A stretch of 64,000 nucleotides of DNA from Squalus acanthias (lineage: Eukaryota), in the NCBI GenBank assembly GCA_030390025.1, contig CM059432.1, forward strand, positions 125,054,001-125,118,000. The letters are read 5' to 3'. A program made the translations under genes and the position numbers. The first letter of the stretch is position 1; each line of letters begins with the position of its first letter. Positions 1-64,000 of this stretch are shown here, piece by piece. The notes below the pieces were generated by a model. That model worked only from the letters and a program-made list of their open reading frames with translations, was not told the DNA's origin and searched no databases.

Positions 1-548
1 CACTCAACATGTCATTTCACCCTCACTCAACATGTCATTTCACCCTCACTCAACGCATGTCATTTCACCCTCACTCAACACATCATTTCACCCTCACTCA
101 ACAAGTCATTTCACCCTCACTCAACACGTCATTTCACCCTCACTCAACATGTCATTTCACCCTCACTCAACATGTCATTTCACCCTCACTCAACATGTCA
201 TTTCACCCTCACTCAACACATGTCATTTCACTCTCACTCAACACGTCATTTCACCCTCACTCAACACATGTCATTTCACCCTCACTCAACACATCATTTC
301 ACTCTCACTCAACACATGTCATTTCACCCTCACTCAACACACGTCATTTCACCCTCACTCAACACATCATTTCACCCTCACTCAACACGTCATTTCACCC
401 TCACTCAACACGTCATTTTACCCTCACTCAACACGTCATTTCACCCTCACTCAACACATGTCATTTCACCCTCACTCAACATGTCATTTCACCCTCACTC
501 AACATGTCATTTCACCCTCACTCAACACATGTCATTTCACTCTCACTC
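1..548. repeat. 23/25-bp minisatellite (GTCATTTCACCCTCACTCAACAC and variants), block 1; continues off the left edge; lies in RGS22 intron 2
   Basis: Direct tandem units visible. Variants ACGT/ATGT/ACAT and a 25-bp ACACATGT form. Confidence 0.98.
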
Positions 549-3167
549 ATAGAAACATAGAAAATAGGTACAGGAGTAGACCATTCAGTCCTTCGAGCCT
601 GCACCGCCATTCAATGCGTTCATGGCTGAACATGCTACCTCAGTACCCCATTCCTGCTTTCTCGCCATACCCCTTGATCCCCTTAGTTGTGAGTGTTATA
701 TCTAACTCCCTTTTGAATATATTTAGCGAACTGGCCTCAACAACCTTCTGTGGAAGAGAATTCCATAGATTCACCACTCTCTGGGTGAAGAAGTTCCTCC
801 TCAGCTCAGTCCTAAATGGCTTCCCCTTAATCCTTAGACTGTGACCCCTGGTTCTAGTTTTCCCTACCATTGGGAACATTCTGCCCGCATCTAATTTGTC
901 TAAACCAGTCAGGATTTTAAATGTCTCTATAAGATCCCCCCTCATTCTTCTGAACTCCAGAGGATACAAGTTCAGTTGACCCAATCTTTCTTGATATGTC
1001 AGTCCGGCCATCCCAGGAATCAATCTAGTGAACCTTCGCTGCACTCCCTCAATAGCAAGAATGTCCTTCCTTAAGTTAGGAGACCAAAACTGCGCACAAT
1101 ACTCCAGGTGTGGCCTCACCAAGGCCCTGTATAACTGTAGCATCACCTCCCTACTCCTGTACTCAAATCCCCTTGCTATGAAGGCCATCATTCCGTTTGC
1201 TTTCTTGACTGCCTGCTGCACTTGCATTCCCACCTTCAGTGACTGATGTACCATGACGCCCAGGTCTCGTTGCACGTCCCCTTTCCCTAATCTGCCACCA
1301 TTCAGGTAATAGTCCGCCTCTCTATTTTTACCACCAAAGTGGATAACCTCACATTTATCCACATTGTACTTCATCTGCCATACATTTGCCCATTCACCCA
1401 ACCTGTCCAAGTCACTCTGTAGCCTCCTAGCTTCCTCCTCATTGTTCACACTGCCTCCCAATTTAGTGTCATCCGCAAATTTGGAGATATTACATTTAAT
1501 CCCTTCGTCCAAATCATTAATATATAATGTAAACAGCTGGGGTCTCAGCACCGAACCCTGCGGTACCCCGCTGGTCACTGCCTGCCATTCTGAAAAGTAC
1601 CCATTTACTCCTACTCTTTGTTTCCTGTGTGCCAACCAGTTCTCAATCCACGTCAACACATTACCCCCAATCCCATGTGCTTTAACTTTGCTCACCAATC
1701 TCTTGTGTGGGACCTTGTCGAAGGCCTTCTGAAAGTCCAAATACACCACATCTACTGGTTCCCCCCTGTCCACCCTATTGGAAACATCCTCAAAAAATTC
1801 CAGAAGATTTGTCAAGCATGATTTCCCTTTCACAAATCCATGCTGACTTGGACCTATCATGTCGCCACTTTCCAAATGGTCTGTTATGACATCTTTAATA
1901 ATTGCTTCCATCATTTTACCCACGACCGATGTCAGGCTGACCGGTCTATAATTCCCTGCTTTCTCCCTCCCTCCTTTTTTAAAAAGAGGGGTTACATTGG
2001 CCACCCTCCACTCCATCGGAACTGATCCAGAGTCTAAGGAATGTTGGAAAATGATCGTCAATGCATCCACTATTTCCAAGGCCACCTCCTTAAGTACTCT
2101 GGGATGCAGACCATCAGGCCCCGGGGATTTTTCAGCCTTCAGTCCCATCAATTTCCCCAATACCTTTTCCCGACTAATAAGGATTTCTCTCAGCTCCTCC
2201 CTCTTACCAAATCCTCTGACCCCTTTTATTTCCGGCAGGTTGTGTGTGTCCTCCACAGTAAACACCGAACCAAAGTACTTGTTCAATTGATCTGCCATTT
2301 CCTTGTTCCCCATTACGACTTCCCCTGTTTCCGACTGCAGGGGACCTACGTTTGTTTTTACTAACCTCTTTCTTTTTACATATTTATAGAAGCTTTTGCA
2401 GTCCATTTTAATGTTCTCTGCAAGCTTCCTTTCATATTTTATTTTCCCTGCCCTAATCAAACCCTTCGTCCTCCTCTGCTGAGTTTTGAAGTTCTCCCAG
2501 TCCCCGGGTTTGCTGCTACTTCTGGCCAATTTGTATGCAACTTCCTTGGTTTTAATACTATCCCTGATTTCCCTTGTTAGCCATGGTTGAGCCACCTTCC
2601 CTTTTTATTTTTATGCCAGACCGGGATGTACAATTGTTGTAGTTCATCCATGCGATCTCTAAATGTCTGCCATTGCCCTTCCACTGATAGCCCCTTAAAT
2701 ATCGCTTGCCAATTTAACCTCGCCAATTCACGCCTCATACCCTCAAAGTTGCCCTTATTTAAGTTCTGGACCATGGTCTCTGACTTAACTGTTTCCTTCT
2801 CCATCCTAATGTAGAACTCCGCCATACTATGGTCACTCTTCCCCAGGGGGCCTCGTACCACAAGATTGCTGATTAGTCCCTCCTCATTACACAACACCCA
2901 GTCCAGGATGGCCTCCCCTCGAGTTGGTTCCTCAACATATTGGTTTAGGAAACCATCCCTTAAACACTCCAGGAAATCCTCCTCCACCGTATTGCTTCCA
3001 GTTTGAGTAGCCCAATCTATATGCATATTAAAGTCACCCATGATAACTGCCGTGCCTTTTTTGCACGCACCTCTGATTTCCTGTTTCATACCCTCCCCCA
3101 CCTCACTACTGCTGTTTGGAGGTCTGTACACAACTCCCACTAACGTTTTCTGCCCTTTGGTGTTCTG
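549..3167 (-). mobile_element. 5'-truncated CR1-clade LINE, copy A (part of APE endonuclease + RT), one frameshift near 2590-2605
   Basis: ORF 2577-3170 has VYRPP, GDFN, LDWVL and SDH endonuclease motifs. ORF 640-2595 has KSPGPDG, YRPVSLTS, LDFQKAFD, PQGSVL and FADD. The 3' tail is (TTTCTATG)n. Confidence 0.97.
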
Positions 3168-5177
3168 CACTCAACACGTCATTTCACCCTCACTCAACAC
3201 ATGTCATTTCACCCTCACTCAACACGTCATTTCACTCTCACTCAACACATGTCATTTCACCCTCACTCAACACATGTCATTTCACCCTCACTCAACACGT
3301 CATTTCACCCTCACTCAACACGTTATTTCACCCTCACTCAACACATGTCATTTCACCCTCACTCAACATGTCATTTCACCCTCACTCAACACGTCATTTC
3401 ACCCTCACTCAACACATCATTTCACCCTCACTCAACATGTCATTTCACCCTCACTCAACATGTCATTTCACCCTCACTCAACACGTCATTTTACCCTCAC
3501 TCAACACGTCATTTCACCCTCAGACAACATGTCATTTCACCCTCACTCAACATGTCATTTCACCCTCACTCAACATGTCATTTCACCCTCACTCAACACA
3601 TGTCATTTCACCCTCACTCAACACATGTCATTTCACTCTCACTCAACACATCATTTCACCCTCACTCAACACGTCATTTCACCCTCACTCAACACGTCAT
3701 TTCACTCTCACTCAACATGTCATTTCACCCTCACTCAACACATGTCATTTCACCCTCAGTCAACACGTGTCATTTCACCCTCACTCAACACGTCATTTCA
3801 CCCTCACTCAACACATGTCATTTCACCCTCACTCAACACATGTCATTTCACCCTCACTCAACATGTCATTTCACCCTCACTCAACACGTCATTTCACCCT
3901 CACTCAACACATGTCATTTCACCCTCACTCAACACGTGTCATTTCACCCTCACTCAACACGTCATTTCACCCTCACTCAACATGTCATTTCACCCTCACT
4001 CAACACGTCATTTTACCCTCACTCAACACGTCATTTCACCTTCACTCAACACGTCATTTCACCCTCACTCAACACGTCATTTCACCCTCACTCAACACGT
4101 CATTTCACCCTCACTCAACATGTCATTTCACCCTCACTCAACACATCATTTCACCCTCACTCAACATGTCATTTCACCCTCACTCAACATGTCATTTCAC
4201 CCTCACTCAACATGTCATTTCACCCTCACTCAACACATGTCATTTCACTCTCACTCAACACGTCATTTCACCCTCACTCAACACATGTCATTTCACCCTC
4301 ACTCAACACATCATTTCATCCTCACTCAACACATGTCATTTCACCCTCACTCAACACATGTCATTTCACCCTCACTCAACACATCATTTCACCCTCACTC
4401 AACACGTCATTTCACCCTCACTCAACACGTCATTTTACCCTCACTCAACACGTCATTTCACCCTCACTCAACACATGTCATTTCACCCTCACTCAACATG
4501 TCATTTCACCCTCACTCAACACATGTCATTTCACCCTCACTCAACACGTCATTTCACCCTCACTCAACACGTCATTTCACCCTCACTCAACACGTCATAT
4601 TACCCTCACTCAACACGTCATTTCACCCTCACTCAACATGTCATTTCACCCTCACTCAACATGTCATTTCACCCTCACTCAACGCATGTCATTTCACCCT
4701 CACTCAACACATCATTTCACCCTCACTCAACAAGTCATTTCACCCTCACTCAACACGTCATTTCACCCTCACTCAACATGTCATTTCACCCTCACTCAAC
4801 ATGTCATTTCACCCTCACTCAACATGTCATTTCACCCTCACTCAACACATGTCATTTCACTCTCACTCAACACGTCATTTCACCCTCACTCAACACATGT
4901 CATTTCACCCTCACTCAACACATCATTTCACTCTCACTCAACACATGTCATTTCACCCTCACTCAACACATGTCATTTCACCCTCACTCAACACATCATT
5001 TCACCCTCACTCAACACGTCATTTCACCCTCACTCAACACGTCATTTTACCCTCACTCAACACGTCATTTCACCCTCACTCAACACATGTCATTTCACCC
5101 TCACTCAACATGTCATTTCACCCTCACTCAACATGTCATTTCACCCTCACTCAACACATGTCATTTCACTCTCACTC
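3168..5177. repeat. 23/25-bp minisatellite, block 2
   Basis: Same unit as block 1, about 2.0 kb. Confidence 0.98.
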
Positions 5178-7796
5178 ATAGAAACATAGAAAATAGGTAC
5201 AGGAGTAGACCATTCAGTCCTTCGAGCCTGCACCGCCATTCAATGCGTTCATGGCTGAACATGCTACCTCAGTACCCCATTCCTGCTTTCTCGCCATACC
5301 CCTTGATCCCCTTAGTTGTGAGTGTTATATCTAACTCCCTTTTGAATATATTTAGCGAACTGGCCTCAACAACCTTCTGTGGAAGAGAATTCCATAGATT
5401 CACCACTCTCTGGGTGAAGAAGTTCCTCCTCAGCTCAGTCCTAAATGGCTTCCCCTTAATCCTTAGACTGTGACCCCTGGTTCTAGTTTTCCCTACCATT
5501 GGGAACATTCTGCCCGCATCTAATTTGTCTAAACCAGTCAGGATTTTAAATGTCTCTATAAGATCCCCCCTCATTCTTCTGAACTCCAGAGGATACAAGT
5601 TCAGTTGACCCAATCTTTCTTGATATGTCAGTCCGGCCATCCCAGGAATCAATCTAGTGAACCTTCGCTGCACTCCCTCAATAGCAAGAATGTCCTTCCT
5701 TAAGTTAGGAGACCAAAACTGCGCACAATACTCCAGGTGTGGCCTCACCAAGGCCCTGTATAACTGTAGCATCACCTCCCTACTCCTGTACTCAAATCCC
5801 CTTGCTATGAAGGCCATCATTCCGTTTGCTTTCTTGACTGCCTGCTGCACTTGCATTCCCACCTTCAGTGACTGATGTACCATGACGCCCAGGTCTCGTT
5901 GCACGTCCCCTTTCCCTAATCTGCCACCATTCAGGTAATAGTCCGCCTCTCTATTTTTACCACCAAAGTGGATAACCTCACATTTATCCACATTGTACTT
6001 CATCTGCCATACATTTGCCCATTCACCCAACCTGTCCAAGTCACTCTGTAGCCTCCTAGCTTCCTCCTCATTGTTCACACTGCCTCCCAATTTAGTGTCA
6101 TCCGCAAATTTGGAGATATTACATTTAATCCCTTCGTCCAAATCATTAATATATAATGTAAACAGCTGGGGTCTCAGCACCGAACCCTGCGGTACCCCGC
6201 TGGTCACTGCCTGCCATTCTGAAAAGTACCCATTTACTCCTACTCTTTGTTTCCTGTGTGCCAACCAGTTCTCAATCCACGTCAACACATTACCCCCAAT
6301 CCCATGTGCTTTAACTTTGCTCACCAATCTCTTGTGTGGGACCTTGTCGAAGGCCTTCTGAAAGTCCAAATACACCACATCTACTGGTTCCCCCCTGTCC
6401 ACCCTATTGGAAACATCCTCAAAAAATTCCAGAAGATTTGTCAAGCATGATTTCCCTTTCACAAATCCATGCTGACTTGGACCTATCATGTCGCCACTTT
6501 CCAAATGGTCTGTTATGACATCTTTAATAATTGCTTCCATCATTTTACCCACGACCGATGTCAGGCTGACCGGTCTATAATTCCCTGCTTTCTCCCTCCC
6601 TCCTTTTTTAAAAAGAGGGGTTACATTGGCCACCCTCCACTCCATCGGAACTGATCCAGAGTCTAAGGAATGTTGGAAAATGATCGTCAATGCATCCACT
6701 ATTTCCAAGGCCACCTCCTTAAGTACTCTGGGATGCAGACCATCAGGCCCCGGGGATTTTTCAGCCTTCAGTCCCATCAATTTCCCCAATACCTTTTCCC
6801 GACTAATAAGGATTTCTCTCAGCTCCTCCCTCTTACCAAATCCTCTGACCCCTTTTATTTCCGGCAGGTTGTGTGTGTCCTCCACAGTAAACACCGAACC
6901 AAAGTACTTGTTCAATTGATCTGCCATTTCCTTGTTCCCCATTACGACTTCCCCTGTTTCCGACTGCAGGGGACCTACGTTTGTTTTTACTAACCTCTTT
7001 CTTTTTACATATTTATAGAAGCTTTTGCAGTCCATTTTAATGTTCTCTGCAAGCTTCCTTTCATATTTTATTTTCCCTGCCCTAATCAAACCCTTCGTCC
7101 TCCTCTGCTGAGTTTTGAAGTTCTCCCAGTCCCCGGGTTTGCTGCTACTTCTGGCCAATTTGTATGCAACTTCCTTGGTTTTAATACTATCCCTGATTTC
7201 CCTTGTTAGCCATGGTTGAGCCACCTTCCCTTTTTATTTTTATGCCAGACCGGGATGTACAATTGTTGTAGTTCATCCATGCGATCTCTAAATGTCTGCC
7301 ATTGCCCTTCCACTGATAGCCCCTTAAATATCGCTTGCCAATTTAACCTCGCCAATTCACGCCTCATACCCTCAAAGTTGCCCTTATTTAAGTTCTGGAC
7401 CATGGTCTCTGACTTAACTGTTTCCTTCTCCATCCTAATGTAGAACTCCGCCATACTATGGTCACTCTTCCCCAGGGGGCCTCGTACCACAAGATTGCTG
7501 ATTAGTCCCTCCTCATTACACAACACCCAGTCCAGGATGGCCTCCCCTCGAGTTGGTTCCTCAACATATTGGTTTAGGAAACCATCCCTTAAACACTCCA
7601 GGAAATCCTCCTCCACCGTATTGCTTCCAGTTTGAGTAGCCCAATCTATATGCATATTAAAGTCACCCATGATAACTGCCGTGCCTTTTTTGCACGCACC
7701 TCTGATTTCCTGTTTCATACCCTCCCCCACCTCACTACTGCTGTTTGGAGGTCTGTACACAACTCCCACTAACGTTTTCTGCCCTTTGGTGTTCTG
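5178..7796 (-). mobile_element. 5'-truncated CR1-clade LINE, copy B (duplicate of 549-3167, offset 4629)
   Basis: Translated ORFs are identical to copy A, with the same truncation point, junctions and frameshift. Confidence 0.97.
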
Positions 7797-9763
7797 CACT
7801 CAACACGTCATTTCACCCTCACTCAACACATGTCATTTCACCCTCACTCAACACGTCATTTCACTCTCACTCAACACATGTCATTTCACCCTCACTCAAC
7901 ACATGTCATTTCACCCTCACTCAACACGTCATTTCACCCTCACTCAACACGTTATTTCACCCTCACTCAACACATGTCATTTCACCCTCACTCAACATGT
8001 CATTTCACCCTCACTCAACATGTCATTTCACCCTCACTCAACACATGTCATTTCACTCTCACTCAACACGTCATTTCACCCTCACTCAACACATGTCATT
8101 TCACCCTCACTCAACACGTGTCATTTCACCCTCACTCAACATGTCATTTCACCCTCACTCAACACATCATTTCACCCTCACTCAACACGTCATTTCACCC
8201 TCACTCAACACGTCATTTCACCCTCACTCAACACGTCATTTCACCCTCACTCAACACGTCATTTCACCCTCACTCAACACGTCATTTCACCCTCACTCAA
8301 CACATCATTTCACCTTCACTCAACATGTCATTTCACCCTCACTCAACACGTCATTTCACCCTCACTCAACACATCATTTCACCCTCACTCAACATGTCAT
8401 TTCACCCTCACTCAACATGTCATTTCACCCTCACTCAACATGTCATTTCACCCTCACTCAACACGTCATTTCACTCTCACTCAACACGTCATTTCACCCT
8501 CACTCAACACGTCATTTCACCCTCACTCAACACGTCATTTCACTCTCACTCAACACATGTCATTTCACCCTCACTCAACACATGTCATTTCACCCTCACT
8601 CAACACATCATTTCACCCTCACTCAACACGTCATTTCACCCTCACTCAACACGTCATTTTACCCTCACTCAACACGTCATTTCACCCTCACTCAACATGT
8701 CATTTCACCCTCACTCAACATGTCATTTCACCCTCACTCAATGCATGTCATTTCACCCTCACTCAACACATCATTTCACCCTCACTCAACAAGTCATTTC
8801 ACCCTCACTCAACACATCATTTCACCCTCACTCAACATGTCATTTCACCCTCACTCAACATGTCATTTCACCCTCACTCAACATGTCATTTCACCCTCAC
8901 TCAACACATGTCATTTCACTCTCACTCAACACGTCATTTCACCCTCACTCAACACATGTCATTTCACCCTCACTCAACACATCATTTCACTCTCACTCAA
9001 CACATGTCATTTCACCCTCACTCAACACATGTCATTTCACCCTCACTCAACACATCATTTCACCCTCACTCAACACGTCATTTCACCCTCACTCAACACG
9101 TCATTTTACCCTCACTCAACACGTCATTTCACCCTCACTCAACACATGTCATTTCACCCTCACTCAACATGTCATTTCACCCTCACTCAACATGTCATTT
9201 CACCCTCACTCAACACATGTCATTTCACTCTCACTCAACACGTCATTTCACCCTCACTCAACACATGTCATTTCACCCTCACTCAACACGTCATTTCACT
9301 CTCACTCAACACATGTCATTTCACCCTCACTCAACACATGTCATTTCACCCTCACTCAACACGTCATTTCACCCTCACTCAACATGTCATTTCACCCTCA
9401 CTCAACACGTCATTTCACCCTCACTCAACATGTCATTTCACCCTCACTCAACATGTCATTTCACCCTCACGCAACACATGTCATTTCACTCTCACTCAAC
9501 ACGTCATTTCACCCTCACTCAACACGTCATTTCACCCTCACTCAACACATGTCATTTCACCCTCACTCAACATGTCATTTCACCCTCACTCAACATGTCA
9601 TTTCACTCTCACTCAACACGTCATTTCACCCTCACTCAACACATGTCATTTCACCCTCACTCAACACGTCATTTCACTCTCACTCAACATGTCATTTCAC
9701 CTTCACTCAACACGTCATTTCACTCTCACTCAACACGTCATTTCACCCTCACTCAACACATGT
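7797..9763. repeat. 23/25-bp minisatellite, block 3; ends 6 nt from the RGS22 exon 2 boundary
   Basis: Tandem units end at ...CAACACATGT, directly followed by ACTTAC (GTAAGT donor on the minus strand). Confidence 0.98.
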
Positions 9764-9769
9764 ACTTAC

Positions 9770-9798
9770 AAAGTCATCTGCTGCTATTTTAGGAGGTT
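9770..9798 (-). CDS. RGS22: Regulator of G-protein signalling 22, coding exon 2 (29 nt; (E)PPKIAADDF)
   Basis: Reads ttgttttccag|AACCTCCTAAAATAGCAGCAGATGACTTT|gtaagt. Joins in phase with exon 1. Resembles the mammalian RGS22 N-terminus (EPPTITEEEF, recalled). RGS22 lies downstream of FBXO43 on the same strand in mammals. Confidence 0.8.
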
Positions 9799-10219
9799 CT
9801 GGAAAACAAAGAATTCCAAGGTAAGGTTTGTATAATGCTGTCCACATAACCTCTCTAATCAATTAAATTACATTGATAAACATCTTCAGGTAATACAAGC
9901 TAGTAACAAATATTGGGAATGCCTACTAAAATGCCTTTACTCAGAAATCAAATCAATTTCATTCCTAAACTGTACCCCTCCCCTTACAAATTATCCCTCG
10001 AGTTTGTGAAACGTATGTCGCGCATCAATCACTTCAAATACTACAAGACTACATTTTGCTTGACGCACCGACTAAGGCCATTAAAATAAAAGATTACATT
10101 CCTCCGTTTCAGAGTTACAAATACAGGAGTAGGCTTGTGTTCTATAAACTTTGGTTCCTCGACATTCATTATGTCAAACTCTTCAGCTCATATTGAAATA
10201 TACATGAAATAGACTGCTG

Positions 10220-10680
10220 TGCAGACCGCGGTATTCAGAGATCAAATCCCACGAGAGCGATCTGTGCCCACATACCAGTCGTCAATTTGGCCGGCGATGT
10301 GTTTCCCTGCTCCATTGGCACAGTCCCGGGTTTCAGAACAAATTCAGGCACAAGGCGACCTGCCGATCGAGATGAGATGACTTGGGCCCTGGCTGGAAAT
10401 TCCCTTGCGGAAAAATTTCCGTGTGAGCGAGGGACGATTTCAGCTTCCAGATGCTGCCTCTCGGAGCCTTTTGGGATTATCGGTCGGTGCAGTTGGCTCA
10501 GCTAAGACGCACGGTGAGTAATTACCTGCTGAGCAATTTTCAGGAAAAGGGATAGGCAGGCAACCGAGAGAGCAGGTAGTGTGGTGCTGGACCTGTGAGT
10601 TGCTGCTTTGTGCCGATCTGGGTTGCTATGGAGGTGCAGACAAAAGCTTTAGGCATGAACTGAACAAACAAGACTCCCGC
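10220..10680. promoter_or_regulatory. CpG-enriched RGS22 promoter/5' region with RFX X-box-like site GTTGCTATGGAG (10622-10633)
   Basis: CpG density is locally elevated around the exon 1 ATG. The X-box has a perfect left half and a degenerate right half. Confidence 0.5.
10276..10315 (-). CDS. RGS22: RGS22 coding exon 1 (MEQGNTSPAKLTT + phase-1 G)
   Basis: ATG at 10315, 40 nt to a G|gtatgt donor. The joined peptide SPAKLTTEPPKIAADDF resembles mammalian MPEKRLTAEPPTITEEEF. An in-frame stop lies upstream near 10502 with no other ATG. Confidence 0.75.
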
Positions 10681-10863
10681 AATCCATGTCCTTTCACTTA
10701 GATACAAAACTTCCCTAGTTCTCGGCTTACTTGATTACTTTAACAGATACTTGGTCGGATTAAGAAAACACAAATGTTCAATCTATTTGCTACACGCCAG
10801 TGAATTCTGCGTTAGGGACGTGCGTCATTGTCACTCCACTGTTATTAAGACTGTCGCTCAGTG

Positions 10864-10963
10864 CTGATGAAAGATCATTGACCTGAAACGTTAGCTCTGT
10901 TTCCCTCTCCACAGACGCTGCCTGCACTACTGAATATTTCCGGCATTTTTCTGTTGTTTTCAG
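10864..10963 (+). mobile_element. Older Penelope-like terminal fragment with decayed minimal hammerhead motif (family A)
   Basis: CTGATGA-aagatcattgacct-GAAAC-GTT, followed by the family-A body (ctctccacagacgctgcctg...ttttctgttgtttt). Confidence 0.7.
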
Positions 10964-11524
10964 CTCAAGTGAGAGCATCAGCTAGCAGCCAAACGTCATA
11001 AAGCAGCATTTGACAATCCGGCAAAGTGAGCTTTTGCAGATCGTGTTGGTTTAAAGAGAGGGGAGGGAGTGGGGCTTAAACAAAAAATAACCATAAGTAG
11101 ACCTTTATGCAATCGAAATATTCCCCAGTGAATCAAATTTAGGCTTTTCGTATGCAGCGTTCCTTTTTTAAGTCGCAACATTGCCGTCCATTTTTCTTTG
11201 AGTTCTGAAACATACAAATTTATGATAACAAAAGTACTCAAGGGCGTTAGATATATAGGGCCACAAAGATTGTGAAATATGTTACAAGGAAGCAACAGGT
11301 AGATGAGTGCCAGGTAGCGCCACCTGATGTTCCGAATGTGGTACCGTATGGGATCATATCCAGTAGACAAAGCACATCAGACGGTAAGAAAAATCAGGGT
11401 TGGAAACTACTGTCTCCAGTACATTCACTCTCCTATCAAGGTATCTAATTATATTTGGAGTAGTCCCAGTGTTTGGCCTCCATTATCTTGTTTGGTAGGC
11501 TATTCCAAACTTAATCTATTTTGA

Positions 11525-11601
11525 AAGAAAGACTTCATTTATATAGCGCCTTTCACGACCACCAGAGTCCCAAAGCGCTTTACAGCCAATGAAGTACTTT
11601 T
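11525..11601 (-). mobile_element. 3' tail of Deu-SINE (SacSINE1-like)
   Basis: Reverse complement matches the tail of the full copy at 62300-62383 (aagtacttcattggctgtaaagcgctttg...gcgctatataaatg). Confidence 0.75.
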
Positions 11602-11609
11602 TAGAGATC

Positions 11610-12165
11610 TACTTTTCACTAATTTCCATTTATGTGCTCTGATCTTGCTTTCATGATGCGCTTTGAATAAGACCCTGGATTTATCGTATCTATATCATCT
11701 AATATTTAATATATTTATTTGTAGTCCCTCCTTAACCAACATTTTTCTAGAGCACAAAGCTTAAACTTCTCTAGTCTGTCCTCATAGCTCAACCTTTCAA
11801 ACTTGGGGTGTTGTCATTCTTATCAGTAGCAGTTTTCATGTACAATGCAACTGCCCAATTGCAGAACCCATCTAAATCCTTTTGCAAATCTTATGGTGCA
11901 TCCATCTATTATTTTACCAATTATTGATATTAGGCTAATAGGCAGTTATTCCCTGGGTCAGTTCTGTCACCCTTTTTAAATAGGGGTACTACTATTTCCT
12001 CCTTGCAGCCCTAAAGAATCGCAGGAGTGCTTGGTGATTCTTCAGTGACGATAGCCAATGCCCCACAAATTTCTTCTCTAGGCTCTTCCAGCAGCTCAGA
12101 ATGTATATACCATCTGGCCCAAGACTAAATCCCTCCCTAATTTATTAAGTGCATCTGAAATACTC
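11610..12165 (-). mobile_element. Highly decayed CR1 fragments
   Basis: Degenerate resemblance to CR1 RT segments (GPDG- and FKKG-like remnants). Confidence 0.45.
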
Positions 12166-12170
12166 ACAAG

Positions 12171-12630
12171 AGGGTATGGTAGCATAGTGATTATGTTACT
12201 GGACTAGTAATCCTGAAACCTGGACTAATGGTCTGGAGATGAGAGTTCAAATCCCATGGCAGCTGGGGGAATTTAAATTCAGTTAATTAAATAAATCGGG
12301 AATTAAAAAGCTAGTATCAGTAATGGTGACGATGAAACTACCAACTTGTCATAAAAACCCAATTGGTTCACTAATGTCCTGCCATCCTTACTTGGTCTGG
12401 CCTACATGTTACTCCAGACTCCAGACCCACAGCAGTGTGGTCTTAACTACCCTCTGAAATGGCCTCATTTGTACCAAAGTGCTACGACCAAGCACTGTGG
12501 GAGTACCTTCACCACAAGGACCGCAGTGGTTCAAGAAGGTGGCTCACCACCACTACCTTCTCGAGGGCAATAAATGCTGACCTTGCCAGCAACGCCCACA
12601 TCCTGTGAATGAATAAGTAAAAAAAAAAGA
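12171..12630 (+). mobile_element. tRNA-derived SINE with LINE-derived tail
   Basis: A-box-like tggtagcatagtg and B-box-like gagttcaaatccc. Tail reads ggttcaagaagg...gccagcaacgcccacatcctgtgaatgaat plus an A-rich end. Confidence 0.7.
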
Positions 12631-12826
12631 GATAATTACAGATGAGGAAGGCCATTTGGCCATCCTGATTTTACGTAGGATATTTTACGTAGGATATACG
12701 GCACAGAAACAGGCCTTTCGGCCCAACCAGTCCATACCGGCGTTTATATTCCACTCGAGCCTCCTCCCGTCTTTCCTCATCTAAATCTATCAGTATAACC
12801 CTCTATTCCCTTCTCCCTCATATGCT

Positions 12827-12920
12827 GACGAAAGGTCATCGACCTGAAACGTTAACTCTCTTTCTCTCTCCACGGATGCTGCCTGGCCTGCTGAGTTTTT
12901 CCAGCGTTTTCTGTTGTTAT
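12827..12920 (+). mobile_element. Young Penelope-like mini-insertion with hammerhead core (family A), 13-bp TSD
   Basis: TSD TCCCTCATATGCT at 12814-12826 and 12921-12933. Core (CT)GACGA-AAGGTC-ATC-GACCT-GAAAC-GTTAAC. Confidence 0.85.
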
Positions 12921-13888
12921 TCCCTCATATGCTTGTCCAGCTTAAATGTATCTATACTATTTGCTTCAACCACTCCCTGTGGTAGCGAGTTCCACATTCT
13001 CACCACCCTCTGGGTAAAGAAGCTCCTTCTGAATTCCCTGTTGGATTTCTTGGTGACTATCTTATATTGATGGCCTCTAGTTATGCTCTTCCCCACAAGT
13101 GGAAACATTCTCTCTGTATCCACTCTATCAAAACCTCTCATAATTTTAAAGACCTCTATTAGATAACCCTTCAGCCTTTTTTCGAGAGAAAAGAGACCCA
13201 GCCTGTTCATCCTTTCCTGATATGTATACCCTTGCATTTCTGGTATCATCCTTGTAAATCTTCTCTGCACCCTCTCCAGTGCCTCTACATCCTTTATAAT
13301 ATGGTGACCAGAACTGCACGCAGTACTCCAAGTGTGGTCTAACCAAGGTTGGATACAGGTTTAGCATAACTTCCCTACTTTTCAATTCTATCCCTCTCGA
13401 AATAAACCCTCGTGCTTGGTATGCTTTTTTTATGGCTTTGCTAACCTGTATCGCAACTTTTAGTGATTTGTGTATTTGTACTCCGAGATCCCTTTGTTCC
13501 TCTACCCCACCTACACTTGCACCCTCCAAGTGATAAGTGACCTCCCTATTCTTCCTACCAAAATGTAATACTTGACATTTACCTGTGTTGATCTTCAATT
13601 GCCAATCATTTGCCATTCTGCAAGTTTATTAATGTCCTCCTGTAATTTGTTGCAGTCGTCCTCAGTATTGACTATCCGCCACCCCCCCCCAAATTTGGTA
13701 TCATCTGCAAATTTAGAAATTGTGTTTTTGATTCCAAAGTCTAAATCGTTAATAAAAATTGTGAACAGCAGTGGTCCCAGCACTGATCCTTGTGGAACAC
13801 CACTACCCACCTTCTGCTACTATGAATAGTTACCCTTTACTCCTTCTCTGCTTTCTGTCTTGAAGCCAGCTAGCAATCCATTCTGCTA

Positions 13889-14108
13889 TAATAACAACAG
13901 AAAACGCTGGAAAAACTCAGCAGGCCAGGCAGCATCCGTGGAGAGAGAAAGAGAGTTAACGTTTCAGGTCGATGACCTTTCATCAGGTCATCGACCTGAA
14001 ACGTTAACTCTCTTTCTCTCTCCACGGATGCTGCCTGGCCTGCTGAGTTTTTCCAGCGTTTTCTGTTGTTATTTCGGATTTCCAGCATCCGCAGTATTTT
14101 GCTATCGT
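13889..14108. mobile_element. Family-A hammerhead element with inverted 5' arm (89-bp perfect palindrome), 14-bp TSD
   Basis: TSD AATCCATTCTGCTA at 13875-13888 and 14109-14122. Arms are 13890-13978 and 13985-14073 with a 6-nt spacer. Confidence 0.88.
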
Positions 14109-14151
14109 AATCCATTCTGCTACTTGTCCCCTGACTCCGCATTCTCTGACC

Positions 14152-15114
14152 TGTATACACAGACCCTTAATTTTGGTATATATTAAAATGCTTTGCCAGG
14201 CCAAAAGGTTTTTTTTCGAAGTGAAATAAAGTTGCAACAGACTGTCTTTCATTGATAAGTGGACATGGAATGTGCTTTGATGTGCTTTACTAAAAGGCAG
14301 CAAATATTTGGTAGCAAATGTGCTTTCAAAAGGAACTGTTGTGTTTGCAAGCTGCTTTGTGATGGAGATATGTCAAGAGCTGGGTGTCGGATAGTAGATA
14401 CTGACAGAACAAATGATTGTGACTGCAGGGGGTAGTCATAGACAACAGAGATAAACAAACCCCCTTAGATTAGCAGACTTCGTGTCTACAACAAAACAGG
14501 CCACAAGGTTGTAGAACAAATTTTGGTGGCTAAAGGGGAGGAGTCAAACCTTTGGAGTTCTGAAATACAGGATGCAACGTAACATGTGAAATGTGACCAA
14601 GTGGTTTACTACCACTTTTTTAAACTTTTGAGTGAATGAACAATTATGGGCTTTGATAAAGGCAGCTAACAGATAACCACACAGGATGTGCGAGTGTGAA
14701 AGTTTGACAGCTCAAACAACTTAGGCCGAACATTAAAGGAACACCTCACAATCTCTGAATGTTTGATTTACTGAAAAGGCAAGGAAAACTATAAAAAAAC
14801 CAGTGACTAAAAATATCAGCACTGCAGTTGGAAGGAGGGGCCTGGATGATCGTCTCAACTTGAAGAGCTGCTGCAGTCGAAAGGAAGTGGCCTACAATCA
14901 ATGCTGGACTGATCATCTGCGGGTGGTTGTAGGTATGATTTCTTGTAACATTATTGGTGTACTACTCGAATAGTGGTTGGGGTTTTGAATCTGTCTTAGG
15001 AACAATAAAAGGTTAAAGGCAGAACCCGTGTGTCTGGTATAATTTCTCATAAGTCTCAAGTCCGAACTCTATAAACTGTTGGATGAGGCGAGGGGTAATT
15101 TCGCACGTCCTACA
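14152..15114 (+). mobile_element. Solo LTR (963 bp), probably Gypsy/ERV-like
   Basis: TGTA...TACA termini and a 4-bp TSD GACC (14148-14151, 15115-15118) whose removal restores the CR1 sequence. TATAAAA near 14791 and AATAAA near 15004. Confidence 0.8.
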
Positions 15115-16479
15115 GACCTTATTCATCAGACTATTATGGGGTACTTTTTGAAAATCTAGATAAATTACATCTACTGCATTACCATTGTCTACTCTGTTAC
15201 CTCTTCAAAAAATTCAATATGGTTGGTCAAGCTAGATTTTCCCTTTTGAAATCTATGCTGACTATTCATTATTGTACATTTAATTTCTAGATATTCTTTA
15301 TTCTCCCTTTTAGTAGGGATTCCATTATTTTTCCTATCACCGGCTAAGCTGATTGGTCTTTAATTCCCTGGACATGTTCTATTCCCCTTCTTAAATATAG
15401 GTATTACGTTAGCTGTCCGCCAGTCCTCTGGCACTACACCTTTTTCTAACAAATCATTACATTTGTGTAGTAATGCCTCTGCTATCTCTTCCCTAGATTC
15501 TTTTAAAATGCATGGATGCAATCCATCTGGACCAGGGGTTTTATCCTCTTTGAGTTTGATTAGTTTATTTAATATATCCCCTTTTTTTATTTTAAATGCA
15601 CTTATCTCATTACTCATTTCATCATCCAATGTCATGTCCACCTGTTCTATCTCCCTGGTAAATACCGAAGCAAAATCATGATTTAATATTTCTGCCATCC
15701 CCCTATCCTTACCTGTGGTATTGTCCTGTCTATCCCTTAATGGCCCTATTCCCATCCCAACCTTCATTTTTTACTGGTGTGCCTGTAAAATATTTTACTA
15801 TTTTGTTTTATGTTCCTTGATAATTTAATTTCATAGTTTCTCTTTGCCTTCCCAATTGTTTTTTTGACTTCTCTCCTAATCCCTTCGTATTCTCTTATCA
15901 TGCACTCCTCTGCTGTCTATTTACTTAATGTATGCCTCTTTCCTTACCCTCAATTGTTTCCTTATGTCTTTATTCATCCATGCAGCCTCATTAGTGTTTA
16001 GTTTGTTCTTTCCTTTTAGCAGAATATATTTTTCCTGCTCTCTGTTGAACACCATTTTAAATGTTTCCCATTGTCGTTCTACATCGTTGTTTGCCAATAT
16101 TGTTGCCCATTTTATCTTCCCAAGTTCTATTCTCAGCCGCACAAAATTAGCTTTTCTCCAATCTATTAACCTGGTTTCTGTCATACTTATGTCCTTCTCT
16201 ATTATCATTATTCATCCAGAAAACCCCAACGCCCCCTCACTGCCACATCTAATTGTTCCTTAAATGATTCCAGGGTTTTTACCTCCATTCCATGTAAACG
16301 ATGTCTCTTTAGGGATTTCTATCAGTCCTAAATTTGCTCTTCACGAATTTAAACCTAAGTCCCCTTGTCCTAGTTTCAGTTTATTTCAAAGCAATATTAC
16401 AAATTTAGCTTTTCTATTCCATTAACTATCCTATATACCTGTACAAGATCACCTCTCTGATGCTTCCTTTAAAAAATAA

Positions 16480-17070
16480 AAATTGAGGGAATATTGGAAT
16501 TTGCTTCAGACATTAAATTGGAGCAGGGCATCATAAACCGTGACATGGATTGTAAAAGACTGTAGGAGACCACAGATAGGCTAGTAGGATGAACAGACAA
16601 GTGGCAAATGCAGTCCAATGTAGAAAAATGTGAAGTAATACTGGTTGGAATTAAAAAGAGGGAAAATAGATGCACCTTAAATGGTCAGATTTTAAGTGGA
16701 GCACAGGGATCTTGGGCAGATATGTAGATCATTAAAAGTAGCAGTGCAACCAGATAAGGCTATAAGGCGGCAAATTAATTCACCGTTTTGTACCGAAAGG
16801 TATAGAATACAAAAGCAAGAAAGTAATGAACTTTACATGACCCCAGTTAGGCTGCAGTTGGGATTATTTGCACACTTTGGGCACCCTATTACTATGTTTT
16901 ACTACTTTAAAGGTGCTATATAAATGCAAGTTGTTGTTGAAGGACATAAAAGTGATGGAACAGGTGCAGTGCAGATTTTCTAGGACGTTACTGGGGATAA
17001 GTTAGTATTGATGAGAATCTTTGGAATGTAGGGCTTTTCAGCAGAAGACAGGTTTTTAAGATTATGAAGG
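16480..17070 (+). mobile_element. Old CR1 RT 3' fragment containing an L2/SINE-type tail near 16900-16940
   Basis: Decayed FA(D)D...KWQMQ.NVEKCEV motifs and a gctatataaatgcaagttgttgtt tail. Confidence 0.6.
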
Positions 17071-17427
17071 TATGATGAAAATGCTGTCCTTTTGCCTAAC
17101 ATGGTGGAAGTGGTCACTTTAAAACTGTGTGTGCAAGACTTGAGCAGCCCACTACTGCTATGTTAATACAAGGTTGCAACAAGGCGCAGCCATGGCTCAG
17201 TGGTAGCACTTTTGCCTCAGTCGAAAAGTTGTGGGTTCAAATCCCACTCCAGGGACTTGAGCACAAAATCTAGGCTGACATTGTTCGAGGTGCCATCTTT
17301 TAGAGGAGTTGTTAAACTGAGGCCCCATCTGCTCGCTCAGGTGGATGTAAAAGGTCCCATAGCACTATTTCAAAGAAGAGCAGGGGAGTTCTCCCCAGTG
17401 ACCTGGCTAATATTTATCCCTCAATCA

Positions 17428-18372
17428 ATCATAGAATCATAGAATGGTTACAGCACGGAAAAAGGCCATTCGAGCCCGTGCCGGCTCTCTGCAAGAGCAC
17501 CTCAGCTAGTCCCACTCCCCCGCCCTTACCCCGTAGCTCTGCAATTATTTTTCTTTCAGGTACTTATCCAACTCCCTTTTGAAAGCCATGATTGAGCTGC
17601 TGCCACCACCCTTTCAGGCAGTGCACTCCGGATCCTAACCGCTTGCTGCGTAAAAGAAGTTTTTTCTTAGGTCGCCTTTGGTTCTTTTGCCAATCACTTT
17701 AAATCTGTGTCCTCTGGTTCTCGACCCCTCTGCCAATGGGAACCGTTTCTCTCTATCTACTCTGTCTAGACCCCTCATGCTTTTGAACACCTCTATCAAA
17801 TCTCCTCTCAATCTTCTCTGCTCTAAGGAGAAGAACCCCAGTGGGCAACACGGTGGCATAGTGGTTAGCACTGGTGCCTCACAGCGCCAGGGACCCAGGT
17901 TCGAATCTGGCCTCGGGTGACTGTCTGTGTGGAGTTTGCACATTCTCCCCGTGTCTGCGTGGGTTTCCTCCCACAGTCCAAAAATGTGCAGGTTAGGTTG
18001 ATTTGGCTATGATAAATTGACCCTTAGTGTTAGGGGGGGGATTAAATATGTGGGGTTACGGGGATAGGATAGGAAGGGATATGTTAGGGGGAATTAAATA
18101 CGTGGGTTTACGGGGATAGGGTGGGATATGTGTCGGTGCAGGCTCGATGGCGATTCTGTGTGAGAAAGCAGGGACAGGGTACTGGATTTGGATGATCAGC
18201 CATGATCGTATTGAATGGTGGAGCAGGCTCGACGGGCCGAATGGCCTACTCCTGCTCCTAGTTTCTATGTTTCTCCAGTCTATCCACGTAACTGAAGTCC
18301 CTCATCCCTGGAACCATTCTTGTAAGTCTTTTTTGCACCCTCTCTAAGGCCTTCACATCCTTCCTAAAGTGC
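17428..18372 (-). mobile_element. CR1 3' fragment (contains a V-SINE)
   Basis: Has an (atcatagaatcatagaa) tail and the peptide SLEQRRLRGDLIEVFK...TRGHRFK. Confidence 0.85.
17843..18274 (+). mobile_element. V-SINE (HE1-like) with CR1-derived 3' tail
   Basis: tRNA head (ggtggcatagtggtt; ggttcgaatc), V-domain (tgtggagtttgcacattctccccgtgtctgcgtgggtttcctcc), tail shared with CR1 3' ends, and short TSD CCAGT. Confidence 0.9.
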
Positions 18373-19789
18373 ACATCACAAACAGATCATCTGGTCATTA
18401 TCACATTGGTGTTTGTGGGAGCTTGCTGTGAGTATACTGGCTGCTGCGTTTCCTATATTACAACAGTGACTACACGTTCAAAAGTGCTTTGGGACGTCGT
18501 GAAAGATGCTACATAAATGTAAGTCTTTCATTTTTCTTGTGGTCTCCCTGCTAACAGAGCCGAGGGAGTCAACACATCATTTTCAAAGATATATAGACTT
18601 TGGAGTGACTGATAGCAGAGGCAGGTATCTAAACTACACATTCTCCCAGTTATTTTTTTCAGAGATATGAAAGCGACAGTTTTCTTTTTTAAGCAATGCC
18701 AGTTGCAGTTGGAAAATCTCAAACGGAGCCATAAGACAGATTGAAAAATAACTGTCAAATGTTGATATTCCTGAAAGACTGAAAAATACTATGTATATGT
18801 ATAGTTCATTACAATAGATTAGATTGCATTCTTAGGGTTAGGATTTGTTTATCACGAGCAGATAAAAGATACTGCAAATATTTAGATTCTCCACTTGTTT
18901 CAGGAGTTCAATAGGTTGTTTTCATATTTAAAGTTGAAAAGGTTGGATAATTGCTTGAAAATGAGGAACATTAAAGGGCATGAGGAGTGTGGTTTAGACT
19001 AGACGACCTGTGGAGGAAAACATCAGTGTAGAGTTAGAATCATAGGGAAGTACAGCACAGGAGGAGGCCAGTTGGCCCATCGAGTCTGTAACATTTCCTA
19101 ACAGCAAAACTCTTAACTCTATATAAAATAAATTGTCCCCTTCCATGGCATACGTGCAAGTATGTACAGGCAGAATAATCTATGAAGTTTAGTGCTAAAA
19201 GTGAACAAAAGATGAAAATATATCTCCCATTTCTTTCAGAAGCTTCCCTTCAACATCAGAATAGTTCTTGAAGTTCAACAAATGCACTTAGCCTAGGCGA
19301 CCACTTGCTCACTGAAGAAGCATACTTTAACAGTATGGTGTGCCTAACTTCCTGGAGCTTTAGCCACATGACATTTGAAGTAAGGCAGAAGATTGAAATA
19401 GTTCAGTACCTGATTTTCCAACTGGTTAAGATACCAAAAATATTCTGCTACTACATACACACCATTCTATAGTGTTTCCACACCTAAAAAAAAACCCTCA
19501 GAGGACCAAATTAGTACTTGATCCCACAAGCCCCATGATACCCATCAGTTTTGTTGCATCTGCATCCCAACACTTCACTACTTTCCTCAAGTCTTTGCTT
19601 TAGTCTTAAGTCCCGGTCCTTGCCTGAAATCTCCACTTCCTCTGGATCCTGAGCCTAGCCTCTGTGCTTTCAGTACCAACTTGGCTTTCTCTTCCAGCCA
19701 TTGACCAGGCTCTACTTGAGTAGCATTCCCTACTGACATGTGGGAGTGGGGCCTGCTCGCACCCAAGAAACTGAAAATATAACAGTCAG

Positions 19790-20305
19790 CAAAGATTTCA
19801 AAAGGGGAGGTCATGCTTGAACAACCTTATTGAATTCTTTGAAGAAGTAACAAAGAGTAGACTTGGGTAATGTAGTAGATGTAATATATTTAGATTTTCA
19901 AAAGGCCTTCGCTAAGGCATAGTAAACTCATGACCAAGGTCAGAACATGGAGTAAGGGGACATGTAGCAGAAAGGATAGCAAGCTGGCTATGAAACATAA
20001 AACAGAGAGTAGGGGTTAAAAAGATAGTTAGTCATACTGGCAAAAGGTGGTAACTGGTGTTCCACAAGGATCGGTGCTGGGACCACTGTTGTTCATCATT
20101 TACATAAACAATTTGGAGTTGGGAATCAGAAGTACAATTTCAAAATTTGCGGATGACACCAAATTGGGAGGTATAGTTAAACAGAGGAAGACTGCGACAA
20201 AATAGAGGAAGACATTAATAAGCTTGCAGAATGGTTGTGTAATTGGCAAATGAACTTCAATATAGACAAGTGAGAGGTGGTACATTTTGGTAGGAAGAAT
20301 AAGGA
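19790..20305 (+). mobile_element. CR1 RT internal fragment
   Basis: LDFQKAF, GVPQGSVLGP and FADDTK motifs readable with stops. Confidence 0.85.
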
Positions 20306-22725
20306 GTTTCATACAGATGAATTTATCATCATGCTTCAAACATTTGAGCAGTTTTTTCAAACCAAAATAAATTAGTGTTTCTTTGCAAAGCTATTTCTTA
20401 GACTGGTAGAATAATATGCTGATTGAGGGTGAAGAAAAGTCACAAGCCCTGATTTACATATCTTTCTAAAATTTAAACATCCTTTTGGGCTTTCCTCATT
20501 TGTACGACTTACCTGACTCACTTATGAAAATGTGTCAGTTAAGTGGAGAACAAGTTTACTTCTTCTAACCAATCATGCGCCATATCATGGCTGCTCTCCA
20601 ATTGTTTTAAACTTGGAAGCCACTGCATTACCATATTATTTCCAACTTTCCCGACCAATTAGGTTGAGCGGGTGTGATGACAACCTGGATGAGTTGATTT
20701 CAACTCCATTTAAAAGGCCACTCCAAACATGACATTTGATGTATTCTGGAGTTGGGAGTAGAACAAATTGACAGAAATGGAGTCCAGACATTGAAAGGCT
20801 GTGCCTCGTTTTAGTGACTCATCCCTGGAGAAGTCTGCCAGTGAAACCAAGAAGGCATGGCTAGAGGCTGCTCATGAGGTCAGCAGCAGGAGTGGTGCCA
20901 CGCTCCTGAATTCAATGCCAAAAGTGGTTTAATAACCTAAGCAAGGCAGGAAAGGTATGTACAGTGACATAATGTATCACGCCAACCCCCCCCCCCACTC
21001 TACCTTCTCAAGCCTACTCCAGTACATCACTCCTCACACCAACATACCTTGCAAGTGCACCCGGCCGCCCACCCCTCTCGGTCAATGCACTTCCTCACAT
21101 CCCCATCTGTCCATCCACCATTGACACTCAACCTCATCTTTGTGCAAGTTATGCCTCTTCCTCATAAATCACCCTCAGCAAATGCTTTCCATCCATCATT
21201 CAATACCGGCCATTACTCTCACTCATAGGTCTCTTCTCCTGCAAGGAGGGAGAGAGCACAGAACACAAGGGAGAGGCAGAGGAGGCCCTCCAGCCATCTT
21301 GCAACTGACAGCTGCAGAGGAAGTGGCATTGGACATCAGTAGAGTCTGTGTGTGCTTGGCCGGCAGAGATGGGAGCCTCCCGCTGCAGGTGCTTTGGCCG
21401 CATCATGTTCCACCTCCTCCTCCTTGGAATCATCTGAAGAGGATCTATGCTCTGCACCTTGTTCCTCCTGCAGGTCCAAACCTCACTGCTGTGTAATGTT
21501 AAGCAGAGTGCAGCACACAACCACCATTCTGGAGACCCTGGTTAGTGCGTACTGAAGGGCACCTCCAGATCTGTCCAGACACCTGAAGCACATCTTCAGC
21601 ATGCCAATGGCTTGCTCAGTGACACATCTGGTGGTCATATGGCTTTCACTATATTGCTCCTGGGCCTCATTGGTTTGGTTCCTCATTGGTGTCAGCCACA
21701 TTTCAAGTGGGCATCCCTTGTCTCTAAGCAGCCACCAGCAACTCCGCTTCAGTTTGCCAAGAGATTAGGAAGGGTGGACTGCCGCAGAACGAAAGTTCTC
21801 TGCCACTCCCTTGAGTTCTGTGCTCTCTTCTTTCCCGCCTTGTAGAAGAGACCTATGCCTGGGAATCTTGCGCACACTTGCATAAACATCTTTTGTGGTT
21901 GCACATCGCTGCACATTGGAGTGGAAGCCCTTGGAAGTTGTTGAATACTCCTGGGTGATCTGGGGGTGCCTTAATTGCCGCATGCGTGCAGTCAATGACG
22001 CCCTGCACCTGTGAGAAGCCAGCTAGAGCTGCAAACCCCAGCACCCGCTCACCGACAGGTATCGATGTTGGCAAACATGCCATCAGTGAAAAGATTGCAA
22101 AGTCTCTGTTTGAAGAATGGACTGTCGAGAATATTTTGTGGATTTATGGGATTTTTCTGAGGGTATTTTCCCTGTGATGGGATCACCCTGTGCAAATATG
22201 TGAAAAACTGGTTTGTTAAAACTCCAGAGAACGCATGGCAGTTGGCTGTGACAAAAGATCTGTCAGTGAACCCGAATGTATAGGTTCACCCGACAGTCCT
22301 GGAAAAAAGGGGGGCCATTGACACAGGGGCTGAGGACCCTGAGGCACCCGTTGAACTTGAACCTATTAGAAAACCACTCTAATATGCAAAAGCACTTCTC
22401 ACCTCCATCTCAAGAGAAGCAGAACAATGAACCCACTGGCCTAGCCAGCCGGAGAGGAGCCAATTTTTCCCAACACAAAGACCGAAATATGTCCCAGACT
22501 TAGGGCCATTAGTCCAATCACGGAATAATCATGGGTCTGAGGATGACCCATCACTGATTAAGCAGCGAAGTGCTTAGAAACAAAAGGATTTTAAAGATTG
22601 GCGGGAAAGATAGACCCTTTCCCACCATTCTCACGCTCTCTCAAGATTGACTTAACAAGAAGTACCAGAGGAGCCGCCGAGCGGAGCGATCGAAACCGAC
22701 GGCGTGTGGGGGTAAGCATGGTCTT

Positions 22726-25252
22726 ACTATTTTGATCAAACCAATCAATTATCTGTAACTAAATAAAACTTTAAAGGAAACTTAACAAATCAAATTAAAA
22801 TTTGGTAGTCCGGGGTGACGATGCACTCCAGCCCCCGCGGCGCCCACCGGTCGCGGAAAAACTCAAGCGTGCCGGCGGACACCGCATGCTCCATCTCCAG
22901 GGCCACCCGGGCGCGAACATGGCCGCGGAAGAGAGGCAGGCAATCGGGCCGAACGACCCCCTCGACCGCCTGCTGCCTGGACCAATTAATGGCTTTCTTA
23001 GCCAGGCCCAGGAGCAGTCCCACGAGGAGGTCCTCCGACCTGCCCGCTCCCCTCCGCACCGGGTGACCGTAGATCAGGAGCGTGGGGCTGAAGTGCAACC
23101 AGAAATTGAGGAGCAGCCCCTTCAGGTAATGAAAGAGGGGCTGCAACCTCTCACACTCTATATATACGTGAAAAACGGACTCCTCTAGGCCGCAGAAATG
23201 GCAAGCGGCCTGGGAGTCCGTAAACCTACTTATCAACCTATTGCACGGGACTGCTCCGTGCAACACCCTCCAGGCCAAGTCCCCAATAGAACAAGGGAAG
23301 ACTCCCGCGTAGAGAGCCCTCCATTGGGGACCTTCGCCTCTGCCGGACGGCAAGATGGTACGCCAAGGCGTGTCCGGACGGCAGACGAAGATGGCAAAGT
23401 GGAGAGTGTGCAGGAGCAGCCCGTACAGGAAACGCCTCCGTGCGGGTTGAAAGGGCATGGAGGGCATTTCTCCGAGAAGGCTCAAGTGGTGAGGCGGCGG
23501 CTCCCAAGGGAGGATTCGGGGCTGGGCGCCGATAAGGAATTCCGTCCGAACGGGGGTCAGCTCGGACGGGATCGCCCCACGTGCTTGAGCCTCCTCGATA
23601 CACCTAGTGGAGTCGGGGCCCAATGCCATTTTTAGCGACTCGATGGCTTTGACCGCGAGCCGGACGTTGATCCAACCCATGCGCCTCGCCAACTCCTCCG
23701 GCGCCATCCAGCCCGCTCCTCCGCCATCGAGCAGGTCCCCGACTCTAGTCACCTTACCGGGTACAGCCCTGCCCTCCGCCAGCCGACCGAACCCGCGGTC
23801 GAGGAGGTGCGGATTCCTGAGCAGCGGCTCCCGAAGGACGGCCACCGCTCCTGACGGGGGAGAACTGCGCCTGGAGGTGACTCTGTTCCAAACCCATAGC
23901 AGTTCCTGGTAGAAGACAGGCAGCTCCCGCAAGCTGGCACGCGTGCCGCCCACTCTCACAAACAGGAGCTGCGTGTCGTAGTTGAGGCCGTACAGCTGGC
24001 GGAAAAAATACGTCGCCAGCGCACGCCACCTAGGAGGATTCTCCACGTACAGGTATCTCTGCAGCGTCTGAAGACGGAAAGTCGCCGCCTGGGTGCGAAG
24101 GCACACCAGCGCCTGACCGCCCTCCCTAAGCGGGAGACTCAGAACCGCGGCAGAGACCCAGTGCTTCCTTTTGTCCCAGAAGAAGTCGACGAGCTTCTTC
24201 TGCATCTTGGCGACAAACGCAGGGGGAGGGATCAAAGTGACCAACCGGTACCACAACATGGCGGCCACCAGCTGGTTTATGACCAGTGCTCGACCCCTGT
24301 AGGACAACACTCGGAGCAGTCCCGTACAGCGCCGTAGGCGAGCGGTGACTTTGGCCTCCAGCTCTTGCCAGTTCGCCGGCAAGGCGTCCTCGGCCGGGCT
24401 GAGGTAGACTCCCAGGTAGAGGAGGTGCGTCGTGCTCCAGGCGAAGGGCCTGAACTCCTCCGGCAGGGAGTCCACCTGCCATGGGCCCACCAGGAGTCCA
24501 GAACATTTCTCCCAGTTGATCTTGGCGGAGGATGCGTCCGAGTAAATCTGCTGGCAATCTCGCATCCTCCGCAAGTCAACGGGATAGAAACATAGAAACA
24601 TAGAATCTAGGAGCAGGAGTAGGCCATTCGGCCCGTCGAGCCTGCTCCGCCATTCAATACGATCATGGCTGATCATCCAAATCCAGTACCCTGTCCCTGC
24701 TTTAATCCCCACAGTACACATATCCCACCCTACCCCCGTAACCCCACGTATTTAATTCCCCCTAACATATCCCATCCTATCCCCATAACCCCACATATTT
24801 AATCCCCCCTAACACTAAGGGTCAATTTATCATAGCCAAATCAACCTAACCCACACATTTTTGGACTGTGGGAGGAAACCGGAGCACCCGGAGGAAACCC
24901 ACGCAGACACGGGGAGAATGTGCAAACTCCACACAGACAGTCACCCGAGGTCAGATTCGAACCCGGGTCTCTGGCGCTGGGATCCGTGACCGCGAGGAGC
25001 ACGTCATCGGCGTAAGCCGAGAGGACCACCTCCACGCCCGGCCCTTGCAGAGCCAGTCCCGTCAACCTCTTCCGCAAGAGGCGCAGGAAAGGCTCCACGC
25101 AAACGGCGTATAACTGACCGGACATGGGGCATCCCTGACGCACCCCCCTCCCGAAGCGAAGGGGTGCCGTCAAAGACCCGTTAACTTTAAATCAGACACT
25201 CCGCGGCGGCGTACAGAAGTCGGATCCGGGCGACGAAATGCGTCCCGAACCC
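22726..25252 (-). mobile_element. 5'-truncated Tx1-clade non-LTR retrotransposon (RT C-half + CCHC knuckle), GC-rich and young
   Basis: GVRQGCPMS, YADD, YLGVYL and CHFC-x7-H-x4-C motifs, stop at 22790. 13-bp TSD TAAGCATGGTCTT (22713-22725, 25253-25265). 1-nt frameshift near 25190. Confidence 0.92.
24586..24978 (-). mobile_element. 5'-truncated V-SINE inside the Tx1 RT
   Basis: Reverse complement of the 17843-18274 family. TSD GGGAT (24581-24585, 24979-24983). Removal restores ...LLAVTDP-VDLRRM... Confidence 0.92.
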
Positions 25253-26545
25253 TAAGCATGGTCTTGAGTGTCCCAAACTGGTAACCAGAGGGCTCAGTTT
25301 TTTTCTCAGAAGTGAAGTTTTTGGGCTATTCAGAGGGTGGGAGCTTCGTTTGGTTCAGCCAGGCGAAGGGGCTTATGCGACTGGGTAATTCGTTGGTAGG
25401 GGTGGAATTAGAGTCCACCATAGCAACAAGGGAACTACTGCTGGTCATAGTCCCCAGTTGGGTACTGTATGTATGTTGTTTGTAACCTGGATTTTATTCT
25501 CCACAGAGACAGTGATTTCGTTTAGTAGTGCATGTTTTAGCCAGTGTATGTTAGCTCAAATAAATATAAGTACGATTTTTCACCAAAGCATTCCTGTCCG
25601 TGACTTATTTCATTTATACTCTGAATAATTCCCGGGTATAGAACTTTCGTAAGGCGGGGGAAATTCGAACCGTCCGTCTAGCAATTGGGTGAGGATCAAA
25701 ACCGTTTACATCAGTCACCTGTTTTATGCATTTGTGGGCCACCAACAGAGATCCTGCAAATGTCTCTGGCAGAGCCCTGAAAGGACGTTGAGGGTGGTGG
25801 TGACTTTGGCAGCCACTGGGAAAGCGAGTGCGTCCACCAGGTCCACTTGGCAGGTCTTGTTCCAGCAGGCTGCAAAAGTTGGTCACCACCTGACGTGACA
25901 CCCTTAGCCTCCCGAGACACTGGCGTTCTGACATGTTGAGGAAACTGATCCTCTGCCTGTACAGCAGCGTTGGGGGTATGGCCTCCTGCGAGCTGCAGCT
26001 CTCTGCTCATTCCTTCTCCTGTGGCACGGCCGGTCTGTGAGGAGCAGGCTGTTGATCATCTTGGTCCTCATCGGAGGTCCAAAGTAAAACAGCATAAGCG
26101 CCACCTATGCCAATCTGATTGGTCTCTACTCTGGGACGGTGATCGGATATACAAACCTCCAAAGTTGCAAAAGTCACCTCTCAGCACAAGTACTGTGAAC
26201 AAAGCCTTTCATACAATCAGGCAAGAAAGCAGCTGTGACGTTTCAGTACTTCTTGCCATATTTCCCGGTCATGGCTTCAGTCCCCTCAATTGCTGCTATG
26301 TTCTCTCCTTGCTTTTACTAGCAAGTTCCAGGAAGCTTGGGAAATTCCAAAAGCTATGTTAATATTGCTGTAATTAACATTGAAATTGACAACCCACTTC
26401 ACCAGAGGGGGTTGCTCCCACATAGCTTAAGTCACTGCAGTTAAATACAGAAGTCAGTAGGTTGGAGCTGGCTTGCTGATGTGCTGTCAATTTCAATGCT
26501 TGTAACTCCCCATCTGTTCCTGCAAGTTAAAATTCACCTCAACAA

Positions 26546-26572
26546 TTCAGGTCAATGACCTTTCATCAGAAC
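26546..26572 (-). mobile_element. Tiny family-A hammerhead fragment
   Basis: Minus strand reads GTT-CTGATGA-AAGGTCATTGACCT-GAA. Confidence 0.6.
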
Positions 26573-26602
26573 CTTGATTATATGTTCACCCTTGTGTATA
26601 TA

Positions 26603-27486
26603 GGGGGAAAAATTCAGTATCGCCCCATTTGGGGCGCAATTATCAGCCGGGCACAAAGATTAGCACCTGGCGCTAATTATCATCTCTGACTGCAAACTTG
26701 ACTTATCGCCCCTGTAGGTGATTGGTGCGCTAAATCAGGCGCTACACATCTGTCTTAAGATGCAAAGGCCGAGGAGCGAGGCGCTAACTCAGAGCGCTGG
26801 CGAAGCTCATGTGATGTCAGTCAGCAATGGAACACAGACACAATGGCGCCAGCCAGTTCTTAAGGGGAGGGCTGATCTTGCTTTCCATCCACATCCTGCT
26901 CATTGCAGCCTTGAATCTCGGCCTGGAGAGACCCGTGCATCAAATCTGCTGGAAAGAACAATGGAGAGTACCAGGGAAAGAGCACAGAGTGCAACCCCCA
27001 CAGTCTCTTCTAAATCGATCCAAGGAAGGGCAAATCAAAATGAACCTGCAAAGTGCTGCTCAGTACCCAAAACTCCTTCACACAGCGTTGAATCTCTCCA
27101 GAAGTCTCTCTCTCTCTCTCTCTCTCTGAATGCGTGGTTCAAAAATGTCACCAACAAAAAAAGGCAGGAAGTGGACGCCTTTAAAGAGCGCTCCCCCAGT
27201 CCCTTCCTGACTGCAAAATGCTCCCCTCAACCTGTCGTTGCTAGCAGTAGGCGGTAAAGCAGGGGGCGCCGCTCAATATCCGCTCCGGGGCGCTGCGCAC
27301 TCGACTGATGTCACGATCTGCTGGCGCAGGAGATCGTGGCGGTAGTGTTTAGCACCGCCGCAAGATGTCTAGTTAATTTTGCGAGCGGCGCAAACATCGC
27401 CGCGCCCGGGCGCTAGTTGCTTTGCGCCCCATTAGCGCCCTCTTAAGGCGCCAATGGGAGGCACAACCAACTGAATTTTTTCCCCC
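26603..27486. mobile_element. Non-autonomous TIR element (Harbinger-like MITE)
   Basis: TIRs GGGGGAAAAATTCAGT / ACTGAATTTTTTCCCCC, 3-bp TSD ATA, and GCGCC-rich subterminal repeats. Confidence 0.8.
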
Positions 27487-28409
27487 ATAGTGTTTAAAAA
27501 AAAATAAAACCCAGGATATGGAGGAACAGGTCACAGGATACAGGTACTTGCATAGCAGCAGCATGGAGAGCTGTCTAGAGGTCTAGCAGGAGCAGACTAT
27601 GAGGAGGGTAATGACATGTGGGAGGTGTGGAAGGGTGTTAGGATTGGAGGTTCTGCGTGTGAGAAGTCATGTGACAGGATGTCAGCATGGCGGATGGGAG
27701 TTCTCAATTGCAGTAGTGCTCAGGTAGGATAGTGGAAGCTGGGGGGGGAGGGGGGGGGGGGGGGGGGGGAGAGAAAGGGGTGTACGGAGGTCAAGGGATC
27801 AGAAAATAAAAGCCTAGCAAGTAGAAGCACTAAGTAGGTGATCCTAGACTGGGAACGGTGTAAGAGGGTAGCAGAGCTACTGCTGAGAAAGGCACAATAA
27901 AAGAGTTCTGCCAGGAGCAGGTCAGCAGATTTGATGCTTGGGGCAAAGGGAATTAGGAAAGGGAGAGAAAGGAAGTCACAGGTGCTTAGAGTTTGTTTGG
28001 GTGGATGGGGCGGTGGAGAGAGGAGGACAAGACAGGGGGAGGAAAGAGAAAAATAGAAAGCCAAGAATACTTCCCCAGATGTTCAAGGCAAAAGTCTTCC
28101 CCAGCAGTGAGCTGGAGAGCCTACAATTCAAAAAGACTGAATTGTGCTAGCTGGAAGAGAACACTACATTTCTTACAAGGGCTGGTAGTAAACAGAGCTG
28201 GGGAGCACTCAAATTAGAAAGTGTAGTGATATAGTTTAGACAGACAGGAATGATGCAAATAGCATGACAGGAAGCATATGCATACACGCCACTCATTTGT
28301 AAATGTGGAAGACAACTACATTTTGTAGAAGATAGAAGTTTTCACAAAAACAAAACTGCACCATTTGAAGGCAGTGAAGAAAATGCATTCACACCATTTA
28401 AACAAAAAG

Positions 28410-28485
28410 TTTATTAAGCATGTGATAGATTAAAATCCACTTAAAAAACACTAATTTATAGATACATTTATAAAAACTATATACA
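28410..28485 (-). promoter_or_regulatory. FBXO43 3'-UTR end: AATAAA hexamer with two CPEs and a Pumilio element
   Basis: Minus strand has TGTATATA (28485-28478), TTTTTAT (28476-28470), TTTTAAT (28435-28429) and AATAAA (28415-28410), followed by a U/GU-rich stretch. Confidence 0.7.
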
Positions 28486-29201
28486 TTCAAAGCTATCAGG
28501 AATCTACACATACCTGCTGCCTTGAATTTGGGGACAGCCAACAATTTTAACAGTTCTTCATAAACATCTGAAACAATGGAGGAAAATTAGATTTCAAAGT
28601 CTGTGGTCTCCATTTATTCAGTGTCCAAATCAACTAGAATTTTTTTGAAAAAGAGAATGGGGAGGAGGGAGTAAGAGGGGAAAAAAAATGTTTGCAAGTT
28701 TTCTACCCCCTTCATTTAGTCTAAGACAGCAAGAAACTGGAAACATTGGGCCAGTGGGTTGTTGACGCTCTGGTTTTTAATCCTAGGGTCATTGATCTTG
28801 GATTGCCTTATTTAACTGTGTTCAAGAAATCTTAAAAATCGCACAACGATTTTGAAGCAGGTTTTCTATCACATCTTTGAGTGTTACCAATGGTACAGCA
28901 GTGTTATTCTGAAGACCCAAGAGGAAGAAAAAAAAAACTAGATTGGCTAAAGTCAGATGTGCAATTTAAAGCCACAGAAAGGGGAGATTTTGTAATCTTG
29001 CATTACAAATTTCACCCACCCCTGCCCCATTAGCTAGCTAGCTTTGTACAAATTGAAAAATCTCAGGTAGTTTTCAAAGAATCTTTCTGAAATGTTTCTA
29101 TACAGATACACAAGCTAATAAAGCCAAGAGGTTGGTGGGGCAGGGGGAAAAGGCTCAATGGTAAAAGGCTCAAATGGTTTCATATATACACACACAAAAG
29201 T

Positions 29202-29450
29202 TTACAATCTCCTTAAATTCCGCTTGCTTTGAGCACTTCCTGGCGGTCCATCTTTACTGCCCAAACGTTTGGCAGACCCGCTGCCACATTCCTTGGAACC
29301 GTGGAAAACACAAAAGCACTGCGTGCAGAAGTCAAACGCACAACCTTCTCGACTGCAGAGGCCTCGTTTCTTCATTGGATTGTACCTGGCAGGCGACTGG
29401 CACCGTGGGCATGGTTTTAGAGCCTCATCGTTAAACAATGTTTTGGCAAC
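29202..29450 (-). CDS. FBXO43: F-box only protein 43 (Emi2/XErp1) last coding exon: zinc-binding region and RL tail
   Basis: cag| acceptor. Encodes [21 protein letters not shown]...[19 protein letters not shown]...SKRNLRRL then TAA. Confidence 0.97.
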
Positions 29451-30061
29451 CTGGTGGTGAGAATATATATTTAAGACACTTAATTTTCTCCTTTTAACCC
29501 TCCTCCAAAGAGAACACCTTTTCTTGGGGCACAATTGCAGAGCAGAAGCTGTCTAGGATCACACCCTGAAGCACAAGCAAGCCCTGTGGCCATTACAGTC
29601 AAGCACAATACAGTCACTTCTAACAGGAGGTTAACAAGTGTAGTAGTTAGTAACAGATGCCATAGCAGATTTTTCTCCATAGCGCAGATACACAGCAATT
29701 GAAAAACTCCAAATACCAGGGATTGACCCTGAAACAGTCTTTCCCCATTTGGAGAAGAATTGCACGGCAGTGCACTGTATATCAAACCTATGTAATAGGC
29801 CTACACAGTGATTAGTAGTTTACAGGAAATAAACTGCTTGCATCACCAGCTATACAACTGGCACTTGGGTTTATTTTCGACAAACTACTGGCTCCTGACA
29901 TCACAGGTGCTCCAAAGCAGTCCAGAGTCTCTGGAAGTACTCAAGTCTAAACTGAAATACACATGGTGTTACATTTCTACTTGCTTAGCAACTGACTTTT
30001 GTAGTGTTGTCTAGATGTTGACAGTTTACAGAAAGCTCCAAGAGGTTTCCCTTCTACTTAC

Positions 30062-30247
30062 TTTTAAAAACTCCTCTCGTTTACTAGTTGACCTAGAAAC
30101 ATTGCTCCATCCACCAAGAGTGACTTCTTGCAGAGGGGAAGGAGTTGGGGTAAAGGCAACCCTCGCTTGTGCCTGAACAGATTTCAAAGCAGAACGACTT
30201 GGGAGATTACGTCTGGTTTCAGCATCTGCAGCCCAAGGAAAGCTATC
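30062..30247 (-). CDS. FBXO43: FBXO43 coding exon 4 (186 nt; D-box RSAL)
   Basis: Reads caacag|GAT...AAA|gtaagt. Encodes DSFPWAADAETRRNLPSRSALKSVQAQARV...SKREEFLK. Phase 0/0. Confidence 0.93.
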
Positions 30248-30919
30248 CTGTTGAACAAAATTTATTCAATTTCGTATCCCAGGTCAATGGTGATAAAAAT
30301 GTCAATTTCAAAACATGCAAGTTTTCTATTAGTTAAATCAAACCCTTCAGGAAATGTATAGATTTAGATTTTTGTTATTTCAACGTAGAAATTTCACACG
30401 GGATGGCTAGCTGATTCGGACAGCTGGTGTTGCAAGAGTGGGAAAATGCCAAGCTCCGACTTCTTGCACATCTCATCTCCAATTCTGACTAGGATGTTGA
30501 GAGCGATGCCAAGCAGACACCAAGTGCTTCAATTGCACACATTTCTTACTAATTAGCTCAAGAGCAGTTAAAGTCTAGAATGTCAAATACCTGCCCTTTC
30601 AGCTAGGGAAAAATGGCACCCAGTAACAGGGTAGCCTGGGAGGAGGGTGAAGAAGACAGGAGAGAAAAAGTTCAAATTCATATCTTAAATCTTATTCATT
30701 TAACTATTACATTTTATAAAAACAGTAAAACTGACCTGAATGCTTCAATAAGTCACCAATGCGAATTCCAACTAGGACTAATCACGAATGAGCAAGGTAG
30801 AGGAATGAAAAACCAAGGAATCCAATTTCCATTAAGTTCTAGAATGCATTTTACCCACCTGGTACAGACCAAGTCATCAGAAAGGATCAAAGCTCAGTTG
30901 ACAGCATACAGACAGACAT

Positions 30920-33165
30920 CATAGAATGATTCAGCACAGGAGGCCATTCGGCCCATCGTGTGTGCTGGCTCTTTGGTAGAGCTAATCAGACTCCCCTGCT
31001 CTTTCCTCATAGCGCTGTAATTTCCCCCCCCCCCCCCCTACTTCAAATATTTATCAAATTCGGTTTTGAATGTTACAACTGAATCTGCTTCCACCACCTC
31101 AGACAGAGCATTCCAGATCATAACTTTAAAAAAGTTTCATCAGGTCACCTCTGGTTCATTCGCCAATCAACTTATATCGGTGTCCTCTGGTTACTGACCC
31201 TTCTGCCACTGGAAACAGTTTCTCCTTATTTAATCTATCAAAACTCTTCAGGATTTTGAACACCTCTATCAAATCTCCTCTTACTCTTCTCCGCTCCAAG
31301 AACAAGCCCAACTTCTCCACATAACTAAACTCACCTCATCCCTGGAACCAAACTCACTCATCCCTGGAACCATTCTAGTAAATCTCTTCTGCACCCTCGC
31401 CAAGACCTTGACATCCTTCCTGAAGTGTGGTGCACAGAATTAGACAATACTTTAGCGGAGGCCTAACCAGTGTTTTATAAAGCTTTAGCAATAACGCTCT
31501 TGCTTTTCTACTCTATTTATATAACCAAGCATCCCAAATGCCTCAACAGCCTTCTCAACTTGTCCTGTTACCTTCAAAAGTTCTGTATACATACACCCAA
31601 GTCTTTGTTCTTGCATCCCCTTTAAAAATTGTACAATTTAGTTTATTCTTCATTCTTTCTACCAAAATGTATCACTTCACACTTGTCTATTACATTCCAT
31701 CTGCAATGTGTCTTCCCATTTCACCAGTCTGTAAGTCCTCCTGAAGTCTGTTACTATCCTCATTGTTTACTACATTTCAGAGTTTATCATCATCTACAAA
31801 CTTCAAAATTATGCCTTGTATACCCAGATTCAGGTCAATCTGTATATCTATACAAGAGCAGTGGTTCCAATACCAACCCTTGGGGGGGGGGGGGGGGGGG
31901 GGAGGGAGAGAAATACCACTGTATACTACCCTCCAGTCTGAAAAACAACTTTGCAGCACTACTCTGTCCCTTAGTCAATTTTGTATCCATGCTGCTACTG
32001 TCCCTTTTACCCCATAGACTTCAATTTTGCTAACAAGTCTATTCTGTGGTACTTTGTGAAACACCTTTTGAAAGTCCATATACACATCAACTGCACTACT
32101 CTCATCAACCCTCAGTTACTTCAGAGAACTATCAAGTTAGTCAAGCACGATTTGCCTTTAACAAATCTGTGCTGACTCAGTTATTAGCCCATACTTTACA
32201 AATGCCAATTAATTTTGTCCCGATTATCTAAAAGTTTCCCCACTAGACATTGGGCTTGTAGTTGCTGGGTTTAACTTTTTAAATAGAGGTGCAACATTTT
32301 CAATCCTCAAGTTCTCTGGCACCACCCTCGTATCCAAGGAGGATTTGAAGATTGTGGCCACAGCCTATGCAATTTCCATCCTTACTTCCTTCAGTAACTT
32401 GGGATGAGTCCGATCCGGACTTGGGACTTTTCTACTTTGAGGACTGCCAATCTTTTAAGTACCTCCTCTTATTTTTAATCCTATCCAATATCACTACTGT
32501 ATATATACTATGTATTAGATTCCCTCACTGTACCTCTACCTGACGAAGGGGCAGCAGCTCCGAAAGCTCGTAATTTTAAATAAAACTGTTGGACTATAAC
32601 CTGGTGTTGTGCGACTTCTCATTTTTGTCCACCCCAGTCCAACACCGGCATCTCCACATCATGACTACTGTCTCATCCTTTACTGCTACATTGCATCTGT
32701 CTTCACTAAAGGAGGATGCTGCCAAAGTACTCATTTTAGTACTTCAACTATGCCCTCCACCTCCACAAGATCTCCCAATTAGCCCTGCCCTTTTACAATT
32801 TCTGTTCATAAAAGACTTCTTGGTTCCCTTTTATGCAAGCTGCCAACCTATTCTCATACTCTTTGCCCTCTTATTCCCTTCAAGATCTTCTCTGTACTTT
32901 CTATAATCAGCTTGGTTCTCTACTGTATTATAAACCGTACAATTATCAAAGCCTCCTTTTTACCTCTATTTTTAGTCATCCAGGTCCTCCTTTTTTCTGT
33001 CTCATTTTAACCTCCAATTAATCATCCAGGGAGCTCTAGCTTTGGATGTCCTTCCTTTCCCCCTAACCCAAGGAAGTTCTAGCTTTGGATGTCCTTCCTC
33101 TTCCTCCTTCCTCATGAGAATGTGTCCACTCTGTACCCAAACCACCTCTTTGAAGGCCTCCCAAG
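30920..33165 (-). mobile_element. Degenerate CR1 LINE in FBXO43 intron 3
   Basis: Has a CR1 3' end (catagaa...ggccattcggccc) and decayed RT motifs (KFVDD, DFQK.F). Confidence 0.8.
32501..32663 (+). mobile_element. Penelope-like mini-insertion with apparently intact minimal hammerhead ribozyme (family B; core 32537-32572)
   Basis: TAC-CTGACGA-AGGGGC-AGCA-GCTCC-GAAA-GC-TC-GTA. 8-bp TSD ACTACTGT (32493-32500, 32664-32671). Confidence 0.8.
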
Positions 33166-34511
33166 GATAAAGAGAGCATTCTCAATTTTGCAAACTCTGC
33201 AGGTTTAGATTAAATAATTCTACAATTGTTGAGACCAGGAACTAATTGTTGTCTTGGAAAGTCAGCCAGTGACTAGAATTTGCCAATCTGAATCATTTAT
33301 GGCAAGTTTTTATTTTTAAATATGCATTTGGCTTTCAAATGCAAAATCTAATCAAAATAAAGATACTGTTCAATCAGATTTAAATATACAAATATAGTCT
33401 GCACACTTTCATCTTGTGTTCACAGCAAAAAAAGGCCGTTTCCATAAACAGACCAATTCTCATGCGCTTATACCTGCTGTGTTCGAGATAACGTGCCCAG
33501 GATTAACAATTACTCAGAATCGGTCAATCAAGATCGCATGGGGTGCCTACCATCTTCTGTCTTCTCCAAAAGGCAAAATATACAACACTATCAAATCAAG
33601 GGCTAAAACATAGATTTACAAAAAAAAGGCAAGACATGGCAGGTTAATTAAAGCACAATATTAAAAAATGTCAAAATACCCCTTTTAGAACACAATTCAC
33701 AGTTTAAAAATAAAAAAGATAGGACTCTTGGATGAAATGGTCTTTCATAAGCCTTCATGATATAAAGTGGTTTGTAGAATAATGGACATCAGATCACTAG
33801 ATAGAACTAAAAAGTCACTAGTATATATTTCAGACCAAAGGGGCTGGAGACAGATTGGTCATCCAAGACCAGTGACATAATTGTGCATATTATTTCACAG
33901 AATAACTGATGAGCAGGTTGCCCATTTATCCTGGGCCTATGAATACTTTGAGCAAGGACAATTTAATTAGCATCCAAGCCAAAGCCTCTGTATCTTGATT
34001 CAATGTCCAGATAAAACTAACCGAGACCCAAAGTCAAATTAATTTCCAGGCATCCATTTTGAAATTTGGCACAGTAGGACAGGTTCCATCTTAATTTAGT
34101 TGCTCGAAACTTAGTATGTTGGAGAGAGGGAGAGCTATGATGACTTGAGAAAGTTAGTGAGGCTTTAAAGTGGTCAAATCCAAATTACTGCTTTCCTTGG
34201 ATAAATTAATACGCTCACTTAGTAGAAAATTACAAAAGGAAAGCAAAAGTAGTGCTCTGTAGTCAAAAATTGGGGGGTGGGGCAGGGGAGGGAAAAAAAA
34301 AGGTAGATCCATTGATCTGGGCGCCAGCAGGTTGAAACAGCCGATGAGATCCAACCCCTCAATCCACTTCAACAAGAGTTTAGAAACCAGAGAGGAAAAA
34401 AAAAAAAGAGATTCCCTCCTCTTACCATACCCCTCCCTGTGGGCAAGTCGTTCATCTTCCCAACCAATTGTTGCTACTTCAACTTTCTAATCTTGATCTC
34501 TAGAACTTTAT

Positions 34512-35235
34512 GGGTCGGATTTTGCAGTAGGAATAACGGGCAGGGCTCAGTGCTCACCGTTATTATGGAGTAAACTGGACAGCAACTTCCAGAGTGTACA
34601 CATGCGCAGTTAAACGCAGAAATCAGGAAGTTGTTGTCCAATTTGCCCTGTTCCTGCACAAGTTTCGCTACATCAGTATCTTGCAGAGAGATTTAGCATT
34701 AAAACACATGAAGGGTGTGAAGTTGCTGTACTTACCCGCTAGACATGCCAGATAAAAAAAAGTTAGGGGTTGTCCACTAAAGTGTAAATGAAATTTTAAC
34801 GGCGTGATAATTGTTCATTACTGCCAAACAACCTCTCTAGTACTGAAAATTTACTTTTACAAGTATGGAGTCTCATTCCTTCTGATTTTAATTATTGTTG
34901 TAGATTTTAAATTAAAATTTTACCATTTCTCAGTCTTTTATCTCTCAATCTCATCTTTCTTTCCCTCTTGTTTTCTGTACATGATTTTACATTGAATTAA
35001 ATATTCTAACTTATGCATGCCTCAGCAAGGATTCTTCAATTGGATTGGTTGAAGACACATGCTATTGCCTGCCTTGTTCACACATGCCACAGATCCCCTG
35101 TAGAGGGAGACATGCTGTTCTGGACTCCCGATGACTGCAAGTTGCCGCTCAAAAGCCAATTAAATGTCTTTGGCAGCTGCAAGCGTAATGAACGGTGAGC
35201 ACAGTTTGTTTGCTGCTGACTGCAAAATCCAGGCC
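34512..35235. mobile_element. Probable MITE (Harbinger-like TIRs)
   Basis: Imperfect 17-bp TIR GGGTCGGATTTTGCAGT / ACTGCAAAATCCAGGCC. TSD unclear. Confidence 0.6.
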
Positions 35236-35579
35236 ATTAATCTTTTGGTTAAGCACAGTCCATCAACGGTTGACTTTTCCTTGTCCGAAATCATTATTCT
35301 GGTCAAATTTCACATTTAGTAACGACTCAGTTTCCTCTCTCCTACTGATCAACTCAGTAATAGAGCCCTATACTATTCTGAATAGCCTTGAAACAACTCA
35401 AGTTACACACATCTTGGATTAAATTAATTCATACTTGCCTACTGCAGAATACCTATTAAAAAAAACCAAAATTCCCTAAACAGGTCCCAGCTCATTTGGT
35501 AATGCAAAGCTAACCCCCACTTGTTTTCCCCATTACAAACCATCTCCACCAATAATTGTTACTTCCAGACTCATCTATT

Positions 35580-35885
35580 CTAATGCTATGATGGCCAGCT
35601 TCCAGAGAATGCTCATCTAACATTCAGCTGCCCAAATCCAAACCTGCACCAAGTCCCACTTTGGGAGACTGGTCCTGCAATTTACAATTCTCGTTCAAAA
35701 TAAAAACGCTTATGACGTCACCACTCCTCCATCCCTACAACTCAGATCTCTGCATTTCTCTAACTCTGGTCTCTTGTGCATTCTCTCACTCCCTTCATCC
35801 CACCATTGGCTCCAAGTTGTGGAATTCCCTCTTTAAACCGCTCTGCCCCTCCTTTCTCCTTTAAGACCCTTGTTAAAACCTCTAT
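35580..35885 (+). mobile_element. L2-type LINE 3' remnant
   Basis: tggaattccctc..taaaccgctctgcc...taagac..t..ttaaaacct, shared with 57750-58057. Confidence 0.55.
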
Positions 35886-37058
35886 CATGGCATTAGAGTT
35901 TCCTCTCAAAATTATTCTGCGTTGTATTCAGACACCTCCTTTGGCACTCTCCACCCACCATATCAACGCAAGGGTTCCCTATGGTGCTGTCCTCTACTCT
36001 ACTTCATGTGAAGGACCTCCACCCATGATCCAAGCTCACGTACTCTTGATTAATGTGGAATTAATGTGTCAGATTGGTTCAGAAACCACACGACTTCACA
36101 GCCTCCCATCAGCTCAGTGAAACAGCCGATTACCTCGTTATACTGAATTTCAGTGGAACAATTAAGATTTTCAACATCAGAGACTTTTCAACTCCAGAGA
36201 CTGTTCATTCATGTCTCCTGCAAGTCTAACCAGCAGCTTTCAACTGACTGATGAGGTAGTCAGGCCGAGAATGTTATCCTTAAGCAACGTGAATTCAAAT
36301 CTCATTTCTAAAGCTATCTGCAAGAAGCTTGGTTTCATCTTTCTTGCCAAGCACTTTTCACACCTATCCAAGATGTGAATGCTGCTTCCATTTGGGAATG
36401 GTGAAGAGGGTGTGTAAAAGAATTATATAAAAAAAGCTCAGACACCTCTCTTACACTCAACAGGGTGCAAGGAAATGCTGGTAGTTGGTGGATAAATGAC
36501 CCCATTTTGATGTACAGTTCTTTTTTCCCCCTGCCCCACCTGTATCCTAGCATTTTTATGGTACAGATTTCTGGTATATAAACAATTCCAAGTCAGAAGG
36601 ATGATGCCCTACCACTAGAGGCAAAAGATCTTGGTTTACCAGGTCCACAAAGGCAGAGTCCTTAAAATTGGTCAGAAGATTTAGTATTTGATGAGCTGTA
36701 TGCCACTGTTTAAAACATCACTAGACTGAGCGGAGATAAGGTTAAGATATACTTAAGTGCCGTGTAAAGTTTGCCTAATCTCACCATAATATTGTCAAGA
36801 TTACCAGCTCAGCATCCAGAGGGTAAGGCTGTCAAATTCTGGACACCACCATATAACTCAGCTTTTGTTCAAGACAACAAGCTTAACAAAATTTACTGAA
36901 AATTGGATCCTCAATAGAAATTACCAGAGTTTCAAAAAAAAAAGGAAAGCCACATTTACAGCATGTAGGTCATCTGCTATTAAACTGAAGCACAAACAGA
37001 TTATTTTTCCTCCAAGCTAGCTTTATAAAGTGAGGGCCCAAAAAAAGTGAAAACATAC

Positions 37059-37161
37059 CACTCTGAGGATTCGAATTTCATCCAGGTACTGCTTCCTCTT
37101 GAGACATGTCGTCTGATCTTGCTTGACAATTTTCTTCCAGACTTTGCTCACCTTCCTTATT
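37059..37161 (-). CDS. FBXO43: FBXO43 coding exon 3 (103 nt; end of F-box)
   Basis: Reads gtgtcag|A ATA AGG...GTG|gtatgt. Encodes (R)IRKVSKVWKKIVKQDQTTCLKRKQYLDEIRILRV. Phase 2/0 fits both neighbours. Confidence 0.93.
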
Positions 37162-37509
37162 CTGACACGAATACAAGCATTTCATTTGCAAAACAAAAAA
37201 AGGGAAAACCTAAATACACGTCAGGTTTAGCTCACACTGCACATCCCACAGCATAGTCAGATGACATTTAAAGCCAGGAGCCAAAGTCCAGCACTTAGAC
37301 AAGAGGAAGTCAAGATAGCAGTCATACATTTCCATACACATTCCATCAGTCTGGATGCACAAATTCTGGACACCATATCAAAGTACTTTTTAAATATGAT
37401 GAGGGTTTCTGCCTCTACCACCTTTTCAGGCAGTGAGTTCCAGACCCCCACCACCCTCTGGGTGAAAAAAGTTCTCAACTCCTGGTATACAAGAGCCATG
37501 TACATCCGT

Positions 37510-40500
37510 TTGCACAGAGCAGGATTAAACAGAGTGGACTTGAACAGAGTGTTTTATTTAGGAATTTGGAGAAGAGGGGGAAGGAGTTGCTGCTTTTTAC
37601 CTACACTACTTGTAGTGCTTTGTGTTATAGGTAGACACTTAATTTCAGTATCCTTAACTTAAGCTAGATCAAGTAAGTAGTCAAGAAACTACACTGTAAA
37701 CCAAGTTATTTAATTAAATTTGTATTTAGGTAAAACAAGGTCATATAGGGATGGCAGTGCAGGTGGTGTGCCACAATTGCTGCTTGTGTAGAGCATGGTG
37801 ATCCCCGACAACCACGTTTGCAGTAAGTGCCTGCATCTTGAGGAACTTCAGCTCAATTTGTGAGCTGGAGTCTGAGGTGCAGACATTGTGGGGCATCAGG
37901 GATGGGGAGAGTTACCTGGAGACTTTGATCCAGGAGGCAGTCACACCCCCTTAGGTTAGGTATTGGTACAGGTCTGGTTAGCGGTCAGGGACAGGAGGGT
38001 GTGACTGCAACTCAGGCAGGTAAGGGGACCTCAGGTGCAGTGCTGGAGGAGCCTCAGCCTTTGTCCAACAGGTATGAGGTTCTTGCTGCCTGTGTATGAG
38101 AGGGAAAAGCCTGCAGGATGGATGAGCAAGCTAACCATGGTGCAGGAGGTCATTCAAGTTGGGGGGGGGGGGGGGGGGGGGGGCAAAGGTGAAAGGGAAT
38201 GTAGTTGTGGTAGGGGACAGTATAGTCAGGGGGATAGATACTGTTCCCTGCAGCCACGACCGAGAGTTCCGAAGGTTGTGTTGCCTGCACGGTGCCAGGG
38301 TTAAAGACATCTCCTTGCGGCTGAACAACAACAACTTGGAGAGGGAGGGGGAGGATCCAGTTGCCGTGGTCCACATTAGGAACCAACGACATAGGTAGAA
38401 CTAAGAATGAGGTTCTGCTGAGGGAGTTTGATCCCAAATTAAAAAGTAGAACCTCAAAAAAGGTAATAATCTCTGGATTGTTACCCAAGCCACATGCAAA
38501 TTGGCATAGGGACAAACAGATTAGAGGTTTAAATGCGTGGCTCAAAGAGTGGTGTGGGAGGAAGTGGTTCATTCATGGGGTACTGGCACCAGTACTGGGG
38601 AAAGAGGGAGCTGTTCCGTTGGGACGGGCTCCACTTAAACCGGGCTGAGACCAGTGTCCTGGCGAACAGAATAACTAGGGTAGTAGACAGGGCTTTAAAC
38701 TAACGAAGGGGGGTGGGAGGATTCAGGAAAGAGTAAATTTAAAAGCAGCGATAGAAATGTCAAGGCTCTAGAGCAGAGTAGAGTTTTGGGTAAAAATAAG
38801 CAGAGTGGGTCAGGAAGGGACAGAGAGAGTAACAAAGGTAATAAGGCATCAGTGATTAAGGTGATATCAGGGAAAAATAGACATAAGTCAAAGCTAAAAG
38901 CACTATATCTGAATGTGCGAAGCATTCGCAACAAAATAGATGCATTAATAGCGCAGATAGAAATTAACAGGCTTGATCTAATAGCCATAAAAGACGTGGT
39001 TGCAAAGTAGCCAAGGTTGGGAAGTAAATATTCCAGGATACTTAACTTTTAGAAGAGTTAGGCAAAATGGAAAAGGAGGAGGGGTAGCCCTGATAATAAA
39101 GGATGAGATAAAGACAGTAGAGAGAAAGGATCTTAGCTCCGAAAATTGTTTGGGTGCAGCTAAGAAACAACAAGGGGCAGAAAACATTGGTGGGAGGTGT
39201 TTATAGGCCCCCAAATAGTAGCTGTAATATAGGGCAGAGTATAAATCAGGAAATTAGAGGCACATGTAATAAGGGTAATACAGTAATCATGGGGGACTTT
39301 AATCTACATATAGACTGGGCAAACTAAATTTGTGGAGGACAAATTCATAGAATGTATGCAAGATAGTTTTCTAGATCAGTATGTTGAGGAACCAACTAGG
39401 GGACAGGCTATTTTAGATCTAGTATTGTGCAATGAAAAAGGGGCCTTTAGCGAAGAGTGACCAAGAGATTTAGTTAAATCCGAAACTATGGTCTTACATC
39501 TGAACAAAGCAAACTACGTAGGTATGAGGGGAGAGTTGGCTAAGGTAGATTGGGAAACTACATTAAAAAGGTATGATGGTAGACAAGCAATGGCTAGCAT
39601 TTAAAGAATCAAGACATAATTAACAAATATACATTCCTTTCAGGCACAGAAACCCCACCAGGAAAAGTGGTCCAACCATAGCTAACGAGAAGTTACAGAT
39701 AGTATTAAATCAAAGGAAGAGGCTTATAATGTTGCCAAATAGCAAGCCTGAGGATTGGGAGGATTTTAGAATTCAGCAAAGGAGGATCAAGAAATTGATA
39801 AAGAAAGGGAAAAATAAAATGAGTAAACTAGCAAGAGACATAAAAACAGACTGTAAAAGCTTCTATAGGTATGTAAAAGGGAAAAAGATTAGCAAAAGTA
39901 AATGTGGGTCCCTTACAGGCTGAGACAGGAGAAATTATAATGGGGAATAAGGAAATGGCAGAGAAATTAAACAAACACGGTGTCTGTCTTCACGGAAGAC
40001 GCAAAAGAATTCCCAGAAAGTGGAGAACCAAGGGTCTAGCGAGAATAAGGAATGGAAAGAAATTAGTATTAGCAAAAAAAAAAAAAGTACTGGAGAAATT
40101 AATGGGACTGAAAGCCGATAAATCCCCTGGAGCTGATGGCCTAGATCCTAAGGTTTTGAAAGGTGGCTATAGAGATAGTGGATGCATTGATTGTCATTTT
40201 CCAAAATTTCTGATTCTAGAACGTTTCCCACAGATTGGAAGGTAGCAAATGTAACCCCACTATTTAAGAAAAGGAGGGAAGAGAGAAAATGGGGAACTAC
40301 AGACCAGTTAGCCTGACATCAGTAGTAGGGAAAATGCTAGAATCGATTAAGAATGTGGTAACAGGGCACTTAGAAAATAATAGGATTGGGTAGAGTCAAC
40401 AAGGATTTATGAAATGGAAATCGTGTTTGATAAATTTAATGGCCCGAAAATTAGACCTAATGCGGGAGAGTACGCACTGTGTACTCTCGTGTATTAGGTC

Positions 40501-42370
40501 CCGAAGTGCCGGTTTCCTGCATGCACGGGAAACCGGCACTTTGGGTATTGCGAAGGGGGCGGTTCCCAAGTGAACCGCGTGCGCGCTACATGTTGTGCGC
40601 ACGCAGCGCACTAGTTTTTTTTTCAGGTTTGAACGCGCAGGTAAGTGTTGAAGATTTTACACATAAAGAAAGCAGGCGTAAGACCCCCTTTTAACAAGTA
40701 GTTAATTAAGTATTATTTTAAATTTTTTTCAACAGGTTTATCTTTTTTAGAGACTTTAAAGAAAGGTAAGTTTATTTTTATAACTTTTAAAAAGAATTTA
40801 AATTTTTTAAAAATTTTAATTTTTGTTTAAAGTGGTTAATTTATTTAACTATAGTTATTTTATTAATGCGATGGCTTTTTTTTAAAATTTAATTGAGGTT
40901 TAGCTGTTCTTTTGGGGGCTTGTTGTATTCATAGTTTTGACAGCACTTGCTGTCAAAACGATAAATGAAAGATGGTGTGCTGCCATTGGCTCTAACTGGC
41001 CCACGTGATCCCAGAGGTCGCATCGAATTAACTGCGCCTCTGGGACACGCACACACTGCGCGCCGGCACCAGGGAGAGGCCCAGGAATTGAAGTTCGTGT
41101 GGGCCAAAACCATAAAGGTAGGCGCAGAGTGCGATATCGCGGGGGATCCTTACCCCCGCGGCAACCATCGAACTCCAATTTCTGGGCCATTAGAGTTTTT
41201 TGAGGATGTAACTAGCAGAATAGATAAGGGGGAACCAGTGGATATGGTGCATTTGGATTTTCAGAAGGCATTAGATAAGGTGCCACCCAAGAGGTTATTA
41301 AACAAAATTAGGGCTCAAGGGATTGGGGGGAAATATACTAGCATGGACTGAGGATTGGTTAACAGACAGAAAACAGGAGTAGGAATAAACGGGTCATTTT
41401 CAGGTTGGCAGGCTGTAACTAGTGAGGTATCGCAAGGATCAGTGCTCGGGCCTCAGCTATTCACAATCTAGATCAATGATTTGGATGAGGGGACCAAATG
41501 TAATATATCCAAGTTTGCTGATGATACAAAGCTGGGTGGGAATGAAAGTTGAGGAGAATGCAAGGAGGCTTCAAGGGGATATAGACAGGCTACGTGAGTG
41601 GGTAAGAACATGGCAAATGGAATATAATGTGGAGAAATGTGAAGTTATCCACTTTGGTAGGAAAAATAGAAAAGCAGAGTATTTTTTAAAATGGTGAGAG
41701 ATTGGGAAATGTTGGTGTTGAGAGGGATTTGGGTGTCCTTGTACACAAATCACTGAAAATTAACATGCAGGTACAGCAAGCAATTAGGAAAGCAAATGGT
41801 ATGTTGGCCTTTATTACAAGAGGATTTGAGTATAAGAGTGAAGACATCTTACTGCAATTATATAGGGCCCTGGTGAGACCACACCTGGAGTATTGTGTAC
41901 AGTTTTGGTCTACTTACCCAAGGAAGGGTATACTCGTCATAGAGGGAGTGCAACGAAGGTTCACCAGACTGATTCCTGGGATGGAGGGATTGTCCTATAA
42001 GGAGAGATTGAGTAGACTAGGCCTATATTCTCTGGAGTTTAGAAGAATGAGATGTGATCTCATTGAAACATACAAAATTCTTACAGGGCTTGACAGGGTA
42101 GATGCAGTGAGGAGGTTTCCCCTGGCTGGGAGTCTTGAACCAGGGGTCACCGTCTCAGAATAAGGGGTCGGCCATTTAGGACTGAGATGAGGAGAAATTT
42201 CTTCACGGAGGATGGTGAATCTTTGGAATTCTCTACCCCAGAGGGCTGTGGAGAAGGCTCAGTCGTTGAGTATATTCAAGACAGAGATCGATAGATTTTT
42301 GAATATTAAGGGAACCAAAGGATGTGGGGATAGTGCAGGAAAGTAGAGATGAGGTAGAAGATCAGCCATG
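37510..42370 (+). mobile_element. Near-full-length but frameshifted CR1 LINE (ORF1 zinc finger + SGNH esterase; ORF2 APE-RT) antisense in FBXO43 intron 2
   Basis: ORF1 remnants: CHNC..CSKC, VVVGDSIVRGID, CCLHGARVKDI, GTND. ORF2 remnants: LYLNVRSIRNK, GGGVAL, GDFN, DFQKA, FADD, LVRPHLEYC. Confidence 0.92.
40441..41188. mobile_element. MITE inserted into CR1 ORF2
   Basis: TIRs GGCCCGAAAATT / AATTTCTGGGCC. CR1 motif SCLINL|LEFFED is split exactly here. AT-rich core with CpG-rich ends. Confidence 0.85.
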
Positions 42371-42626
42371 AAACAATGTGTCGAATTAAAACCTTTAAAA
42401 TGGAAGATGTACTAAAGATAGTGTAGATGGTGAGGTTACTGAAAATGAAAGGTACAAGAGACCCATTATTCCAAGGTTACGATAATTTGCAGAAAGTTTA
42501 GTGTACATCCAACTAAAATGCACTGTGTATTTTTTTGGGCAGGAGTGGGAAGCAGAGGAATCTAGCACATCTGGCTAGTAATATAAAGAATTGGAGAAGC
42601 CTTTGTTTGCATATTACCAATCTTAC

Positions 42627-44144
42627 CTGCAGATATCTTCTACAGTTAAGTGGCACAAAATGAGAGAGAGAATATGTGTCAAATTTCTGTTAAACAGTTC
42701 TTTCAGAATATCCACTTTTTCTAAACCCATTTTTCTGCCAATGAGTCTAATTAGTGAGGGCATAGATTCAGCCAATGCCTTTTCCTCAGAAAGACTCAGA
42801 TCCTGCACAGTGGTATCTCCTGGCCTTTTCCTTTTCCTCATGCACATTTCCTGCACCAACTGTAAAGCAGGGGTGCGAGACAAATCCTCAAACTTTAGTA
42901 GAGATTCCTCACAGGTTTTGTCCTCAAAGACCAACTCATCCTCTTTAATGGGAGATCCTAGGTTGTAATCTGATCCCATTAGAAGAGCTCCTCTGTTTTC
43001 ATCTTCTGCCTCAGACTGGGAACCTCGCTCGTTGAGAGTGGATAACCGCTTGGTTCTTTCCAAATTTCTTTGAGACTTTTTACAATTTAGCATCTTGGGG
43101 GTTTTTTTCTGGTTTGGCACCAATTCCTGGAAGGAACATTCATTGTTTGAAAAGGAATCAGATTTTTCCAAACCAACTGAATTATAGCCACTGTCCTCAG
43201 TTGTTGAGGTATCCAGTTTGCCATGTGAAGGGGTCCTGGATGATGACCTACTCTCAGACAAGTTTACATTGAAGTTCACTGCAAAGCTGCTCACTGGTGT
43301 AAGAAACTGGTCGCCTCCAGGTACTTTAGGCTTTCCATGGCTAGATGGTGTTTCAAAGGACTCTGCCGAAGTGCATTCATCATAGTCTTCAGAGCAAGAG
43401 AAACCACTCAAGTCAAGCTTACTGTATATAGTGGATTGATCAAGGGTTACACATTCAGCAGGTATTAGCTGATTCTTATCCTTTAAGTCATCTATTGTGG
43501 AGGTTCGCTGCTGTGCAAACAAATACCTTTTAGTTCTACATGAAGTGCCACTTTCCTCACTGTTTAAAGTGCTGGTTGCCAAAGGTTCAAAGTTCAAGTC
43601 TCCAGGAGAGTCCAGTGAGCTATCTGAACAGAAAGAGTCCTTATAACATATTCTGGTACAAGACCATTCTACCGTACCAGCTTCAGTAGATTGAAGAAGA
43701 GTTCTGCACAATTCTACACTTCCACTTGAGGCTAGGTGTGACTCAAGAAGTCGCCGCCGTAATGTGATGGTCTTGCCAGTTACCCGAGGTGTTTCAAACT
43801 GAATTGGTGAAATGGAGTTGGTCCTTTTCCCATCAAACTTACTTTCAACTGAAAAGGATGATGGTTGACCAATGCGGAACTGTCTTTCTTTGCACACTAC
43901 AGGAGACATTTTAACAGTAAGTGAATCAAGCTCTCCAATAGTGCCACTGGAATAATTAGCTGAATGAGTTGTGCTTTCTGCTTCATTATATCCACTGTCC
44001 TGTCTTAATGACTTATGCCCAAAGGATTTAAAGCTTTCTTCAGGATTGGCCCCTTGTTGCTCAGTGGCAGTTGACAGTTCACAAGAATGCCTCAGTAAAC
44101 TCAACATCTTGACACAAAGGACAACACAACTAAGTCTTCCAGTC
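42627..44144 (-). CDS. FBXO43: FBXO43 large coding exon 2 (1518 nt): regulatory N-terminal region and start of F-box
   Basis: Reads ttctag|G...AG|gtaag. Contains DSGYNE, QQRTSTID, DSGYNS, RLSTLNERGSQS, TPALQLV and LIGRKMGLEKVDIL. Confidence 0.96.
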
Positions 44145-45988
44145 CTAGAACAGAAACACAAATGGCTACATTATATTTAAAATGAAGAATCAAAGATCAT
44201 TTGAATTTCTGAGTCAAGTCAGAAATTCATTTATAATTCTTGAATTTTCCCAAGTTTTAGAACATCACTGGTCTACAGTAAATGTAGAAATTTAGATTGT
44301 CAGCCAGAAATATGGTCATCCTATTCTTTGTATTTGGCAGTGGCATTTTTCTAAAACTTTGCTCCTAGCCATTCCCTCACATCTGACTGTATGGCTTGGA
44401 GAAGCATGTTTATTTTTTTTAAATTGCATTTATATTTTTCAATCAATCAGTTAATTGGCATCTCATATGGTATCTTTATCAAACAGTCTGGAATGGGACC
44501 TTATTCAGTTCAAGATTACCAGACAAGCTACTAAATTTTAGAGGCAGAGGTAACTGCAGAGGACTTCAGACTCTCCCTCTTTCCCCCACACACCCTTTTT
44601 CCTCCTCTACTCCATCAGTAAGTTTGCAAACTAGTTTATAACATTTTACATAAATCCATTATTAAAAAGGAAAAGCATCTAAATTAACAAAAACTCTCCT
44701 CTATGTAAAAGATGAATGAGGGAAGAAAATTTGATTCTTACATAAGTCACATCTATAGTACACCACACATTAAAAAACTTCTAAATCCCCATTGTAGTTT
44801 TGGACTTGAGGCATGTGGCATAGATCAGTTCCATACTTTGGAACCAATGCGGTGATTGAAGAGAGAAAGGAACACTGCTGGAAACAGCCAAAAAGGACAT
44901 GGATGAACTACATGGAGAAAACTGAAAGGAAAAAAAGTATTCCTTTTAATTCTGCACAAGGAGCTGACTCAATATGTTCATTCTCCCACCATACTTTAAT
45001 TGAATGCAAAAGTAAGCATCTTATTAAAAAAGAGTTTAAAAATATTCATCCCTCCTTTTGGTGGCAATATCATAATGAAGGGAGAACCTGCCTCTTAAAC
45101 TACCTCGAGAGCGCTGTAATTTGTACCTTTGAATCCCAAGCCCAAGTTGACCATTTGGGAATCAAGGTCTGAACCTACACCAATGGGTTTTGTGATTTTA
45201 ACAATCAAGGGAAGTCCTACCAGATATCAATGCACATCTTCTGTTGCAATTACTTCATGAGCACATTTTCACAAATACAAAAGTCAGTATACATTTCACC
45301 CCTCCCCTACTGTAACACCGTCCTTTTAGGGAAATTAAAACTCAGTTGTTTGGTCAAGATTATGTATTACACGTGGCAAGATTAGGAAAAGGAGATGGCA
45401 TGCACTTTCTACATACACGCAAAAATAAGGATAGATATCAATATATATAACAAACACACACACACAGGACAAATACTTTCCAGCAGGACCCACCATGTCC
45501 CAAGACTCTTCTGCTCCTCACCTAGGGTAATAAGATGTACTGTACCAATAGTCAGAGATCAGTTAACATCACAACCCTTAGATCCTCGTCTACATGGACA
45601 CTGGCAGGACACTAGTGCATTTACTCACTATTAAACAATCAGAATTGTTGAGGGGGGGGAAGAAAGAGAAGGAAAGAGTGTAATAGTATATCCCAACACA
45701 TCTAAAGATCTAAAAGAGGAAAAAACACATGGTCGTTTAAACTGTTCCCTAAAAAGTTTAAGCGTTCCTTACAGATTTCCTGTGAAATGCAGCAAGTACA
45801 GAATACTCCCCATACCAACACCAGTTCGTTTTCCCCACAGGAGTGCAATACTCCTTTACTCAGGATAGAACGGCACCCAGCCACCTCCTACGAAGACAAG
45901 CAAAAAAGGTGAAATAAAATACCATGGCACACACACAACATGGGAATTGAATTTTAAAGCTACTTTCTAATTCTATTAAAAGGGTCAC

Positions 45989-46014
45989 CTTTCAGAATTG
46001 TACAGTCGCTCCAT
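45989..46014 (-). CDS. FBXO43: FBXO43 probable first coding exon (MERLYNSE + phase-2 AG); an alternative in-frame ATG lies at 46050
   Basis: Reads ATG...GAAAG|gtgacc. Phase 2 matches the exon 2 acceptor. Sits in a CpG-rich patch. Confidence 0.6.
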
Positions 46015-46049
46015 GTATTCCCTTCCGTGGAAAGCACACCGTGTGTACA

Positions 46050-46600
46050 TACGCACAGTTGGCTGTGGCGGATGACAAACGCTGAGGATTAAATGAATTA
46101 CACTGGGGTCCCGTGTAGTGCGCGGCCGAGGGAGCGCTGCTGGAAGAGATGCACTCGCTATAGCAACGTGTCGAGAGCGCGCTCTGCCCTTCAATCCCTG
46201 CCCATCGTCTTGGGAACCAGATGCTGCCTCCACGCGAAGCCCTCTTTGCAGGTTCCCTCGTTTGGATTTGAATTTTGCGCCACTACGATCCAAACCAGCC
46301 GTTTGCGTTTGCCCGCTAAACCAGCTTTAAATGACCGCCAAAAAGAGCCCAGACAGGGACAGACGCTCACAAACTACCTTCTCCGGGACAGACTGTAGCT
46401 TACAGAGAACCAGTTAGAATTTTAAAAAAGGGACTGGCCATGGCGGTCTGCTCTGCACACTTAATCTCCATGTACAGCTTTTTTTTTATCAGTGGCGATT
46501 GTACGAGGCGATTAATATCGTTGACGTCAGTTTCGCGCACACAAAGCCGAACAACCGCCTCCAAGTAAGCTACCTTGAAAGAGACTTCGCTTTTTACCTT
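46050..46600. promoter_or_regulatory. CpG-rich proximal FBXO43 promoter candidate
   Basis: Perfect CRE TGACGTCA (46522-46529) next to an E2F site TTTCGCGC (46531-46538). CHR-like TTTGAA near 46267. Confidence 0.55.
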
Positions 46601-47160
46601 AGAGACACCCTGGGAATTTTGACAGACTATAAAGACTAAATATAGGCCGGCAAAATTCGTATAATCCCCAAAATGCTGTATATTTATTACACAAGATTAC
46701 ATTTCATTTTTGAAGACTACTTTGCGATAGGAATTGTCACCCCAGTTGGTCACCGATGCGTTCGCTCTCCCTTATTACAATGTCAACAAGAAGCCAAGTT
46801 GTTTTGGTCTGTTGGGGCGTTCTTTTTGCAGTGTTAGTCCAGTGGTAGCCAGCGCACCTGAAAAACACTGGTTTTGCAGCATTACTATGTGCTGCTGACT
46901 TAAATTAAAATGCCCAGGCAATTATCATCTTGTGTTTCGAATCACTAGAAGAGCCGGCAAGAGTCAGTGTTTCGCAGAGCTCCATCTCCCCGCACCCCCC
47001 AAACTTGAGTGATGTGAACTAGTGAGAATACAAGATACTAAAAGGCAGAAAAGGCAATTTCCTCCCACAAGCCCAGATCTTTAATCGGGGATGTCAACCC
47101 TACCTATTCACCATATTCCCAAATCCTCTGTTGCCAGAAGCACATCTAGTTGTCTGGAAC

Positions 47161-47234
47161 AACAACAGAAAACGCTGGAAAAACTCAGCAGGCCAGGCAG
47201 CATCCGTGGAGAGAGAAAGAGAGTTAACGTTTCT
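47161..47234 (-). mobile_element. Family-A Penelope-like mini-insertion truncated at GAAAC, 12-bp TSD
   Basis: TSD GTTGTCTGGAAC (47149-47160, 47235-47246). Body matches 13893-13965. Confidence 0.85.
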
Positions 47235-48316
47235 GTTGTCTGGAACCCATTTATCCTATTCGCTTGATGATTTTTTTTGGTAATTTATTCTATATTTTGA
47301 TTACTCTGTGAAATAGTTCAGTCTCCGAGAGCTTGGGGAGGAAAGAGCTGGGTGAAAACCCGACCGAGTTGGCCACCCTGCAGCCAGTGGGAGAGAACTC
47401 AGGAGGATAGCAAGTGGGTGGCCATCCGACTGGGTAGGAAGAGGCAGGCAGTGCAGTTTCCTCCGGGAGTGTGGTGCTCACACCGGTTTTCAGTACTGAA
47501 TACCGGAGAGGGTGAGAACATCCATGGTACCGTGGGGCAAATGACTGCAAGAGTGGGGGGGGGGGGGGGGGGCAGCAAAGTGTTAAAATGCAGTGGTCAT
47601 GGGGGATTAGATAGTCAGGATAGACAGACGTTGCTACAACTGCCACGAGTCCCACCTGCTGTGCTGCCTCCCTGGTGCCAGGGTAGAGGACATCACTAAA
47701 CTAGTGCAGAACATTCTGCGGGGGAGGGAAAAAAAGGAGACAGCCACAAGTGGTGGTTCATGTCGGAACCAATGACATAGTAACAGAAACAGTCGAGGTC
47801 CCACAGAATAGGTTTCAGGAGCTAGGGAGGAAGTTAAAGAGCAGGACCTCAAAGGGTAGTAATCTCTAGATTACCGTGCTAGTGAGTATAGAAACAGCAA
47901 GATAAAGCAGGTCCACGTGTGGCTGTAGAAATGGGGCAGGAGGGAGGGTTTCAGATTCCTGGGGCATTGGGACAAGTGGATGGATTGCACCTCAACAAGG
48001 CTGGGACCAATGTCCTTGCGGGGAGGTTAACTTGTGGTTTTTTTTTTGGGTGGGTGGAGAAAGAGAGAAAAATGTTTAAAATAATTTGGCTGGCACCAGG
48101 ATGAAGCACTTCTCTGCTCCTTTCTAATGCTGAGAGGACTGGGAGAGACAAACAGCATTAGAATAAAGAGTAGTTCAGAAATAGGAGGGATCAGATGGTA
48201 GAAATGCAAAACAGACAAAGGCAGGTTTGGAGTGTAATTCATAAATGCATGGAGTGTTAGAAATAAAGGTTGGTAAGCTGCAGGCACAAGAAGCCACATG
48301 GAATGATGATAGTGGC

Positions 48317-50124
48317 AATAGAAAAAAATGGGCGCAGGAGTAGGCCCTTCGAGCCTGCGCCGCCATTCAATATCATGGCTGATCCTCTATCTCAATACCA
48401 TATTCCCGCTCTCTCCCTATACCCCTTGATGCCTTTTGTGTCTAGAAATCTATCTATCTCCTTCTTAAATATATTCAGTGACTTGGCCTCCACAGCCTTC
48501 TGTGGTAGAGAATTCCACAGGTTCACCACCCTCTGAGTGAAGAAATTTCTCCTCATCTCAGTCCTAAATGTCCTACCCCGTATCCTGAGACTGTGACCCC
48601 TCGTTCTAGACCACCCCCCCCAGCCAGGCGAAACATCCTCCCTGCATCCAGTCGGTCTAGCCCTGTCAGAGTTTTATATGTTTCAATGAGATCCCCTCTC
48701 ATTCTTCTAAATTCTAGTGAATACAGGCCTAGTCGACCCGATCTCTCCTCATAAGACAGTCCTGCCATCCCAGGAATCAGTCTGGTGAACCTTCACTGCA
48801 CTCCCTCTATGGCAAATATATCCTCTTAGGTAAGGAGACCAAAACGGCACACAGTACTCCAGGTGTGGTCTCACCAAGGCTCTGTATAACTGTAGTAAGA
48901 CATCCTTGCTCCTGTACTCAAATCCTCTTGCAATGAGGGCCAACATGCCATTTGCCTTCCTAACTGCTTGCTACACCTGCATGTTTGCTTTCAGTGACTG
49001 ATGTACAAGGACACCCAGGTCCTTTTGTACATCAACATTTCCCAATCTATCACCATTTAAATAATTGCCTTTCTGTTTTTCCTACCGAAGTGGATAACGT
49101 CACATTTATCCACGTTATGCTGCATCTGCCATGTATTTGCCCACTCACTCTTGTCTGAATTGCCTTGAAGCCTCTTTGCATCCTCCTCACAACCCCACCT
49201 AGTTTTGTGTCGTCAGCAAACTTGGAAATATTACATTTGGTTCCCTCATCACAATATATATCAATGATTTGGAATAGCTGGGGCCCAAGCACTGATCCAG
49301 CGGTACCCCACTAGTCACCACCTGCCACCCTGAAAAAGACCCATTTATTCCTACTCTCTGTTTCCTGTCTGTTAACCAATTTTCAATCCATGCCAGTATA
49401 TTACCCCCAATCCCATGTGCTTTAATTTTGCACAGTAACTTCTTATGTGGGACTTTATCAAAGGCCTTCTGAAAATCCAAATACACCACATCCACTGGTT
49501 CTCCCTTATCTATTCCACCAGTTACATCCTCAAAAACTCCAGTAGGTTTGTCAAACATGATTTCCCTTTCATAAATCCATGTTGACTTTGTCTAATCCCG
49601 TTGATATTTTCTAAGTGTCCTGTTCTCACATCCTTTATAATAGACTCTAGCATTTTCCCTACTACTGACGTTAGGCTAACCGGTCTGTAGTTCCCGGTTT
49701 TCTCTCTCCCTCCTTTTTTTAAATAAATAGTGGTGTTACATTTGCTACCCTTCAATCTGCAGGAACGGCTTTCATAATCTATAGAATTTTGGAAGATGAC
49801 AACCAATGCATCCACTATTTCCATGGCTACCTCTTTTAGGACTCTGGGATGCAGATTATCAGGCCCTGGGGATTTATCAGCTTTCAGTCCCATTAATTTC
49901 TCCAGCACTATTTCTTTACTAATACTAATTTCCTTTAATGCCTCCTTCTCACTAGACCCTTGGTTCCCTAGCATTTCTGGGAAGTTATTTGTGTCCTCTT
50001 CCATGAAGACAGAACCAAAGTATTTGTTTAATTGCTATGCCATTTCCTTGTTCCCCATTATAAATTCTCCCGTTTGACTGTAAGGGACCTACATTTGTCT
50101 TCACTAATCTTTTTCTTTTTACAT
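48317..50124 (-). mobile_element. 5'-truncated CR1 RT copy, frameshifted
   Basis: ORFs 49522-50004, 49199-49558, 49050-49292 and 48749-48946 carry RT motifs. 3' end lies at about 48320. Confidence 0.92.
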
Positions 50125-51980
50125 TCTTTTTACAATAACTGAGACCTGGCTCAAACAAGGGGAGGATTGGGAACTTAATATTGCTGTATTCAGGAAAGAT
50201 AAGGATGGGGGGAAAAAAAAAAGAGTGGCAGTAGTGATCAAAGATACTGTTACAGCATTGGAAAGCAATGATGCACTTGAGGAATCAAAGATAGAATCTA
50301 TTTGGCTAGAATTAAAGAGGAGCTATTAAACTGCTGGGTGTTACCACCAAATAGTGGTGAGGAGATAGAGGAGCAAATTTGCAGTAAAATTGCAGAAAGG
50401 TGCAAGAACTTTAGAGTAGTGATAATGGGGGACTTCAATTATCCTAAGAGAGACTGGGAAAATAGCAGTGTAAAAGAGCAGAGGGGCAGGAATTCCTGAA
50501 ATGTGTACAGGAGAACTTTCTTGATCAGTAGGTTTCCAGCCCACCAAGGAAGGAAGCAGTGCTGGATCTAGTTTTGGGGAATGAAGTGGGGCAAGTGGAG
50601 CATGTTTTAGAGAGCATTTGGGGGCAGCGATCACAATATTATCAGGTTTAGTGTAGTTATGGAAAAGCACAAAGAACAATTAAATGTAAAAATACTCAAC
50701 TGGAGGAGGGCTAATTTCAGTGAGTTGAAAAGGGATCTGGCCCAGGTGGATTGGAATCAAAGATTGGCAGGTACAACAGTAAATGAGCAATGGGAGGCCT
50801 TCAAAGAGGAGATAGCTCAGGTACAGACTAGACAGATATCCACAAGGGGAAGGAAGGGCATCCAAAGCTAGAGCTCCCTGGATGACTAAAATGAGGTTAA
50901 AATGAAACAGAAAGGAGGTTTTTGATAAATGTAGAGAACCAAGCTGAATACAGAAAGTAGAGGACTGTAACAGACAATAAGAGGGGCAAAGAGAGTGTAT
51001 GAGAATAGATCAACAGGTAACACAAGAGAACACAAAAAGTCTTTTATAAACAAGTAGTCAAAGGAAGGGTGGGGCTGATTAGGGACCAAAAGGAGATCTT
51101 GGAAGCAGAGGGCACGCCTGAGGTACTAATGCAGACTTTGCATCTGTCTTCACTAAAAAGGATGCTGTCAATGTCAGTAATGGAGTATAGAAATTGAATA
51201 GGATAAAAATAGATAAAGAGGAGATAGTTAAAAGGTCAGGAGCACTCAAGTAGAAAAGTCACCCGGTCCAGAAGGGTTGCATCCTAGGTTGCTGAGGGAA
51301 GTAAGGGTTGAAATTGTGGAGGCCCTGGCTACAATCTTCCAATCCCCTTCGACATGGGGATGATGCCAGAAAACTGGAGCATTGCCAACATTACACACCT
51401 GCTCAAAAAAAGGGGATAAACCCAGCAACTACAGGCCAGTAAGGCTAATGTCGGTGGTGGGGGAAACTTTGAGAGCCAATAATCCAGGAAAAAGTGAATT
51501 GGCACTTGGAATAATATGAGTTAATAAGTGAAACTTAGCACATATTTGTTAAAGGCAAAGTGTTTGACTAACTTGATTGGAGTTCTATACTGAAGTAACA
51601 GAGGGTAGTGTGGTTGATGTGTACATGGCCTTTCAAAAAAGGGGTTTGACAAAGTACCACATAATAGACTTGCTAGCAAAATTAAAGCCCATGGGACTAA
51701 AGTGGCAGTGGCATGATAGAACGATTGCTCTTTGATATACATTAATGGGCTGCATTTGGGTATTACAGGGCATAATTGCAAAGTTCGCAAATGACAAAAC
51801 ACAGAATAGTAAACCATGAGGAGGATAGCAACAAGACTTCAGGAGGACATTGAAATGGGGAGACACATGGCAGATGACATTTAATACAGAAAAGTGTGAA
51901 GTGATGTATTTTGGTAGGAAGAATGAGAGGTGAGGCAATATAAACTTAAAAGTACAATTTTAAAAAGGGGATGCAGGAAC

Positions 51981-53850
51981 ACAAACTAGCAAAAAATATA
52001 ATAACGGATTGTAAAAGCTTCTATAGGTATGTGAAAAGGAAAAGACTGGCAAAGGTAAATGTAGGTCCTTTACAGTCAGAGACAGGAGAATTTATAATGG
52101 GGAAATGAGGAAATGGCAGAGAAATTAAATAAATACTTGGTTTCTGTCTTCACGGAGGAAGACACAAAAAACCTCCCAGAAATACGAGAAAACCAAGGGT
52201 GTGGCGAGAATGAGGAACTTAAAGAAATTAGTAAAAAAAACAGTACTAGCAAAATTAATGGGACTAAAAGTCGATAAATTCCAAGGACCGGATGACCGTG
52301 ATCCTCGGGTTTTGAAAGAGGTGGCCATTGGGATAGTGGGCACATTGGTTGTCATCTTCCAAAATTCTATAGATTCTGGAACAGTTCCTGCAGATTGGAG
52401 GATAGCAAATGTAACCCTGCTATTTAAGAAAGGAGGGAGAGAGAAAACAGGGAACTATAGACCTGTTAGCCTCATCAGTAGTTGGGAAAATGCTGGAATC
52501 TATTATAAAGGATGCAATAACTGGGCACTTAGAAACTAATAGCAAGATTGGGCAGAGTTGACATGGATTTATGAAAGGGAAATTCTGTTTAATAAACCTA
52601 TTGGAGTTCTTTGAGGATGTAACTAGTGGAGTAGACAAAGGGGAACCGGTAGATGCGGTGTATCTGGATTGTCAGAAGGCCTTCGATAAGGTCCCACACA
52701 AGAGGTTGGTGAACAAAATTAGGGCACATGGAATTGGGGGTAATATACTAGCATGGATTGAGAATTGGTTAACAGACAGAAAACAAAGAGTAGGGATAAA
52801 CGGGTCTTTTTCAGGATGGCAGGCTGTGACTAGTGGGGCCACCGCAAGGATCGGTGCTTGGGCCCCAGCTATTCACAATCTATATCAATGATTTGGATGA
52901 GGGGACTAAACATAACATTTCCAAATTTGCTGATGATACAAAGCTAGGTGGCAGTGTCAGTTGTGAAGAGGATGTGAAGAGGCTTCAAGGGGATCTCGAC
53001 AGGCTCAGTGAGTGGGCGAGAACATGGCAGATGGAATATAATGTGGATAAATGTGAAGTTATCCACTTTGGTAGAAAAAACAGAAATGCAGAGTATTTCC
53101 TAAATGGTGAAAGATTGGGGAATGCAGATGCTCAAAGGGACCTGGGTGTCCTTGTACATGAGTCACTGAAAGTGAATGTGCAGGTGCAGCAAGCCATTAG
53201 GAAGGCAAATTGTATGCTGGCCTTCATTACAAGAGGATTTGAGTACAGGAGTAAAGAAGTCTTACTCCAATTATATGGGGCCTTGGTGAGACCACACCTG
53301 GAGTACTGGGTACAATTTTGGTCTCCTTACCCAAGGAAGGATATACTTGCCATAGAGGGAGTGCAACAAAGGTTCACGAGATTGATTCCTGGGATGGCGG
53401 GACTGTCGTATGAGAAGAGATTGAGTAAACTAGGCCTGTATTCTCTTGAATTCAGAAGAATGAGGGGATCTCATTGAAGCATACAAAATTATTATAGGGT
53501 TCGATAGGGTGGATGCTGGGAGAATGTTTCCCTTGGCTGGGGAGTCTAGAACCAGGGGCCACAGCCTCAGGATAAAGGGTAGGCCATTCAGGACTGAGAT
53601 GAGAAGAAATTTATTCACACACAGGGTGGTGAATCTTTGGAATTCTCTACCCCAGAGCGCTGTGGAGGCTCAGTAAATGGGTATATTCAAAACAGAAGTC
53701 GATAGATTTCTGACTAGTAAAGGCATCAAGGGATATGGCGATAGGGCCGGTGAATGGAGTTGAGGCAGAAGTTCAGCCATGATCTCATTGAATGGCGGAG
53801 CAGGCTCAAAGGGCCGAATGGCCTACTCCTGCTTCTATTTCTTATGTTCT
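51981..53850 (+). mobile_element. 5'-truncated CR1 RT copy, frameshifted
   Basis: ORFs 52201-53477 carry RT motifs. 3' end reads ggcctactcctgcttctatttcttatgttctt. Confidence 0.92.
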
Positions 53851-56800
53851 TAGAGACACCTCGGGATGTATGGACACAAATGATGGCAGGACAAGGTGAG
53901 AAGGCTGTTAAAGAGCCATATGGGATCCTTGGCTTTATAAGTAGAGGCAGAGTACTAAAGCAAGGAATTTATGCTAAATCTTTATAACACACTAGTTAGG
54001 CCTCAGCTGGAGTATGGTGTCCAATTCTAGGCACCATACTTTAGGAAGGATGTCAAAGCCTTGAAGAGGGTTCAGAGGAGATTTACTAGAATGGTACCAG
54101 GACTTCAGTTATGAGGAGAGACTGGGTTTGCTCTCCTTAGGAGCAGAGAAGGTTAAGGGGAGATTTGACAGGTATGTATGTATATTTCACCACTAGAACC
54201 ACTTTTTAATGACTCAATCACATGATTACATTGAGACTTCAGGATTTCATATTTCTGGAATCATTCTCTGAAAACCAAATGGCTTCCTTTTTTGCTGTAT
54301 CATTCTATGATGTTGCAGCTTAATATTGAACAATTAAACATGACTACAGATGCAGAGTTACTGTTTAAAACAAGATACTGAAGCAAAAACAAACTAGTCA
54401 TATTACAATTATCAAAACCGAGTTTACAAATTAAAAAACAGGTGAACAGTCAGAGAAACACACATCGACCTACCGTAGACAGAATAGTCAAACACTACAA
54501 GGGCCACAGTGACTAACTTTTTTCTCTTAATTCATGGTCACTGTGTCACTTATGGTTTGTTTGGCATTACAACACCCCTACTGCCAACAATGATGAGAAT
54601 CACTAGGAACAGCTCTCTGAATGGTGGTAGTATTTGTAACCAGACATGCAACAAACCAAGTCATCTCCAACATTCCAACACCCTCCTATGCACCTTCCTA
54701 TATAAGCTGCAACACATCCAAAACTTTAGACCTGCGTCTCATTCGACCAAGTCCCACATCACCCATCATCTCTTCCCCATTGGGGTTGTTCAACAGATTG
54801 CAAAATCCACATTTAAATATTTCAATGGCTTCACCTCATCTACCACAGTAACCTCTTCCAGTCTCAAGTCCTAGCTACAGTACATCTACATTCAACACTA
54901 ATGTAAATTTTTTTGCTCACACACACACACAATACCTTCATCCTCCACAACTAAATTCCCTCTCCAATTATTGAGCAATCCGAGCCTTTCAACTATTTTT
55001 TGCATTTCATATGCTTAGGAGGAAATAAGGACTTTTATACAATTGCTAGCCCCATCCCCCACCATGTTATTTTGGCCCTTTTCATCTCTCCCCTAAATTT
55101 TCTACATGCTTTATTACTTTTATTACTATTGTTAGGCCTGGTTTTATCATACACTTCCGTTTCAAGTTTGTTTAGTTTAATCTATTACCATGGAACTATC
55201 ACTTTATAGGAATAAATTAATTTTGTATTCTTGGCATCTCATACATGGTGGTGTGCTTGGTAACTTTTCTGAACAGTTAATTCTGGCCATATCCCTTCAT
55301 ATTGAAAAAAAACTTGCCCTTTTCTGGTCCAGCACCCTTATCTTTGACTCATCCATTATTCTTTTCTAATTCTACACTGAACCAATTATGCTGCAGTTCA
55401 TGGCTACCCTCCAAATCTCATCTGTGTATAACCATGGCTGTATCTCTCATTACTTACCCCCCCCCACCGTGGTGCAAAACCCATATAGTAAATTTAAAAA
55501 GTATTACCAGCAAATCAGTGGGGGCCCTTGTAAATGCATATTACATTAAAACACAAGACACAGGACTAGCTAAAAGGGAAGCACCCATTGTTCAATGTAT
55601 TTCCCAATTTTAGGAAAAGGTTTTTACTGCCACCACAGGGACCCTGAAATAGGGTCTCCCTTGATGCTACACAGCTCCAATGACAAGTTGTAGGGAACAT
55701 ACCCACACATCCCAGGAGGAGCTCCTTTGCCAACAGCAGTGGAACAAGACTTCAGAGGAGTCAAAGCTATTGTAAATCTGCCCAACCCTAGAAATCCATG
55801 CTGCAGAGGGTGCAAGATTTGCATTCCCAGCCTATACCATGGTATCCCAGAGACAGGGCATCCTTGGAGCAAGCCTCAGGCTGGTTTGAACACACACCTC
55901 TTGCTAGCTCCAAGAGAGCTGCTTTGGGATGCTCCATGTAATGGTGACATCATTGGAATAGTTTAGCAGGCAGCAAACCCCTACTCAAGGGTCTTCAAGA
56001 CAAGAAAATTGACTTAATAAAAAAAAAACATTTTCTTTTATGAACATAAAGTACTTCCTAGATTTCCCTTTATGCATGTAGCTGTGCTCCAAGGGAATGC
56101 TGCCATCTGGTGATAATTTATCCTTACAAGGTAGAATAACTTTTGCTCCCAACTCTTCCTCTTCTAAAAGACAGTGACATGTTGGCATAGTTTACAGGCA
56201 CTGGTACCCCTTCAAATATGCCACTATCACTCACCTTCCAAGCACACATGCACAATAGCCAACTGGGCAAGATCATGGGGACTGCCAGTTAAAAATGAAA
56301 CCCAACATGTCCAGTTGCAGAGCTGATAAGCATCTAGTCAGATTTCATAGAATCAAAAGCAAGTGCAGTGTATAGATATAAAAAAACCTCAAATCTTTTA
56401 TTCCCCTGGAAGAATGCAATACTTTTACCCAAAGTCATGGAAGGTTACATAGTCCCATGTAAAAAAGATACCAAGTACCAGCCCACGAATCATTCAACTG
56501 AAGACATGATATGCAAAAGGAGCTCTACCTCGGATCCAAAAAAAGGGTGTGGAAAGACTTGGAATGGCAATCCAAAGGAGAAATTCTGGAAATATATTAT
56601 CCAAATAAAAGGAGATTTTTATAAACCAAAAAAAAGTTACCAAAACATATGGAGTGGTATGATCTAGGTGAAGCCAAGCATTCTACAGTGGAATCACTAA
56701 ATGTTGAAGCTAAAGAGACCTTGGGAAAGTCAGTAAAATTGAATCTTCTAAATATTTCAAAATAGGGATCATTCAACAAAAATTTGCCCTAAACTCTGTG

Positions 56801-57749
56801 CATTTATGTTACTAAGAAAGTACTACAGGCTGCTTTTTGTAGTCAACAGCTACATTATCCATACTAAAATAAAAACAGCCACAATGTATTAATTGCCAAA
56901 ATGACATAGTCCAAAGCAAGTGTGGTGCTTGGGTCAGGATGCACATGTTTCTTTTTGAATTGGGTCAGGTAGACATTTGACATACAGAAATCCCATCATA
57001 TTGAAGAGCCTTAATATCAAGCGACAAAGAAATCTACAGCTGTAGAATTTTTGCTTGCCTGATACAGGGTGCAAGGTCTCTCCCATAGGGATGCACCCCA
57101 CTTACTAAGTCCAGAGACCTTTGGTGCAAGTTAGCAAATCCAAGGTTAGACCACTTCCTCCTATTCTGTTGTCTAATCAACCCTTAAAATTATAATGTAA
57201 ACTTAATTGTATTTTTTAAGTTTGGACATGCAATCCTAAATTTAGATGTGAATCTAGAATATTCTGATAGTATTGGACATGCCCAACAAAACCCTACAAG
57301 ACCAGGCTGATGGGTAATCTGTAACAGCAGAAAAAGTCCCAGCCCCCAGTGACAGGTCTCCCCTCCACATTTCATTAGAGAGATAGACTGCCAATCACCA
57401 CAATACATTGGAGTAGTGCAAGTCTGCCTGGTTCAGGTATCAGATTGTCAAGTATGTTAGAGGGTTGACTTGGTTATACATTTCTATTACCAAATGAGTC
57501 ACCTTGGAACTCCTTCTACCTCTACCTTCTCCAAGATGATAGTCAGTCAGTCATTCTTTCTGGAGTGATGAGCTAACTTACCTTCATCTATATCAGCCTT
57601 GTGAATCAAGTCAAAAGAAATTACCATGGGAGGTTTTTTAAAAATATATTTTTAAACCCTTTTTTAAAAAAATTGACAGCAAAGTTACAACATGGAAATA
57701 GACCAGCCAGTCCATGTCAGCGTTTACCATCCACACAAGCAGACCCACA

Positions 57750-58057
57750 AATTGAAAACTCTGCTGCGCATATCCTAAACTCCACCAAGTCCCGTTCACC
57801 CATCACTCGATCTACATTGGCTACCAGTTCACCTGGGCCCTAAACTCTGGAATTCCCTCCCTAAACCGCTCTGCCTCTGTCCCTCTCTCCTCCCTTAAGA
57901 CACTCCTTAAAACCTACCTCTTTGACCAAGCTTTTGGTCATCTGCCCTAATTTCTCCTTATGTGGTTTGGTGTCAAATTTTGTTTGATAACACTCCTATG
58001 AAGCACCTTGGGATATTTTACTATGTTAAAGGCGCTATATAAATGCAAGTTGTTGTT
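57750..58057 (+). mobile_element. L2-type LINE 3' end
   Basis: Reads aaaacctacctctttgaccaagcttttgg...ggcgctatataaatgcaagttgttgtt. The tail is shared with the Deu-SINE. Confidence 0.7.
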
Positions 58058-58779
58058 CCCATATGCCTTCATTCACCTATCCCCCATATCCCTTCATTCA
58101 ATCTTGAATGTTTCTGCCTCAACCAGTAACCTTGGAAATGAATTCCACAGCCTCACAACAGAACAGAAAATCCCAAGAGGGGTTTAATTAACAAATGCAA
58201 AACCCATTTAAATTATGTTACGTTCCACTGTCAGGCTCAGTAAACACTGAAGCTTTACAATTCTGAGTGAGTTTTAAATGGAGCCTCATGGCTAGGGTCA
58301 TAGTAAGTAACAGAACCTATTAAGAATTATTTTGGTGTATCGGAACTACTACTTTAACCAGTTTTTTTCCTTTGCAAAGAACTAAAGTACCAGGCTCAAA
58401 CTTGGTTTTCGCCAAGGTCACGCAATGTTTTCCTTACAACCAAGATGTGCGCGCACAAAAGTAGAACCCACTGCACATAAACTGCACAGTGGTGGAGTTC
58501 ACAGCTACTCCCCCACCTCCTACTTGCAAGAGAAAAAGGTTAATCAAGAATGGCTACCACTTTTTTTTTTAAAAGGTGCTGCTGTCTTCCCCTAGAGTCC
58601 AACCATTTCGCCACCCAATGGGTCGAGGGAGGTATTAATTATTTCCCACTCACTCAGTATTGAAATTAAGATTTTTAAAAGAAACGTGGAAAAAAACCAA
58701 TAAGAAAGTGTGTGGGCCCAGTGCTGCAGGTACAGCTGGGAGGAGGGGGGAGAGGCAGCAGTGGGTGTGTGTGTGACAG

Positions 58780-59320
58780 ACAGGCCAGTGGAAGGGAACC
58801 CGGTGTTGTCAGGGGGGACGAGATGAAGCCTCTCGCCCCTTTAAACCATGAAGCGGAGATACTTACACAGCTGATGCAGGAGTAACGTGCGGCAACTTCC
58901 TGGCCACTCGTTTTAAAAATACATAAAACCCCTGCGGTTAACCCGCTCCTACATTTTCTCTCTCTCTCTCTGTGACCGGCTTGACTTGTCCTCTATTACC
59001 GCCGCTGACAACACACTCCGCGTTCGAATTTCGTATCCAAACCCCTTATTTGTCAGTCAGCGCAGCCAATCAGCAAGCGCCTTACTCTCCTCCCTCCCCG
59101 AAGATTGCCGAGCGAGCCTCACGTCGCTTGTCGGAGGAGGTACGTCGTGTCACGTCGCTCGGCGGCTGCCGCTGGAGGCTCGCAGACTGGCACCGAAATA
59201 ACGAGCAACAGACAGCAGGCGGTGAGCAGCTCCTGGCACTCTCCTCGGGTTACGGCCCGGCTGCTGGTGGTTAGGCCACAGGCGTTGTGTGCTCTGTGTG
59301 TTTTTGGTCGCATGCGATGC
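58780..59320. promoter_or_regulatory. CpG island, probable bidirectional promoter with divergent non-coding first exons
   Basis: CCAAT box GCCAATCAG at about 59065 and repeated TCACGTCG. Minus-strand donor TGT|GTAAGT at 58867/58866 and plus-strand donor GCG|GTGAGC at 59221/59222. Confidence 0.65.
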
Positions 59321-59341
59321 AATGTAATGAGGCTGAGATTA

Positions 59342-59573
59342 GATTGTTGTTTTAAATCTACAAAGTTTGTGTGAGATTGTTTAAGGGTATTTGTACTGTA
59401 AACTTTGTTGATTATTTGAAAATTTCATCATTGCATTTATATTGTTAATCATAAAGCTGTTTTTAAGGCTTTATTGTTTATTGTGATCAATGAATGTAAT
59501 GGTTTACTATGTAACTGATGAGTTGTATAAGTACTAATGTACTTGAATAATAAAAAGATTCAGCTCAAAAAAA
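59342..59573 (+). mobile_element. Poly(A)-tailed retroposed fragment with 16-bp TSD
   Basis: TSD AATGAGGCTGAGATTA (59326-59341, 59574-59589). AATAAA at 59549-59554, then an A-tract. Confidence 0.85.
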
Positions 59574-59639
59574 AATGAGGCTGAGATTAAAGACTTCTTC
59601 AGCTGGTGGTGGAGGGGAGCTTTGTCACCTGCAGTTCAG

Positions 59640-60850
59640 TGAAGTCATAACGGCACATAAGGCCATTCGGCCCATCGAGTCCGTGCCGGCTCTCTGTAGA
59701 GCAATCCAGTCAGTCCCATTCCCCCACTCTATCCCCGTAGCCCTGCAAGTTTATTTCCCTCAAGTGCCTATCCAGTCTCCCCTTGAAAACATTGAGTGTC
59801 TTCGCCTCCACCACTTCTGTCAGCAGCGAGTTCCAAGTCCTCACCAGTTGCTGCGTAAAAAAGTTTTTCTTCACATCCCCCCTGTATCTCTTGCCCAAAA
59901 CCTTAATTCTGTAGTCCTTGTACCATCAACTAGTGGGAACAGCCTTTCACTGTCTAGCCTATCCAAACCCGTCATAATCTTGTACACCGCTATCAAATCA
60001 CCTCTCAACCTCCTTTGCTCTAACAAAAACAAATCCAGCTTCTCCAACCTGTCCTTGTAGCTAAGATCCCCCATCCACTGAACCATTCTGGTAGATCTCC
60101 TCTGTGCCTCTCAAGGGCCTTCACATCCTTCCTAAAGTGTGGTGAGCAGAACTGGACGCAATACTCGCAATAGGTCTTCGACCTGAAACGTTAACTCTGT
60201 TTCGCTCTCCACGGATGCTGCCTGGCCTGCTGAGTTTTTCCAGCGTTTTCTGTTGTTATTTTGGATTTCCAGCATCCGCAGTATTTTGCTATCGCGATAC
60301 TCCAGTTGTGGCCTTGCCAGCGCTTTATAAAGGTTCAGCATAACTTCTGTACTTTTGTACTCAATATCTCTATTTATGAAGCCCAAGATCCCATATGCTT
60401 TGCTAACCACTCTTTCAATATGTCCTGCCACCTTCAGGGACCTATGCACATTAACTCCCAGGTCCCTCTGTCCCTGCACACTCTTTAAAACTGTGCCATT
60501 AAGTGTATATTGCCTCTCCCTGTTCCTTCTGTCAAAATGCACCACCTCACACTTCTCTGTATTAAATTCCATCTGCCACTTGTCTGCCCATTCTGCTAGC
60601 CTTTCTATGTCCTGTTGCAGTCGATTAGTGTCATCTTCACTGTTCGCCACACCCCCAAGTTTGGTGTCATCGGCACATTTAGAAATTCTACTCTGTATTC
60701 TAATATCCAGGTCATTTATATATATCAAAAAAAGCAGTGGCCCCAGCACTGACCCTTGGGGAACACCACTGTCTACCATCCTCCAGTCTGAAAAACAGCC
60801 ATTTACCACAACTCGCTGTTTTCTATCCTTAAGCCAATTCCTTATCCAAG
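59640..60850 (-). mobile_element. CR1 RT 3' portion containing a family-A hammerhead element
   Basis: ORF 60132-60809 has GVPQGSVLGP and CADD. ORFs 59710-60086 encode the C-terminal part. Confidence 0.9.
60172..60294 (+). mobile_element. Family-A Penelope-like mini-insertion (starts in hammerhead stem II)
   Basis: Reads aggtcttcgacctgaaacgttaac...gcagtattttgctatcg, near-identical to 13985-14107. Imperfect TSD gc(a/g)atactc. Confidence 0.85.
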
Positions 60851-60865
60851 TTCATTTACTTTGTG

Positions 60866-61812
60866 TCAGCCAGTGGCTCAGTTGGTAGCACCCTTGCCTC
60901 TGAGTCAAGAAGATTGTGGGCTCAATTACCCACTCCATAGACCTGAGCACAAAAATCTAGGCTGACACTCCAGTGGAGTGCTGCATTGTCAGAGGTGCCG
61001 TCTTTCAGATGAGATGTTAAACGCACCCTTTTTATAATACAAAGATCATACCCGTGACAATTGATTGACGCAAACCCCTTTGATTGTACCATCTTAATCT
61101 TGACTGTTTCTGCAAATCTATAGAGTGCTTAATTTGATCACTTCCCCATCCTGGGTCAGTGAATAGTCCATCATCACACAAGGAAATGTCCTCATTCTGT
61201 TCGATGTTCAACCATTATCACACAAAGGTGTTTCGATGGGGAAAATTTCCGGGCTTATCAGCATTCTGGAAGGTTGGCGAATGGGTTTTACTCCAGCAAC
61301 AATTTTGATATTAACATCTCCAAAGTATGAGGTAACCGATCCAGACTCGGTGGAGCCATGGTCGCTACCTGTCGTGTTGATTTGTAAGTCTTGTTAACAG
61401 CCTGACCACAGGAGTTCAATGGACAGGACAGTCAATTAAATTTAAACAAACACATGTCATTGTGCGTTCTGATTACTCCAGCTACTTCCTTGGTTAGCAT
61501 ATTCATAAAGTCAATCAATCGTGTCTGTGTCTCTGCATGAATAATTTCCTCCTGCATTCCGTTCGGCTCACAGCTTTTTAAAAGTTCATTTAAAAGTCCC
61601 GTTGGCTCCTCGAGGCATGCTGCAATACGAAGCTTGGTCAAGTTCTTATGATTAGTCAATTTACAAAACTGCTTTTACAGTACAGCCGCTTAACCCTTCA
61701 ATGTCGGTTTACTTTAAGTTAAGTGCGTTCTTGCTGCAGGACTGGCTATAGCTGTAAAGCACTTTGGGACTTCCTGAGGTCGTGAAAGGCGCTATAGAAA
61801 TGCAAGTCTTTT
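60866..61812 (+). mobile_element. Deu-SINE head (60866-61022) and tail (61751-61812) bracketing an unidentified insert
   Basis: Both ends align to 61915-62383. The SINE middle is absent. Confidence 0.7.
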
Positions 61813-61914
61813 ATATCAGTTGCTTGTCAAATGACCCAGATACAGTTCAAAATGGTTTTTTTAATTGGGTAGATGTGCTTTTTAGTGGCTTGGAATTATT
61901 ATCTGTTTTCATTT

Positions 61915-62383
61915 GTCAGCTGTGGCTCAGTGGGTAGCACACTTGCCTCTTGAGTTAGAAGGTTGTGAGTTCAAGTCCCACTCCAGGGACTTGAGCACAT
62001 AAAGCTAGGCTGACACTCCAGTGCAGTACTGAGGGAGTGCTGCACTGTCGGAGGTGCCGTCTTTCGGATGAGATGTTAAACCGAGGCCCCGTCTGCTCTC
62101 TCAGGTGGACGTAAAAGATCCCAAGGCACTATTTTGAAGAAAAGCAGGGGAGTTATCCCTGGTGTCCTGGCCAATATTTATCCCTCAACCAACATAATAA
62201 AAACAGATTATCTGGTCATTATCACATTGCTGTTTGTGGGAGCTTGCTGTGCGCAAATTGGCTGCTGCGTTTCCCACATTACAACAGTGACTACACTCCA
62301 AAAGTACTTCATTGGCTGTAAAGCGCTTTGAGACATCCGGTGGTCATGAAAGGCGCTATATAAATGCAAGTCTTTCTTTCTTT
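61915..62383 (+). mobile_element. Full-length tRNA-derived Deu-SINE (SacSINE1-like)
   Basis: A box tggctcagtggg, B box gagttcaagtcc, Deu-domain-like gatgagatgttaaaccgaggcccc, and L2-like tail ending (tctt)n. Confidence 0.85.
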
Positions 62384-63199
62384 CATTTAGGAATTTTGAA
62401 CCAGCACATGAAAAATTCTTAGTAGCAATGCTTCATTAAAATCTCACTAGACACTCAATCTTTTAAAGCATTGGACACTGTGGAGATTTTTTATGATTGT
62501 TTGTTTAGCACAGACTGGATGCCCTGTAAGTTAAGGTACCCCAAAATGCTATTTTATTATTTTTGTTTTTCTAACACACTGACGTCAACTGAGAGAATCC
62601 CTGGGTTCTTGGCTAAGTTGCTGTGTAAGAGGAGTCCTGGAGCTATTATTTGTACGAAGTACAACATTTAAAGTATGAAATTGATGCAGCTGGGGGACTG
62701 GGTAGCCCAGTAAATTAAGTTGCAACTCTGGGATGTGACTGACGGGATCAAAAACACTTGTCTGAAAACTCTGGAGCACAAGATAGAAAGGCATTAAGTG
62801 CATGAGACATCTCTAACCTTCAAATGTCATTAGGCACGGTGTCAGCTTGTGAAGATACCCAGTTTTATTTCTCTCCCTCCTTCATCAATCCTAAGTTTCT
62901 TGTTACACACTTCCATTAGCTGTGTAACATTAAGGCCTGGATAACCTGAAATTTCCTCTCGTATCGTCATATCTGAAGCCATTCTCTTCAGCTCCCACCA
63001 GCACTTGTGTGCCTCTGGCATTGATTCCATTAATCTTGATGATAGTCCCTACAGGCTAAGTCTGGAAGTGTGGACTCCACTCCTATTTCTTCCCCTATTA
63101 ATGTGGAAGCTCTATCCACACCTTTATCACCTCAAACCTTGATGTCTTTAATACCTCTCATGTTGGCTTCTCTGTCTTCACTTTCAACAGATTACAACT

Positions 63200-63640
63200 C
63201 ATTCAGAATAGGGTGGCCAATGTGCTTACCCACAGAAAATCCCACTCTCCCAGCATCTCTGTCCTTGCTAAACTCCACTGGTTTCATGAGCTGTATTGAA
63301 TTGACTTCTAGATCCTCATCCTCACTTTTACGTTCCTGCTTTGGCCCAGGTTACCTCAGCAATCTCCAGCCATATATCCCTGCAGACCACCCTCTGCTCC
63401 TTCTCCACTTCAACCATTCTGTCATTACTGGATGTCTTTTAGCCAATACACTCCTGCCCACTTGCGCTCCCTCCTAAATCCCTCCACTTACCCGTCACTC
63501 TCCCTGCTATCAAAGACCTCTGATAACCTTTCTCTTGGACTGGGCTTTTTTTTTTCCTTTTTTCTTCCTGCTCAGCATCTGCTATTTTTCTGAGAGGGCT
63601 TTCTGTATGTGAAGACTGCTATAGAAATGTAAGTTGTCTG
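63200..63640 (+). mobile_element. Decayed L2 3' remnant
   Basis: Degenerate LHW...I..KIL pattern and tail gctatagaaatgtaagttgt. Confidence 0.5.
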
Positions 63641-63742
63641 ATAAACAATACAGTCAATTGAAGTTAATGAAATGACTATCTAATCGCTGTGACTGTCTGA
63701 ACACTATAATCATCTATTGCTAATCTGACAAGAAACAACATA

Positions 63743-64000
63743 GGCAACACGGTGGCATAGTGGTTAGCACTGGTGCCTCACAGCGCCAGAGACCCGGGTT
63801 CGAATCTGACCTCGGGTGACTGTCTGTGTGGAGTTTGCACATTCTCCCCGTGTCTGCGTGGGTTTCCTCCGGGTGCTCCGGTTTCCTCCCACAGTCCAAA
63901 AATGTGTGGGTTAGGTTGATTTGGCTATGATAAATTGACCCTTAGTGTTAGGGGGGATTAAATATGTGGGGTTATGGGGATAGGATGGGATATGTTAGGG
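63743..64000 (+). mobile_element. V-SINE (HE1-like), cut by window end
   Basis: tRNA head and V-domain near-identical to the reverse complement of 24760-24978. Confidence 0.92.

What the first reader, a model, noticed from the sequence alone, without database searches (positions are those of the whole stretch)
10864..60294. Young family of ~75-220-bp mobile elements built around a minimal hammerhead ribozyme (family A, six insertions)
Seen: related copies at 10864, 12827, 13889, 26546, 47161 and 60172. The four youngest are near-identical, three have clean 12-14-bp TSDs and none has a poly(A) tail. The merged consensus GTT-CTGATGA-AAGGTC-ATC-GACCT-GAAAC-GTT-AAC has the hammerhead core (CUGANGA, GAAA), a stem II, a 3-bp stem I (GUU/AAC) and a palindromic ACGU in place of stem III. 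Established: minimal type-I hammerheads that work as dimers occur in Penelope-like element termini and retrozymes. Inference: this is a recently active, ribozyme-processed non-autonomous retroelement. All 5' ends fall within about 25 nt in the ribozyme, suggesting reverse transcription stops at, or the RNA starts near, this structure. No single copy here keeps both strands of stem I.
Basis: partly seen in the sequence, partly recalled or inferred. Interest (0 to 1): 0.75.

Follow-up and report, generated by a model that had tools for sequence, protein, structure and literature searches.

The report
Shark Penelope-like retroelement end fragments
These short repeats in a shark genome look like the clipped ends of a known kind of jumping gene (Penelope-like elements) that carries a tiny hammerhead ribozyme, and the one unusual thing is that copying seems to stop inside the uncut ribozyme.

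Summary
The six loci are real: seven arms, four young insertions 97-100% identical, TSDs of 13, 14, 12 and 10 bp, no poly(A). The host is a shark. The motif matches the published minimal type-I hammerhead of Penelope-like elements (PLEs). All 6 of 6 arms with a body keep 8-29+ nt upstream of the predicted cut, so the template RNA was not cleaved there, which argues against a ribozyme-processed retrozyme. Best reading: strongly 5'-truncated PLE terminal (pLTR + tail) insertions. No RT/GIY-YIG parent could be retrieved. An unlisted second hammerhead element at 32501-32663 has a different sequence but the same architecture. The 5' ends cluster in 27 nt (P at most 0.011 for six arms, 0.03-0.08 for five events), either from stalling at the uncleaved ribozyme or from an RNA start just upstream. 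New member of a known kind, with one testable lead.

The parts
10860..10962 (+). Old family A arm (about 83% identical): full core, stem II with one broken pair, short 3' end, no TSD; 5' boundary uncertain
12825..12921 (+). Young arm +1..+97 (short 3' end); 13-bp TSD at 12814-12826 and 12921-12933; 2-nt microhomology at the 5' junction; inside a CR1 3' region
13890..13986 (-). Inverted arm of the double insertion, +1..+97 (short end, no tail)
13985..14107 (+). Forward arm of the double insertion, +9..+131 (with tail); joined head-to-head to the inverted arm through a 2-nt overlap (13985-13986)
14074..14107 (+). 34-nt optional tail; holds a 9-nt perfect complement of a body segment
13875..13888 (.). 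Left copy of the 14-bp TSD of the double insertion (right copy 14109-14122); empty site confirmed against the CR1 copy near 19965-19977
26546..26572 (-). 27-nt fragment: core and stem II only, ends inside GAAA; no body, no TSD found; origin unresolved
47161..47233 (-). Young arm +22..+94 (starts at the base right after stem II); 12-bp TSD at 47149-47160 and 47235-47246; one extra base at 47234; 3 kb upstream of the first matched FBXO43 coding exon, same strand
60172..60294 (+). Young arm +9..+131 (with tail), 4 differences; 10-bp TSD with one mismatch at 60157-60166 and 60293-60302; 5-nt filler copied from the target at 60167-60171; inside a CR1
32501..32663 (+). Second, sequence-unrelated element ('B'): complete minimal hammerhead (core starts 32540, AGCU palindrome, 3-bp stem I with both strands, predicted cut after 32569), 9-bp body/tail stem, 8-bp TSD at 32493 and 32664, inside a CR1 remnant in an FBXO43 intron

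Best explanation
Family A consists of strongly 5'-truncated terminal fragments (3' part of the pseudo-LTR plus the optional tail) of a Penelope-like retroelement of a shark. Mechanism: a PLE RT/GIY-YIG protein binds the hammerhead-tail region of its RNA, nicks DNA with a 10-14 nt stagger, and primes cDNA internally at one of two sites, 65-68 or 102 nt downstream of the scissile bond. It copies through the uncleaved ribozyme and stops within it, and the 5' end is joined with 0-2 nt microhomology or short filler. When both nicked strands prime, two cDNAs meet head-to-head, as at 13889. Shown here: the ends, TSDs, junctions, inversion and read-through of the cut site. Taken from the anole PLE: internal priming at two sites, extension of both strands, uncleaved template. 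Inferred: the identity of the enzyme and the existence of a full-length parent. For the 5' clustering I weight RNA start just upstream of the ribozyme (5' pLTR-ORF junction of the mRNA, or a short master) about 0.4, stalling at the folded or protein-bound ribozyme about 0.35, and ordinary truncation in a small sample about 0.25.
For: Two 3' ends: 4 arms end at +94 to +97 (approximate for the old copy) and 2 arms at +131; the difference is a 34-nt tail. PLE tails are 30-40 bp, optional, and often at one end only (PMC8557442; 31 bp in PMC3846280), and correspond to the stretch between two RT start sites (PMC11167929). The head-to-head inverted insertion carries the tail on one arm inside one 14-bp TSD; the anole PLE protein cleaves and extends both strands. 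The hammerhead shows an unpaired base between positions 9 and 10.1 and palindromic 15.2-16.2, two features listed for PLE min-HHRs, which occur mostly as single motifs attributed to truncated PLEs (PMC4209133). [quoted passage not shown] Element B has the same layout with different letters in stem I, stem II and the palindrome, and its own 9-bp body/tail stem (A: 0 of 2000 tail shuffles reach 9 bp; B: 5 of 2000). The host is a shark (best FBXO43 hit Pristiophorus japonicus, 86%).
Against: No parent was found: no PLE-type RT or GIY-YIG motif in six frames of the window (motifs recalled, crude), Pfam was run on only 2 of 24 read-through frames plus 3 ORFs, two word-indexed protein searches gave nothing, and none of 5 phmmer hits carries an RT or GIY-YIG domain. 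Rfam does not recognise the motif. There is no covariation inside family A, and the old copy breaks a stem II pair. Position 10.1-11.1 is A-U here, not the highly conserved G-C described in PMC4209133 (B has G-C). The sense strand at the 3' ends is U/G-rich, whereas the anole start site is AC-rich. Whole-arm folding is not better than shuffles (z -0.77 and -1.70 for the two tailed arms; the antisense strand scores -2.23). PLE TSDs in the rotifer paper are 8-10 bp, a little shorter than 10-14 here.
Confidence: 0.8

Rival explanations
1. A dedicated short non-autonomous master (a SINE-like PLE derivative) whose RNA starts a few bases upstream of the hammerhead and is mobilised in trans by a PLE protein. 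Same enzyme and junctions as the best explanation, but the template is a short element of its own.
For: 0 of 6 body-bearing arms extends clearly beyond about -4; the clustering exceeds constant-hazard truncation; non-autonomous PLE derivatives are known (PMC8557442), and pLTR sequences suffice in cis (PMC3846280).
Against: The 5' ends differ (-4, +1, +1, +9, +9, +22) instead of sharing one base. In the anole PLE the RNA needs sequence downstream of the start sites (first 172 nt of the ORF), which a short master might lack. Element B runs 39 nt past the core. No tRNA gene was detected in the window.
Confidence: 0.25
2. A non-LTR retrozyme: tandem units cleaved by dimeric hammerheads into monomer or circular RNA that is then reverse transcribed.
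For: A minimal type-I hammerhead with a palindromic stem III; retrozymes were reported in the one chondrichthyan sampled and derive from pLTRs (bioRxiv 10.64898/2026.07.22.740005); a circular template could carry sequence across the cut site.
Against: No tandem unit among 12 TRF rows or in BLAST; 0 of 7 arms starts at the cut site; no arm joins tail sequence to the hammerhead 5' side; animal retrozymes in PMC7229834 are tandem repeats with canonical hammerheads; fixed double 3' ends and the inverted insertion are PLE traits.
Confidence: 0.07
3. The hammerhead look is coincidental and the repeat is some other short element (for example a LINE-mobilised SINE fragment).
For: No Rfam hit; the bare core pattern is near chance; no covariation within the family.
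Against: Core, bulged base, 5-bp stem II, GAAA, palindrome and UH all occur in order. A relaxed descriptor returns only 4 sites in 64 kb, 3 from family A and element B, and B varies compensatorily against A. There is no poly(A) or simple-repeat tail.
Confidence: 0.04

Closest known systems
EN+ Penelope-like elements with minimal hammerheads (Poseidon/Penelope, Neptune, Xena, Cercyon; Cervera and De la Pena 2014, PMC4209133)
   Same: Type-I minimal hammerhead with an unpaired base before stem II and palindromic 15.2-16.2; mostly single, dispersed motifs attributed to truncated PLEs.
   Different: Stem II is 5 bp closed by A-U rather than G-C at 10.1-11.1; no ORF or full pLTR seen; the clade could not be assigned.
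PAc, Poseidon element of Anolis carolinensis (Frangieh et al. 2024, PMC11167929)
   Same: Two 3' ends separated by a tail; hammerhead roughly 65-100 nt upstream of the 3' ends (85-92 nt from cut to the main start site in PAc, computed from the paper's numbers); uncleaved template; both strands used.
   Different: The start region is U/G-rich in the sense strand here and AC-rich in PAc. Clustering of 5' ends in the ribozyme is not described in the text read (its Fig. S2 coverage plot could not be seen).
Metazoan non-LTR retrozymes (PMC7229834; bioRxiv 10.64898/2026.07.22.740005)
   Same: Short, non-coding, type-I hammerhead, related to PLE termini.
   Different: Retrozymes are head-to-tail arrays processed at the ribozyme; these copies are solo or inverted, are not permuted, and read through the cut site.

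Membership tests
EN+ Penelope-like element | ORF with telomerase-like RT and GIY-YIG endonuclease in a full-length parent | not testable with these tools
   No motif in the window; protein searches empty or without RT; no eukaryotic genome collection is offered
EN+ Penelope-like element | Minimal type-I hammerhead near the 3' terminus | tested here: met
   against PMC4209133
EN+ Penelope-like element | Optional 30-40 bp 3' tail | tested here: met
   34-nt tail in 2 of 6 body-bearing arms
EN+ Penelope-like element | Variable 5' truncation and inverted head-to-head copy with tail at one end | tested here: met
   13889-14108 insertion
EN+ Penelope-like element | Variable-length TSD, no poly(A) tail | tested here: met
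   13, 14, 12 bp exact and 10 bp with one mismatch in 4 of 6 loci
EN+ Penelope-like element | Partial-tandem pLTR-ORF-pLTR arrangement | not testable with these tools
   Only short fragments lie in the window
Minimal type-I hammerhead (PLE type) | CUGANGA and GAAA cores, UH cut site, stem II | tested here: met
   Intact cores in 3 of 7 arms; stem II perfect in 5 of 6 arms that hold it
Minimal type-I hammerhead (PLE type) | Stem I of 3-5 bp | tested here: inconclusive
   5' strand seen only in the 27-nt fragment and, degenerate, in the old copy; neither has a TSD boundary
Minimal type-I hammerhead (PLE type) | Covariation of stems among copies | tested here: not met
   No compensatory change within family A; compensatory differences only against element B
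Minimal type-I hammerhead (PLE type) | Self-cleavage as a dimer or with protein | not testable with these tools
   Needs a bench assay; the palindrome can self-pair in silico
Non-LTR retrozyme | Head-to-tail tandem units each with a hammerhead | tested here: not met
   None in the window; the rest of the genome was not available
Non-LTR retrozyme | Unit ends set by the cleavage site, or circular permutation | tested here: not met
   0 of 7 arms starts at the cut; 6 of 6 body-bearing arms span it
Non-LTR retrozyme | Circular RNA in vivo | not testable with these tools
   Needs RNA data

The most novel reading that the evidence does not exclude
The weakly active minimal hammerhead of PLEs works mainly uncleaved, as a stop or strand-transfer signal for the reverse transcriptase. 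The observed 5' ends sit on its structural boundaries (+22 just after stem II, +9 at the start of stem II twice, +1 at the start of the core twice, each within 2 nt of microhomology). Such programmed stops would mass-produce SINE-like hammerhead-to-tail cassettes and the inverted pseudo-LTRs, and would give a role to a ribozyme whose function in PLEs is stated to be unclear (PMC8557442).
Probability: 0.2. Interest if true: 0.6.

Novelty: new member of a known kind. Interest (0 to 1): 0.3.

Why it matters
The element class and its ribozyme are known, so the family itself is routine repeat annotation for a shark. Two things are of use. The 220-bp double insertion is a minimal natural example of what was shown in vitro for one lizard PLE: priming from both DNA strands at the two internal start sites, on uncleaved RNA. 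The clustering of 5' ends inside the ribozyme, if it holds over thousands of genomic copies, would bear on the open question of what PLE hammerheads do, and it can be tested with one genome-wide end tabulation.

Tried and rejected
Rfam scans found no hammerhead; the mir-9201, mir-14, MIR408 and psbJ matches at 13901-14061 are below gathering score and come from the inverted insertion folding on itself. The search for a parent ORF failed: motif scan, Pfam on 2 of 24 read-through frames, word-indexed searches with the open 41-codon frame and with a three-sequence alignment, and phmmer over 1.84 billion proteins. Of the 5 phmmer hits, 2 (P0002, P0004) look like translations of related repeat copies, one starting at the hammerhead and one including the tail; the other 3 look unrelated; none has RT or GIY-YIG. 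Their organisms stayed unchecked. Two pattern scans of bacterial and archaeal genomes gave 0 matches; viral and metagenome contigs stayed unchecked. The open frame starting at the ATG inside the core was considered as the ORF start (as in the anole PLE) but is not supported: one young copy has ACG and the protein searches found no extension. Simple fold-back self-priming at stem II for the inverted insertion was rejected because both arms keep a full stem II separated by 6 nt. Selection on the ribozyme from substitutions at N7 and loop II was not claimed: there are few events and two are CpG-type. Whole-arm folding energy is uninformative. Lunse et al. (dimer cleavage) is not held in the library and was seen only as cited in PMC6765202.
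Full report
Observation. The six loci were read directly and mapped by BLASTN within the window. There are seven arms, because the 13889 insertion holds two. With C3 of CUGANGA as +1 and the predicted cut after +29, the arms span +1..+97 (12825-12921), +1..+97 (13890-13986, minus), +9..+131 (13985-14107), +22..+94 (47161-47233, minus), +9..+131 (60172-60294), about -4..+97 (old copy at 10864, about 83% identical) and about -3..+24 (26546-26572, minus, a 27-nt fragment). The young arms differ by 0, 1 or 4 bases. TSDs are exact at 13, 14 and 12 bp, and 10 bp with one mismatch for the 60172 copy; none was found for the other 2 of 6 loci. Flanks aligned separately to other CR1 copies overlap by about 14 and 10 nt at the 13889 and 60172 sites, so these are true insertions. 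No copy has a poly(A) tail.

Host. The 515-codon frame at 42626-44170 (minus) is an FBXO43 exon whose best hits are sharks (Pristiophorus japonicus 86%, Heptranchias perlo 80%). Further exons lie at 37062-37166, 30053-30256 and 29205-29453.

The ribozyme. The order core, one unpaired A, 5-bp stem II with a 3-nt loop, GAAA, ACGU palindrome and GUU cut site is present, with intact cores in 3 of 7 arms. The bare core pattern alone is near chance (9 of 100 shuffles reach 4 matches). Core plus stem II gives 4 hits against 0.15 in Markov controls (maximum 2 in 100), though two hits are copies of one family. Rfam gives no hammerhead match. The unpaired base between 9 and 10.1 and the palindromic 15.2-16.2 are features listed for PLE minimal hammerheads, which occur mostly as single motifs attributed to truncated PLEs and cleave weakly even as dimers (PMC4209133, parts 1-2 of 4 read; two supplement files searched without a shark match, file 1 not searchable). 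Against: 10.1-11.1 is A-U rather than the conserved G-C; there is no covariation within family A, and the old copy breaks one stem II pair; the 5' strand of stem I rests on two unbounded copies.

First, the 3' ends are bimodal: 4 arms end at +94 to +97 and 2 at +131, a 34-nt optional extension. PLEs carry an optional 30-40 bp tail, often at one end only, and often an inverted 5'-truncated copy (PMC8557442, passages; PMC3846280, passages; PMC8969392, passages). [quoted passage not shown] Second, the 13889-14108 insertion is head-to-head, tail on one arm only, with a 2-nt overlap at the join and a single 14-bp TSD, as two-strand priming predicts. Third, 6 of 6 arms with a body keep 8 to 29 or more bases upstream of the cut site, and 0 of 7 arms starts there, so the template was not cleaved at this ribozyme. 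Fourth, the tail holds a 9-nt perfect complement of the body (0 of 2000 tail shuffles reach 9), although whole-arm folding is not better than shuffles.

A second element. The descriptor scan found an unlisted complete minimal hammerhead at 32540, inside a 163-bp segment bounded by an 8-bp repeat (32493 and 32664) in a CR1 remnant; the boundary is approximate because the host CR1 has an indel there. It has no sequence match to family A in the window, yet stem I, stem II and the palindrome (AGCU) all hold with other letters, and it has its own 9-bp body/tail stem (5 of 2000 shuffles; the tail boundary was set by analogy). Its 3' end lies 94 nt after the cut and its 5' end 39 nt before the core. 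It supports the shared architecture and shows that copying can pass the ribozyme.

The 5' clustering. The six body-bearing arms start within 27 nt. Under constant-hazard truncation with a 25-nt detection floor, the chance of so narrow a range is at most 0.011 over mean lengths of 30-3000 nt, and 0.03-0.08 when the double insertion is counted once (the 27-nt fragment was left out). No shorter body-only or tail-only copy was found. The copies may share masters, so this is suggestive only. Two causes fit. RT may stall at the folded or protein-bound ribozyme, since the ends fall on its boundaries (+22, +9, +9, +1, +1, each blurred by up to 2 nt of microhomology). Or the RNA may start just upstream: a PLE mRNA carries the same pLTR-ORF junction at its 5' end, the pLTR harbours the start site in Penelope, and priming there would run off after about 100-130 nt. 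The second route is my inference.

Parent. None could be retrieved, and no eukaryotic genome collection is available; bacterial and archaeal genomes gave 0 matches. Membership in PLEs therefore rests on terminal anatomy, not on the ORF.

Comparison and novelty. It works like a 5'-truncated EN+ PLE insertion and meets every terminal feature that could be tested. It fails the two retrozyme features that could be tested in the window: tandem units and ends at the cut site (PMC7229834, passages; bioRxiv 10.64898/2026.07.22.740005, parts 1-3 of 5, which reports retrozymes in the one chondrichthyan it sampled; its supplements are closed and may list this family). PMC6765202 and PMC6155905 were seen as passages. 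Seven searches listed no paper whose title or abstract describes a shark PLE hammerhead or 5' ends clustering in a PLE hammerhead, but Repbase, Dfam and subscription papers were not searchable, so the family may already be catalogued.

Verdict. A new member of a known kind, interest 0.3. The lead worth following is whether the uncleaved hammerhead stops the reverse transcriptase (probability about 0.2, interest 0.6 if true).

Noticed in passing
window 32501-32663 (+): Second PLE-type short insertion with a complete minimal hammerhead (AGCU palindrome, both stem I strands), 8-bp TSD, in an FBXO43 intron; single copy in the window.
   Followed up: yes
window 550-3168 and 5179-7797: A 2619-bp CR1 segment with a 654-codon RT frame is duplicated with 0 mismatches at a 4629-bp period, between arrays of a 23-bp satellite (1-549, 3168-5178, 7797-9759); either a very recent tandem amplification or an assembly artefact.
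   Followed up: partly
window 29205-44170 (-): FBXO43 (EMI2) coding exons at 42626-44107, 37062-37166, 30053-30256 and 29205-29453; the host is a shark.
   Followed up: yes
window 22790-25200 (-): LINE fragment with a zf-RVT-like domain (below Pfam cut-off) interrupted by a short repeat; 24760-24982 matches 63778-64000 perfectly in inverted orientation, and a related copy lies at 17879-18274.
   Followed up: no
window 13890-14073: The inverted insertion forms a perfect 89-bp hairpin with a 6-nt spacer; it would give double-stranded RNA if transcribed and causes spurious Rfam miRNA matches.
   Followed up: partly
window 26600 and 27470-27489: An 18-of-20 inverted match about 870 bp apart, next to the 27-nt hammerhead fragment, suggests terminal inverted repeats of a non-autonomous DNA transposon.
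   Followed up: no
proteins P0002 and P0004: Two unnamed database proteins appear to contain translations of related repeat copies, so the family occurs in other records and contaminates gene predictions.
   Followed up: partly
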